64,000 nt of DNA from Mobula hypostoma (Eukaryota), in assembly GCF_963921235.1 (NCBI RefSeq), contig NC_086097.1, positions 20,524,001 through 20,588,000 of the forward strand, given 5' to 3'. Of this stretch, positions 1 to 64,000 are shown piece after piece (within the stretch, counting starts at the first letter, position 1; every line of letters begins with the position of its first letter). The translations under genes were made by a program, and so were the position numbers. The notes beneath the pieces were generated by a model. The model was not told the origin of the DNA and ran no database searches. It worked only from the letters and a program-made list of their open reading frames with translations.

Positions 1-1810
1 GATATCTTTGACTAGCTTATCTTCATATTTCTCTCCTTGTTTTTTTTGTTCAGTTGTCTTCTATTTGTTTTTAAAAGCTTCCCAATTCTCTAACTTCCCA
101 CTATTTTTTGCTTTATTGTATGCCCTCTTTGTTGCTTTTATGCTGTCTTTGACTTACCTTGCCAGCCACAATTGTCTCATTCTCCCTTTAGAATATTTCA
201 TCTTTCAATAGGTTTCAATAGATACATTTTATGTCAGAGAAATGTATACAATATACATCCCGAAATTCTTTTTCTTCACAAACATCCACAAAAACAGAGG
301 AGTGCCCCAAAGAATGAATGACAGTTAAATGTTAGAACCCCAAAGCTCCCCCCAGCTGCTCTCCCTCCCACGCACAAGCAGCAGCAAGGCAACGACCCCC
401 CTTCCCCAACAGCAAAAAAGATCTACACCTCCGACCGAGCACTCAAGTGTGTAGCAAAGCATCAATAAAGACACAGACACAGTACCCCAAAGACTACTCG
501 TTTAGCCAGTATTCCATACCAGAGGGTCTCTCTCTCCCTAATAAGGGGAAAAGAGATGTCCCCATTTCACAGCGAGAGAGGAGAGATAACAAAACAACTC
601 GCTGGTTTACGGTGTTAAAAGTCTGTACGTCGCTTTTTCCAATCTCAGATCTCTGGGCACACAGCCAGCAGCCAGCTCTCTGCTTCCGATCTTCCATGCA
701 CACCCATGACATAACAAGCGGCGGCACCGACCTCGAATCCACCCGCCTCCAGATCCATGAAAATCCGGCATCCTGAAGGCACACTAGTCTCCCAGGTTAA
801 TCCTTGGCATATTGAAATGCGGCCGGTTGTGATGCCCTGACAGCAGGTTCCATTTTCGTAAAGAACTGAAGTCAGCATGTAACTCCAGGTCAGGGTCTTT
901 AAAAGAACCCTGAAAAGGGAAAAAAAAGAGATATTAAAGATAAAAATAGAGCTGTTTTCGAAGATGCAAGCAAAGGAGATGCCATTAGGCGCCATCATCC
1001 TAAGCTCTGCCCTCCTGTCTTTGTGATTTATGTATCCTCCAACTTCTGAATTACCCCCAGAAACTCTAGCCATTACTGTTCTGCCATCATCCCTGCTAGT
1101 GTCCCCTACCATTCAACTTTGGCCACTCTCTCTCATGCCTCTGTAATACTCTTTACTCCATTGTAACACTGATACATCTGAGTTTATCTTCTCCCTCGCA
1201 AACTGCAGGGTGAATTCTATGATATTATGATAACTGTCTCCCAAGTGTTCGTTAATCTTAAGCTCCCTAATCAAACCCAATAGCCATTTTCAAATTGCCT
1301 TTCCCCTATTGGGCTGAACCACAAGATGCTCGAAAAAGCCATCTCAAAGACATTTTACAAATTCCCCCTCTTGGGATCCAGAACCAACCTAATTTTCACA
1401 ATCTTCCTCCACAGTGAACGCCCCCCTCCCCCATGAGTATCGTAACATTACCCTTATTACATGTCTTTTCTATTAACTGTTGTGACTCGTACCCCACATC
1501 CTGGCTACTGTTTGGGTGCCTGTATCTAACTCCCATCCTCGAAGTTTCTTAACTGTACCCACAAGGTTTCTATATCAACCGATTCTAAGTCAGTTCTTTC
1601 TAAGGCATTGATTTCACTTTTTACCAACAGAGCCAACCCAACCCCTCTGCCTCCCATCCTGACTGTCCTTTCAATACAAAGTGTATCTTGGATGTTAAGC
1701 TCCCAACCATGTCTCAGCCATGTGTCAGTGATGCCCAAAACATCATACTTGCCAATCTTTTAACTGCGCAACAAGGTTATCTACCTTATTTCATATACTG
1801 CGTGCATTCA
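1..1810 (-). mobile_element. CR1 LINE fragment (endonuclease/linker), interrupted at ~203-1015
   Basis: GITDTWL..GGRGVGLALLVK..IETLWVQLRN; homologous to 6560-6930. Confidence 0.8.
203..1015 (-). mobile_element. ~810-bp non-coding LINE-derived element inserted in CR1
   Basis: - strand starts GGAGGGCAGAGCTTAGGATGATGGCGCC and ends in a LINE-like tail with a short repeat (ttcaatag x2); no coding capacity. Confidence 0.55.
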
Positions 1811-3749
1811 AAATTAACACCTTCAGTTCTGTATTCATCACTCATTTTCAATTTTGCCCCACATGTTACACTTCAACTCTTCCCTCTGCTATTTTGTCGT
1901 ATCATCCTGCCAGTGCATTCTCAGTGTCTCACTGTATTGACTTGTATACCAACTCCCCATCCTCAGCTCTATCACTCCGGTTCCCATTGCCCCTGCCAAC
2001 TTACTTTAAACCCTCCCCAACAGCTCTAGCAAAACTGCTGACAAGGATGTTGGGTCCCCTTGGGTTCAGATGTAGCCCATCCCGTTTGTACCTTACCCAG
2101 GGGAGATCTCAGTGATCCAGAAATCTGGAATCCTGCTCCCTGTACCACTTCCTCAGTCACTCATTACTATCATCCTATTCCTGCCTTGACTACCACATGG
2201 TACTCTGAGTAATCCAGTGATTACTCCCTGGGAGGATGAGTGGCTTTCCCTAACTCCCTATACTCATCGTGCAGGACCTCTTCTCCCTTTCTGTCTATGT
2301 CATTTGTCCAATGTGCACCATGACCTCTGGCTGCTCACCCTCCCTCTTGAGAATCTTCTGCAGCTGCTCCGAGAAATCCTTGAGCCTGGTAACTAGGAGG
2401 CAAAATACAACATCCTGGCCCAAACTATCAAATCTCCATCACTAACGCTCTGCTCTGCCTGACTTTACCCTTCCCTGCTGAGCCTCAGAGTGAGCCACAG
2501 TGCCACTAGCCTGGCTGCTGCTGCTGTGCCCTGATAGGTCATCTCCACAGCTGTATCCAAAGGGGTACATTTGTTGCTGAGTGCAGTGGGCGTAGGGAAA
2601 CCCTGCACTGTTTAGAGTTCTATGGCATGGAAACAGCCCAACTTGTCCTTACCGACCATCATGCTCATCTATGCTAATCCCATTTGCCTGTTTTGCCCTT
2701 GTCTTTCTAAACTTTTCCTATCTATGTACCTCTCAAAATATCTTTTAAACTTTGTAGTTCTATCTGCTCTGTCACTTTCTCCGACTCCACAACCCCATCA
2801 CCCTGTGTGTGAAAGATTTACTCCTGATCTCCTTAAATCTCCATCACCCTAAACTTATTGACTCTGATTCGAGGCAACCCCACCATGGGTAACAGACTCT
2901 GACATAATCTATGCCTCTCATAATTTTGTATCCCTCTATCAGTTCAACTCTCAACCTCTTTCAGTCCAGGAAAAATAAGTACAGCCTCGGCCTCTCCAAT
3001 TACTCCTTATAAATAACCCCCTTCCTGTTTAATATAGCTTCTGTAGGAGCCATGCATCTGTTCTCTATCTGCATTGCATTCTGTGTTGTGTGTTTATTAT
3101 GGTAACTAATCACGAGTGGGGGAGAAAGAAGTATGTTACGTTTACACAGCTTGGGACTGGTGGATGTTGTATCTTTTGCTGACCGCTCAATAATGCTTGT
3201 TTACGCTTTCACAGGTACTTTTAAGTTTCTTTGGTTTCAAGGTTGTATGTTTGCTAATTGCTAATAAAGAATTGAATAAAGGGTTTGACTTTTGGAGCAA
3301 TCGTTGGAGCTGGGGGCGCTTCAAGCAAGAATAACAAGTCCGTGAGGTTGCAGGCAGAGGCAATTTTTTGGTTTTGGTTTGGTTTTGCCACTACAGCCTC
3401 TTTGAATGTAGGACCAGGGCACAGCCCTAGAAAATATTGTCCATTAACCATATCTGAGAAACAAGCTTTCAGCAAAGGGAGACATGGATGATTTAGCAGT
3501 CCAAATGACAGGAGGTTTGCAGATCAAGACCATTTATTGGGAAGATCAGTGATTGCATGTTCCATGCTGCATCATACTTGCCAAGCATTGATTTAAAATG
3601 TTTCTTGTGAAGTTTCTAAACCTCCTACATTTATTTTTAGACACACAACATAATCTGGAGATTGTGGGTGAAATCTTGATGTTTAATCATATACAGTATT
3701 GTAGACTGAAATTTACACAGATTGAATCAGATTTATTATCACTCACATT

Positions 3750-4152
3750 TTACTTACTGACTGCCCGTTGTGCTGCTGGTGTTTCGGGCAGCAGTGAAGG
3801 TCCTCCATCTCCAGTGGTGTTCAGAGCTTCCTTCCTTATGTCAGTAGCTTCCTCTTGGTTTTCACTACTGTCAGTCATTCAAGTCCTGGAAGGAGATTCA
3901 GGAATACCATTGCACTCAGATGTAGAAGGATACTTCATTGCTGTTTCCATAACAATTTTTTGACCAGTCAGGGTTGTTAACCCTGAGCTGAACCCCCAAA
4001 CCTGGAGGACCAGTGGACCACTCTTCGTCTGGCCTCTACCCTTTGACCTGTTTGGCTTGGGTGACTGACCAAGAGCCAAAGCACAAGGCCCTGATTAGAG
4101 CCAACATAGCTCTCCAGGTCATTGAGGCACGCAAGCCTCCAAACCCTACAGT
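3750..4152 (-). mobile_element. RTE-derived short non-autonomous element
   Basis: RTE 5'UTR-like sequence (gtcaaagggtagaggccagacg..gggttaacaaccctgac..aaaaattgtt) joined to a 3' end with a (TAAG)n-like tail. Confidence 0.6.
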
Positions 4153-4667
4153 AAGCTTATGGTCCTCCTGGAGGTTTATCACTCATAGATGACATTAAAT
4201 TTGTTGTTTTGCAGCAGCAGCTCTGGTTGCATTTCTGCCTGGAATGGAGTCTCCAATGTGCAGGATTGCAAGAGGCTGCAGAGGGCTGTAGACTCAGCCA
4301 GCTAATCACAAGCACTCCCCACCCCACCATCAAGGACGTCATCAAGAGGCGATCATCCCTCACGAAGCCACATCGACAGCAAGGACATGCCCTCTTCTCA
4401 TTACTACCATCAGGGAGGAGGTACGGGAGCCTGAAGCCTACAGTCAGTGATTCATAAACAATTTCTTTGCTCCTCCATCAATGGTCCATTAACACTCCCA
4501 TTTTATTTTGCACTATTTATTTGTCATTTATAGTAACTTTATGCCTTTGCACAATACAGCTGCTGCAAAATAACACATTTCATTTTACATATGTCACTGA
4601 TTTAAAAAATTGATTTTGTCACTCTGATTCTGACCAGAAAATTTATGTTCCTCTGATACTCAGGATA

Positions 4668-4956
4668 TTTATTTATTTATTGAGACACAGCATGGTGTGG
4701 GCCCTTCCTGCCCTTCGAGCCACACTGCCCAGCAATCCCCTGATTTAATCCTAACCTAATCATGGGACAATTTACACTGACCAATTAACCTATCAACCGG
4801 TACGTCTTTAGACTGTGGGAGGAAACCGGAGCACCCAGAGGAAACCCACGTTGTCACAGGGAGAACTTACAAACTCCCTAAAGGTAGCATTGGGAATTGA
4901 ACCCAGATTGGCTGTACTGTAGAGCATTGTGCTAACCACTATGCTACCGTGCTGCC
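4668..4956 (-). mobile_element. V-SINE
   Basis: Reverse complement of tRNA head and V domain (tgtgggaggaaaccggagcacccagaggaaaccc). Confidence 0.85.
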
Positions 4957-5153
4957 TTATTCCAAACAGCTTCATGGCCAATTAATTTTATATTAATTAT
5001 ATTTCAAGCAAAAAGGAAAGAATTATATTTTGAATCTTTAGTGTCCTCAGGAAACACCAAAATATTTTATCTCTTTGAACTGCAGTCAGCTAATTTCTAT
5101 GCAGCAAGACCCAGAAAAGTAAATGTCATAAATAACCAGATAATAATACTAAG

Positions 5154-5288
5154 CACGCAAACACGAGGAAATCTGCAGATGCTGGAATTTCAAGCAACAG
5201 ACATTAAAATTGCTGGTGAATGCAGCAGGCCAGGCAGCGTCTATAGGAAGAGATACAGTCGATGTTTCGGGCCGAGACCCTTCGTCAG
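5154..5288 (-). mobile_element. 135-bp hammerhead-bearing pLTR-derived insertion
   Basis: Flanked by direct repeat TAATACTAAG (5144-5153 / 5289-5298). Confidence 0.8.
5256..5288 (-). ncRNA. Hammerhead motif lacking the 5' strand of stem I
   Basis: Reverse complement reads CTGACGA AGGGTCTCGGCCC GAAA CA TC GACTG. Confidence 0.6.
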
Positions 5289-5523
5289 TAATACTAAGTA
5301 CAAGTTAGTACAAGGAAATTATTTCCTTTGGATCCACGAAATTAGATAACCGCTTTCTACCACTCCTGCTTGATTGACTGATATCTTCCAGAATTTTATA
5401 TTTTTGTTTGTGGAGATTGTAAAAGGAACAGAGACCAAACACAGCACTGAAAAGGACTCATCAGCCCACGATGTCCCTGCCAAGCAAGATGCCAGTCTAA
5501 TTTCAAAGTTCAAAGTACATATA

Positions 5524-5829
5524 TGAGGGGTGATTGATAAGTTCATAGCCTAAGGTAGAAGGGGGATGAGTTATACAGCTCTCGTTACATGCACGTGCAG
5601 TTCAACTCTTTGAGTGAAAATGCAGAAAGTTTGAAGTTTCTCCTCATCGCCTACTTTAGGCCACGAACTTATCAATCTGGAGGTCCAAGTCGCCGACTTC
5701 TACAAAGAAGTAATCCGTATGCTCCACGACTACTAGACTAAGTGTGTAAATGTAGGAAAAATAAATGTGCTAGGTTTTCTAAAATTGACTCCTTCTACCT
5801 GAGGCCACGAACTTATCCATCACCCCTCG
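5524..5829. mobile_element. Mariner-type MITE
   Basis: TIR (C/T)GAGGGGTGAT(T/G)GATAAGTT with TA flanks; a truncated copy lies at 10884-11145. Confidence 0.85.
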
Positions 5830-6039
5830 TATGTCACCATAAATTACCCTGAGATTCATTTTCTTGTGGGCATACTCAGCAAATCTATAGAATACCTGTA
5901 AGGAGTTTGTATGTTCTCCCCATGACCGTGTGGGTGCTCCCAGTTTCTTCCCACCGTCCAAAGACATACTGTTTGGTAGGTTAACTGGTCATAGTAAATT
6001 GTCCCATGATTCGGCTAGGATTAATGATCTTTCAGCCGG

Positions 6040-6932
6040 AGTCTTGAAAGATCATTACTAATAACTCTACAATCTCTCTATTTACCTCTTTCAGAACCCT
6101 GGGGTGTAGTCCATATGGTTCCAGGTGACTTATCTACCTTCAAAGTTCAAAGTACAGAGTATATATATATTATTACTTGTCTCCTTACAGGCAGCCACAA
6201 AAGAAGAAACTCAAAAGAACCCATTAAAAAAAGACCATCAAACACCCAATGCAAAAAAAACCACAAGTTGTGCAAACAATAAAAGCAAGATTCCCAAGCA
6301 CTTTCTCCTTAGTAATAGCAATGACACTCACTTCCGCCCCCTTTCACTCTTGCATTTCTGGCATACTGTTAATATCTTCTGCAGTGAAGACTGACACAAA
6401 AATACTTATTAGGTTCATGCACCATTTCTTTGTCTCCCAATATTACCTCCCTAACATCATTTTGCAGCAGTCCAATAATCACTCTTGCCTGTCTTTCACT
6501 CTTTATATATCTGAAAAAACTTTCATTATTCTCTTTTATATTATTGGGTAGCTTACCTTCATATTTCATCTTTTCTCTCCTTATAGCATTTTTAGTTGAC
6601 TTCTTTTGTTTTTTAATAGCTTCCCAATCCTCTAATTTCCCACTAATTTCTGCAATATCATATGCCCTCTGTTTTACTTCTATGCTATCTTTGACTTCCC
6701 TTGTCAGCCACAGTTGCCTCATCTTCTGTTTAGAATACTTATTTATCTTTGCAAAATATCTTTCCTGTGCCTTCCAAATTTCCCCAGAAACACCAGCCAT
6801 TCTTGTTCTGCCATCCCTGCTAGTCACCCCTTCTGATTAACTTTGGCCAGCTTCGCTCTCATGCCTCTGTAATACCCTTTACTCCATTGTAATACTGAAA
6901 AACCGATTTAGCTTCTCTTTCTCAAACTTCAG
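6040..6932 (-). mobile_element. CR1 LINE fragment
   Basis: WLTREVKDSI..SGKLEDWE..NIKENNESFFRYIKS. Confidence 0.85.
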
Positions 6933-7275
6933 GTTGCTGACGAAATATATCAACTCCTTCCTGAGACGTGACTTTGATCTGCTTCAATTTGCCTAACATC
7001 ACAGCAGATGCACTGGCTCTTCACTTAACCCTGGAACATCTGGACAGCAAAAATGCATACATTAGGATGCTCTTTGTCCATTACAGCTCGGCATTCAATA
7101 CCATCATCCCCTCAGAACTAATTAATAAGCTTCAAGATCTTGGTCTCATTCCTTCCTTGTGCAATTGTATCCTCGATTTCCTCACTTGCGGACCTCAGTC
7201 AGTTTGGATTTACAACATCCACTCCACAATTTCAAAGGGCTGATCTTGTGAACTAAACCAGCTATTGAGCTAAAC

Positions 7276-8006
7276 CAGCGGTCCCCAACCACCAGGCCGC
7301 AGAGCATGTGCTACCGGGCCGCGAGGAAACAATATGAGTAAGCTGCACCTTTCCTCACTCCCTGTCACGCACTGTTGAACTTGAACATAGGGTTGCCAAC
7401 TGTCCCGTACATGCCGGGACGTCCCGTATATTGGGCTAAATTGGTTTGTCCCGTATTTCCCCTGCTAAGGTAGAGCGTTCCTATGAAACCTTTTGTGCCG
7501 AAATGGTGTGAAGCGAAGAAGCAATTACTATTAATTTATATGGGAAAAATTTGTGAGCGTTCTGAGACCCAAAAAATAACCTAACAATTCATACCAAATA
7601 ACACATAAAACCGAAAATAAGTAACGCTAACATATAGTAAAAGCAGGAATGATATGATAAATACACAGCCTATATAAAGTAGAAATAATGTATGTACAGT
7701 ATAGTTGGGAAGATGAACGCAAAACCGATTTGTGGGGGAAAAAATCAGCATGTACGCGCATGCGCATACAGGTGCCCACGCAAGTCTTCATGGTCATGGT
7801 AGTCTTTCCTGGGGTAAAGTGTCCCGGGATTTGACTGCTACTTTTGTCCCTAATTTGGGAGTGAGAAAGTTGGCAACCCTAACTGTAAAAGACATGTTGA
7901 GGTGAGTTTAATCCTACTTGAACACGCCCCCCCCCCCAAGTCGGCTGGTCTGCAATACTGTCAATATTAAACCGGTCCGCGGTGCAAAAAAGGTTGGGGA
8001 CCCCTG
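7276..8006. mobile_element. Non-autonomous hAT element with an internal second TIR pair (7388-7881)
   Basis: TIR CAG(C/G)GGTCCCCAACC; 8-bp TSD AGCTAAAC/AGATAAAT; inner TAGGGTTGCCAAC...GTTGGCAACCCTA. Confidence 0.88.
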
Positions 8007-8009
8007 AGA

Positions 8010-8160
8010 TAAATAGTTACCCAAGCTGAATTTAGTTTCTTTGATACTGAGACCACATTTTGAACACCATACAAAACTTAATAAATTGGAAGAACTGTAA
8101 ATGAATTGCTCCTTCACCTGGAAGAACTGTTTGGCTTTTTGGAACAAGCTTTTCTTTTTC
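8010..8160 (-). mobile_element. Old Penelope GIY-YIG relic
   Basis: FQVKEQFIYSSSNLLSFVWCSKCGLSIKETKFSLGN resembles the PLE motif FTCxSxN(V/L)IYxIxCxxCxxxYIGET. Confidence 0.55.
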
Positions 8161-8191
8161 TCTAACTGCATACAAGATGACAAGAAGTGGT

Positions 8192-8797
8192 AGAGTGTAA
8201 AACTCTGGTTAGGCCACAACTGGAGTATTGCGTACTCTTCTGGTCACCCCACTATGGGAAGGATGTTGAGGCTCTGGAAAGGGTGCAGAAGAGGTTTACC
8301 AGGATGCTGCCTGGTTTAGAGGGCGTGTGCTATTGTGACAGGCTTGATAAACTTGGGTTGTTTTCTCTGGACAGGTGGAGGCTGAGGGGAGATCTGACAG
8401 ACATTTATAAGATTATGAGAGGCATATAGTAGATACAGTAGACAGGGAGTATCTGTTTCACAGTATTGAAATGTCTAATACCAAAGGGCATGCATTGAAG
8501 GTGAGAGGGGTAGGTTCAAAGGGGATGCAAGGGGTAGATTCAAAGGAGATGTGAGGGGTAAGTTTTTTTTTTACTCAGAGAGCCGTGGATGCCTGCTTGG
8601 TATGGTGGTAGAGGCAAAGACATTAAAGGCTTTGAAGGGACATTTCAATAGGCACATGGATGTTGGGAAGAGAGGGATGTGGACATTGTGTAGGTTCGTG
8701 GGATTAGTGTTTGGGTATTTTTGATTTGCTTTTTAGCTGGTTCGGTGCAACATTGTGGGCCGAATGGTCTGTTTCATTCCATACTGTTCTATGTTCT
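8192..8797 (+). mobile_element. CR1 LINE 3' end
   Basis: [38 protein letters not shown]. Confidence 0.9.
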
Positions 8798-9479
8798 AGA
8801 AAGTTGTGTAAGAAACTATCCCTTTGGAATAATGAAGTGGGAGCAGGGGAGGGGAAGACGAGTCCAGTGGCTGGTGGGGCAGAACCTTATACTTGTATGG
8901 GTTGGGGAGACAGAGGTGTGTGCAGCAATGCAGGAAATAAAAAGGTCAAATAGTGAGAGCCCTTGTTATGTTTTATAACTCCAACACTTTAAACTAATTG
9001 CAAGAAAAACACAAAGCTGGGAGATACTTCATGTACATTCCATTTTATTTTAAGCAAGGTGTGCACTCTGATATGGTGGTGTACAGACATTTGCCATTCA
9101 CGAGCTTTTACATATAATCCTCAATACATTATGTAAACAGCAACGAATGCTTAATCAAACAATATATTTACAATATTACCCAATTATTACTGATATATTA
9201 AATACGCAACCGCTCTGTCAACTGTTGAAGCCAGGTCAGAAAAAAAAGGAAGACATTTTTAAAACACCAGAAAGTCTCATCATCAGAGCGGATTATGTCT
9301 GAGAGAAAGTAGAGTTTCATGACGAAGAACATTGTAGGAGATGTAGTGAGATAACTAGAGAGTTCATTGTTCAAAGTAATTTTATTATCAGACTACATGA
9401 ATGTCACTACATACAACCACCAGATTCATTTTCTTGCAGGCATACTCAATAAATCCATAATAGATCTTATAAAATCTAT

Positions 9480-10626
9480 AAAACTCCACGTGGCCTTGAA
9501 TCACCTGGACAATACACATACCTATGTCAGTGTTTAGCAACACCATTCATATAGCCCTGATTGAAAAGCTAAAGAACTTGGGCCTCTGTTCCTCCCTCTG
9601 CAATTGGATCCTCAATTTCCGAACTGGAAGACCACAATCTGTGCAGATTTATGATAACATCGCCACCTCACTGACAATCAACACTAGTGCACTTCAAGGA
9701 TATGTTCTTAGCCCACTGCTCTACTCTACACCCATGACTGTACGGCTAGGAACAGCAGAAATGCCATCTATAAATTTGCTGACAATACAATCATTGTTGG
9801 CACAATCTCAGCTGGAGCCAAGAGGGTGTACAGGAGCGAGATATACCAGCTAGTGGAGTGGTGTCGCAGCAACTACCTTGCACTCAATGTCAGTAAGACC
9901 AAAGAGCAGATTGTGGACTTCAGAAAGGGTAAGATGAGGAAACACGTACCATTCCTCATCAAGTGGAGGGAGTGAGCAATTTTGAGTTCCTGAGTGTTAA
10001 TATCTCTGAGGACTGAATCCAGTCCCAACATATTGATGCAGCTATAAAAGAGGCAAGACAGCAGCTATATTTCATTAGGAGTTTGAGGAGATTTGGTTTG
10101 TCACCCAAAACACTTGAAAATTAATGCAGATGTACTGTGGAGAGCATTCTGACTGGCTGCATCATCATCTGGTGTGGTGGTGGTGGGGGGCACAGATCGT
10201 AGTAAGCTGCAGAGTTGTAAAATGAATCAGCTTCATCATGGGTACCAGCCTCTGTAGTATCCAGGACATCTTCAAGGAGTGGTGCTTCAAAAGGGTGGCG
10301 TCCATTATTAAGGACCCCCATCACCCAGGGCATCCCCCTTCTCATTGTTACCATCAGGGAGGAGGTACAGAAGCCTGAAGGCACACACTCAGTGATTCAG
10401 GAACAGCTTCCTCCCTTTTGCCATCTGATTCCTAAATGGACATTGAACCCTTGGACATTACCTCACTACTTTATTATTTATATTTTTGCACTACTTATTT
10501 AATTTAACTATATGATATACATATACATTTATATACTTACTGTAATTCACAGTTTTTGTTCTAAATATTTATGTATTGCATTTTATTTCTGCAACGAATG
10601 GACATGTTGGTGATATTAAACCTGAA
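9480..10626 (+). mobile_element. Rex1/Babar-type LINE 3' fragment
   Basis: LCNWILNF, QGYVLSPLLY; same 3' region as 12450-13580. Confidence 0.85.
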
Positions 10627-10883
10627 TAGAATTATAACCATAATAGACTCAGTGAAACATTGCACCTAATTGGGCATTCGACCAGTGTGCAAAAGACAGC
10701 AAGCTGTGTAAATACAAAAAGAAATAATAATAATAAATAAATAAGCAATAAATATCAAGAACGTGAGATGAAGAGTCCTTGGAAGTGAGTCCATAGGTTG
10801 TGGGAACATTTCAATGATGGGCGAAGTTAAACTGAGCTTACATATCCCCTTTGGTTCAAGAGCCTGATGGTTGAGGGGTAATA

Positions 10884-11145
10884 CGAGGGGTGATTGTTAA
10901 GTTTGTGGCCTAAGGTAGACGGAGTCAATTTTAGAAAACCTAGCACATTTATTTTTCAACATAGTCCCTCTCCTACATTTACACCTTAGTCCAGCAGTCG
11001 TGGTGCATACGGATCTTGGACCTCCAGAAAGTGTCCACAGCAGGGGTGAAGGATAAGTTCATGGGAGATGAGTTATACGGCTCTCTTTACATGCACATGC
11101 AGTTCAACTCTTTGAGTGATTATGCAGAAAGTTTGAAGTTAATAA
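10884..11145. mobile_element. Mariner-type MITE, truncated
   Basis: TA|CGAGGGGTGATTGTTAAGTTT; shares internal sequence with 5524-5829. Confidence 0.8.
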
Positions 11146-11169
11146 TTTAAAACTTACTGTATAATCACT

Positions 11170-13582
11170 AAGCAATTACCATCAACAGATCACTTGCAAT
11201 ACCAGATGAAACAACACACTGGACCATTGATACACCACCATCAAGAATGCCTACTGTGCTATTCCACAGCCTCACTTCGGGAAGTCTGATCACCTGGCTG
11301 TACTTTTACTCCCTGAGTATAGGCAGAGACTGAAGACTGCAGCACCAGTAGTGAGGACCAAGAAGGTTTGGACAGGTGAAGCACAGGAGCGCCTACAGGA
11401 CTGCTTTGAATCAGTGGACTGGACTGTTTTCAGGGATTCATCTTTGAACCTGGATGAGTATGCTGCAGTTGTTACCGACTTCATTAAAACCTGTGTGGAT
11501 GAGTGTGTGCCCACAAAGACTTACTGTACATTCCCAAACCAAAAGCCGTGGATGAACCAGGAGGTACATCATCTGCTGAAGGCTAGATCTGTGGCATTCA
11601 AGTCTGGCAACTCAGGCATGATCTGCAGAGGGATATTTCAAGGGCTGAAGAGACAATTTTGAACGAGGTTGGAGGTGACATTAGATGTACAACTCTGGCA
11701 GGGCTTGCTACTTCCTACAAAGTGAAACCCAACAGCATGAATGGCAGCAATGCTTCACTACCAGATGAACTCAATGCCTTCTATGCCCACTTTGAAAGGG
11801 AGAATACAACTACAGCTGTGAAGATCCCTGCTGCACCTGTTGACCCTGTGATCTCTGTCTCAGAGGCCAATGTTAGGCTGTCTTTAAAGAAAGTGAACCC
11901 TCGCAAGGCGGAAGGTCCCAATGGAGTACCTGGTAAGGCTCTAAAAACCTGTGCCAACCAACTAGCAGGAGTACTCAAGGACATTTTCAACCTCTCACTG
12001 CTACGGACAGAAGTTCCCACTTGCTTCAAAAAGGTAACAATTATACCAGTGCCTAAGAAGAATAATGCGAGCTGCCTTAATGACTATTGCCCGGTAGCAC
12101 TCACATCTGCAGTGATGAAATGCTTTGAGAGGTTGGTCATGACTAGACTGAACTCCTGCCTCAGCAAGGATCTGGACCCATTGCAATTTGCCTATCACCA
12201 CAATAGATCAATGGCAGATGCAATCTCAATGGCTATTCACATGGTTTTAGACCACCTGGACAACACAAATATCTATGTCAGGATGCTGTTCATCAACTAT
12301 AGCTCAGCATTTAATACCATCATTCCCACAATTCTGATTGAGAAGTTGCAGAACCTGGGCCTCTGTACCACCATCTGCAATCCTCGACTTCCTAACCAGA
12401 AGACCACAATCTGTGTGGATTGGTAATAACATATCCTCCTCACTGACAATTAACACTGGTGCACCTCAGGGATGAGCGCTTAGCCCACTGCTCTACTCTC
12501 TATATCCCAAGACTGCATGGCTAGGCATAGCTCAAATACCATCTATAAATTGCTGCTGATACAACTATTGTTGGTGAAATCTCAGATGGAGAAAAGGAGT
12601 AAGATATGCTATCTAGTGGAGTGGTGCCACAGCAAGAACCTGGCACTCAACGGCAGTAAGATGAAAGAGCTGATTGTGGACTTCAGGAAGGGTAAGACGA
12701 AGGAACACATACCAATCCTCAAATGAGGGATCAGAAGTGGAGAGAGTGAGCAGTTTCAGTTCCTGGGTGTCAAGATCTTTGAGGATCTAACCTGGTTTCA
12801 ACATATCAATGTAGTTATAAAGAAGGCAAGTCAGCGGCATTAACTTCATTAGGAGTTTGAAGAGATTTGGTATGTCAACAAATACACTCAAAAACTTCTA
12901 TAGATGTACTGCGGAGAGCATTCTGACAGGCTGCATCACTGTCTGGTATGGGGGTGGGGGTGGGTGGGCTACTGCACAGGACCGAAAGAAGCTACAGAGG
13001 GTCGTAAATCTAGTCAGCTCCATCTTGGGCACTAGCCTACAAAGTACCCAGGACATCTTCAGGGAGTGGTGTCTCAGAAAGGCAGCATCCATTATTAAAG
13101 ACCTCCAGCACCCAGGGCATGCTTTTTTCTCACTGTTACCATCAGGTAGCAGGGGAACATCAACTCTGACCATGAGAGGCCTGCGTCGGGCATTTTCATG
13201 CCTTACAAGGCGCAGATTGGAAATCTGTGGGGCACCACTCCTCGCACAGACTAGAGCAATGTGTGATTCATCAAGTAGGAGATACAGAAGCCTGAAGGCA
13301 CACACTCAGCAATTCAGGAACAGCTTCTTCCCCTCTGTCATCCAATTCCTAAATGGACATTGAACCCTTGGACACCACCTCACTTTTTAAAAAATATATA
13401 GTATTTGTTTTTTTTGCATAATTTTAATCGATTCAATATACGTATACTGTATAAAGTATACTTAATAAGATTATTATTTATTACTATTATTTTGTCTTCT
13501 ATATTATGTATTGCATTGCACTGCTGCTGCTAAGTTAACAAATTTCAGGTCACATGCCGGTGATAACAAACCTGATTCTGAT
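11170..13582 (+). mobile_element. Rex1/Babar-type LINE, 5'-truncated, degenerate
   Basis: End of endonuclease (FGKSDH), [64 protein letters not shown]; (GATTCT)n-like tail. Confidence 0.9.
13150..13268. mobile_element. 119-bp insertion (probably a truncated SINE) inside a Rex1-type LINE
   Basis: TSD CATCA(G/A)GTAG at 13140-13149 / 13269-13278; absent from the paralog at 54834-55208. Confidence 0.8.
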
Positions 13583-14159
13583 CTTCGCAAACTCATTAGA
13601 CCAGTAGAGACGCTGCCGTGCTTATTTTCATAATTACATTTAGTTGCCGGGCCCAGGACAGGTCCTCCGAAATAATAACACTGAGGAACTTAAAGTTGCT
13701 GACCTCTCTGCTTCTGATCCTCCGATTGGGGTTATAAATTCCTTACCCCTTCCTTACCTGAAAGTCATTTTGAACCATTCTGCAGGTTTTTTTTGTTCTA
13801 TTTGTCTGACTTTTAGGCTTTCGTAAGCGAAGAAAATGCATTTAGCGTACATCTTTTAGTACGACGGAAGTAATACAGGGCTGATACTGGAAAATCCGAT
13901 CTGTTTCCAAGAGCATTGATTTTCCGCTTTGATTGAAATTCAAAGTGAACAATTGTGGAGAACCAGGTCCATACCAACAAGTGATCGGATGTCTCACGGC
14001 ACTATTTTATGGGTGCACGCAGTGTGCCGCTGTAATACGCGTACCGAAATATGAGATCACGAGTCTGGCGATAGAAGAAAAACATTTAAAATCATTTAAA
14101 ATATGTTTCGTTGATGGGGTAGTTTAACTACGGCTTCATTTTGAGCTCCTATAGTGTAA

Positions 14160-14280
14160 CAGTGGCGATCCGTCCACGTGCCGGCAGTCTGCGGCCGAAG
14201 GTACCACTGGGATTTGTAGTCTAAATCGCCTAATTGACTACAAACCCGACAGGCCTTGCGTTCCGCGCATGCGTGGACCC
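14160..14280. promoter_or_regulatory. Probable VIPAS39 promoter (CpG-rich; ZNF143/THAP11-type, NRF1 and E-box motifs)
   Basis: Non-repetitive CpG-enriched island. CACGTG 14175-14180; GACTACAAATCCCAG on - strand 14207-14221; GACTACAAACCCGACAGGCCTTGCG 14236-14260; GCGCATGCG 14265-14273. Confidence 0.8.
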
Positions 14281-14334
14281 AGCCTGTTACCTGATCCTGA
14301 GAGGCTGGTGCAGGGTTGATGCATGAGTTCAGGG
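14280..14334 (+). other. VIPAS39: Putative first (5'UTR) exon of VIPAS39; start approximate
   Basis: Lies directly after the promoter motifs and ends at donor GGG|GTGAGT (14335). The ATG exon begins at a splice acceptor, so an upstream exon is needed. Confidence 0.65.
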
Positions 14335-15294
14335 GTGAGTGAGTGGTTGGGGCCAGGGAGCCGACGTCAGTAACTAACTATATGTAAACACAAAATTAGA
14401 TAAGCAAACACTCAGTTATATTGGAGGTTTTATTGTATTTTCACCATGTTTAGAAGATTGTCAGTAGTCGTGGGTGTGTGACTTCCTGTTAGCTCTCAGA
14501 TGTGGTCAGATGCTTACAATTTCTGCCGGAGTGGGCATTGTGGGCTCAAGACTAAAGCTAGAGCTCGGCAATCGAAGATCACTCATTCCACAGCGAGTGG
14601 GGCATTGTCTGAGGTGTCATCAATCAGATGATATTCAAACCGAGCTGCCTCACAAACTACCACGTGACCTTGCATTTTATTGTCTACCTGCGCTCACTTA
14701 CTTTGAAACAATTACACTTTAATCTGCACTCTGTTATTATTTTACCTTGTACTACCTCAATGCACCGTGTAATGAATTGATCAGTATTAACATTTATGCG
14801 AGACAAGCTATTCACTGCCCCTTGTTACATGTGACAATAATAAACTAATTCTGATTCCAATTCAAAGGATGTGTAAGATCTTTATATACTTGTGGAAGGG
14901 ATGGCCTGAGATGTTTATTTAGATGTTATCATTTTCCCTGTATGTGAGTTTGTTGTGCAGAAATCGACTGTCACTTTTCTCACATCACAATGATGATTAA
15001 ATTCAAAAAGTTGATTCGTTCTGAATACTTTAGAATGATTTGAAAGTCTGTTTCTCTGAGATTTTCTTTGCATCAATCAGCTGAACATTCTGATGTTAAA
15101 GTCACAATGTCCATGTCAACAAGTGCCTTTAGTTGCTATCTTTATTAGCTGATGAAATTGGATGAATGCCCATAGCCCTTTTTCCCCATGGCACTGGCAT
15201 ATCCAGTTTCACTCACAAGTGGGCTAGATATGCTGATGTACTGAGTACCGAGTTAGTCAAAGCATCCAGGATCATTACGTTACTTACTTGTGGA

Positions 15295-15752
15295 GGGCCT
15301 CTTATCAAAGAAAGGATGTGCCAGCGTTGGAGAGGATCCAGAGGAGGCTCACGAGAGTTATCCCAGGAACGAAAAGGTTAACGTATGAGGAGTGTTTGAT
15401 GGCTCTAGGCCTGTGCTCGCTGGAGGCTAAAAGAATGGGGGGGGGGTGGGATCTCATTAAATATTGAAAGTCCCAGAGTGGAAGTGGAGAGGATGTTTCC
15501 TATAGTGAGGTGTCTAGGAGCAGATGACACAGCCTCAGCATACAATGGAATTCATTGCCATAAACAGCTGTGGAGGCAAGTCATTGGGTATAACTGAAGT
15601 GGAGTTTGATAGGTTCTTGATTAGTAAGGGTGTCAAAGGATATAGAGAGAAAGCAGGAGAATGGGGTTGAGAGGGGTAACAAATCAGTCATGATGAAATG
15701 GTGGAGCAGTCTCGATGGGCCAAATGGCCTAATTCTACTCCTATGTCTTATG
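15295..15752 (+). mobile_element. CR1 LINE 3' end
   Basis: Same family as 24095-24622 and 43735-44257; tail gatgggccaaatggcctaattct..atgtcttatg. Confidence 0.82.
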
Positions 15753-16447
15753 CTAGCAAATGTGCATCTTTTGCAGCTGCAGATTTATAGTGGCACTCAA
15801 TAAAATAGAATCGTATAAATTCATGGCAGGGGAGAATATCTTCAGCCCTTTGTGTCCTTGCCAGACAAAAGACTAATGTACTATGTTCTTTCTCAGTCCT
15901 CTGTTGTCAGTCTATAATCTTTAGCCTTTTTTAATGCCGTGAGTTCTAATCCCCACCATTCCATGAGTAAATATAAATTAGTTGACTCTCTTTACACAAA
16001 CAGTTACTTACTATGATCCTATTCTGTTTCACTCTTTTATGAAAGACGCTGAGAGTAATTTTGTGCCTCTTCTGTTAGCTAATTTTTTTTTAAAGTCAGT
16101 GACTGAACTACATCTTCTTTGATTTTCTTTTTGGATCAGCATTACTCCATCTCAGGCATTGATCCTCTGAGCCATGAATGAATCAATCAATGAACTTCAA
16201 ATGATGTCTGGTGGAGAGTATATTGACTGGTTGCATCAAAAGAACACAGCAGCGTACACTCGATGAATTCCTCTGTTGATAACTAATAGGAATTAATACA
16301 CAGTTTTATAGTACTGTAGTAGTGTTGGTAATGTTCTAATTTGTTCTGTGTTTTATTTAAATACATAATTTGTTACTCAGTTAAATGGCATTTTTATACC
16401 CTTTGAACTATTTCCGTAAAATTTTGGCTAATTGGGGCAGTCACATA

Positions 16448-16657
16448 GAAGAGAAGATGAAAAACTCTGAGTGGAGTCATCGGGATGCCTTCATGACGGC
16501 GTTTTTTTAGCAGGCTTTCTTATTTTTATGAGGCCGAGTTGCTAGCTGGACACTCAACCCAGCACGGATGGAAAGCGTACAAGGGAGCCGGCTGGATTCG
16601 AACTCGGGAGCCTTCGCTCCAACGTCCGGCACCGATGCCACTACGCCTCCAGCCGGC
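16448..16657 (-). mobile_element. tRNA-derived SINE with RTE-like body
   Basis: A box TGGAGGCGTAGTGG and B box GAGTTCGAATCC on - strand; 15-bp TSD TGGGGCAGTC(A/G)CATA (16433-16447 / 16658-16672). Confidence 0.88.
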
Positions 16658-16848
16658 TGGGGCAGTCGCATAATTGGGCCAAAATGTGTCCTATTTAACT
16701 GGAACCTCTGAATGTAATTTGATAATAAAATTGCTTTGACATTGACTATGATGGGAAACTCAAAACTTGTTAATGTTTAAGGAATGGACTTGCGGTTTAT
16801 AAATGTGATCATTTAAAATGGTGTTCACTGTGTCTTTTATGTTTGCAG

Positions 16849-16941
16849 ATGAGCAGAAATAAAAATGAAGATGACGAATATTGGAACAGCACATGGAACA
16901 AAGGCTTCATGTTTGAAAATGATGACGATGATTTTGCAGAG
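16849..16941 (+). CDS. VIPAS39: VIPAS39 coding exon 1 (93 nt)
   Basis: tttgcag|[34 protein letters not shown]; donor GAG|gcaagt (GC donor). Confidence 0.92.
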
Positions 16942-19900
16942 GCAAGTAAATTGCCTGTATTTAAATTTCCTGTTGATAGTTTCCCCTTTTTTCAGTCTTT
17001 GGATTTGTTGTAAATTGTACATAATGATCCTTTTTGGTGGTGGTGGGGAGGGGGAGAAAGGAGTGTCATTATTTTTCAGAGATAAAGTGCAGAGTAGTCC
17101 CTTCCAGCCCTTTGAGCCCTGTTGCCCCAGCCCCCACCAACATCTCCACTTTCAACCCTACCCTAATCATGGGACAACTTACAAGGACCAGTTAACCTAC
17201 CTGATACATCTTTGGGCTGTGTGAGGAAACTGGAGAACCCGTGCATTCCACGGGGAGGGATATCTTATCTGAGGCACCACAAACTGCTGGCAGCCATTAG
17301 AATGTTATTTTGGACACTTGCACGGTAGTCTTATGCGCAGCAAGCTCTCAGCATCAGGAGCTCAATGTTTGGACAATTAAGGCTGATTTATACTTCTGTG
17401 TCAAATGGACGCCATAACCTACGCAAGTGGCCTACACGCATTGTGAGCATTTATACTTGTGCGTTGGTGTGTCTGCGTCGCTCTGCAATTCGGGCATGTC
17501 ACGCATGTGCGCACATCTGCCCGTGCAAGGCTGCATGGTCATGGTAGTCTTTCTTGGGTAAACAAGTTTAAAGTGAACATCTTTTTTTGTAAAAGCGAAA
17601 TGTGTCCTCCGTAATTTCGGAGGTCTGTAAAGCTTTATGGAAAGCATTGCAGCCAGAGTTCCTTCCCTGCCCTTCAGTCGCCCAATAGGAAGCTATTGCA
17701 GCATAGGAGGAAATGCGATGCTACCAAGCGGACCAATCACAGTTGTTACAGTCTGCGTTGCGGCGATGGATAGTTACATTTTGGGAGAGGTGCGCATCAG
17801 GCTACGGCGTAGGGATCCGCGTAGGCACTGCGTAGGGTTCGCAGCTACGCCGTACCTACAGCGTTGATTTGACGCAGAGGTATAAATCAGCCTTTAATCT
17901 TGTTGCTTGAGAATTTGTTCAGATAAGAATGTAGGCCATCAGAGAATTTTCTATCCTCAGTGGAAGAGGCAGAGGTGATTTGAGTGAAAAGACTTTTGAG
18001 GAAGGGATTTGAAGGGAATGTTTAATGTTTATATGTTCTCTTTTGTTGCATCCTGAGATCTCCCTTTTCCACACCCACATTTCTGGCAATCCATCTTCTG
18101 TCTTCTTGGAATTAATCAGAAACAGATTTAATCACTGGCAGATCTCGTGGAATTTGTTAACTTTGCAGCAGCAGTGCAACGAAAAACATAAAAAAATAGA
18201 AAAAACCATGAATTTCAATATGTATATATGTATGTATGTACATCGAATAGTTAAATTAAATAACGAAAACAGAAATAAAAAAATAGTTTTAATGTCCATT
18301 CAGAGATTGGTTGGCAGATGGGGAAAAAGCTGTACTGAATTGTTGAGTTCCTGTACCTCCTAGGGCATGTCCTAGGTGGTGGGGGTCCTTAATGAGATGT
18401 CCTGGATACTACAGAGACTAGTGTCTGTGATGGAGCTGACTAAATGGACACCTTTCTTCTGCTTACTTTGATCCTGTGCAGTAGCCGCCCCCACCCCCAC
18501 CATACCTGATGGTGATGCAGCCAGAAATCAGTAAAAAACACTCATTGACCCCACCCTCACCCCTCCTTATTACTCCCTGGCCTTTCTGTCACCTGTGTGA
18601 ATCTTCCTTTTTTTCACAACAGCAGATTAGGATCAGTGATCATTTACTGATCAATGTCCTGACGTGGGGTCTCAGCCCGAAATATCAACTATTTATTTCC
18701 CTCCATAGATGCAGCCTGATCTGCCGAGTTCCTCCAGCATTTTGTGTTTGTTGATCATTTACTTTTCCTTGGATCTGACGTAGAAACAGAAGCAGGCAAC
18801 TTAGCCAGTTAGGCCTGCCCAATCCTGAGTCTGTTGACGTTATCCTATTTGGGCGGTGTGTTTCAGACATGGAGGGAAAAAAATAACCCTACCTCAGAAC
18901 TGTAGTCGACAAATCTCAGGCTGGAAACTGCAGAGTGATTAAAGGTTCAAAGTACATTTATTATCAAAGTATGTACACAGAATACAGATTCGTCTTGCTG
19001 TAGGCAGCCACGAAGCACAGAAACACCATGGAGCCTGTTCAAATAAAACATCAAACCCCAAAAAAAGACCAAATTGCACAAATGACAAAAAGCGAGCAAA
19101 TAACACAAAGAATGTCAAACGTCAAACCAGGAGTATTCACTTTAGTTCATATCAGTTCAGTTCAGCGCCACAGTGCTAGCTGATGACAGACCAGAGTCAC
19201 TCTTCACCAAAGCGCCCCGATTAAACCACTCAGCAGCATCCAGAATTACTGACAAAAGCAAAATTATTCTTCTATTGAAGTGGTTTGAGAATAATTACAT
19301 ATTGCAAATTCTGTGCGTAAAATCAATCCCAGTCACTTGCAATGGTGTGTGATTGATGGAAGTATCTCAACATAGATATGTTGGCTACGAAATGATATAT
19401 GAGTAGTTCTTATAAATGATACATAAATTACATAAGTAGTTCTGTCTACTGCCTCATTGGGTGGACGTTAGTGGTAAAATACATTGAGAGATTAGGTTAA
19501 GTGAGTAGCACAATATAGAGACCATAAGAGCAGAATTAGGCCATTTGGCCCATCGAGTCTGCTCCACCATTCAATCATGGCTGATCCTTTTTTTTAATCT
19601 CCTCCTCAACCCCAGTTCCCGGCCTTCTCCCCATAACCTTTGATGCCATGTCCAATCAAGAACCTATCAATCTCTGCCTTAAATACACCCGACAACCTGG
19701 CCTCCACAGCTGCATGCGGCAACAAATTCCACAAATTCACCAGCCTTTGGCTGAAGAAATTTTTCTACAGCTCCATTTTGAAAGGGCGCCCCTCTATCCT
19801 GAGGCTGTGTCCTCTTGTTCTAGACTCTCCCACTATGGGAAACTTCCTTTCTACATCTACATCTCTGTCTAAGCTTTTCAACATTCGAAAGGTTTCAATG

Positions 19901-22900
19901 AGATCCCCCCTCATCCTTCTGAATTCAAACGAGTACAGACCCAGAGCCATCAAATGTTCCTCATATAATAACCCTTTAGTTCCTGGAATCATCCTTGTGA
20001 ACCTCCTCTGGACCCTCTCCAATGCCTTTTCTAAGATGAGGGGCCCAAAACCGTTAACAGTACTCGAGGTGAGGCCTCACCAGTGCCTTATAAAGCCTCA
20101 GCATCACATCCTTGCTCTTGTATTCTAGACCTCTTGAAATGAATGCTAACATGGCATTTGCCTTCTTCACCACCGACTCAACCTTCAGGGTGTTCTGCAC
20201 AAGGACTCCCAAGTCCCTCTGCATCTCAGATTCCTGGATTTTCTCCCCATTTAGAAAATAGTCTTTTCATTTATTTCTACTACCAAAGTACATGACCATG
20301 CATTTTCCAACATTGTATTTCATTTGCCACTTTCTTGCCCATTCTCCTAATCTGTCTGTCCTTCTGCATCCTACCTGTTTCCTCAACACTACCTGCCACT
20401 CCACCAATCTTTTTATCATCTGCAAACTTGGCAACAAAGCCATTTATTCCATTATCTAAATCACATATACAGTATAAAAAGAAGTGGTCCCAACACCAAC
20501 CCCTGCAGAACACCATTAGTTACTGGCAGCCAACCAGAAAGGGATCCTTTTATTCCCACTCACTGCCTCCTACCAATCAGCCAATGCTCTAACCATGTTA
20601 GTAACTTTCCTGTAATATAATGGGCTCTTAACTTGGTAAGCAGCCTCCTGTGTGGCTCCTTGTCAAATGCCTTCTGAAAGTCCAGATTTACAACATCTAC
20701 TGCATCCCCTTTATCTATCCTACTTGTAATCTCCTCAAAGAATTCCAACAGGTTCATCAGGCTGGATTTTCCCTGAAGAAAACCATGCTAACTTTGTACT
20801 ATCTTGTCCTGTGTCACCAAGTACTCTTATCATCTCATCCTTAACAATTGACTCTTAACATCTTCCCAACCACTGAAGTCAGGCTAACTGGTCTATAATT
20901 TCCTTTCTGCTGCCTTCCTCCTTTCTTAAAGAGTGGAGTAACATTTGCAACTTTCCAGTCCCCGGAGCAGACTCGATGGGCTGAATGGCCTAATTCTGCT
21001 CCCATGTATTATGGTCTTATTATGGTCTCTGGCACCATGACAGAGTCCAATGATTTTTGGAAGATTTCTAATGCCACCACAATCTCTAACGCTACCTCTT
21101 TCAGAACCCTAGGGTGCAGTTCCTCTGGTCTGGGTGATTTACGTACCTTTAGGTCTTTCAGCTTTTTGAGCACCTTCTCTCTTGTAATAGTAACTGCACT
21201 CACTTCTGTTCCTTCACACATTATAACATCAGGCGCACTGCTAGTGTCTTCCACAGTGAAGGCTGATGCAAAATATTCATGTAGTTTATCTGCCATCTCC
21301 TCCTCCCCATTATTATTTCTTCTAGCAGTCCTATATCCACTCTTATTTCTCTTTTATTTTTAACATGAAATTTATTTTTAACTTGAAAAATCTTTTACTA
21401 TCCACTTTGATATTATTAGATATCATTATCTAATATCTAATTATGTTAGTACATAATTATGATATGATTAGATAATTAGAATCCATTCATGCAAAGGTAG
21501 TAAATCAAAATGCAGAGAATAATCCGGTGGAATCCAATGGGGCGGTACGGTAGTGTAGCAGTTAGCGCAATCGCTTTACAGCACCAGTGATCACCGATCA
21601 TGGTTCAATTCCTGCTGCTGTCTATAAGGAGTTTGTACGTTCTTCCCATGACTACATGGGTTCCCTCCAGATGCTCCAGTTTCATCCCACATTCCAAAGA
21701 CATACAGAATAGGGTTAGTGAGTTGTGGACGTGCTACGCTGGTGCAGGAATATGGTGACACTTGCTGGCTCCCCCCAGCACAAGCCTCAGACTGTTGGTT
21801 ATTGACACAAAATGATGCTTTTCACTGTGTGTATCGATGTACATTTGACAATTAAAGCTAATTTCAGAATAGGGGTTCCATCCATTTTCCAGTTTGTTAC
21901 TTTAAGTAAACATTTAGCCTTTATTAATAAGTGTTTTAATTGGAAGTGTGTATCATCACTGATGTGAGACTAATTGTGTTGCAGTGCTCTGATAGGAATA
22001 GGGCTATAAACATAACTACAGAAATGGCATCAGAGCCATCAGCCCAACCCCTAATTTCTACCTTACCATACAACCAAGGGATCGTTGCAAACCAGCGATC
22101 CCTGCTGATGTGCGTGTGGCTCTTGCATGATCAGTTGATTGTAGGTTTGAGATGCCTATTTCTACGAAGTTCTATTAGAGTGTTTTAGGAAATGGAACAT
22201 AGAACTGTACATCTCGGTACAGGTCCCTCGGCCCATGTTGTTGTGCTGACCAGGTGGTAAGAGTGGGCTCCCTCACCTCTGCCCCCCTGACCCTCAACAC
22301 AGGTGCCCCTCAGGGCTGTGTCCTAAGCCCCCTGCTTTACTTACTGTATACCCATGACTGTGTTGCTACACCCAGCTCCAATCTGCTAATTAAATTTGCC
22401 GACAACACAATACTGCTTGGCCTAATCTCAAAATAATAATGAGGCAGCTTACAGAGAGGAAGTCACCAACCTGACACAGTGGTGTCAAGAAAACAACCTC
22501 TCCCTCAATGTCGCAAAAACAAAGGAGATGGTTGTGGACTACAGGAGGAATGGAGACAGGCTAACCCTATTGACATCAATGGATCTGGGGTTGAGAGGGT
22601 GAACAACTTTAAGTTCCTTGGCATAAACATCACCGAGGATCTTGTGTGGTCTCTATAGACCGGCTGTGTGGTGAAAAAGGCACAACAGCGCCTCTTTCAC
22701 CTCAGATAGTTGAAGAAGTTTGGTACGGGTCACCAAATCCCAAGAACTTTCTATAGAGGTACAATTGAGAGCATCCTGACTGCCTGATATGGGAACTGTA
22801 CTTCCTTCAATTGCAGGATACTGCAGAGAGTGGTGCAGACAGCCTGGCGCATCTGTAGATGTGAACTTCCCACTATTCAGGGCATTTACAGAGACAGATG

Positions 22901-25900
22901 TGTAAAAAAGGCCTGAAAGATCATTGGGGACCCAAGTCATCCCAACCACAAACTGTTCCAGCTGGTACCATCCAGGAAATGGTATTGCAGCATTAAAGCC
23001 AGGACCAACAGTCTCCAGGACAGCTTCTTCCACCAGGCCATCAGACTGATTAATTCATGCTGACACAATTGTATTTCTATGTTATATTGACTGTCCTGTT
23101 GTACATATTATTTTTTACAAATTACTATAAATTGCACATTGTACATATAGACAGAGATGTAATGTGAAGGTTTTTACCTGTGAAAAGACATAACCTGTAA
23201 GTCTTTGAAATGTGGGAGGAATCCAGAGCACTGGAAGAAACCCACATAGTCACGGGGAGAATGTACAAACTCCTTGATAGAACTGCAACATTTCCGTGTG
23301 ACTCTTGAGCTCATTTCCCCGACCAGTGAAGGCCAATACACCATACGCCTTCTTAACAAACCTATCAACCTGCGTGTGTACGTGCCTTTGCTGTCTGGTG
23401 CGATGATATTTCACTGCGTTGTTCCTTCAGCTGAAAGAGTCCAAGCGAGCAGTGAATAGCCTCCATGACATCGTGACTGATGATGATGACGATGTGGAGA
23501 AGGTCAGCTGGAGCGGAGAGCCTGTTGGAAGTAAGGATTGTGGCTATCAATGACTCCTGCCTCTCTCTCACCTGACCCCACACTTTGAGCTCTACCGCCA
23601 GTCTCTCTCCCTCTTCCTGACCTACTCTTTCTCTGCACTCCTTTTGCCATGCATGCTTGCCCATACTCTCCCCAGGCAGGATCTACAACCACCTGTCACT
23701 CGCAACTACTTGCCTACTGCACAGCTCAATTGCTCACAAACCTCCCTCACGCTCCTCTCCACACAGTAGCGCATCCCCCTCACTTACTCTGCCTCGCTCT
23801 ACCCCTTTGCTCTTTCAACCCCTTTGCTCACACCCCCTCGCCTATTCTTCCTCACTCAACCCCCTTATTCCCCCCCCCACCCCGCTTTCACCTACCTCCC
23901 CCACTCACCCACACAGACACTCCTTCCATCCTCGGTTCTCTCCTCTCCCACAGAGTGATGAGGTAATTTCTCTTCAGTATCTGTTTCTTTGCCTGATTCT
24001 GAGTCCCTTTATGGAAAAATTTATGTGGGAACGAATCATCGCAGCCCTGCACTGTTTCAAAGCACCTCATAAGTAGGTTAAGACTTATTGAATAGTAGCT
24101 GCTTTTGGGCCCCATACCTAAGAAAGGATGTGCTGGCTCTTGAGAGAGTCCAGAGGATGTTCACGAGAATGATCCTGAGAATGAAAGGGTAAATGTATGA
24201 GGAATATTTGATGGCTCTGGGCCTGTGCTTGCTGGAGTTTAGAAGAATGGTGGGGGTGGGGTGGGGGTGTGGAATCTCATTGAAACCTACTGTCTATTAA
24301 AAGGCCTAGATAGAGTGGACATGGAGAGGGTGTTTCCAATGGTGGGAGATTCTAAGACCAGAGGGCAGAGCCGCAGAATAGAAGGACATCCCTTTAGAAC
24401 GGAGATGAGGGGGACTCTCTTTAACCATAAGGTGTTAAACTTGTGGAATTCATTGCCACAGACAGCTGTGGATGTATTTTGTTGATTAGTAAGGCTGTCA
24501 AAAGTTATGGGAAGAAGGTAGGAGAATGAGATTGAGAGGGATAATAAATCAAACATGATTGAATGGTGGAGTAGACTTGATGGGCCAAATAGCCTAATTC
24601 TGCTGCAATGTCTTATGATCTTGGAACCTAGGTAGTACAATAAAAGCACAATTGTAGGTGCTCTTCACCCCTTCTCACTGTGGAGTGTTTAGGAAGTAAC
24701 ATCTGAGCAGACTTGGCAGCAAGAATGTTGAAAGGATCTGTGTTGTAAATCCAAGGAAGGGCTCTGCTTGTATCTAAGGAGCTTCCAGATTGTGTATTTC
24801 TTTCCTCAGGTATTTCCTGGTCAATCAAAGAAAATGCAACAGGGGGCCGATCGGGAGATCTCAGGGAGTTGTCTGCCTCAAGGTCTAGCTCGGACACAGT
24901 GCATCAGACTTCTTCCAAGCCTGCCTCCTCTTATTCTCTAAGCAGCTTTTTCAAAGGTAAACGACTTTGGTTTGAGGTCTTGTGTGAATGCTGGTAGGAA
25001 AAAAATCAGTTAGTCCTCTAGGTTCTCCCTTATTTGTGGTGGCCAGAGCTTTGTAACTGGGGACAATTTGTTCCACTCTTAAGTTACCTTCTGGAAGAGA
25101 AGGACACAAGAATGATTGGTGGAGTAGTCGATAAGGTGGAAGGTTGTGAAAAGATACTGAGGGACATGGATCATTTGGAAAGTTGGGAGGAGCAGTGGCA
25201 GATGGAGTTTAATTCAGACAAGTGTGAGGTAATGCACTTTGAGACGATAAATGCAAAAGATGGAACATACCTCTGGAATGTTGTAAATAGAAATAAGGTC
25301 AGATAAAGATTTATTTGTCACATGTACATCAAAACATATAGAGAAATGTTTGTGTCAAATCAAATCAATGAAGATTGTGCTGGGAAGCCCACAAATGTTG
25401 TCATGCTTCCAAGGCCAATATACCATGTTCATAGCTTATTACTTGTAACCATATGTCTTTGGAGTGCAGGAAGAAACTGGGACACCCTTAAGTAATGCAC
25501 AGGTCATGGGGAGAACGTATAAACTCTTTTCAGACAGTAGTGGAAATTGAACTCTGATCTCACAGATGGCACTGTAAAGCAATTGCACTGACTGACTTGC
25601 TACTATGCTGTCAATGTGCTTGATGTACAGAGGGACATTCCAGTTCTATTTCATAAAATCACAATCAAGTTTATTACCTCTGATATATATTGTGAGTTAT
25701 AATAAGAAATACATACAAAATAAATAAATAGTACAATAAAGTGCAAAATGGCAAGACTGAGTTCATGGGCTGTTCGGAAACCTGATGGCAACAGGGAAGA
25801 AGCTGTCTCTAAAACATTGAGTGTCCATTCACAGGCTCCTGTACCTCCTCCCTGATGGTAGTAATAAGAAGAGAGCATCTCCTGGATAGTGAGGGTGTTT

Positions 25901-28900
25901 AACAGGGAATGATACCTTCTTGAGGTGCCATCTTTTGAAGATGTCTTTGATGGTGGGGAGGCTAGTGCCCATGATGGAGCTGTCTGAGTTTACAACCCTT
26001 TGCAGCTGTTTCCCATACTGTGCCTTGGTGTCTCCATACCAGGCAGTGATGCAAGCAGTCAGAATAGTCTCCTCGGGACATTTGTAGCTGTTTTCTAATC
26101 TTTGGTGACATATCAAATCTCCAAAACTCTTAATGAAGTTCAGACACTGGCACACTTTCTTCATGATTGCATCAATGTGTTAGGCCCAGGATAGATCCTC
26201 TGAGATGCTGACTCCCAGAGTTTGAAGCTGTTCACTTTTCTGCTGCTGGCCCCTCACTGAGGACTGGTATGTGTTTTCCTGACTTCCCCTTCCAGAAGGC
26301 CACAATCAATTCCTTGGTCATACTGACATCGACTGCAAGGTGGTTGTAATTGTCCTCGGCACATGTAAAAAATTCTGTAAAGCAAAGATGCATTCAAAAT
26401 AATGAATTGAAAAGTTTCTAGTATTAAAAAACTTACAATAAAGAGCTAAATGAAGTAAAAAACTAAAATGAAATTAATATTTGATGTGACCAGCCCTTGC
26501 CTTTAACACTGCATCAATTCTCTAAGTTATGTTGTCATCCAATTTCGTAAGAAAATTGGCTGATAGTGAAGCATCTTGGAGAACATTTCCTTCAACTTCC
26601 CTCAGATTCTACCTCTCACCAACATACTAGGGGCAACTTACATTGACCAAGTGACTTCCCAACCCTCGTATCTTTGGGACATGGGAGGAAACTGGAGTAT
26701 ACAGAAGTTGTCATAGGGAGAATGTGTAAGTCTCCTCGTAGACAGCACCCATTGGGCAGAAGGTACAAAAGCCCGAAAGCATCAGGCTCTAGGACAGCTT
26801 CTATAGAATGTTCCCTCGTATGTTACGATGGACTTTTGACTTCATTATCTATCTCATTGTGATCTTAAAATATACTGCACTTTATTCTGCACTCTTATCT
26901 ACTTCACTACACAATTGTAGTGCATTGACCTGTATCAGTGGTTCCCAAACTTTTTCGGGTTACCTACCCTTTGGCTCCCAGACCACATTCCCGGTGACCC
27001 CTTTCCTTTTTCGGTCATTACATAAAAATTATAAAGAATTTTGATTCATGATGCACAGTGAAAGAAGATAGGAACTTCAAGTTCAAAAGAGTGACAAATA
27101 ATTGCAAAAATTATTCAAATATATTTAAAACTACAAATAAAGGTTTTTTTTAGTTAATACTTTAGTCAGATCCTCACGTTCAGTAATTTGCAGTCTGTTT
27201 TGTTGTTTTGAAAGAAGTTGGGTGATTGCACTGAAACCATGCTCCACTAAATATGATATTGGAAAGGCAATAAAGAATATTTTCACCTTTTCCCACAGTG
27301 CAGGATAGCGTTCAGAGATTTCTTTCTGCAATCGCATTTGTTAATGTGAATTTTTGAACCTCAGCTTCAGCTCAAGGTCATTTTGTAGCAAGATCAGTTC
27401 TTTCTCCATCCTTGCTGTTAATTCCATAATACAAGTGTTATTACCCAATCTGGAATTTGGATAGAGAGAAGATCCTGAAATCTCTCCGACATATCTTTAT
27501 GCAACTCACCCAGGTTTGCACAGTATACTTGAAAATTATCATCTGGTGTTCTTTCTTTCTCTTTCAACTCAAGAGAGGCTTGGAAATTGGAAAAGGTGGT
27601 GATGACCAGTGTTGCACTTACGTAGGGTTAACTTAGAACAGAAATGTGGAGGCGACTGATTTGACTTTGATAAAATTCACATTATTTCCTTGCAATTGAA
27701 GATTGATTTAATTAAACTTCGCAATAGTTTCTGACAAATAGGCAATATCCCGCCTAATATTCTTGAGTTGATTACCGAATGAAGCATTGGAAGTCTTCAA
27801 AGAATTTTATCACAGTTTCAAAATATGCGTAAAAGTGTCTCAGGCAGTTTTCTTCTGAGGGTACGTCCACACTAAACCAGATAAATCTGTAACCGAAGCT
27901 TTTTCTCTTCGTTTTGACCCTTCTTCCACACTGGAACGGCATTTTCCTCCCCCGAAAACGGAGCTTTTCTAAAACACTCTCCAGAGTGTGTAAATTTGAA
28001 AACGCCGATTGTGCAGAGCAGTGTGGACAGGGTAACCAGAGATTTCTAAAAACACTGTCATGACGTGCCGGAATAGGTGGCGGTGACAGCGCGGCATTTC
28101 ATTGTTTTCTTGAACGCAACTCCCCACACAACCTAACAATTTCAGAACAGACGGCAACGAGACTGAAGCCAGAAGAGTTAGAAATGTACTCTCCAGATAC
28201 TTTGACCCATAATTTACTGAATAAATAAGTGTACTCACTTTGCCCTGTTTTCTGTCCTTGCTTGTATGAAGGTGGTTTACCTATTTATGAAAGTACTTCT
28301 CTGACAATAGATGTGTAACAGCCTCATGTAACATTGTATGGAAATACTGATGCAGACATGTTTTATACATTTAACAAGGTGCTTTGTTAATGCAACAGAA
28401 TTAGTCAGTTTTTCAATATTTGTCGTCAGCCAGGTCATACTATCTGTGAACTCCCTGTCGGTTGCCTCCATACACTCCAGTATTTTTTTTTTAGTTTTAA
28501 GTCCTCCTGCGCGAGACCAACAGCTGCCCCTTGTTTGGCAATTTCCTTTTAAATTTTTCTAGTCTGTAGCTGCACAAACGCGCATTTTCACAGCGAGATT
28601 CGACACCAAACATGTCGCTGGTAGATGTGTCCTGCACATGCCCAGTAAGAGGAGATTCGCCCAAATACCCATTTTAATGTGGACAGAGGTATTTTCAAAA
28701 ACTCTTGGTGTGGACGCCTATCGTTTTTACGCAAAACCAGCATTTTCAAAATTATCTGGTCTAGTGTGGACGTAGCCTGAGAGACGTCTGACTTCTGTGT
28801 GCAGCAGCAAGCATTCAGGCTGTTCATCATTCTCAATACAAAGCTCTCAAAATAGTTGAGATTTGAGAGCATCAAACTGGATTTTTTTTACCACTGTGAT

Positions 28901-31900
28901 AACAGTATTTAATGATTTTTGTGGCTGATTACAGTTTTTTTGTGACCAGATCTTGTCTGAATTACACAGTAAATCTGTTAGGTTCAGCTTTTTTCAAGAA
29001 AGTAATAATATATGCCGGCATCCTGTCATTAATAGTGCCCCTTCTGTTGCACAAGCAAGAATATTGCACTGCTTTAAGTGACTGGGACTGAGTTTACATG
29101 CATGTGTGCAGCATTAGTGAGTAGAATGTCCTTCTCTTTGAAAAACTGATCAACAACCCAAAATATTGACTCTCCATTCATATCTGTTTCTAGTCCTTTT
29201 GCAAATAACAACTCGTGAACCATGCTTTCATCTTTTATGAAGCGGACATAATCAAGAAGTAAAGATTTGTTGCCTGGCAAAGTTGACTCATTCAACTGCA
29301 AAGCAAGTTATTTAGTCCTAAGTGTGTTGCACAGTGTGTCCTCCAACTTCTGAGGCACTTCGTCTATTTACCTTTGAACAGAGTTGTCGCTGAGTGGAAT
29401 CGATTTAATTATTTGGTCTGGTGACTTATGCAAAACCATACTCAGAACCTCCCTTACCCAGCATCAGAATCAGAGGGTGAGAGGTGACATGATAGAGGTA
29501 TATAAGATGATGAAATGCATTGATCGTGTGGATAGTCAGAGGCTTTTTCCCAGGGCTGGAATGGCTAGCACTAGAGGTCACTTGGAAGTTGGTACAGAGG
29601 AGATGTCAGGGGTAAGTTTTTTATGCAGAGATGGTGAGTGTGTGGAATGGGCTGCCGCTGACAGTGGTGGAGGCAGATATGGTAGGGTCTTTTAAGAGAC
29701 CTCTGAACAGGTACGTGGAGCTCAGAAAAATAGTGGGCTATGGGTAACCCTAGGTAATTTCTAAGTTAAGGACTTGTTCAGCACAGCCTTGTGGGCCGAA
29801 GGGCCTGTATTGTGCTGTAGGTTTTCTATGTTTCTATCAGGTTTATTATCACCAGCATGTGTTGTAAAATTTGTTAACTTAGCAACAATAGTTCAATACA
29901 GTTGTTACATACCTCATGGAGATCTTGTGACTTTCTTGTGAGAATGATGTAATGGTCTTTTGGAGGTCACCTGATGTAATTTTCCCGCCGATGTGAGGTC
30001 ACGTGATGACATGTTCACCACGGGTATAAAAGGGAAGACCCCTGGTGACGCAGTTAGTTTTCCAGTTAGAATGTCAATGAGATACTCTGCTCCGCTGCGT
30101 ATTTGCATTATGACGCAGTTTTGATTTTTAAATGGAGTTTTATGTTCTATTGTAAGGTACAGAAATACTGGGCCGGCAGTTTGACCAATTGCTGCCAGGT
30201 TTGTTAATGTATCTTTTCAGTAACATTGGAGAGTGAAGACGGGACCCTGAAGGAGACGTTGACGGGTTTGGAAAGGATCGACCATTATTGAATTTGTTCA
30301 AGAGAGAGTGATCTGCATGAGATAGCCTCTGCTAAAAGTGGTAGAAAAGGCTGTGCAGGATCTAGTCTATGGAGGAGGAAGGTCAGTGCCTTTAAAACCA
30401 TTTTATTTCCGTCGTTGTGAATCCTGCGGACAAGGAAGGATCCGGCTGGGAGTGGCAGCGACATCGTGTCTTCGAGGAATTCGTTACTTTATGAAAGTCT
30501 CTCCTAATTGACTATATAAATCTCTTGGACTTTAACATTTACCATTCGAAGAACTGTGTTTGAATTTATCGCTTTAAGAACTGGTTTCGCATTTATCGCT
30601 TTAAGAGCTAGTACTGAGTAGCGGTTTAATGAATGGCTGCATAGCAGTTTACTTCCGGTTAGGGTTTTTGTTTTTTGTTCATTGTTTATCAGGGTTTAAT
30701 AAATGCTTGTTTGTTTCTAAATCCTGACTTGATATATTCATTGTTGCCGATCACGTGACACTGTACATAATATAGAAAAAACTAAAATAATAATAATAAT
30801 AAAGAAATAAGTGGTAAGTACTGCTGACACAGTCAGTTCTTCTCCAACTGTATTGGGCTTTCCAGATTTAGCAATAAGCAATGAAATTTGTATGAAACAC
30901 TCAAATCATCACTGTTTGGTTGCAGAGTGCTGGCAAACATGTTTTGAAGTGTTTTATGTTTCTGAAAGTTTTCACAAAATGACTGAAAATAAGCCAAGTT
31001 CTTGTTTCCTTTATCAGAGTGTATTCTTTCAATGATGAAGGAGCCTGGATGGTTTCATTGTCTCATTTGAAAAAAGCTTTTCACACATCAGATATACCGG
31101 CTGCTGTTGTTCGCTTGTTACTAGTATAAATCCGTATTTATCGTCTACACTTCATTTTCATTTGGTCTGCATCTTCCATTTTCGTTACGGTTTAATGACC
31201 ATGATCAATCAACTGAAGGTTTAAAGTGGGGCAGTGATATCTCGGTTGAGCCATGTGCTAGGGAAATGCAGTCAAGCCAATTCAAAAGGGTAGTTTTGAA
31301 CTTTACCCTGTTGAACGCCATATCCTAATTCACAGGAATTGTGTCACTGCATGGTTAGAGCATGGGAATTATACTACAGTAGAGAATGGCAATAATGCAC
31401 AGGCTGACCCAAGGAATACAATTTCTTCAATATCTTATGTTATGCTAAATACAGAAGCGTTACATTGCTTTTCGACCACTATAATGTGCTTCGAGCAAAA
31501 TCTAAGAGAACGGTGAGTTAGCAAGGAATAGGGTGCTGATTATCGTAATTAACTAAGCCTATAAACCCTCAGCTGCCCCCCCCTTGCTATTGACCGTTCC
31601 CCCCACTGCTCCCTTATCTTTTTTGTCCTCTTTGAAACTCCCAGTATCCCAGACAGGTAGTATCACCCACTTTGGGAATCAATGATCTATAAGGACGGTA
31701 TATAAGACAGGGTTTTCACTGTGCCCTTGTACATGTGAGAATAATAAACCAATTTACTAACTTTTACAGATATGGTGCAGGCAGACAATAAATTGCAAGA
31801 GCCATGACATTGTAGGTTGTGAAGTCAAGAAAGCATCTTTAAGAGTTCTCTTCCCACAACTGCTGTCTGGCCTGCTGAGTGTTTTTCTGTTTTTTATCTC

Positions 31901-34900
31901 AGATTTTCAATAGCTGCAGGTATTCTGATTTTATTTTCCTTTGACAAGGAGCTGGAGTGACTCTGGCCCATGGCCTCTTTCTGTGCTGTAACTATTGTGT
32001 GTTTACAGCCTATGCTTCTCCAGTTCTCACCTACACTGAAACACCCTTCCTGTCTTCATATCATATGTTATAACTGGACATTATAACAGAAGTGGGCCGA
32101 GCAATGGCAGTTGGAGTTCAATTTGGAAAAGTGTGAAGTGATTCACTTTGGAAGGTTGAACTAGAAGGCAGGCTACAGAATTAATGACAGGATTGTTAGC
32201 AGTGTAGAGCAACAGAGGGATCTTGGGGTCCACATCCATAGGTCCTTCAAAGTTGCTGTGCAAGTTGATAGTGTGGTTAAGAAGGCCTTCATTAGCTCCA
32301 TGATGTACGAGTTAAAGTCCCAGATGTAACTCACCAGATCTATTCTCAACATGCGTCCAAATAGTTTCCCCAGGTGGGTATTTAAAGGCAAGTGTCTCCA
32401 TGAAGTACTGGGACTCATGTTCATAACTGTAACTGTGGGTCCAGTTAAATATGAGATGGGAAATACTCAGGATCAGGTTTAATATCATTGGCATATGTTG
32501 TGAAATTTGTTGTTATGCAATAGCAGTACGTAATAGTAAATTAGAGTGAGAACTATGTATAAAAAGAGTTCAATATGTAGTGCAAAAAGAGAAAAAGAAA
32601 GTAGTGAGGCTCAATGTCCATTCAGAAACCAGATAGCAGAGGGTAAGAAGCTATTCCTGAATCTTTGAGTCTGTGCTTTCAGGCTCCTGATGGTAGTAAT
32701 GAGAAGAGGGCTGTGGTAAAGTCAGTGTATTCTGAAACTGGGTAAATACAGTTATGGTAAAGGGAAACACCACTTTTCAGTCTCTTCTCTGTACTTGCCT
32801 AACCTTTGGATTGTTTTGTCCTGCAGGTAAAAGGGATTCTTCAAGTGGTTTATTTGGGATCAGCCGGCCTGGGAGTTTCCAGACACTTTCTGATTGTAAG
32901 TACTTTTTTTTGGCTTTACAGTTATTTGGGCCATCGGTTACTCGGGGCAGCCACTCATTTGGGATAACACAAAGAACAAAAACAATTCGAAGAAATAGCG
33001 TTAGTCACATGCATGTCATGTGGCTTAGAGCAAATAGTTGTTAAATAGCGTTACTTGCGTATTTGTGTTAATAAAAACAGTGATTTTTGTCACTGATGGT
33101 TGGCAAGTAATACAGAGTAAGACAATTCAGAACTGTTTTGCTCACTGTGGTTTCAAGCATTCTGGCTTGAAGATATCAGATATGGCTGGGAGTGAAAATG
33201 AAACAATTTCACTACTTCAGCAAGTTAGGGGGATCTGTCAGGTTGCATGGGGATTGTGAGTGAACAGCCCTTTTCAAGTCCAGCCACAAATTCTCAGTTG
33301 GTTTGAAGTCTGGACTCTGACTTGGCCACTCCAGGACATTAACTTGTTGTTTTTAAGCCATTCCTGTGTAGCTTTGGCTTAATGCTTGGGGTCATGGTCT
33401 TGCTGGAAAACACATCTCCCAAGTCGCAGTTCTCTTGCAGACTGCATCAGGTTTTCCTCCAGGATTTCCCCGTATTTTGCTGCGTTCATTTTACTCTCTT
33501 CCTTCACAAGCCTTCCAGGGCCTGCTGCAGTGAAGCATCCCCACAGCATGATGCAGTCACCACCATGCTTCACAGTAGGGATGGTGTGTTTTTGATGACG
33601 TGCGGTATTCGGCTTACGGCAGACGTAGCATTTAGTCTGATAGCCAGAAAGCTCAATTTTGGTTTTATCAGACCATAGAATCTTTTTCCAGCTGATTTCA
33701 GAGTCTCCCACATGCCTTCTGGCAAACTCTAGCCGAGATTTCATGTCAGTTTTTATTCAGCAATGGTTTTCTCTTTGCCACTCTCTCATAAAGCTGCAAC
33801 TGGTGAACCATCTGGGCAACAGTTGCTGATTGCACAGTCTCTCTCATCTCAGCCACTAAAGCTTGTAACTCCTCCAGAGTTGTCATAGGTCTCTTGGTGG
33901 CCTCCCTCACGAGTCCCCTTCTTGCACAGCCAGATTTACAGCTGTGCTATATTCTTTCCATTTCTTGATGATTGACTTACCTGCACTCCAAGGGATTTTC
34001 AGTGACTTGGAAATTTTCTTGTATCCATCTCCTGACGTGCTTTTCAATAACCCTTTCATGGAGTTGCTTGGAGTGTTCTTTTGTCTTCATGGTGTAGTTT
34101 TTGCCAGGATTCTGACTCACCAACATTTGGACATTCCATATTTGGGTGTATTTTTACTACAACAGTTGAAACACCTTGACTGCACATTGGTCTCCAAAAA
34201 CAGATCTCAATTATGAGACTTCTAAAACCAGTTGGCTGCGCCAGTGATGATTTGGTGTGACATATTAAAGGGGGTGAATACTTATACAATCAACTATTTA
34301 TGCTTTCTGTCATTCCATCATGGCTGTTCATTATACTTCTCAACTCCATTCTCCCCGTTAACTTTGATGCTCTTATTAATCAAGAGCCTATCAACCTCCA
34401 CTTTTTATACAGGTGTCCCCGTTTTTCAAACGTTCGCTTTAGGAAACCTCACTGTTATGAAAGACCTACATTAGTACCCTATTTTCACTTTCAGAAGGTG
34501 TTTTCACTGTTACGAAAAAAAAATTCAGCGCACGATAAAAGGCAGCACGCCCCGAGCAGCAACTCGCCCCCAGATTCAGAACTGCTTTGCTTTAACACGT
34601 TGCAGTGAGCAGCCGTTTGCAAGATGAGTTCTATGGTATTGGAAAAGCCTGAAAGAGCTCGTAAGGGTGTTACACTTACGGTAAAACTAGACATAATTAA
34701 GCGTTTTGATATGGTGAACCAAGTAAGGACAATGCGAGTTTGGCTTGTGGAAGCTGACGAACATGATGTTGAAGAGGTTTTGGCATCCCATCACCAAGAA
34801 CTGACAGGTGAAGAGCTGATGCAATTGGAAGAAAAAAGGACAACAATCGAAACCGAATGAGTAACGATAAAGTACGACTTTAATTTTGAAAGGGTACATC

Positions 34901-37900
34901 GGTTTAGGGGATATTTGCAGGGTGGTTTGAGTCCTTATTAAAGAACTGTGTGATAGAATAATGTGCGAGGCTCAACAGTCAAGCAAGCCTTCCACATCAG
35001 CCACAGCAGACGACGAACCTCGACCTTCGACATTGAGGTGGGCAGTCATAGGAGAAGATGAGCTGCCTGCTCTAATGGAAACAGGCGACGAGATGACACC
35101 CCAGTGTCCCACCACCCCAACCCCCAGGCCACAGACAGATACCGATCCGCGGAGAATGCAAAGGTAGCCGGGAGGCACACAGCACGTCTTTAAGAAAAAA
35201 GCCAAAATAAACATGCTAATTAATTAGGTGCTGCCGACACGTAATTGTCGGCCCAGATAAGAGACGACGCAATCGGAAATCAGCACTGATCTGGGCAAAC
35301 AATTACGCGCGGCACCTAATTAATTAGCATGTTTGTTTTGGCTTTTTTCTTAAAGATGTGCTGTGTACCTCCCAGCTACCGCTGGACCCCTGCGTTCTTC
35401 GCGGCAATGTATCGCTCAGCAGCCTGGAGGGTGGGGGGGCCACTGCACCACCCCAGCCTCCGACGACTATCATCAGTGTGCTCGCTGTCTTCCCGATTCC
35501 CGTAAGTGATACTACACTGTACATACATTATTTCTACTTTATATAGGCTGTGTATTCTTACGTGTTATTTAGTATGATTTGGCAGCTTCATAGTTTAAAG
35601 ATTACTGGAGAGCGCTTGCGCAGTGTTTTTGCCAACAGCGCTTGGGTGAGATTTTCTGCCGACGGCGCTTGTGTGAGATTTTCGCTACGGAAATCTGTGC
35701 TGGCAATGATTGTGGAAAAGTATTTCTACTTTATATAGGCTATGAATTTATCATATCATTCCTGCTTTTACTATATGTTACTGTTATTTTAGGTTTTATG
35801 TGTCATTTGGGATGATTTGGTAGGTTTAGGTCTGTGAACGCTCACAAAATTTTCCCATATAAATAAATGGTAATTGCTTCTTCTCTTTACGATATTTCGG
35901 CTTACAAACCGTTTCATAGGAACGCTTTACCTTCGGATGGCGGGGGAAACCTGTATATCCAATGACTTGGCTTTCACTGTCGTCTTTGGTAAGAATTCCA
36001 CAGATTCACCAGCTTCTGACTGGAGAAATTCGTCCTCTTCTCAGTTCTAAAGGATAGTCCCTCTGTTCTGATGCTGTGCCCTCTGCTCTTCAACTCACCA
36101 ACTATAGGAAACATCCTCTCCATATCCACTCTCTCTAGGCATTTCAATATAGGGAGGGTTGCTGCACATTTAGTCAGTAAGTGGCTGGAGGAAGCTCTCT
36201 ATTGGGTCCTTCACAAGAAGCTGTATGTTCTTGTCCAGTGGAGGAAACGTGGAGCTGATCACTTTCATGATTAACAGAGCAAAAGGTGAAAGGGATTTAA
36301 CAAAAAAAAATTTTGCTTCATTGTATGCAAAGTTTTGGTCACTCTCCAATATTTCTCTGCCCAGCTGCCACAGGCATACCCACCAGATATGCACCTGATC
36401 TACGTAAATCAAAGACAGATTATAAGGTAGGTACATTTAATCTGTCCACTACTCAAGTTACAAACTAGTCCTGTTTTATGGTTTTAGTACTTATAAACTT
36501 GAGAATTGGAAACAGGAGCCGTCTATCTAGTCCTTTGAGTCTGATTCACTATTCCATGGATCACATCAAACCCATTTTCCTACCCAGTTGCTCTGTCCCA
36601 CAGTTTCCTGGCTGTCCAATAATCTATCCCTATCCTTCTCATATATTCTTAACAATTTGGCTGTCCAGGTTTGAGAATTTTGAAGAATCTGTGAAAATGC
36701 TTTTCTTTATTTCACTCCCAAGTGTTCAACCCTTTTATTTGTGACTCACTTCTTCTCTTTACTCAGGACAAAAAGGGAGAGGGTAGAGCAAGACGGAGGG
36801 AAGGGAGGGGGAAGAGCTCGGGGAAGCAAGCTTTTTCCACTGAGCTTGGGTGTGATCAGAACTAGAGGTCATAGGTTAAGGGTGAAAAGTGAAACATTTA
36901 AGGGAAATCTGAGGGGGAATTTCTTCACTAAGGGGGTGATATGAGTGTGGAATGAGCTGGCAGCAAAAGTGGGATGAAGGTTCAACTGCAACATTTAAGT
37001 GAAGTTTGGATAAGTACGTGGATGGTGATGGAGGACTATGTCCTGGTGCAGTTTGATGGGACTGGGCAGAATAAAGGGCCTGCTTCTGTTCTGTAGTGAT
37101 GTGTTAGTCTATAGCTCCCACGGTACAGTGATCAGAACAGTATGCATTGCTCCAAATGCGGCCTTACCAATATCTTGTATATCTGTAACCTGACATCCCA
37201 ATCCTGTACTCAGTATCCTGAACAATGAAGACAAGCGTGCCACACAGCCTCTTCACCACCTGTGCCACGACTTTCCTCACCCCTGGAAAGGTCTAACGCA
37301 TGAGGTTTTTCTATTCATTTCATTGTAATTAGAAAACAGATTCAGACATTAAAAGTAATAACATTTGGATATATGCTTATCGTTTTTGATTATTGAAAAT
37401 ACTGTCTAATAATAATAGACAATTGGTTCCTTATTTCACATTTCTTCTCCTTTAAGATCCTGATAATTTAAACAAAAATTACGCTGCCATTTAATACTAA
37501 TGGGTTGGTTGTGTGAAAATTATTGTGGAGCTTGTACGATTATGATTGTGGAGATTCACTGTGCATTTCCCGTTGCCTTTCCACAGGACTTTTCGACGGA
37601 CTGGAGTCCAGAGCAGACAGTTAGACAGATGCAGAAAGGACGAGTATGGTGAAATTATTGTAGATATTCTTCTCTTCCCCCATCAGATGTTTCTTTTTCT
37701 CCCTCTCTTTTCCTGAAGGCCCCTCCTTTCCAAAGGCACCGGACACTTGCCTTCTCCTTGGTCCAGCAACCATTATGTCTGAGTATTAAACCAAGGGTAT
37801 AGTTGGAGTCAAATCAAATGGGATTCTGATCCTTGCTTGTTATACATCTATGATTGCTTTCTGGGATTGTTAGATCACAAGTTTAGTCTCTCTCTTCAGT

Positions 37901-40900
37901 TCCAGAGGCTGTCACCAGTTGTAGAGGCCAAAAGCCATCCTAAAGAGAGTAACATGACATCCATGAAAATACCAGTCTTTGCCCGATTTCGGCAAGGTGT
38001 CGAAGTAATTTGTAATAAGCCCCTTGCTGAGAACCAGTAGCCATGGCCAGTTACAATGAACCAGAGGTCGGGGCTAGTTGCAGGGGTCCATTGGCCATAT
38101 CCCATGGTGTTAATCTAGTAGCCAAGGTCCATTGGGCATGGTCAGCTGCAGTGAGTCAGTGCCCAAGGTCCAGTGGTGATGAGCCAGTGGCCGTGGTTGA
38201 CTCAGCCCTTGCTGTAAGCTGTTTCTGGAGTGGAAGTGGAAAGACAGCTTCAAACTGAAAGTATTTTCAGAACAGACACATGAACTCTGCACCTTGTCCT
38301 ACCTGACTCCTGTACTGATTTTGTTTTCAGATGTACTCCTTAGAGAGGTTTCGTTCTCTGAAAGACAAACTGCTTCTTGTAGATGAAGCTGTGCAAACAC
38401 ATGATGGAAATGTCATCACTGCTGTAAGTGTTCGCCAGGAACTTCATTTGAAGTTTATTGCTCTTTGTCGACGTGTGAAAGAAATCGTGAACAGTCCATG
38501 TGTAATATACCATAAATTTTATGGGCACTTTTCTGGGAATGAATATTATTCTTTTGGAGAAGCTGAACAGGATTACTGCACACATACTTATATAATATCC
38601 AAAGCATGATTCTGTTCGTGTTTCTTCAGGCAGGGTCTTAGATTCCATTTGATCTGTTTAGAAAGCAGATGAGCAATTGGCCATTAAACTAACAAGAAGA
38701 GAAACTTCTTTATGAGCCTTCAGAATTCTCTCTACATAGAGGGATGTTGATACTCAGTTTTGGTATATTGTTAAAGCTAGAAGTACAGTACTGTAGATAT
38801 TTACAAATCTCAGTTTATAATTGTTGTGTTGACAAATTTCTCGAGAGTTTGTGTCTCTATTCATGGTTAGCTTAGCCTCCCAAGTAGTCTAAAATCCAGC
38901 AGAGTGAGTGGAGCTGGACTGGAGGATAGAAGTGTCGTGTTGAATTATCGGTTTCTGTGCTGTTATATACATCCCAGTGAAGGTGCAGTGGAGAGGCAAC
39001 ATCATCTGGCTTAGAGTAGGAAAAGCAGAACAACAAAAAAAATGAGCTGCTGGAGGAACGATGTTGGAATGGGTAAGGGGAATAGAGGAGTTGATGTTGT
39101 GAGAGCAGTTGGAAATGAAAAGGGTTCAAAGGTTCATTTTATTCTATGCACGCATAATACACTCTGGCATTCATCTTTTCCAGATAGTCACGAAATGCCG
39201 AAAGACCATGGGAGTTGTTGTAAAAAAAGACATCAACTCCCCCGCACCCCCCCGGCATAAAAACGGAAAAGAAACAAAACTTGTAGACCCAAAATCCCCC
39301 ACCCCTCCCCGCAGCAGAAAAACAGTGAGAGTAGCTTCAAATCACCCTTCCCAGAGAAAAAACAGTGACAATAACAATCCCTGTCCTGGTCACTCACAGA
39401 AAAGAACATCGACAATAGCATCAAAGTCCCCAGCCCTCCCTCCTCACACAAAAAATTAAAAGATCACCCACCTGTGAATCAGCCACTAGAAAGAAAACAC
39501 GGAGAAACTGAAGGAGACCAATATAAAGTACAGTTCAATAATCACATAACTCTCAGACTATTGAAAATGTCTGTCCGTCAGCATATGAGGAGAGCGGCCG
39601 TACGAACTCATTCCTTCCATGAAGAGTGACCGCCATGCCAGGTCCAAACACTGCCAATCTGGCTGCTGACCATCGTCGCCGTGGTGGCCTCTGTTGGGAG
39701 CGATAGCTGATCCCCTCCGCATTCACCTTGATGCTTCAATCTTCCTTGCCGCATCAAGAGAGAGTCATTCCTGACCCCGCGCTCTGTCTCTGGTCTTTCC
39801 CACGAGTCAGCTTGTGTTCTCGGTCCTTGTCAGGGTCCCCTTCTCTGATCTTCTCCTTAAAGCAGCTCTCCGGACACAGCAGAGCACTAGGTTATTTGAT
39901 CGAGTTCCAAACCGCACGTCACAGGCTTCAACAGTTTCCGTAACAGAAACAAGACAAAAAGAATGAGCAGAAGGCATAGAAAAAGTGAAATAATTGAAGA
40001 GATTAGCTATCTGAAAGATGTCGCCTGAGGACTTATTCACTGACGTCATCGTGACTGGAAGACAAAGATCGAGAGAGGGGAACAAATCAGAAGGGGTTAT
40101 CCAAGAGCTAGAAGAGTGTTGAAGATGTGAGAAAGGATCATCACTGTGAAAAGCTGGAGGTGGTTAGAACTTGTTGCAACATTATGTACCAGGAGATTTT
40201 ATCTCAATGCCTCACTTCTCCACACACGTATGAGAAAGGGGTTTATGTGCAGAGACCTGTATCCCCTTGAGCTTAGAGATGTTTTCATCAAAATATACAA
40301 AACTCTTCAGGTCTCTGCAATGTACCTGTGGGGATGATTTTTCCATTGGTTGGTATTTAAAATGCTTTATAACTTGCAACATACTTGATCCTCCCAGCTG
40401 AACGTATGGCATGGTGAAGGAGTAGTCATTTTCTGACTTAACATACTTCTGTCAGTGGCTTACCTCTGGATTATAACTATGTTTGAACTACTTATGTTAA
40501 TTAAGAAGGGCAAATTACCTGTCTAATACTTGTATTTGTGGAGGCCAGGTCGTTGGGTGTATTTAAGGCAGAGATTGATAGATTCTTGATTGGACATAGC
40601 AGCAAAGGTTACGGGAAGAAAGCCGACAAATGAGGTTGAGGAGGGGTAAAAAGGACCAGCCATGATTGAATGGCGGAGCAGACTCGATGGGCCAAATGGC
40701 TTAATTCTGCTCCTATATCTTATGGTATTGGAGTCAATGTGTGCAAAAACTTTTTTTTCCTTGCAGATTTTGATCTTCCTGAAGAAAACATTAAGCAAAG
40801 GTAATTTGGTCTTCACCCATTTGTGTTTGTGATGTTTAGACATCAGCGTTGAGATGAATATGAAGGCTTATCTATGAGTTAGCTTGTTCTCCAAATGGGT

Positions 40901-43900
40901 AAGATGAATTTACTGATACCAGTTGTTTTACTGAGTAATTCAGTCTCAGCCTGAGAACTGTTGGGGTGATATTGGTGGATTTAAGTTTCTGCATGCATCA
41001 GGGAAGGAGGTAGATCGAGGATCAACTTTATTCACCATATACTTTTACATGTATTAGGAAAATGCTGTGCTATGTTAGCGCCACATGCAAAAAAAATCAG
41101 CGTTCAACAGTTATAAAGAATTTTAAAAAATAATGTTAGAGGTTAAAACGCAAACAACAGTTAGTCCTGACGAAGGGTCTCGGCCTGAAACGTCGACTGT
41201 ACCTCTTCCTAGAGATGCTGCCCGGCCTGCTGCGTTCACCAGCAACTTTGATGTGTGTTGCTTAGAGGTTAAAGTATGGATATGGATTGAAACATGCATA
41301 AATACCAGCATGTATATATTTACAATGTACACAGCTCTATAAAAAGTGGTTGGAAGTGTTTACAGTGCAGTACAGTGACTGAGGCATTATATAGACAGGG
41401 GAGAGGGGGCTAACTAGAATGGTTGATCAGATTAACTATTAAGATGGCATGAAGTTTGTTTTTTGTCTTACTAGTCTATAGTGCTTTCCAGTAGGGAGCT
41501 TTTGGAAAAGGCAGTTTCCAGGGTGTTTAGTGTACACAGTGATTTTGTTTTCTTGCCCACTTCTTTGTCCTGGACACATGCATGACTTGCAGTCATGGTA
41601 GACTGGAGCCAATCACAGTTTTCTGCAGTTTTCAATATTCTGAGATGATGCTGCATCAAACCAGACAGGAATGGATGATGTCAGAATGCTCTCCATGATG
41701 GCAGTGTAGAATTGCAATAGTACATTCTGGGAAAGATGATTTATACCAGCTGCCGCAAGAAGTACATCTCTGCCGAGCCTTTTTGCTAATGAAGGAGATT
41801 TGTTCTCCCACAAAGTCTTGTGAAATAATAATGTCGAGAAGCCTGAATGTTGAAATTATGCTATCTCCCCACCATTGAGCACATCTGTCGTAAGAAAGCA
41901 GCATCCATCATTAGGGACCCCCACCATCCTTGCCAGGATCTCTCCTCACTGTTGCCATCATGTAGGAACGTCATTTCACTCAAATTCACTTGCCCCATCA
42001 TTAAAATGTTCCCTCAACCTATGGACTCACTTTCAAGGTCTCTTTGTCTCATGTTCTCGATATTTATTGCTTATTTATTGATTATTATTATTTATTTCTT
42101 TTTGTATTTGCACAGTTTATTGTTTCTTGCACATTGGTTGTTGGTCCACCCTGTAGGGTGCAGTCTTTCATTGATTCTATTGTGTTTCTGGTATCTACTG
42201 TGATTGTCCGCAAGAAAATGAATCTCAGGTTTTTATATGGTGACATTTATATACCCTGACAATAAATTTCCTTGGAACTGTAGAGTTGTTGATGGTAAGT
42301 GTTTGGAGAGGAGGCATATTTCTCCTGAACTCAATATGCATCTCTGCCATTTTGAGGGCATTCAGCTCCAAGCTCCAGGTAGCTAATACCTGGAACATGG
42401 TGTTAAGAATGGAAGTGGAAGCAGATACGATGAGTAGCATTTTGATCAGCACATGAACAGGCTGAGAAGGGGGGATATAGACTCTGTGCAGGCAGATGGG
42501 ATGAGTTCTGATGGGATGGGATGAGTACTGATGAAGGGTCTCGGTCCGAAACATCGACTGTTTATTCGTTTCCATTGAAGCCGTCTGACCTGCTGAGTTC
42601 TTCCAGCATTTTGTGTGTGTTACTCTTGATTTACAGCATTTGCAGAATCTCTTGTGTTTGGGATTAGTCTAGATTGGTATCATTGTAGACATAGACTGAA
42701 GACCAGCATTGTAATGTGTGGTGATTTGAGTTACTGTCACTTTCTTGTCAGTTTGAGCCAGTTTGGCCATTCTCCTCTAACCTCTCTTATTAACAAGGTG
42801 CTTTTGCCCACAGAACAGCTGCTTGCTAGATATTTATAGTTTTTCATACCATTCTCTGTAAACCCTAGAAACCGTTGCGCATGAAAATCTCAGGAGATTA
42901 GCAGTTCTGAGATACCTGAGAAAAGGATTAATGGTATACTATATGAAGACAATTTCTCACCAGCTTTCTCTTGCAGAATTACCTTTTGAGGGCAGTAACC
43001 TTGTCCTGGTTTTGAATAAGTCAGACAGTAATGATGAAGCTTGATACTCTTGTGTGGCCACAGAACAGCGCTGTTGCATGCTGTGGAGTTAATGAAGCCT
43101 GTGCACTCTCAAAATGTTAATGGAGCAGTGGAGAACCTTTTGTACAGGGGAGGGTTGGGTTACTCAGGGTGACACGGTAGTGTAGTAGTTAGCACAATGA
43201 TTCACAGTCCCCAGCGGCCCGTGTTCAATTCCTACCACTGCCTGGAAGGAGTTTGTACTTTCTCCCTGAGACCACGCTGATTTCCTCTGGGTGCTCTGGT
43301 TTCCACCCACAGTCCAATGGTGTGTGAGTTAATTGGTCATTGTAAATTGTCCCGTGATTAGGCTAGTGTTAAGTTGGAGAGGTTGGACAACATGGCTCAA
43401 AGGGCCTGCGCTGTGCTGTATCTCAATGAATAAATATGCTTCCCTTTAACCTCATGTCACTAAATACTGATGTAAGATCACAAGCCTAGAACATTACCTC
43501 TGCTCCTCTCTCAGCAGATGAAAATAAGGATGTAAGAGACAGAGGCAGAGGTGGGGCCATTCAAATGCTTCTACTTGCTCCATCATGGCTGAACTCTTAT
43601 CACGGGGCCTCTTTCCTGTTCTAACCACAAAATCCTTAATTCATCTGAAAGTCTACTGACCACAGTATTCAGTGCCTAAGTCTGAACAGTTCTCTTATGT
43701 AGATAATTCCAATTATCAATCATTAGCCATATCTCAGAAAGCATATGTTGTCATTGGAGAGAGTCCAGAAGAGGTTCACGAGGATGATTCTGGGAATGAA
43801 GGGGTTAATGTATGAGGAACGTTTGGCAGCTTTGGATCTGTGCTCACTGGAATTTAGAAGAATGCGGTGGGGGGTGGAATCTCATTGAAACCTACTGACG

Positions 43901-46900
43901 TGTTGAAAGGACTAGATAGGGTGGATGTGGAGAGAATGTTTCCCATGGTGGGGGTATCCAGAACCAGAGGGCGCAGCCTCAAAATTGAGGGGTGACCATT
44001 TAGAACAGAGGTAAGGAGGAGTTTTTTTAGCCAGAGAGTAGTGAATCTGTGAAATGCTCTGCCACAGACTGAAGTGGAGGCCGAGTCCGTGGGTATGTTT
44101 AAAGCGGAAGTTGATCCTTTCTTGATCGGTCGGGGCGTCAAAGGATATGGCGAGAAGGCAGGTGTGTGGGGTTGAGTGGGATCTGGGATCACCCATGATG
44201 GGATGGCAGAGCAGACACGATGGGCTGAGTGGCCTAATTCTGCTCCTATGTCTTATGGACAATCTTAGTCATACCCTGGGTGAAGAAATATTTTCTTGTC
44301 TCTCTGTGGAAAACCCGACATCTTATTTTGAGATGTCCAAGCTGGGGAAGAGTCATTGCCAGTCGAGTCCCTTGACTGCTTAGCTCACCTCTCCGCGCAC
44401 GGACCTTTGGTTGCTCCCTTTCGTCTTGCCAAATATTTGCTTACCAGCTCTATCTATTACCCCCCTCTACTACCTCACTCACTGCACTGCACTGTAAACT
44501 CTTTAAACCACTTCTTATAATGCTGCTTACATTGTAGATACATGCTGGTATTTATTCTAAATCCGTACTTTAACCTCTAAATTATTTTTGGGTGATTCTT
44601 TGTCCTTTGTAATTGTTTGGTGTTGCTGTTTTGTGTTGCATGTCATGCCAACACACGAGACCATGGGAAAAACGTTCAGGCTCCTTATAGACTGAGTTGG
44701 GAATTGAATCCTCACTCTTCTGATTGCTGGTGCTGTAAAGTGTTACGCTAACCACTACGCTATGAGAAGTTTGCATGTTTTTCCTGCAATCGTGCTTTTT
44801 TCCCCCAGTGTCCTCCCATGCACCAAAGATGTGCTGGTAGGATATTGTCCCCTGTAACTTACTTCTTAGTGCGGGTAAGGGGTGATAGAAATTAAGCAGA
44901 GTTGAAGGGCAGTGCATGAGAAGGAATAATTTGTTGGGAAATAAGGAGAGGAGTAATGGTACTGACAGGATTGTTATGCTGGTATTCTATGGGATAAAAT
45001 GTCCTCCTCCTACATACAGTAAGTAAATGTAAAATAATAGCCAGTGTCAATAATTACAACCATGACCCTATTTGTTTCACTATTTAAAACCCAATTGGTG
45101 GACTGATGTCCTCTAAAGGAATTCTGTTATCCTCTCTGGATCATCTGTGACTCCAGACCCACAGTGCAGTTGACTTGTAGAAGTGGCCTAGCAAGCAACA
45201 CACGTCAGGCAACTGGGATTGGCTACAAGAGTTAACATTGTCGGCGTCATCCACCGAAAATAAGTAATTAAGTAAAGGAGAGTGGATTAACTATAGGGTG
45301 ACACAGTAGTGTAGCGGTTGGTGCAGTTGGTTTGCAGCAGAGTTTGATTCCTGCCGCTGTCAGTACAGAGTTTGAACGTTCTGCCCATGACTGTGTAGGG
45401 TTCGTCCAGGTGCTCTGGTTTCCTTCCAAAAATGTATAGGTTAGGGTTAGTGAGTTGGTGGCAACATTTGCACAAACCTTGCTAATTTGCTTTGAACATA
45501 CTTGTGACAAGTAAAGCTAACCTTATCTTACATAATTTTATAAAATGGAGCTGAATAAATGTCTAAAGAGTTTGGAAATAGAAATGGCAAAATAGCCACC
45601 TTCTGGAACATTTCATGGTTCTGACTATTGCAATAGAGAATGATAGACTGCTTTTTAAAAGTCTCTCGTTTGTCGAAGTCCTTGATGCCTACGTAGCAGT
45701 TGACTTGACTTGCAGGTATCATTCCGATTCTGTCCCACTGATTGCACATGCATGTTTGTGTTTTACAGAGGTTCTGTTTCAAGAGCTGCAGTACAAGCAG
45801 GTTGCTCTGCAGCAATTTGTCCACTATCTGAAGGAGACGGGAGAACAGAAACTACTGATGGAGATGCTCAGGTAAGACGGCTGATCTTGTATTCCATACT
45901 TCCTGTTGGCTTTTTGTTTGGATTTTGGAGTGCAGGACGAGGAAGCAGTTGGCAGTCCCTGGGTTGCGTAAGGGCTCCATTTCTAATAATTGTCCATAGG
46001 CCGATTTTTCTGTAAATCTGAATTGTCGGTTTCCATATCGTATCGTCGGACACACACTATAATTATTTAATTTCATTGAACAATCATCCTAACTCTACCC
46101 ATGATAAACTAATGGGAAAAATATATATATATATACTCAGTGGCCATTTTATTAAGTACACCTGTTCACCAGCTAGTTAATGCAAATATCTATTCAGCCA
46201 ATCATGTGGGGGGGGGGGCAACACAATACATAACAGCATTCAGATATGGTCAAGAGATTCAGTTGTTCAGACCAAACATCAGAATGGGGGAAGAAATCTG
46301 ATCTAAGTGACTTTGACCATGGAACAATTGTCGGTGCCAGTTAGGGTGGTTTGAGCATCTCAGAACCTGCTGATCTCCTGGGATTTTCATGCATAGCAGT
46401 CTTCTAGAGTTTACAGGGAATTGTGCATAAAACAAAAAAAAAAATCCAGCGAGTGGCAATTTTGTATGTGAAAATGCCTTGTTAATGAGAGAGGAGACTG
46501 GTTCAAATTGACAGGAAGGCAGCTGTTACCCTCAAATAACCACAAATTACAACGGTAGTGTGAAAAGGAGCATCTCTGAACAGTGATGTGCAAAAGGACA
46601 CATTGAATCTTGAAGTGGATGGGCTACGGAAGCAGAAGACCACAAAAAATACACTCAATTGCCACTTTATTAGGTACAGGAGTTACAAGGCCACTGAGTG
46701 TATAGACATAATTATACATGAATATCATGAAATATTATTATTAGTAATAGTATTATTGCTACCTTGAGAAGTGCTTTCCTAATGTATGGGAGAATTTGCA
46801 AAGGGTGGATTTCCTTAGGTCAGGACAGGTTAGGTCATTCATAACTAGTAAATTAACTAATTAAATTCACACAGGAGTGTTGAAACATGAAGTGAATGCC

Positions 46901-49900
46901 CTGGTTATCCAAGCAAATATTGATGTTATATCCTGCTTGTGCTGACATTTTCCCTAGCCCCACAGTCCCCCACCCGTCACCTCTGGAATTTTCAGTCAAC
47001 TTGGAATTTCTGAGTGAATTTGGCGGTGACTAATTACCATTGTAACAGGAGTGTGGAATTAGATTTTAACATGAAGCATCTGTAGCATCAAATCCAGCAG
47101 AGGGCAGCTTCAAAGAGATAAAGTTATACCAGATATGGATGACTTGGGCTTTAGTCATAGTTATTCCAAAAATCAATATGTATCCTATGAATTTAGCATG
47201 CATAGTGACATTATCCTTTATTTCTTTCAATACAGAGCCCTGGGGAGGACAGAAGAGTTTGCAGTAAGTATCCCCTGGCTGGGTACAGAACCCATCTAAA
47301 TCCTATACAGTTGTCAACACACAGGTTGAATTCCATAATTATTAGCATCAGAATCATGGTACAGAACTTTTTAATCCAGGTGCTTGGACAGAGCCTGTAC
47401 CACAACAGAATGGGTCCTAAGTTCAGTTAATTAACAAGATATTTTAAAATTCTCAGTTCAGTAGTCAAGTCAAATTTATTGTCACGTGCACCAGTACGGT
47501 AAGCAGGTACAATGAAAAATCAGGATCAGTTTTATTATCATTCACATCAGTGGAAAATTTGTGGCAGTATAGCAGAGCAGGATATGAAAATTACCAGAAT
47601 GCAAAAGAGGAATCGTGAGGTAGTGTTCATGGTTTCATGGACTGTTCAGGTATCTGATAGAAGACTGGAAGAAGCCATTCCTAAAAGTTGGAGTGTGGGT
47701 CTTCAGTCTCCTGTATCATTTCCCTGCTTGCAGCAGGTTCACAGGCACGCACATAAATAGTCATACTCATACTTTATTGATCCCGGGGGAAATTGGATTT
47801 CGTTACAGTTGCACCGTAGATAATAAATAGTAATAAAACCATAAATAGTTAAATAGTAATATGTAAATGCCAGGAAATAAGTCCAGGGCCAGCCTATTGG
47901 CTCAGGGTGTCTGACCCTCCAAGGGAGGAGTTGTAAAGTTTGATGGCCACAAGCAGGAATGACTTCCTATGACGCTCTGTGTTGCATCTCGGTGCAATGA
48001 GTCTCTGGCTGAATGTACTCCTGTGAAAAGGACTGTGCAAGGCAGGACGTTAGTCTAAAAAATAAACAATGACAAGCCCATGGAAATGGAGGAGGTGGGC
48101 CGTAGTCTTCCATTGCTGAGGTTGGGTTGGAGCTGTGCAGGTCGGTTCAAGATCCTGATGGTTGTAGCAAAGTAGTTGTTCTTGAACCTGGTGGTGTGGG
48201 GATTCAGGCTTCTGTACTTTCTGCCGAACCTCGATGGTGAGGGTCAGTGATGATAGATGCCGCCTTGAAGCGGCACCCTGCAGATGTTTGAGGGTGGGGA
48301 GGGCTATGTCCACTACCCTCTGCACCCTCTTGCGGCCCTGTGCCTCCTAGTTTTGGACTCACCTGTCCTGGGGAAAAGTTCATACAGGCAATCGCATCTT
48401 TTCTACAATCTCCATTAGCACTGATGAACCACAAGGCTCTGTACTTAGACCCCGTGCTCTTCTTGCTTTATACTTATGACTGTGTGGCTAAGCCCAGCTC
48501 CAATGCCAGATTAAAGCTTGCTGACGACACAACTGTCATTGGCCGAATCAAAGGTGGTGACAAATTGGCAGATAGGAGGAGAGATTGAAAATCTGACTGA
48601 GTGGTGCCACAACAACAACCTCTCACTCAACGTCAGCAAGACCAAGGAGCTGATTATTGACTTCAAGAGGAGGAAACCGGAGGTCTTTGAGCCAGTCCTC
48701 GTTGGGGGATCAGAGGTGGAGTGGGTCAGCAAATTTGAATTCCCAGGCGTTATCATTTCAGAGGATTGACACTTGGCCCAGCACATAAGTGCCATTACAA
48801 AGAAAGCATTGCAGCACCTCTACTTTCTTAAAAGTTTGTGAAGTTTCAGCATGTCATCTAAAACCTTTCACAAACTTCTACAGATGTGTGGTGAAGAGTA
48901 TATTGACTGGATGCATCACGGCCTCGCATGGAAACACCAATTCCTTTGAATGGAAGAGCCTCCAAAAAGTAGTGGATATGGCCCAATCCTTGATGGGTAA
49001 AGCCCTCCCCACCATTAAGCACATCTACACTGAACGAAGACACTGGAAGGCAGCATCCACCATTAAGGATCCCCACCATCCGGGCCATGCTTTCTTCTCA
49101 TTGCTTCCATAGGAGCCTCAGGATGCACACCACCAAGTTCAGGAACAGTTATTACCCTACAATCATGGGACTCTTGAAGTGGAGGGGATAACTTCACTCA
49201 CTCCATCCTATGGACTGACTTTCAAGGATTCTTCATTTCATGTTCTCGATACTTATTGCTTATCTATTTATTTATTATTAATTTTCTCTTGTCTTTTTGT
49301 ATTCGCACACTTTGTTAGAGGCAGTCTTTCATTGATTCTATTATTTTTTTGCATTTATAAGACCGTAAGACATAGGAGCAGAATTAGGCCCTCTGGCCCA
49401 TGGAGTCTGCTCCACCATTCAATCATGGCTGATCCTTTTTTCCCCTCCTCAGCCCCACATCCCAGCCTTCTCCCCGTAACCTCTGATGTTGTGTCCAATC
49501 AAGCTCTGCCTTAAATCTACTGAACGACCTGGCCTCCACAGCTGCCTGTAGTAACAAATTCCACAAATTCACCACCCTCTGGCTAAAGAAATTTCTCCAC
49601 ATCTCTGTTTTAAATGGTTGCCCCTCTATCCTGAGGCTGTGCCCTCTTGTCCTAGACTCCCCCACCATGAGAAACATCCTTTCCACATCTACTCTGTTGA
49701 TGCCTTTCAACATTTAAAAGGTTTCAATGAGATCCCCCTCATCCTTCTAAATTCCAGAAAGTACAGGCCCAGAGCCATGAAGTGTTCCTCATATGGTAAC
49801 CCTTTCATTCCTGAGTTGTATATGGTGACATATATATACTTCAAACTTTTAACTTTGTTACCTTCCATCCTATGTATGGCTCTCATAATTATAAACACCT

Positions 49901-52900
49901 TTATAAGGTTGCCCCTCCCATTTCCAGTTTAGCTGCATCTTACCTATAACAGGGTGACATAAATATAATTGAGATCATGGCTGATCCAACCTTGATCTCA
50001 TTTATATATGTATGTTATAGGAAAGGCCTCAATGCTTCTTTTCCTCCTCTCTCATCTTATGGTTCATGAGTCTGGCAATCTCTGTTTTGAATATATTAGA
50101 TGACACTGCCTCTGCAGCTCTCTGGAGGAGAATACCCCTATGAAAAGAGAAATTCCTATATATGTATTCCCATGCATTATCTTGGGACATAGGAGACCAT
50201 TTGGCTCAGTGACTCTTATGTTAGCTCTCAGAAGCATGCCTATCAGTGATACCATGCCACCATTTGACTCCCTGTAAGGTCTTCTCTCTTACCCATCAAC
50301 TCCTCCAGTTCCCCTGGCATCTGCCTGCACTGCGGCCAATTTACAGTGCTCAATTAACCTCCCCTGCAGAATATGGGAGGAAATCAGGGACCCTGGGGTA
50401 AGTCTGTGTGGACATAGAGAACATGCAGACTGCACACGGTCAGTAACAGACATCAGTCTGTAGCCTGGGTTCCTGGAACTGTGAAGCAACAGCACTATCT
50501 ATTTGCATCACTGTTCCTCCTCATTTGTCTTAAGTCGGCAATGCCTTATTCTGAATCTATACCCACTCGTTTAAGGTAACCCTATTAAGGGAAACATTCC
50601 CTTGCCTTCCTCCCTCCGATCCCCTTCAATGTCCATCAAAATCTTAAAACATTTTAATAAGGCATTTTGTCATTTTCCTATACTGTGTTGTGTACAGGCC
50701 CAATGTACTCAGCCATTCAATGCCTTCATCCCATCCTGAATCCCTCCCGTACAATTGTTACCTGGATGCCATTCATTAAGGTCCTGATACCTGGCACCTG
50801 GCACCACAAAGTTGTGCGCATCTGAAAAGCCGTGAGGTAAGGACAAAATCTTTTGGGGACACAATAGATCCATCACTGCAAAAGAGGGGGAATCTCAGTT
50901 AATGTCTGTTTCTATCTATGAGAGGACTTTAATTTATCTCTCTTCTGCTGCCTATCAAATTTTATAGGATTTTCTGATTTTATCTCAGAATTCTGCAACT
51001 TGTAATTGCTTCATTACTGCACCTTGAGTTCAAAATAAATTTATTATCGAAGTACATGGAGTTCTGCATAGGTATGTTCCATTGAGGCAGGGAAAGGATG
51101 GTAGGGTAAAAGAACCATGGTGTACAAAGGATATAGAAAATCCAGTTAAGAAAAAAAGAAAAGCTTATGGAAGGTTCAAGAAACTAGGTACTGTTAGAGC
51201 TCTAGAAAATTACAATGGTGTCAGGAAGGAGCTCAAGAATGAAGTTAGGAGAGTTAGAAGGGGCCTTGAGAAGACCTTGGCGACCAGGATTAAGGAAAAC
51301 CCCAAGGCATTTTACAAGTACGTGAAGCACAAGAGGATGTGCCACGTGAGAATGGGACCAATCAGGAGTGAGATTGGAAACCTGGGTATGGAGCTGGACG
51401 AGGTAGCGGAGGTACTTAATGAATACTTTGCTTCAGCATTCACCAGTGAAAAGGACCTTGGCAATTGTGGGGATGACTTACAGCAGACTTGAGTGTATAG
51501 ACATTAAGAAAGAGGATGTCCTGGAGCTTTTGAAAGGTATTAAATTAGATAAGTTGCCGGGACCGGATGAGATATACCCCAGGCTCCTGTGGGAAGTGAG
51601 GGAGGAGATTGCTGAGCCTTAGGTGGTGATCTTTGCCAAGGAAGATTGGAAGGTTGAAAACATTGTTCCCTTGTTCAAGAAAAGGAGTAAAGATAGCCCA
51701 GGAAATTATAGACCAGTGAGTCTTACTTCTGGGGAGGGCAATTTGTTGGAGAACTTCCTGAGAGGTAGGATTTATGAGCATTTAAACAGATTTAATCTGA
51801 TTAGTCATAGTCATAGTCATACTTTATTGATCCCGAGGGAGATTGGTTTTCGTTACAGTTGCACCATAAATAATTAAATAGTAATAAAACCGTAAATAAT
51901 TAAATAGTAATATGTAAATTATGCCAGGAAATAAGTCCACGACCAGCCTATTTGCTCAGAGTGTCTGACCCTCCAAGGGAGGAGGTGTAAAGTTTGATGG
52001 CCACAGGCAGGAATGACTTCCTATGACGCTCAGTGTTGCATCTCAGTGGAATGAGTCTCTGGCTGAATGTACGCCTGTGCCCAACCAGTCCATTATGTAG
52101 TGGATGGGAGACATTGTCCAAGATAGCATGCAACTTAGACAGCATCCTCTTTCCAGACACCACCATCAGAGAGTCCAGTTCCATCCCCACAACATCACTG
52201 GCCTTACCAATGAGTTTGTTGACTCTGTTGGTGTCTGTTATCCTCCGCCTGCTGCCCCAGCACACAACAGCAAACATGATAGCACTGGCCACCACAGACA
52301 CGTAGAACATCCTCAGCATCGTCTGACAGATGTTAAAGGACCTCAGTCTCCTCAGGAAATAGAGACGGCTCTGACCCTTCTTGTAGACAGCTTCAGTGTT
52401 CTTTGACCAGTCCAGTTTATTGTCAATTCGTATCCCCAAGTATTTGTAATCCTCCACCATGTCCACATAGTCAGCATGGCTTTGTCAAGGGCAGGTCATG
52501 TCTTACGAGCCTGATTGAATTCTTTAAGGATGTAATAAAACACATTGATGAAGATAGAGCAGTGGATGTACTGTATATGGATTTTAGTAAGACATATGAT
52601 AAGGTTCCCCATGTGAGGCTCAATCAGAAAGAAATGAGGCATGGGATCCTTGCTTTGTGGATCCAGAATTGACTTGCCCACAGAAGGCAAAGGGTAGTTG
52701 TAGATGATTTGTATTCTGTATGGAGGACGGTGGCCAGTGGTATTCTGCAGGGATCTGTTCTGGGACCCCTTCTCTTTGTGATTTTTATAAATGACCTGGA
52801 TAAGGAAGTAGAAGGATGGGTTAGTAAGTTTTCTGTTGACACAAGAGTTGAAGGGTGTTGTGGATAGTCTGGAGGGTTGTCAGAGGTTACAGCGTGACAA

Positions 52901-55900
52901 CGATAGGATGCAGAACTGGGCTGAGAAGTGGCAGATTGGGTTCAATCCAGATAAGTGTGAAATGGGTCAGTTCAGTAGGTCAAATTTGGAGACAGAATAT
53001 AATACTAATGGTAAGCCTCTTGGCATTTTGGAGGATCAGCAAGATCTTGGGATCCACATCCATAGGACACTTAAAGTTGCTGCGCAGGTTGACAGTGTTG
53101 TTAAGAAGGCGTATGGTGTGTTGGCCTTCAACCATGGGATTGTGTTCAGGAGCCGTGAGGTAATGTTACAGCTATATAAGACCTTTGTTAGACCCCAGTT
53201 GGAGTACTGTTTTCAGTTCTGGTCACCTCACTAAGGAAGGATGTGGATAATATAGAGAGAGTGCAGAGGAAATTTACAAGGACGTTACCTGGATTGGAGA
53301 GCGTACCTTTTGAGACTAGGTTGAGTGAACTTGGCCTTTTCTCCTTGGCACGGCAGAGAATGAGAGGTGACCTGACAGAGGTGTATAAGATGATGAGAGG
53401 CATTGATCGTGTGGCTAACACAAGGGGGCATAGTTTTAAGGTGCTTGGAAGTAGGTACAGGGGGATGTCAGAGGTAAGTTTTTCACACAGAGAGTGGTGG
53501 GTGTGTGGAATGCACTGCCAGCGAAGGTGGTGGAGTCGGATACAATAGGGTCTTTTAAGAGCCTGTTAGGTACGTGGAGCTTAGAAAAATAGAGGGCTAT
53601 GCGATAGGGAAATTCTGGGAAGTTTCTAGAGTAGGTTCCATGTTTGTCACAACATTGCGGGCCAAAGGGCCTGTAATGTGCTGTAAATTTCTATGTTTCT
53701 ATGTTTAGATAGGTCACTGTATAATACCTAGAGATTCATTTTCTTGTAGACATTCACTGTAAAAGCGAAGAAATACAATAGAATCAATGAAAAACTACAC
53801 ACAAAATGTTGACAGCCAATGTGCAAAGGAAGACAAACTGTGTAAATAAATAAATAGTACTGAGAACATGAGTTGTAGAGTCCTTGAAAGTGAGTCCGTA
53901 GGTTGTGGCATCAGTTCAGAGCAGAGATGAATGAAATTATCCATGATAGTTTTAGGAGCCATGATGGTTGACTATTCCTGAACCTGGTGGTCTTATAGCT
54001 CCTTCCCAATAGCAGCAGCGAGAAGTGAGCATGGTCTGGATGGTGGAGATCCTTAATGATGGATGCTTGAGAATGGTCGGTTCCCAAGCTTCCAGTTTCT
54101 AAATTGTTGTTAAGGATTTTCTGTTGATGTCTGAAGCAAATTTGCAGGAGATATTAACTCGTTTTCAAATTCAATAAATGCCATTGCAGTCAGGTTAATT
54201 TGTTTTAATATTTTAATTTCTTATTTCAGCTCTTGCGCTACAAGGAACATTTAAATATCAGAAGCCATAGTGAGAGGAAGGAATATTTGAAAAGCTGTAT
54301 TGGGTAAGTATTGAGTAGAGATACTGTGTAAGCAAGCAGCTGAGAGAAGGCAAGCTAACAGGGTTGATAATTTTGTTTATTTCCACCCAAGGGCTCTAAG
54401 TTTCTAATTTCTCTCCTCCTTTCCCACTTGATGCGCTCCCCTTGTTGGGCCACAGTGCTGTGGGTACAGGGCATTCAAATGTTCATCCAGGTACTATGTT
54501 AGTTGAAGCAGTGAATGTTGAAATCCCTGCACACTGTGATCATGTCCAAACACAATCCTGCCATCCCTCACTTTGTATTAGAAACAGAGGGCTATACAGT
54601 ACAGAAACAGGCCCTTCAGCCCAGTAAGTCTATGTCAGAATCAAAATCAGATTTATTTTCACCAGCATGTGTCGTGAAATTTGTTAACTTAGCAGCAGCA
54701 GTTCAATGCAATACATAATATAGAAGAGAAAAAACAAAACAAAATAACAAACAAATAAATATATTGAATAGATTAAAATAGTGCAAAAACAGAAATACTA
54801 TATAGATTAAAAAAGTGAGGTAGTGTCCAAGGTTCAATGTCCATTTAGGAATCTGATGGCAGAGAGGAAGAAGCTGTTGCTGAATTGCTGAGTGTGTGCC
54901 TTCAGGCTTCTGTATCTCCTACCTGATGGTAACGGTGAGAAACGGGCATGCCCTGGGTGCTGGAGGTCCTTAATAATGGATGCTGCCTTTCTGGGACACC
55001 GCTCCCTGAAGATGTCCTGGGTACTTTGCAGCCTAGTACCCAAGATGGAGCTGACTAGATTTACAACCCTCTGCAGCTTCTTTCGGTCCTGTGCAGTAGC
55101 CACCCCCCACCCCACATACCAGACGGTGATGCAGCCTGTCAGAATGCTCTCCACAGTACACCTATAGAAGTTTTTGAGTGTATTTGTTGACATACCGAAT
55201 CTCTTCACACTCCTAATGAAGTATAGTCACTGTCTTGCCACCATACTAATCCCACAGAGGGGAAGGTGGGTGGTGGGGAAGCAGAAATGAACTAAGAAAC
55301 TGGGAAGCGACAGGCGGAAGAGACAGCTTCCCCTTCACCTGGTCTCACCTATCACTTCCCATCTTGTATCTTTCCCCTCCCCTCACCTTCTTGTTCTGGC
55401 TTCTACTCCTTCCTTTCAGTCCTGAGGAAGGGTCATGACCCGAAACGTCGACTGTTCATTCCCCTCCATGGGTGCTGCGTGACCTGCTGAGTTCCTCCAA
55501 TGTTTTTTGTGTGATACCTGAGATTTCCAGTACCTGCTGAGTCTCTTGTGTTTATGATTTTCTCTGTCTCTGTTTTTGTCTTTAGGCTCCCGTTTGCGAC
55601 TGATGATAGTGCCTTTGTTGAAGATCACTATACACTGCTGGAGAGACAGATTATTATCGATGTGAGGAACAACTTGGTGTATAGTTTACCTTTCCATTAT
55701 CATTGGTCCACCTCAGAACCCACCATCAGCTCGTTCCTTCGACACCCACTAATGGTCTTCTCCCCTTCCAACTGCAAGTTTATCCCATATCTACCTTGAT
55801 TTCCAGCCAGATTTCCACATTGGAAAGAACTGCTTTGTTTTTGCTCAAATTCAAAAAGACATAGTCAGCACTTTTTTTTCCCCCACGGGTACACAATAGA

Positions 55901-58278
55901 AAGCCTACTGTCTGCATGCAGCTTGTTGTGGATGCAGCTTAATCTATTATTTGAACCAGCTTGCCCTCCACTAACTGTCATATCACATCCAAGGACCCCT
56001 CTCCTGCTGAGAATTCTCTCTTCTCCCCTCTCCCTTTGGGCAGAAGGGGCAAAAGCATGAGAACATTTACCAGCAGACTCAAGGGCAGCTTCTGTCCCGC
56101 TATTATAGAATCTTGTATGGACCTAATATATACTAAAACTGAAATCTTTCTATCTTAATCTGTCTTGTTGTGACCCTTGCGCTTTATTTGTCCACTATAC
56201 TGTTTCCTCCCACAGCCCAAAGACGTATGAGTTAGTAGGTTAATTGGTCATTGTAAATTGCCCTGTGCAGAGGCGAGGGTTAAATAGTTGTGTTGCTGGA
56301 TGGTGTGGCTAACTAGCCCGGAAGGGCCTGTTCCGTGCTGTATTTCTAAGTAACTAAATCAATGTGCTGCATTTTCTCGGTATCTGCAACACAATATATT
56401 CTGCATTCATTATTTTTACTTTGGTACTACTGATGTATTTATGTCTGGTGTGATCTAGTTGGAGGCCATGTAATCAAAAGCCTTTCACTGCACCTTAGAA
56501 CATGGATCAATAATATGCCAATTACTAATTCCCAGCATTTTGTGTTAGTATCACACTCTGTACATTATAGCCAGTTTTGTATGAGACATAGTGTCATACA
56601 GCATGGAAGCAGGTCCTTTGCCCCAACTCATCCATGCCAACTGTGTTGCCCGTGTTTGGCCCACAGCCTTCTCAACCTCCCTTATCCATGTACTTATCTA
56701 AATGGCTCAATGTGCCCACCTCAACTATTATTTTTGGTAGCTCATTTTAAGTACACATCACCCTTTTGTGAAGCAGCTGCCCCTGATGTCCCTTTTAAAT
56801 CTCTCACCTCTGATCTTAAACCTATGCCCTCTTGTTTTTTTATGGACCACCTCCCTGGGATAAATACTCTGTGCTTTCACCCTGTCTGTGCCCTGCCTGA
56901 TCTTACTCACCGCTCCTGATCACTGATCTCCCTCCTGGTACTTAGCCTTGCAACCGGAACAAGTGCCACACCTGCCCCTAAACACCCCAGGGCCCCAAAC
57001 AGTCCTTCCACTGGAGGTGACTCTTCATTTGTGAGTCCATTGGGCTCATCTACTATATCCGGTGCTCCTGGAGTGGCGTCCTGTATATTGGCGAGACCCG
57101 ACGCAGATTGGTAGACTGCTGAGCACCTTCGCTCCATCTGCCAGAAAAGCAAGATCTCCTGGTGGCCATCCATTTCAGTTCTGCTTCCCATTCCCATTCC
57201 CATTCCCATTCTGGCATAACAGTCCATGGCCTCCTCTACTGTCGTGATGAGGCCACGCTCAGTTTGGAGGAGCAACACCTAATATTCCGTCTGGGTAGCC
57301 TCCAACCTGATGCAATGATCATCGATCTCTCGAACCTCTGGTAGTTGTCCCCCCCCCCCCGCCCCACTTCACCATTCCCCAATCCCATTTCCGTCTCTCA
57401 CCTTATCTCCTTACCTGCCCATCACCTTCCTCTGGTTCTCCTCCCCCTTCCCTTTCTTCCACGGCCTTCCGTCCTCTCTTATCAGATTCCCCTTTCTCCA
57501 GCCCTTTATCTCTTTCTCCTATCAACTTTCCAGCTCTTTACTTCACCCCACTCCCGTTTTTTCTTATCATCTGCTACCTTTTACTTCTTCCTCCCCTTCC
57601 TCCACCTCCTTACTCTGACTTCTCATTTCCTTTTCCAGTCCTGATGAAGGGCTTCAGCTGAAACGTAGATTGTTGAATTTTTTTCCATAGATGCTGCTTG
57701 GCCTGCTGAGATCCTTCAGCATTTTGTGTGTATTGTTTATTCACCACTGTCAGGTCCTCCCCCTAATAAGGTAAAAAGGTTCTAGTAAATGCAACTTTCC
57801 TCATAACTAAGGCCCCTAAGTCCAAGCAATATCCTGATAAATCTTTTATGCATTATTTCTAGTTTAAAGTCTTTCCTATAACAGGGTAACCAGAACGATA
57901 CACCATAGTCCAAATGAGGCTTTATCCACTCCAAGTTGTTCTTGTTTTACTGCATATTTTATGTCCTTCTGAGAGTGCCCAGTGAACTTATGTGGTATCT
58001 TTAACTAAGTAAGAAACTGTAAAGAGAGACAAATTTAGGGTTTACTGGGAATGAACTCTGGGTGGTACTTGTGAAAAGGACTGTCCATTTCACTGAGATT
58101 GCCCTGGCTTCAGAGGTGACCATTGTTGTTTCTGGGTTTTCAGGAGAACGATAAACGTGTTGAGGCATCCAAACAGATGAAAGTGTTCATTGAGCACCCC
58201 AGGAAGGCTTCCATCCTGTGCATGCCACTCGTGACAACACTTTACTACTCCTGCTTTTATCATTACGGAGAAACGGAG
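16849..58278 (+). CDS. VIPAS39: VIPAS39 / SPE-39 homolog, spliced CDS (13 coding exons in window, 3' end missing)
   Basis: 13 AG..GT/GC-bounded exons join in consistent phase into 357 codons: [127 protein letters not shown]. This is colinear with vertebrate VIPAS39 as recalled. Confidence 0.97.
17380..17893. mobile_element. PIF/Harbinger-type MITE
   Basis: ~27-bp TIR AGGCTGATTTATACTTCTG(C/T)GTCAAAT; TSD TTA. Confidence 0.88.
18656..18690 (+). ncRNA. Degenerate hammerhead relic
   Basis: GTC CTGACGT GGGGTCTCAGCCC GAAA TATC AACT, followed by the same downstream repeat sequence as the other copies; core A9 is mutated. Confidence 0.45.
19517..21420 (-). mobile_element. CR1 LINE fragment
   Basis: [50 protein letters not shown]. 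Confidence 0.92.
21539..21862 (+). mobile_element. V-SINE (tRNA head + V domain)
   Basis: A box TAGTGTAGCAGTT, B box GGTTCAATTCC, V domain gagtttgtacgttcttcccatgact..ctccagtttcatcccaca. Confidence 0.85.
22253..23172 (+). mobile_element. Rex1/Babar-type LINE 3' fragment
   Basis: [29 protein letters not shown]. Confidence 0.88.
23431..23530 (+). CDS. VIPAS39: VIPAS39 coding exon 2 (100 nt)
   Basis: ttccttcag|[33 protein letters not shown]|gtaagg. Confidence 0.96.
24095..24622 (+). mobile_element. CR1 LINE 3' end
   Basis: [32 protein letters not shown] plus tail. Confidence 0.86.
24810..24956 (+). CDS. VIPAS39: VIPAS39 coding exon 3 (147 nt)
   Basis: tttcctcag|[27 protein letters not shown]|gtaaac; phase 1-1. 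Confidence 0.95.
25660..26348 (-). mobile_element. Rex1/Babar-type LINE 3' fragment
   Basis: [27 protein letters not shown]. Confidence 0.82.
27859..28777. mobile_element. PIF/Harbinger non-autonomous element
   Basis: TIR GG(G/C)TACGTCCACACTA(A/G)ACCAGATAA; 3-bp TSD TGA; splits the hAT transposase. Confidence 0.9.
29903..30760 (+). mobile_element. Solo LTR (Gypsy-like)
   Basis: TGTTAC...GTGACA termini, 4-bp TSD CAGT/CTGT, TATA box GGGTATAAAAGGG ~30022, AATAAA ~30698; removing it restores the host LINE tail gttcaatacagtacataatatag. Confidence 0.82.
32827..32895 (+). CDS. VIPAS39: VIPAS39 coding exon 4 (69 nt)
   Basis: gtcctgcag|[23 protein letters not shown]|gtaagt; phase 1-1. Confidence 0.9.
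33235..34295 (-). mobile_element. Tc1 transposon fragment (decayed transposase)
   Basis: [47 protein letters not shown]. Confidence 0.93.
34410..35953 (+). mobile_element. pogo/Tigger-type internally deleted element
   Basis: TA|CAGGTGTCCCC...GGGGGAAACCTG|TA; peptide [38 protein letters not shown]; inserted in a CR1 tail. Confidence 0.87.
35138..35413. repeat. Long imperfect inverted repeat (arms ~120 bp)
   Basis: 35163-35231 is the reverse complement of 35312-35380; 35241-35258 pairs with 35289-35306. Confidence 0.9.
36365..36426 (+). CDS. VIPAS39: VIPAS39 coding exon 5 (62 nt)
   Basis: ctctgcccag|[21 protein letters not shown]|gtaggt. Confidence 0.88.
37587..37643 (+). CDS. VIPAS39: VIPAS39 coding exon 6 (57 nt)
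   Basis: tttccacag|[19 protein letters not shown]|gtatgg. Confidence 0.93.
38331..38423 (+). CDS. VIPAS39: VIPAS39 coding exon 7 (93 nt)
   Basis: gttttcag|[31 protein letters not shown]|gtaagt. Confidence 0.96.
39124..40061 (-). mobile_element. ~940-bp non-coding LINE-derived element
   Basis: Same architecture as 203-1015: CpG-rich 5' part (CTTCCAGTCACGATGACGTCA) and LINE-like tail ending ..aataaaatgaacctttgaacc. Confidence 0.5.
40767..40800 (+). CDS. VIPAS39: VIPAS39 coding exon 8 (34 nt)
   Basis: ttccttgcag|[11 protein letters not shown]+G|gtaatt. Confidence 0.94.
41148..41261 (+). mobile_element. 114-bp hammerhead-bearing pLTR-derived insertion
   Basis: Flanked by direct repeat TTAGAGGTTAAA (41136-41147 / 41262-41273). 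Confidence 0.85.
41162..41199 (+). ncRNA. Minimal type I hammerhead ribozyme motif
   Basis: TAGTC CTGACGA AGGGTCTCGGCCT GAAA CG TC GACTG. Confidence 0.8.
42528..42560 (+). ncRNA. Hammerhead motif, partly degenerate
   Basis: CTGATGA AGGGTCTCGGTCC GAAA CA TC GACTG; the 5' strand of stem I is imperfect (GAGTA). Confidence 0.6.
43167..43435 (+). mobile_element. V-SINE
   Basis: A/B boxes and V domain. Further partial copies near 5897, 17070, 25310, 44655, 45296, 50300 and 56200. Confidence 0.82.
43735..44257 (+). mobile_element. CR1 LINE 3' end
   Basis: Same family and tail. Confidence 0.86.
45769..45871 (+). CDS. VIPAS39: VIPAS39 coding exon 9 (103 nt)
   Basis: ttttacag|[34 protein letters not shown]|gtaaga. 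Confidence 0.95.
46134..46700. mobile_element. Tc1-type MITE
   Basis: TIR (C)ACTCAGTGGCC...GGCCACTGAGTG|TA; a related fragment lies at 42700-42918 in the opposite orientation. Confidence 0.83.
47236..47263 (+). CDS. VIPAS39: VIPAS39 coding exon 10 (28 nt micro-exon)
   Basis: ttcaatacag|[10 protein letters not shown]|gtaagt; phase 2-0 is required to keep the frame. Confidence 0.9.
47758..48025 (-). mobile_element. Short copy of the LINE family at 51803-52467
   Basis: Near-identical to 51810-52080 (tcatactttattgatccc..gtctctggctgaatgtac). Confidence 0.88.
48455..49355 (+). mobile_element. Rex1/Babar-type LINE 3' fragment
   Basis: [49 protein letters not shown]. Confidence 0.87.
49358..49813 (-). 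mobile_element. CR1 LINE 3' end
   Basis: [40 protein letters not shown]. Confidence 0.87.
51052..53707 (+). mobile_element. CR1 LINE, 5'-truncated, degenerate
   Basis: [72 protein letters not shown]; (TTTCTATG)n tail. Confidence 0.92.
51803..52467 (-). mobile_element. Second Rex1-like LINE family 3' end, nested in CR1
   Basis: [42 protein letters not shown] with an (ATGACT)n tail; a shorter copy lies at 47758-48025. Confidence 0.88.
54230..54303 (+). CDS. VIPAS39: VIPAS39 coding exon 11 (74 nt)
   Basis: ttatttcag|[24 protein letters not shown]+GG|gtaagt. Confidence 0.95.
54636..55240 (-). mobile_element. Rex1/Babar-type LINE 3' end (close paralog of 12840-13580)
   Basis: Near-identical translation [44 protein letters not shown]. 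Confidence 0.9.
55255..55553 (+). mobile_element. Penelope pLTR fragment with a short inverted 5' segment
   Basis: Purine-rich segment (tgggaagcgacaggcgg) is inverted relative to ctcacctatcacttccca; then hammerhead and shared tail (..cctgctgagttcctcca..tctcttgtgttt). Confidence 0.75.
55417..55454 (+). ncRNA. Minimal type I hammerhead ribozyme motif (best-preserved copy)
   Basis: CAGTC CTGAGGA A GGGTCATGACCC GAAA CG TC GACTG: perfect stem I and stem II, CUGANGA/GAAA core, GUC cleavage triplet. Confidence 0.85.
55586..55661 (+). CDS. VIPAS39: VIPAS39 coding exon 12 (76 nt)
   Basis: gtctttag|[26 protein letters not shown]|gtgagg. Confidence 0.96.
56905..57737 (+). mobile_element. Penelope-like element 3' fragment (GIY-YIG endonuclease relic + pLTR with hammerhead)
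   Basis: Translates [68 protein letters not shown], followed by a pyrimidine-rich pLTR and the hammerhead. Confidence 0.85.
57636..57672 (+). ncRNA. Hammerhead motif in Penelope pseudo-LTR (stem II weakened)
   Basis: CAGTC CTGATGA AGGGCTTCAGCT GAAA CG TA GATTG. Confidence 0.7.
58144..58278 (+). CDS. VIPAS39: VIPAS39 coding exon 13 (135 nt)
   Basis: gttttcag|[45 protein letters not shown]|gtgagt. Confidence 0.96.
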
Positions 58279-58624
58279 GTGAGTCACTGTTTCTGATTGC
58301 AGTCCCGCACATGCGTTAGCTGCATCAGGGCTGAGAGTGGAGCACAACTGCTTTAGAACATAGAACGGTACAGCACAGTACAGGCCCTTTGGTCCATGGT
58401 GTTGTGCCAACCTTCTAACCTGTTCTAAGATCTATTTGACCCGTCCCTCTCCTATAGCCTTCCATTTTTCTATCATGCATATGGCTATCCGAAGACTTCC
58501 GGGTCATCAAGGGAATGGCGGCGTAAGGAAAAGGTCTCTCGACAAAAAAGAAGGTAAACTGCCCCAAAATCGAATTTAGACAAATACTTAATATTGCATA
58601 ACTATATTAATAAAAGGGGCAAGG

Positions 58625-59611
58625 ATGATGTCTAAGAACAAGATTAAAAAGTCCGCTCCGAAGGCTGATAAACATAAAGAGACGCAGCAAGGCGACGGGC
58701 CTAGCTCCCCCACGGCAAGCCAGGACGGAGATAATGAGGGGGAATCGGTGACTCTGTCTTTGATTCTCGGAGAGATTCGTGAGTTCCGACAAGATAACAG
58801 CAAACAGCTGGAAGATATTAATGGAGAAATAGTAAAAACTAACTCGCGGATAGATGAAGCCGAAGCGAGGATCGTTGGAATTGAAGAGAAGCTACAAAAC
58901 GCCGAGGAAGTGATAGCAGAAATGCTGAAGCTGCAAGACCAACTCCAGTGGAAACTAATAGATCAAGAAGGCCGCTCGAGAAGGGAAAATGTGAGGATCT
59001 ACGGAGTTCCTGAAGGAACCGAAGGTAAACCCGGATTGATGATTCCCTTCATAGAGAAGCTGCTTAGAGAGAGCCTTGATATACCGGCCGCAAAAGACCT
59101 ACAGATAGAAAGAGCTCACCGCGCGTTGGCACCACAGCCTCCGGCAGGTGCCCAGCCCAGATCAATTCTGATCAGATTTCTCAGTTACAGAACGAAGGAA
59201 GAGGTGCTTAAACGGGCATGGCAAAAGAAAGGTTTCATGTGGAGCAACTGTAAAATCAGTTTAGACCACGACTACGCACGGGGGATTCTTGCCAGACGGA
59301 AGGAATATACGGAAACACGGAGAGTCCTGAAGGAAAACAACATCAGATTCCAGACCCTGTATCCAGCTCGGCTGAGAGTCTTTTACGACGAAGGGACAAA
59401 AACTTACGCTACGGTGGAGGAGGTAACGTCGGACCTGGCGGACCGGGGACTACCTATTAAAGTTATCGCCCAACTGGAGTCGCTACTGGAGAGGATTCGG
59501 CAGAAGTCGTGGCAGTTAGTGGGGCGAGGACGCTCCACTCGAACCAGAGTGTCAAACTACAAGGAAAAGCTGCAAATATTCAGACGCGAATGTACAGAGA
59601 ATACAGATTAA
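58625..59611 (+). CDS. L1 ORF1p-like RNA-binding protein, intact 328 aa
   Basis: Coiled coil (RIDEAEARIVGIEEKL), EGRSRRENVRIYGVPEG, IERAHR and LYPARLRV motifs. Confidence 0.9.
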   Translation: MMSKNKIKKSAPKADKHKETQQGDGPSSPTASQDGDNEGESVTLSLILGEIREFRQDNSKQLEDINGEIVKTNSRIDEAEARIVGIEEKLQNAEEVIAEMLKLQDQLQWKLIDQEGRSRRENVRIYGVPEGTEGKPGLMIPFIEKLLRESLDIPAAKDLQIERAHRALAPQPPAGAQPRSILIRFLSYRTKEEVLKRAWQKKGFMWSNCKISLDHDYARGILARRKEYTETRRVLKENNIRFQTLYPARLRVFYDEGTKTYATVEEVTSDLADRGLPIKVIAQLESLLERIRQKSWQLVGRGRSTRTRVSNYKEKLQIFRRECTENTD

Positions 59612-59966
59612 TTAAGAGAAATGACTGAAAAGAGTAAATCGGACTTAAAGGTAAAATGAAAACTGGTAACTGAAAATAAACTAGGCGGAATAACTTGAAT
59701 GATAGCAATTTGGTCGAGACATAAACAGGAGAAAATTCTCTATGATTATTCAAACTGCTGAGGGCCCTCTAACACAGGGTGAAGATAGAGGTTATCCCTC
59801 TGAACTGAGGCGGGTTGGTGCTCAAGCCTCACTGGGAAGTCGGGAAAAATTTTCAAATGTTACACGTTCAAAAATGTCTAGGGTGTGGTTATATGGTTTA
59901 CTGTTGAGAAGGGATTGCTTACTGTTTGGTTAGAAAAGGAGAGTGTTTTTTTTCTACTAGAGAAAA

Positions 59967-62900
59967 ATGCAAACTGAATTGGTAAAAATAATTTCCTATA
60001 ATGTTAATGGGGTTTTGAATCCAATTTAAAAAAATAAGATTACGTCTAAATTGAAAAAAGAGAGGGCACAAATAGCTTTCCTCCAGGAAATACATATGAG
60101 CCAATCTGAACATGGAAAATTAAAAAGAATGGGCTTTAAGCATGTATTTTATTCATCATATAAATTGAGTCACAAAAGAGGGGTAGCTACTTTAATATCA
60201 AGTACTCTTAATTATGAACATATTTCAGAGACTAAAGACAAAGAAGGACGGTTTGTAAAAATCACAGGAAGAATAGAAGGTACAGAAATAACATTGCTGA
60301 ATGTTTATGCTCCTCCAGGTTGTGAATGGTCATTTTATAGACACATTTTTGACCTAATGGTCAGTTCTCAAGGGGTAGTAATTTGTGGAGGGGATTTTAA
60401 TATTAGAGTAAATCCTGTATTAGATTCTTCAAGAATAGTTCCTCAGAATAAACCTGTGACTCGGAAAATGAATTCATTGATGGAGGAGTTGGGAATTATA
60501 GATGTCTGGAGGGAATTACACCCTACTAGTAAAGATTATACACATTCCTCTTTCCCTCATTCAGCCTATTCAAGGATAGACTATTTCTTTATCTTTAATA
60601 CAGATAGACTCAGGATAAAAAACTGTAATATTGCAACAATTGATCTGTCGGATCATAGCCCAGTCTCTATGTCTCTAATCCTGGAAAGGAAAATGAGGAA
60701 AACACTATGGAGGCTAAACTCACATATACTCAATAACTCGAAAGTAATGGAGAGATTAAGGGGAGAAATCAAAGAATATCTAGACCTTAATGACAGGGGA
60801 GAAACATCACCAGTGATCTTATGGGATACATTGAAAGCTGTACTGAGAGGGAAAATTATTTCCATTACTGCTCACATGAAAAAAATCAATGCACAAAAAT
60901 TAGCAGACCTTCAAGGAAAATTAAAACAACTTCAAGTTGTAGATAGCAACAAAAGTAATTCAAATCGAAAACAGGAAATTGCAAAGTGAAATTGACGATA
61001 TTTATACGTTGGAAACTCAAAGAAATTTTCTTTACCTGAGACAAAAGAATTATGAAGTAGCAGGTAAATCAGCTAGATTATTAGCATATAAATTATGAAA
61101 ACAACAAACAGACAATACAATTCATAAAATAAAGAATCCAAAGACAAAGCTTGTGGAGAGTGCAATAGGGAAAATTCAAGAGAGTTTTGAAACATATTAT
61201 TGAGAGCTGTACTCCCAGCCCCGGGCCCCCAATGAGCCCTATATAGACAGTGTATTGAATTTTTTAGATCTACCTAAACTTACAGATTTACAAAATGAAA
61301 GTTTATTAGAACCAGTAACCGTCAAAGAACTGAACGTGGCCATCTCTAGGTTAAAGGCTGGAAAGTCCCCGGGTTCTGATGGGTTTACCTCAGAGTGGTA
61401 CAAGTCCCTGAAGACGCAGTTAGCCCCATTACTACTTAACACCTTTAATTGGATCTTGCAGAGAGGAGAAACTCCACCTTCCTGGAGAGAAGCGATTATT
61501 TCAGTTATTCCTAAAGAGGGTAAAGATAAACTAGAATGTGGCAATTAGCGGCCAGTTAGTGTTCTTAATTTAGATTACAAACTATTTACATCTATATTAG
61601 CGTGCAGATTGGAAAAGCTTTTACCTGGCCTAATCCACTTAGACCAGACTGGATTTATTCAACAAAGACAAACACAGGACAACATAAGGAGAACTCTGCA
61701 CATATTAGAACAGGTTAATAAGAACAAGACAGAGACAATGGTAGTAGGATTGGACGCTGAGAAAGCTTTTGATTCGGTTAGTTGGGCATTCCTATACAGA
61801 GTGTTAGGAAGATTCGGCTTTCAAGAAAAGTTTATTAAAGTAATTCAGACTCTATATGACAGCCCTGCAGCCCGAATTAAGATAAATGGGGACCTCTCTG
61901 ACTCCTTCATCTTAGAGAGAGGCACTAGACAGGGATGCCCAATTTCTCCTCTCCTTTTTGCGCTATATATTGAACCGCTTGCCCAACTAATAAGACAGAG
62001 CGAAATCGTAAAAGGTATCAAGGTGGCAGGGATTGAACAGAAAGTGGCGTTATTCGCAGATGATGTTTTGGTCTATCTGAGTGAACCAGAAAAATCATTT
62101 ATAGGATTGTTTACACTGTTGGATGACTTTGGGAAAATATCAGGTTATAAAATAAATGTCAAGAAAACGCAGGTTATGTCCCTAAATTATACACCATCCA
62201 AAAAATTGCAGGATACATACGATCTTAAGTGGGAAGCTAAATCATTAAAATATTTAGGAATAACCCTGCCGAAGGATCTTTCAACACTGTCACAGGTAAA
62301 TTATGGGCCATTAATCTCAGAGATAAAAGCAGATATGCATAGATGGAATCTTATCCCCTTTTTAAGTTTAAATTCAAGGATAAATACTATAAAAATGAAT
62401 ATTCTTCCTCGGTTATTGTATCTTTTCCGTACTTTACTGGTGGAGGTGGATGATAATCAATTCACGGAATGGGACAAATGGATTTCCCGTTTCATTTGGC
62501 AAGGAAAGAAACCTAGAATTCGATATAACACCTTACAGTTAGGGAAGGAAGGAGGAGGTATGGTTCTTCCTTGCCTGAGAAATTATTTTTATGCCTCACA
62601 GATAACCCCTCTGTTATATTGGTGTAATAGGGAATATAAGGCTAGATGGAAGGAAATAGAATTTGGATTAGTTGACAGTTTTCCTCTACAGGCCTCAATA
62701 GCTGACAAAGGTTTGATGGCCCAGTTGGAAAAATTTAAAAACAGTTGGATAAATCTTACATTAAAAGTATGGCAGAAGGTGGTTAATTCATGTGGAATTA
62801 ATAACATGTTAAAACTCTTTAGATGGTGTGCATATGATACCGAATTCCTTCCCAACAGAGGAGATAAAAGATTTGAGCTATGGATAAAGAAAGGTCTTAC

Positions 62901-63747
62901 AACCTACCTCTCATTTATAGATAAAAGAGTATTACAAAGTTTCCAAATCCTGCAGGACAAAGATGGCCTAGAACATAATGACTTTTTTAGGTACCTTCAA
63001 GTATGAAACTATGTTAACCAGAGTTGTAGATATACAGACCTATCAACAGTAGAATTAGAATTTTTCAAGATTCTGAATTCGGCTTGCAGTTCAATACCTA
63101 GTAAATCAGTTTCTCGCCTATATAATGCACTCTCCCATGCTAAAAATGTAAATACACTGTATATTAAAGAGAAGTGGGAGAAAGAAGCGGGGTTGATACT
63201 TTCAGAGGAGGCTTGGGGGAAAATCTGCAGCTTTCAATGGTCCTCGACTAATTCTTTGACTTGGAGAGAACATTGTTGGAAAAACATTATAAGATACTTG
63301 AAGACCCCATATCAGGAAAAATATAAAGATACAAACGTGACGTGTTGGAGAAGTTGCGGCTCCAAGGAGGCAAATCATTTTCATATTTTCTGGGATTGCC
63401 CTAAATTAAGTCTATATTGGGAAGGTATTCATAGAACATTAGTTAAGGTACTTAGGTCCCAGATACCTCTGAACTTTGAGACGCTCTATTTGGGGCATGT
63501 ATTGTTTCTTGAACAGAAGGAAGATATAAAGTTGCTGCAGGCCCTCTTAGCGGCAAGTAAGAAATCAATCACTAGAAAGTGGCTAAATCCAATACCACCT
63601 ACATTAGAAGATTGGCACGAAATTATCTTGGAAATATTTAAAATGGAAAAGTTGACTTATTCCCTGAGAATTCAAAAAGAAAAATTTTATCAAATCTGGA
63701 ATAAATGGATTGAATATATAACCCCTATGCGAGCAGACTTTAGATGA
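59967..63747 (+). pseudogene. L1 ORF2 (endonuclease/reverse transcriptase), disrupted
   Basis: [59 protein letters not shown]. Stops at 60027, 61096, 61201, 61546 and 63004, and one frameshift near 60980. Confidence 0.93.
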
Positions 63748-64000
63748 CTCTCCTAATGATTTATACTGCTCTTCTCATCAACACAGTAATATTGCTAACG
63801 TAAGCACCCCTAGTCTAAATGTCTTTTTTTTTTGTTTTCTTTTGGAAAATAGAGAATTAACACAAGTAAAGGGAAAGATTTGGGAAAGAGATAAAAAATG
63901 AAAAAATTAAATAAGTACATAGGGATTGGATAATTATGTCTGCGGGCAGGAGCAAGCATGAACAAATTAGGATATAAACACCTACAATGGTTGTTACATA

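What the first reader, a model, noticed from the sequence alone, without database searches (positions are those of the whole stretch)
5256..57672. A dispersed family of minimal hammerhead ribozymes: six copies in 64 kb
Seen: the motif CAGTC-CTGANGA-A-GGG-N6-CCC-GAAA-CG-TC-GACTG recurs at 5256(-), 18656, 41162, 42528, 55417 and 57636. It has stem I (CAGTC/GACTG), the CUGANGA and GAAA core, stem II, an NUH triplet (GUC/AUC/GUA) and a helix III reduced to the palindrome ACGT. An extra A sits between A9 and stem II. Known: Penelope-like elements carry minimal type I hammerheads with palindromic helix III that are thought to cleave as dimers. Inference: about one copy per 10 kb suggests a very abundant ribozyme-bearing repeat family that gene and ORF annotation would miss.
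Basis: partly seen in the sequence, partly recalled or inferred. Interest (0 to 1): 0.85.

Follow-up and report, generated by a model that had tools for sequence, protein, structure and literature searches.

The report
Hammerhead motifs of a Penelope-like retrotransposon
The six motifs are real minimal hammerhead ribozyme motifs, but they belong to the tail ends of an extremely abundant Penelope-like jumping gene, a kind of ribozyme-bearing element already described in 2014.

Summary
All six sites exist at the stated coordinates and are copies of one repeat. The motif is the minimal type I hammerhead (min-HHR) of Penelope-like elements (PLEs), with an extra base after A9 and an ACGU palindrome in place of helix III.

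Six full-length copies elsewhere in the genome show a 1043-aa RT + GIY-YIG frame between two direct hammerheads about 3516 nt apart. The window copies are 5'-truncated 3' ends of such elements.

Only 2 of 6 keep an intact motif (41162-41199 and 55417-55454). No Rfam hammerhead model matches, and I found no stem covariation.

The family is huge and young:
- 46,047 exact 35-nt motifs.
- 171,977 exact copies of a neighbouring 19-mer.
- Full copies are 99.1-99.4% identical.

In 53 copies chosen without regard to the hammerhead, 5' ends pile up at the motif's 5' half (23 of 38). Only 1 of 53 starts at the predicted cleavage site.

Cleavage and expression could not be tested. The kind is known (PMC4209133), and this scan has found it before on other genomes.

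The parts
5154..5310 (-). 5'-truncated PLE pseudo-LTR copy (profile positions 308-466, with the long 'tail' 3' end). Hammerhead motif at 5256-5293(-). The core is intact, but helix III reads ACAU and the stem I 5' strand is decayed.
   Evidence: 86% identity to the young profile consensus
18656..18755 (+). Short old copy that starts at GTCCTGA (profile 329-427, short 3' end). Motif at 18656-18691 is dead: A9 and the extra A are mutated, and helix III reads AUAU. The flanks share the word CATTTACT.
   Evidence: 73% identity
41157..41266 (+). Young short copy (profile 322-431, short 3' end). Intact min-HHR at 41162-41199 with a G10.1-U11.1 wobble, the same variant as in the full-length copies. 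Its target-site duplication is TTAGAGGTTAAA. About 12 nt of inverted 3'-terminal sequence sit at the 5' junction.
   Evidence: 93% identity
42524..42664 (+). Old short copy that starts at AGTACTGA (profile 328-466, long tail). Motif at 42524-42560 has helix III ACAU and a truncated stem I.
   Evidence: 75% identity
55335..55557 (+). Old copy of a divergent subfamily (profile 249-465, long tail). Intact min-HHR at 55417-55454, with stem II GGGU/ACCC and stem I CAGUC/GACUG.
   Evidence: 69% identity
56901..57738 (+). Old 5'-truncated PLE copy. It holds the C-terminal ORF piece (residues 893-1041 of the full frame, 63% identity, 56901-57338), the CT-rich 3' UTR, and a decayed motif at 57636-57672. 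The motif has a deletion in stem II and GUA before the cut site. The copy has the short 3' end.
31848..31924 (+). Possible further 5'-truncated piece without the hammerhead. It is a weak match, and the longer profile did not find it again.
   Evidence: E=1e-5; absent

Best explanation
Each site is the minimal hammerhead motif carried in the pseudo-LTR of a Penelope-like retrotransposon (PLE) whose RT-EN linker has the Neptune/Nematis-type motif.

Shown here:
- Full elements are partial tandems. A truncated upstream copy supplies the first hammerhead. About 60 nt after its predicted cut site comes the first in-frame ATG of a 1043-aa RT + GIY-YIG frame. About 300 nt after the stop codon comes a second hammerhead.
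- The element ends either about 70 nt (short end) or about 105 nt (long end, with the 'tail') after that second predicted cut site.
- The window holds six 5'-truncated copies of this 3' end. Two are sequence-intact and four are decayed.

Inferred from published work on relatives, not shown here:
- A single motif cannot form helix III. Two motifs pair through the ACGU palindrome into a double hammerhead and cut after GUC. The reaction is weak and probably protein-assisted.

Inferred from the insertion record here:
- Nearly every insertion contains an uncut cleavage site, and almost none begins at it. The RNA that is reverse-transcribed is therefore mostly uncleaved, and cleavage is not a required step in making a copy.
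- The two 3' ends fit the two internal reverse-transcription start sites described for an Anolis PLE.
For: Motif and chance:
- 5 matches against 0.05 expected.
- The strict descriptor gives 2 hits against 0 in 100 simulations.

Element:
- 6 of 6 full-length copies examined have a 1043-aa open frame between two direct hammerheads 3512-3520 nt apart.
- Pfam RVT_1 scores E=3e-5 (24.2 bits, below the 29.6 cut-off). GIY-YIG scores 21.1 bits (E=3.8e-4, below the 22.6 cut-off) in the full frame and 25.7 bits (E=1.4e-5, above it) in the 106-aa C-terminal ORF of L008.
- The linker CKRNKCYTC lies before GIY-YIG.
- Upstream of the full frame lie a truncated ORF end, a 3' UTR and a hammerhead.

PLE hallmarks:
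- 3' ends in 53 probe-selected copies are 32 short, 19 long and 2 other. A tail 19-mer occurs 97,812 times and a body 19-mer 171,977 times.
- 22 head-to-head pairs and 0 tail-to-tail pairs occur among 133 copies.
- Inverted 3'-terminal pieces sit at the 5' junctions of copies 41157 and 18656.

Class traits:
- The extra base after A9 is A in 50 of 52 copies.
- 15.2-16.2 is the CG palindrome.
- These are the traits listed in PMC4209133 (whole text read).

Use of uncut template:
- 1 of 53 copies starts at profile position 360.
- This agrees with PMC11167929 (passages read). There, core mutants did not change insertion in vitro, and no RNA-seq ends were seen at the cut site.
Against: - No Rfam hammerhead model matches. 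This holds at gathering score, at E<=10 on the whole window, and on two 91-nt pieces.
- There is no stem covariation. Two double-change cells (single copies) were seen across the 9 stem pairs in 52 copies.
- The hammerhead segments are only modestly better kept (87-97% identity to the young consensus) than the flanks (76-86%). The stretch downstream to the tail is also conserved between subfamilies. Conservation alone therefore does not single out catalysis.
- The young lineage has U at 11.1, where the class is described as having a highly conserved G10.1-C11.1 pair. The split is 26 C to 24 T in 52 copies, and 83 of the first 100 listed exact motifs have U.
- The predicted monomer fold of lowest energy (-12.2 kcal/mol) adds a competing GACG/CGUC helix to the hammerhead-compatible fold (-7.6). 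The ACGU duplex alone is worth only about -1.7 kcal/mol.
- Cleavage itself was not tested.
Confidence: 0.92

Rival explanations
1. The conserved block looks like a hammerhead but is not used for cutting. It serves as an RNA structure or protein-binding site at the 5' boundary of the template, or next to the reverse-transcription start region. It may mark the 5' end of the transcript or act as a roadblock for the reverse transcriptase.
For: - 23 of 38 pseudo-LTR-internal 5' ends fall in profile positions 322-349, the 5' half of the motif. 2.8 were expected, binomial P about 5e-17.
- 5 of 5 old short copies found incidentally start within 2 nt of GTCCTGA.
- Only 1 of 53 copies starts at the cut site.
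- The active lineage carries G10.1-U11.1.
- PMC11167929 (passages) reports that core mutants do not affect insertion in vitro.
- PMC8557442 (passages) notes that HHR-less PLE clades proliferate well and that HHRs may simply parasitize PLEs.
Against: - The complete catalytic core, the extra base, the G10.1 pair and the palindrome are all kept across subfamilies that differ in their 3' UTR.
- Relatives do cleave in vitro, weakly as dimers (PMC4209133) or with protein (PMC11167929).
- The 5' ends are spread over about 28 nt rather than at one base, so a single start site is not shown.
Confidence: 0.3
2. The short copies of about 100-140 bp are a separate non-autonomous element, of retrozyme or SINE type. 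It would consist of hammerhead plus tail and be mobilised by the PLE, rather than being truncated PLE copies.
For: - Many copies begin at the motif and end at the PLE 3' end.
- A 2026 preprint (10.64898/2026.07.22.740005; abstract and Results part 1 read) argues that animal retrozymes derive from PLE pseudo-LTRs. It finds them in one cartilaginous fish.
Against: - No regular short-period tandem array appears among 103 hammerhead-bearing copies. Direct pairs are either unit-length (3512-3520 nt) or irregular. Two pairs spaced 785-787 nt share no internal homology.
- 5' ends form a continuum from the ORF down to the motif.
- Short copies belong to the same subfamilies as long ones.
Confidence: 0.1
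3. Some window copies are domesticated host ribozymes, comparable to the conserved intronic hammerheads of amniotes.
For: None found. Two pairs lie on the same strand 1.4 and 2.2 kb apart (41162/42528 and 55417/57636).
Against: - 4 of 6 copies are decayed at core or helix III positions, mostly by CpG-type changes.
- In each same-strand pair one partner is dead.
- The surroundings are other retrotransposon debris.
Confidence: 0.02

Closest known systems
Minimal hammerheads (min-HHR) of metazoan Penelope-like elements (Cervera & de la Pena 2014, PMC4209133)
   Same: - Type I topology, with no helix III stem-loop and a palindromic 15.2-16.2.
- One unpaired base between A9 and 10.1.
- A short helix I of 5 bp.
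- Location in both pseudo-LTRs of an RT + GIY-YIG element.
- Most genomic motifs are solitary, on truncated copies.
- Close pairs on opposite strands occur.
   Different: - Numbers: 46,047 exact 35-nt motifs here. The paper calls about 4,000 (coelacanth) and 9,000 (Xenopus) remarkable, though the counting methods differ.
- Helix II is 4 bp rather than the 6-8 bp described for Schistosoma and Drosophila.
- The young lineage has G10.1-U11.1 instead of G-C.
Poseidon element PAc of Anolis carolinensis (PMC11167929, passages read)
   Same: - Partial-tandem pseudo-LTR structure.
- Two alternative 3' ends about 35 nt apart, lying at the pseudo-LTR/ORF-start junction (the 'tail').
- Both target strands appear to be used, which gives inverted copies.
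- There is no sign that cleaved RNA is the template.
   Different: - In PAc the ORF starts inside the hammerhead, with the cut site 26 nt after the ATG. Here the first in-frame ATG lies about 60 nt after the cut site.
- The linker motif C-x4-C-x2-C points to the Neptune/Nematis type rather than Poseidon (PMC8557442 passages).
- No biochemistry was done here.
Non-LTR retrozymes of animals (PMC7229834, abstract in listing; preprint 10.64898/2026.07.22.740005)
   Same: Type I hammerheads with a weak helix III, and a proposed origin from PLE pseudo-LTRs.
   Different: Retrozymes are short tandem arrays that give circular RNAs. No such arrays were seen among 103 hammerhead-bearing copies here.
Rfam hammerhead families
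   Same: The same catalytic core words, CUGANGA and GAAA.
   Different: No Rfam model matches at any threshold tried. My inference is that this is because helix III is missing.

Membership tests
min-HHR of Penelope-like elements | Catalytic core CUGANGA ... GAAA with U16.1 and H17 | tested here: met
   The core is intact by sequence in 5 of 6 window copies; 18656 has A9 mutated. Only 2 of 6 copies pass the whole strict descriptor. There are 46,047 exact 35-nt motifs genome-wide.
min-HHR of Penelope-like elements | [quoted passage not shown] | tested here: met
   A in 50 of 52 copies not selected on the motif
min-HHR of Penelope-like elements | Conserved G10.1-C11.1 pair | tested here: inconclusive
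   G-C in 25 and G-U in 24 of the 51 scorable of 52 copies. All 12 motifs of the six full-length copies have G-U. G10.1 itself is kept.
min-HHR of Penelope-like elements | Palindromic 15.2-16.2 with no or palindromic loop 3 (dimer-type helix III) | tested here: met
   ACGU is the family state. C at 356 in 47 of 52 and G at 357 in 39 of 52, the losses being CpG-type. 3 of 6 window copies keep it.
min-HHR of Penelope-like elements | Lies in both pseudo-LTRs flanking an RT + GIY-YIG ORF | tested here: met
   6 of 6 full-length copies
min-HHR of Penelope-like elements | Compensatory changes in helices I and II among family members | tested here: not met
   Only 2 double-change cells (single copies) in 9 pairs x 52 copies. 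Little is expected among neutrally decaying copies of a few master sequences.
min-HHR of Penelope-like elements | Self-cleavage after H17 as a dimer | not testable with these tools
   Needs transcription and cleavage assays. RNA data with read ends were not available.
Rfam hammerhead models | Score at or above the curated gathering threshold | tested here: not met
   No match at gathering score or at E<=10 on the whole window, nor at E<=10 on two 91-nt pieces
Penelope-like elements (EN+; Neptune/Nematis-type linker) | Single ORF with RT followed by C-terminal GIY-YIG endonuclease | tested here: met
   RVT_1 at residues 533-695 (24.2 bits, below the 29.6 cut-off). GIY-YIG at 945-1021 (21.1 bits, below the 22.6 cut-off; 25.7 bits, above it, in the 106-aa ORF of L008).
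Penelope-like elements (EN+; Neptune/Nematis-type linker) | Partial-tandem pseudo-LTRs, optional 30-40 bp tail, adjacent inverted 5'-truncated copies | tested here: met
   features as described in PMC8557442 and PMC11167929 (passages)
Penelope-like elements (EN+; Neptune/Nematis-type linker) | CX2-5CxxC motif in the RT-EN linker; placement in an RT phylogeny | tested here: inconclusive
   The motif CKRNKCYTC is present at residue 909. No phylogeny with named reference elements was made.
Non-LTR retrozymes | Short units in head-to-tail arrays, each with a hammerhead | tested here: not met
   No regular short-period direct pairs among 103 hammerhead-bearing copies

The most novel reading that the evidence does not exclude
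In this element the hammerhead block may work chiefly as the 5' boundary of the template RNA, not as a cutter. Insertion 5' ends pile up at its 5' half, with a mode at (A)GTCCTGA. The words TCAGTCC and TTAGTCC fit the initiator consensus YYANWYY (recalled, not from any call). The preceding CT-rich tract, which ends in CAG, looks like an intron 3' end. In Drosophila virilis Penelope an intron ends at the 5' edge of helix I (PMC4209133).

If transcripts start there, the many 100-140 bp copies would be run-off cDNAs. They would be made from the internal reverse-transcription start site back to the cap. With about 10^5 insertions, the record would also show that hammerhead-cleaved RNA is almost never a template.
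Probability: 0.25. Interest if true: 0.6.

Novelty: new member of a known kind. Interest (0 to 1): 0.3.

Why it matters
The kind is known, so the find changes no picture by itself. Its value is as material.

This genome combines a young PLE family, probably recently active, with roughly 10^5 dated insertion 'fossils' of the ribozyme-bearing end. Nine of 82 scored ORF matches have uninterrupted 1043-aa frames, and six full copies are 99.1-99.4% identical.

What the hammerhead does for PLEs is still open (PMC8557442 and PMC11167929, passages). Two observations here bear on that question and could be extended genome-wide:
- Insertions rarely start at the cut site but often start at the motif's 5' edge.
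- The successful lineage carries a G-U at the conserved 10.1-11.1 pair.

For annotation, the six sites should be labelled as PLE fragments, with two sequence-intact hammerhead motifs.

Tried and rejected
- **Rfam.** Rfam release 15 gave no hammerhead hit at gathering score or at E<=10 on the whole window, nor at E<=10 on two 91-nt pieces.
- **Expression and cleavage ends.** No RNA holder was listed. All 22 runs are Logan contigs, none on record as RNA. Laying four of them cannot show starts, ends or level. No places where molecules begin or end were reported. The contigs only re-showed the two 3' boundaries (loose ends at L027 2982 and 3021-3022) and a drop in summed depth after the tail.
- **Splicing.** Splicing of the CT-rich tract is not supported. 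The joints are not GT..AG. They fit subfamilies with different 3' UTRs.
- **Covariation.** None was found.
- **Dimer folding.** The nearest-neighbour model cannot score the double hammerhead, because its helix III is not nested. The cofold minimum is an extended stem II duplex.
- **Larger sample of 5' ends.** The sample stayed at 53.
- **Direct pairs at 785-787 nt.** Two such pairs turned out to be unrelated.
- **Protein search.** A search for longer relatives gave only 2 hits, one unnamed and one hypothetical GIY-YIG protein of a sea cucumber. No named reference PLE was obtained, so clade placement rests on the linker motif alone.
- **Papers.** Lunse, Weinberg & Breaker (RNA Biol, PMC5785218) is not held. 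I know it only from its citation in PMC6765202 (passages). I found no paper on hammerhead ribozymes of PLEs in cartilaginous fishes (searches; term look-ups). The taxon of this genome was not determined, so this bears little weight. Supplementary figures and tables of PMC4209133 and the preprint's supplements were not seen. They may list this or a close family.

Full report
**1. Observation**

The core pattern with up to two mismatches occurs five times in the window, against 0.05 expected by chance. None of 100 shuffles reached five. I read all six stated sites. A profile built from them recovers exactly these six, plus one weak piece without the motif at 31848-31924.

The sixth site (57636) is clearly decayed.

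By a strict structural descriptor written after the published description, only two copies are intact: 41162-41199 and 55417-55454. The descriptor requires:
- helix I of at least 4 bp;
- an optional bulge after A9;
- helix II of at least 3 bp closed by G-C or G-U;
- a palindromic insert;
- U16.1 and H17.

It gave no hit in 100 first-order Markov simulations of the window.

The other four copies carry disabling changes:
- Helix III reads ACAU in 5256(-) and 42528.
- A9 is mutated in 18656.
- There is a deletion in stem II in 57636.

**2. What the repeat is**

The window lies in a 3.48-Gb assembly. There the 25-nt core with up to one mismatch occurs 93,469 times, and the reversed control occurs 0 times.

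Aligning eight such loci showed that the repeat runs at least 400 nt upstream, into the end of an open reading frame. That C-terminal piece has a GIY-YIG domain.

A protein search of the genome found 82 scored matches out of 158,023 first-look candidates. Nine of the 82 have an uninterrupted 1043-aa frame. I examined six of them.
- Each has two hammerhead motifs in direct orientation, 3512-3520 nt apart, flanking the frame.
- The upstream motif belongs to a truncated copy (ORF end, 3' UTR, hammerhead) that abuts the full frame.
- This is the partial-tandem 'pseudo-LTR' of Penelope-like elements.

The frame gave the following matches:
- RVT_1 at residues 533-695 (24.2 bits, below the 29.6 cut-off).
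- GIY-YIG at residues 945-1021 (21.1 bits, below the 22.6 cut-off).
- C-x4-C-x2-C linker at residue 909.

PMC8557442 (passages) ascribes that linker to the Neptune and Nematis clades. I made no phylogeny.

The six copies are 99.1-99.4% identical over the 3129-nt frame. The family is therefore young.

**3. Anatomy around the motif**

On a 471-position profile of the pseudo-LTR:
- CUGANGA is at 332-338.
- The extra A is at 339.
- Helix II is at 340-351.
- GAAA is at 352-355.
- ACGU plus C17 end at 359, so the predicted cut lies between 359 and 360.
- The first in-frame ATG is at 420.

Insertions end either at about 417-448 or at about 452-468. Among 53 copies chosen by a 19-mer downstream of the motif, 32 have the short end, 19 the long end and 2 neither. 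A tail 19-mer occurs 97,812 times and the body 19-mer 171,977 times.

This matches two published descriptions:
- the optional 30-40 bp 'tail' of PLEs (PMC8557442, passages);
- the two internal reverse-transcription start sites at the pseudo-LTR/ORF junction of an Anolis element (PMC11167929, passages).

Head-to-head inverted pairs are common: 22 pairs among 133 unique copies, with no tail-to-tail pairs. Copies 41157 and 18656 carry a few bases of inverted 3' end between the target-site duplication and the sense copy. Both traits are described for PLEs.

**4. The six window copies**

- 5154-5310(-): truncated at profile position 308; has the long tail.
- 18656-18755: starts at position 329.
- 41157-41266: starts at position 322.
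- 42524-42664: starts at position 328.
- 55335-55557: starts at position 249; an older subfamily.
- 56901-57738: reaches back into the ORF (residues 893-1041, 63% identity).

Identity to the young consensus runs from 93% (41157) down to 66-75%.

The surroundings are other retrotransposon debris:
- a LINE with endonuclease and RT at 60030-63747;
- an RT fragment at 11587-12426;
- a second, distant GIY-YIG fragment at 8004-8150(-).

**5. Is it a working ribozyme?**

This could not be tested directly.

For:
- The motif has every trait listed for the published class (PMC4209133, whole text read): core, extra base between 9 and 10.1, G10.1 pair, palindromic 15.2-16.2, and place in the pseudo-LTRs.
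- It is kept across subfamilies whose 3' UTRs differ.

Against or neutral:
- No Rfam model matches.
- There is no compensatory variation.
- The conservation excess over the flanks is modest.
- The young lineage has G-U at 10.1-11.1.
- The ACGU duplex is weak.

Published relatives cut weakly as dimers (PMC4209133) or with their protein (PMC11167929). I therefore take self-cleavage as plausible but inefficient.

**6. What the insertion record says**

The 53 probe-selected copies give a sample that is blind to the hammerhead. Fifteen run on into the ORF, and 38 begin inside the pseudo-LTR.
- Of those 38, 23 begin at positions 322-349, where 2.8 would be expected if starts were uniform (binomial P about 5e-17).
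- Only one begins at the predicted cut site, position 360, and it lies in an inverted pair.

Five of five old short copies met by chance begin within 2 nt of GTCCTGA.

RNA cut at the hammerhead was therefore rarely the template. This agrees with the Anolis work.

The 5' half of the motif is a preferred cDNA end. The cause is open. Possibilities are an RNA 5' end there (the words fit an initiator consensus that I recall, not from any call), arrest of the polymerase at the folded or protein-bound motif, or joining at the self-complementary stems in inverted pairs.

**7. Comparison and novelty**

The class was described in 2014. This scan has also met it on other genomes.

What is particular here:
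- **Scale.** There are 46,047 exact 35-nt motifs. The 2014 paper calls about 4,000 and 9,000 descriptor hits 'remarkable', and a 2021 paper calls tens of thousands of copies of another PLE clade exceptional (PMC8557442). The counting methods differ.
- **Youth.** The full copies are 99.1-99.4% identical.
- **The G-U variant.** It sits at the conserved 10.1-11.1 pair in the young lineage.
- **The 5'-end hotspot.** It lies at the 5' half of the motif.

I file the finding as a new member of a known kind. The organism was not determined.

Noticed in passing
own-genome loci L033-L082 (53 probe-selected copies); window 18656, 41157, 42524: Insertion 5' ends cluster in the 5' half of the hammerhead (profile 322-349: 23 of 38, against 2.8 expected), with a mode at (A)GTCCTGA. 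Only 1 of 53 starts at the predicted cleavage site.
   Followed up: partly
L027-L032 and the first 100 places listed: The young lineage with intact frames has U at 11.1 (a G10.1-U11.1 wobble) in all 12 motifs of six full copies. 83 of the first 100 listed exact motifs have U. A blind sample of 52 copies splits 26 C to 24 T.
   Followed up: partly
profile positions about 300-331; e.g. window 55395-55420 and 57610-57640; L027 2850-2882: The CT-rich 3' UTR ends just before helix I. It ends in a branch-point-like word (TACTCAC), a pyrimidine tract and CAG, which looks like an intron 3' end. In Drosophila virilis Penelope an intron ends at the 5' edge of helix I (PMC4209133). No spliced form was seen in the contig joints.
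   Followed up: partly
L003, L011, L012, L034, L041-L043, L049-L052, L069, L071, L079, L080: Head-to-head inverted pairs are frequent (22 pairs among 133 copies, and no tail-to-tail pairs). Many junctions fall inside the hammerhead, whose stems are self-complementary.
   Followed up: partly
window 41133-41160 and 18636-18655: Between the target-site duplication and the sense copy lie 7-13 nt that are the reverse complement of the element's own 3' end (the PLE 'tail' signature).
   Followed up: partly
window 8004-8150 (-): A GIY-YIG-like fragment only 38% identical to the main family's ORF, so it is probably a second, older PLE family. No hammerhead was sought next to it beyond the strict descriptor scan of the whole window.
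   Followed up: no
window 60030-63747 (+): A LINE-type element with Exo_endo_phos (E=1.1e-10) and RVT_1 (E=4.5e-42) in consecutive open frames. There are further RT debris at 11587-12426 and an ALKBH8_N-type match at 51948-52484(-).
   Followed up: no
window 4882-4948 (-): A tRNA-like match below the Rfam threshold (24.1 bits against 29), right beside the PLE copy at 5154-5310. It may be a tRNA-derived SINE head.
   Followed up: no
one search run table: Near-identical words of the pseudo-LTR are held by runs labelled as six coded organisms (shares 0.76 down to 0.07). This hints that the family is shared by related species.
   Followed up: no

Follow-up and report, generated by a model that had tools for sequence, protein, structure and literature searches.

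The 114-bp insertion at 41148-41261 of the analyzed window (the whole 64,000-nucleotide stretch of Mobula hypostoma contig NC_086097.1) is very probably a dead-on-arrival, exceptionally short product of an abundant Penelope-like element (PLE) that carries an endonuclease; it would have been made by two-ended priming and cut short by a stop at the edge of its hammerhead ribozyme. This agrees with the original prediction of a target-primed insertion of a Penelope-like fragment. The insertion lies within a target-site duplication, each of its two arms ends on a different one of two fixed 3' sites, its 5' edge coincides with a hot spot shared by about 30% of family copies, and copies of the same kind have originated repeatedly. 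The 114-bp insertion alone is ordinary debris; it is the population around it that is informative.

The insert is exactly 114 bp long and, as had been predicted, is bracketed by identical 12-mers, which cannot be extended on either side; the chance of a 12-bp repeat this close to both insert ends is about 2e-4. The last 2 nt of the left duplication also match element sequence beyond the tail (by comparison with L024), and the first 2 nt of the right duplication likewise match the element. The features of the locus and its relatives in the window are as follows.

41126..41384, + strand: older dispersed host repeat, the element's insertion target (aligned part only)
41136..41147, + strand: left target-site duplication, 12 bp
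41148..41160, - strand: inverted arm, comprising the final 13 nt of the PLE tail (in L002 the same arm maps to reference +121..+136)
41158..41160, no strand: overlap common to both arms by sequence, a 3-nt junction microhomology
41158..41261, + strand: forward arm, beginning shortly before hammerhead helix I and reaching the short 3' end site
41162..41199, + strand: minimal type-I hammerhead motif, as read against the description in PMC4209133
41162-66/41195-99, + strand: hammerhead helix I, 4-5 bp
41167-73, + strand: hammerhead core box
41175-86, + strand: hammerhead helix II
41187-90, + strand: hammerhead GAAA box
41190-93, + strand: hammerhead helix III, palindromic and loop-less
Between 41194 and 41195, + strand: predicted hammerhead cut
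41262..41273, + strand: right target-site duplication, 12 bp
44473..44589, - strand: paralogous host-repeat copy without the insertion, with a single 12-mer at 44569-44580
5154..5288, - strand: sibling simple insertion, from ribozyme core to tail end without an inverted arm, in a 10-bp duplication (5144-5153/5289-5298)

With the insert and one 12-mer removed, the host repeat aligns to the paralogue at 44473-44589 at 77% over 133 bp, and the one 12-mer there bears out the empty site proposed at about 44560-44580. A pattern spanning the unbroken target had 15 matches elsewhere in the 3.48 Gb of genome searched, 6 of them with the flank seen at 41136. We take the host repeat to resemble those of cartilaginous fishes. 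Contigs of organism A and organism B bridge both insert junctions, and the insertion is therefore common to both organisms; no empty orthologous site was found among the joints listed from contigs of related organisms, beside which stand 393 further joints. Other repeats share the window: a very high-copy short repeat end at 40644-40730 (summed contig depth above one million), what we take from its motifs to be a near-complete LINE-1/Tx1-like element at 58592-63747 (+), whose ORF1-like, endonuclease, and RT frames on the + strand are interrupted by stops, and presumed fragments of other LINE reverse transcriptases at 11587-13363 and 51948-52484.

Read in reverse complement, the inverted arm corresponds to the element's extreme 3' end, the forward version of which is present in L024; the copy at 5155, to which a resemblance had been noted, carries a sister variant of that end. 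In the forward arm, 93 nt counted from the core are identical to the long parent copies L006, L007, L017, and L026, which were chosen for their likeness to the copy at 41148-41261. This arm stops at the shorter of two family end sites, where the 37-nt tail is absent, and of that tail only the last 13 nt are present in the insert, inverted. The insert had been described as a ribozyme with about 60 nt of pLTR tail: the ribozyme stands, whereas those ~60 nt are not a tail in the published sense, the 37-nt tail being the part that the forward arm lacks. The sibling copy at 5154-5288 starts exactly at the ribozyme core.

The hammerhead features matched in our reading of the sequence were intact core boxes, helices I and II, and a palindromic, loop-less helix III. 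The G10.1-C11.1 pair was absent, with a T at 41186 giving a G-U wobble that is frequent in the subfamily. Rfam gave no matches across the whole window at gathering scores and, within 41100-41320 at E values up to 10, three chance matches, none of them a hammerhead. Folding revealed no special stability of the insert (z +1.05), and free folding of the monomer or of two copies together did not yield the active hammerhead fold.

Upstream of the ribozyme, long copies of the parent element pass a pyrimidine-rich repeat and then enter an ORF in which an RT-type motif is followed by a GIY-YIG-like end, as in L059, where a 380-amino-acid stretch carries YIDD and GIY-YIG-like motifs. When the 3' part of this ORF was compared, L059 matched Pfam PF01541 with an E value of 0.0024, below the cut-off, and no RT family match was obtained; a PDB sequence search with the ORF piece gave no match. 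Two properties of PLEs were seen: a hammerhead-bearing pLTR, with the ribozyme module of L024 lying both before the ORF start and at the 3' end, and a tail, delimited by two end sites about 37 nt apart and found at one end of inverted insertions. The ORF-start motif had 769 matches genome-wide, and exact motif counts were 46,540 and 58,301, the latter for the parent motif. The cysteine-rich linker of the parent may point to the Neptune clade.

L024 (440-1645) is an internally deleted tandem, in which an inverted arm is followed by ribozyme, tail, and ORF start fused to the 3' repeat; its upstream module begins about 21 nt above the core. At G000:C1:4659463-4659518, two motif copies meet head to head at the CAG above helix I in a perfect palindromic junction. 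A variant at position 41200 that marks some subfamilies in organisms A and B was near-absent from organism C (127 of 2.26 million summed depth), such that those subfamilies are perhaps younger than that split.

The ribozyme edge at which the forward arm begins is a hot spot found in about 30% of family copies. Our sample consisted of the first 100 core matches, all exact motif matches, in the first 4.3 Mb of one contig, and 41 of these lacked the intact 9 nt upstream. Among the 40 of them that were fetched, 30 ended 0-8 nt above the core (10 simple copies and 20 with an inverted arm), and 10 had point changes or continued; the 41st, read from L112, was the partner arm of that locus, for an edge total of 31/100. 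Over the next 9 nt upstream, only 1 of 29 copies ended (Fisher p 0.0014), and the mode of the 5' ends was 3-5 nt upstream of the core. Junctions of short inverted insertions gave the same picture, with 93 of the 100 matches listed falling at 0-9 nt (by eye), where the gap geometry would lead one to expect 53%. For the same gap, 20 junctions lay inside the ribozyme and none lay 67-115 nt upstream (where the anchor is exact in 14 of 29 loci), and junction density was about 11-fold higher at 0-9 nt than further upstream or inside the ribozyme. Extrapolation from this sample, one contig end, gives about 18,000 motif copies that start at the ribozyme edge.

Two further copies in the window begin at the ribozyme edge, that at 5154-5288 and an older one near 18659. 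The latter (18659-18753), a hammerhead copy of an older family, has a 12-bp duplication, starts about 3 nt above the core, and ends at the short site; the edge pattern therefore extends to that family. Diverged hammerhead copies of older families were also seen at 42524-42624, 55418-55494, and 57637-57739; clear duplications were not seen at these three, and upstream continuation was apparent for the 55418 and 57637 copies and not for that at 42524.

As the likeliest cause of the edge stop, we consider it rather probable that the copy runs off the 5' end of an RNA whose start lies at the edge. What we take to be an initiator-like motif lies 8-9 nt above the core, but the end mode falls a few bases inside it, a point against a start there. 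A G precedes the match in 8 of 30 edge copies, a count uninformative as to a cap-derived extra G. The same parent and product could also be had if the hot spot marked splicing or a stop of the reverse transcriptase and not a transcript start, which we consider unlikely but worth weighing. Long copies show a branch-point-like, pyrimidine-rich stretch ending in AG immediately before helix I, and in Drosophila virilis, where transcription starts well upstream of the ribozyme, helix I marks the end of an intron and splicing is described for the majority of transcripts (PMC2377424); if instead the enzyme stopped, the new DNA strand would fold on its own helix I complement. Against splicing, however, no shared first exon was found upstream of the edge copies, only 2 of 30 having an 8-nt sense match to element sequence from further upstream, at unrelated places; in 6 of the 10 simple edge copies, no more than 5 nt separate the duplication from the core; and the branch-like motif differs among subfamilies. 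Run-off is our preferred cause.

At their 3' ends, inverted insertions follow a strict rule: all 31 that could be resolved pair one short-site end with one tail end (17/17 small and 14/14 longer), the short ends lying at +86..+103 and the tail ends at +123..+140 from the core. The small set comprises 17 of 18 extended insertions, L133 being left out as complex; L019 and L063 were omitted as unresolved, and the duplication check on longer inverted pairs covers all but the four longest. L044 has an atypical forward end (+53), and L071 is a possible tail-plus-tail exception. Because non-inverted copies (n = 24) divide about evenly between short (11) and long (12) ends, with 1 other, mixed pairs would be expected half the time, and 17 of 17 has a p value of 7e-6.

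The inverted-plus-tail layout itself has already been published. Complex insertions of endonuclease-positive PLEs are described as carrying an inverted, 5'-truncated copy and a 30-40-bp tail at one end (PMC8557442, PMC3846280), of an origin termed undefined in PMC8557442. For the PAc/Poseidon element in vitro, the account in PMC11167929 has both target strands nicked and extended from an uncleaved RNA template, with two internal start sites that bracket the tail, a start site alike on both strands, and a requirement for RNA 3' of the start sites. The layout could instead have come from one primed strand that folded back and primed itself, without a second primed nick, as is proposed in the text of PMC3846280. 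This would yield the same DNA layout and has some appeal for the longer inverted copies L036, L044, and L052, whose junctions are near-symmetric, yet for the insertion studied here it appears quite improbable: its arms of 13 and 104 nt have only 3 nt in common, so that neither strand templated the other, and both outer ends fall on known start sites with 1-2-nt target overlaps. Priming at two nicks remains our reading of the inverted pairs.

The mini unit is a recurring product and not a lineage, each copy arising anew from the parent. The exact junction of the 114-bp insert occurs in 4 copies genome-wide, against 58,301 parent motifs; L010 is a fifth copy with one change, and a sixth variant is among the matches listed. 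Neighboring junctions form a continuum with arms of all lengths, and a search for junctions to a short inverted tail with a gap of up to 30 nt matched one tail variant 129 times and the other 45 times (174 matches, including one locus counted twice and a few non-tail pieces). Of 29 distinct short-inverted loci, which cover four haplotype classes, 25 have duplications of 12-17 bp and inserts of 104-144 bp, and 4 do not. Three parent haplotypes are represented among the five same-junction copies. Four of these copies are closer to a long parent than to one another, and the fifth is a tie. On a tree, the same-junction label was unclustered (433 of 500 shuffles as low).

An independent non-autonomous family, SINE-like or a retrozyme monomer with its own master copy mobilized by the Penelope enzyme, is accordingly very improbable, although parts of the data lean its way. 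The junction, with almost the same far end, is common to at least 5 loci that each lie in a separate duplication; a second junction turns up 12 times among 100 matches listed (by eye); a test of the five same-junction copies as one clade left a single origin unrejected (p-AU 0.11; 93 columns, hence weak); and non-autonomous Chlamys elements are reported in PMC8557442. The recurrent junctions, however, fall on 2-3-nt overlaps, and the insert has nothing of the RNA segment 3' to the start sites, which the lizard enzyme is described as needing (PMC11167929). A SINE-like family in the strict sense, with fixed structure and a master copy, was rejected on the few exact junctions, the continuum, the three haplotypes, and the lack of clustering, that p-AU value notwithstanding. 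A genome-wide search for head-to-tail joins with the short-end pattern returned 8, and tandem arrays of the hammerhead unit were not seen in it; with a single unit here, this falls short of the tandem organization by which retrozymes are defined in bioRxiv 10.64898/2026.07.22.740005. Of the two identities offered originally, extreme truncation is thus upheld, and a retrozyme or SINE-like parasite is not. The rule that fixed ends would denote a family and random ends truncation breaks down, since the ends are strongly non-random and the copies are still made anew from the parent. Ribozyme-only short units with duplications and recurring ends can therefore imitate a SINE or retrozyme family, and caution is warranted in naming them.

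That hammerhead self-cleavage set the ends, through unit-length or circular RNA, is scarcely credible: of the 20 junctions inside the ribozyme, 5 do begin at the predicted cut or one position ahead of it (by eye, against about 2 expected), a weak hint of cleaved RNA as a possible minor template, but this cut would fall 33 nt inside the insert, the chief pile-up lies above the core, the monomer has no helix III loop and a G-U at 10.1/11.1, and a single minimal motif is described as giving no cleavage in PMC4209133.

Taken together, the insertion at 41148-41261 would have arisen as follows. The element's enzyme would have nicked both target strands about 12-15 bp apart, a spacing given by the duplications, and reverse transcription would have been primed within the RNA from each nick, from one at the short start site and from its counterpart at the tail-end site, which lies 37 nt further 3'. 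For this two-site priming, the genomic pattern is observed directly, and the enzymology is inferred by analogy with the lizard element in vitro. The tail-primed copy would have ended after 13 nt, the short-site copy would have run about 104 nt to the ribozyme 5' edge, and repair would have joined the two at the 3-nt overlap. A more specific version, in which RNA starts at the hammerhead 5' edge, an enzyme dimer primes both strands at fixed sites (one per strand), and priming in the first module runs off at 100-140 nt, we rate as an even call. The 114-bp copy is probably immobile now, since the RNA segment 3' to the start sites, on which the lizard enzyme depends according to PMC11167929, is missing from it. 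If the specific version is true, the transposition cycle itself mass-produces ribozyme-headed mini-insertions (the ~18,000 motif copies extrapolated above), and these record where the RNA starts and which strand uses which of the two start sites. Tens of thousands of young copies provide two sharp, testable rules, one for the start site used on each strand and one for 5' ends at the ribozyme edge.

Comparison with known systems places these insertions among, yet apart from, several described types. In LINE-1 twin priming, two target nicks prime and an inversion results, with junction microhomology inside a target duplication, and the position at which the second primer lands varies within the element. 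Here, in contrast, both priming places are fixed element sites. Non-LTR retrozymes, as presented in bioRxiv 10.64898/2026.07.22.740005, are likewise non-coding, hammerhead-bearing, and derived from PLE terminal repeats, but by definition they are tandem repeats of two or more ribozyme units, whereas the insert has a single unit and an inverted end. The minimal type-I hammerheads of metazoan PLEs described in PMC4209133 share the short helix I, the extra base before helix II, and the loop-less palindromic helix III, and they too are mostly single dispersed copies tied to truncated PLEs; they differ in having G-C instead of G-U at 10.1/11.1 and in number, with thousands reported there for other vertebrates and tens of thousands of exact copies here. 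Complex insertions of endonuclease-positive PLEs (PMC8557442, PMC3846280) are alike in the inverted and forward arms, the tail at one end, the duplication, and the terminal-repeat hammerhead. What sets the present insertion apart is its extreme size (13 + 104 nt) and the strong pile-up at the ribozyme edge, of which the accessible text of those two papers makes no mention; no report of the pile-up or of the mini class was found in the main texts of the open-access literature. A further parallel, as portrayed in PMC11167929, is PAc/Poseidon of Anolis, in which two 3' end sites lie downstream of a hammerhead with about 37 nt between them, both strands are nicked, and uncleaved RNA is the template (the latter two in vitro); it showed no strand difference in vitro, whereas the inverted insertions analyzed here use one site per strand in 31 of 31 cases.
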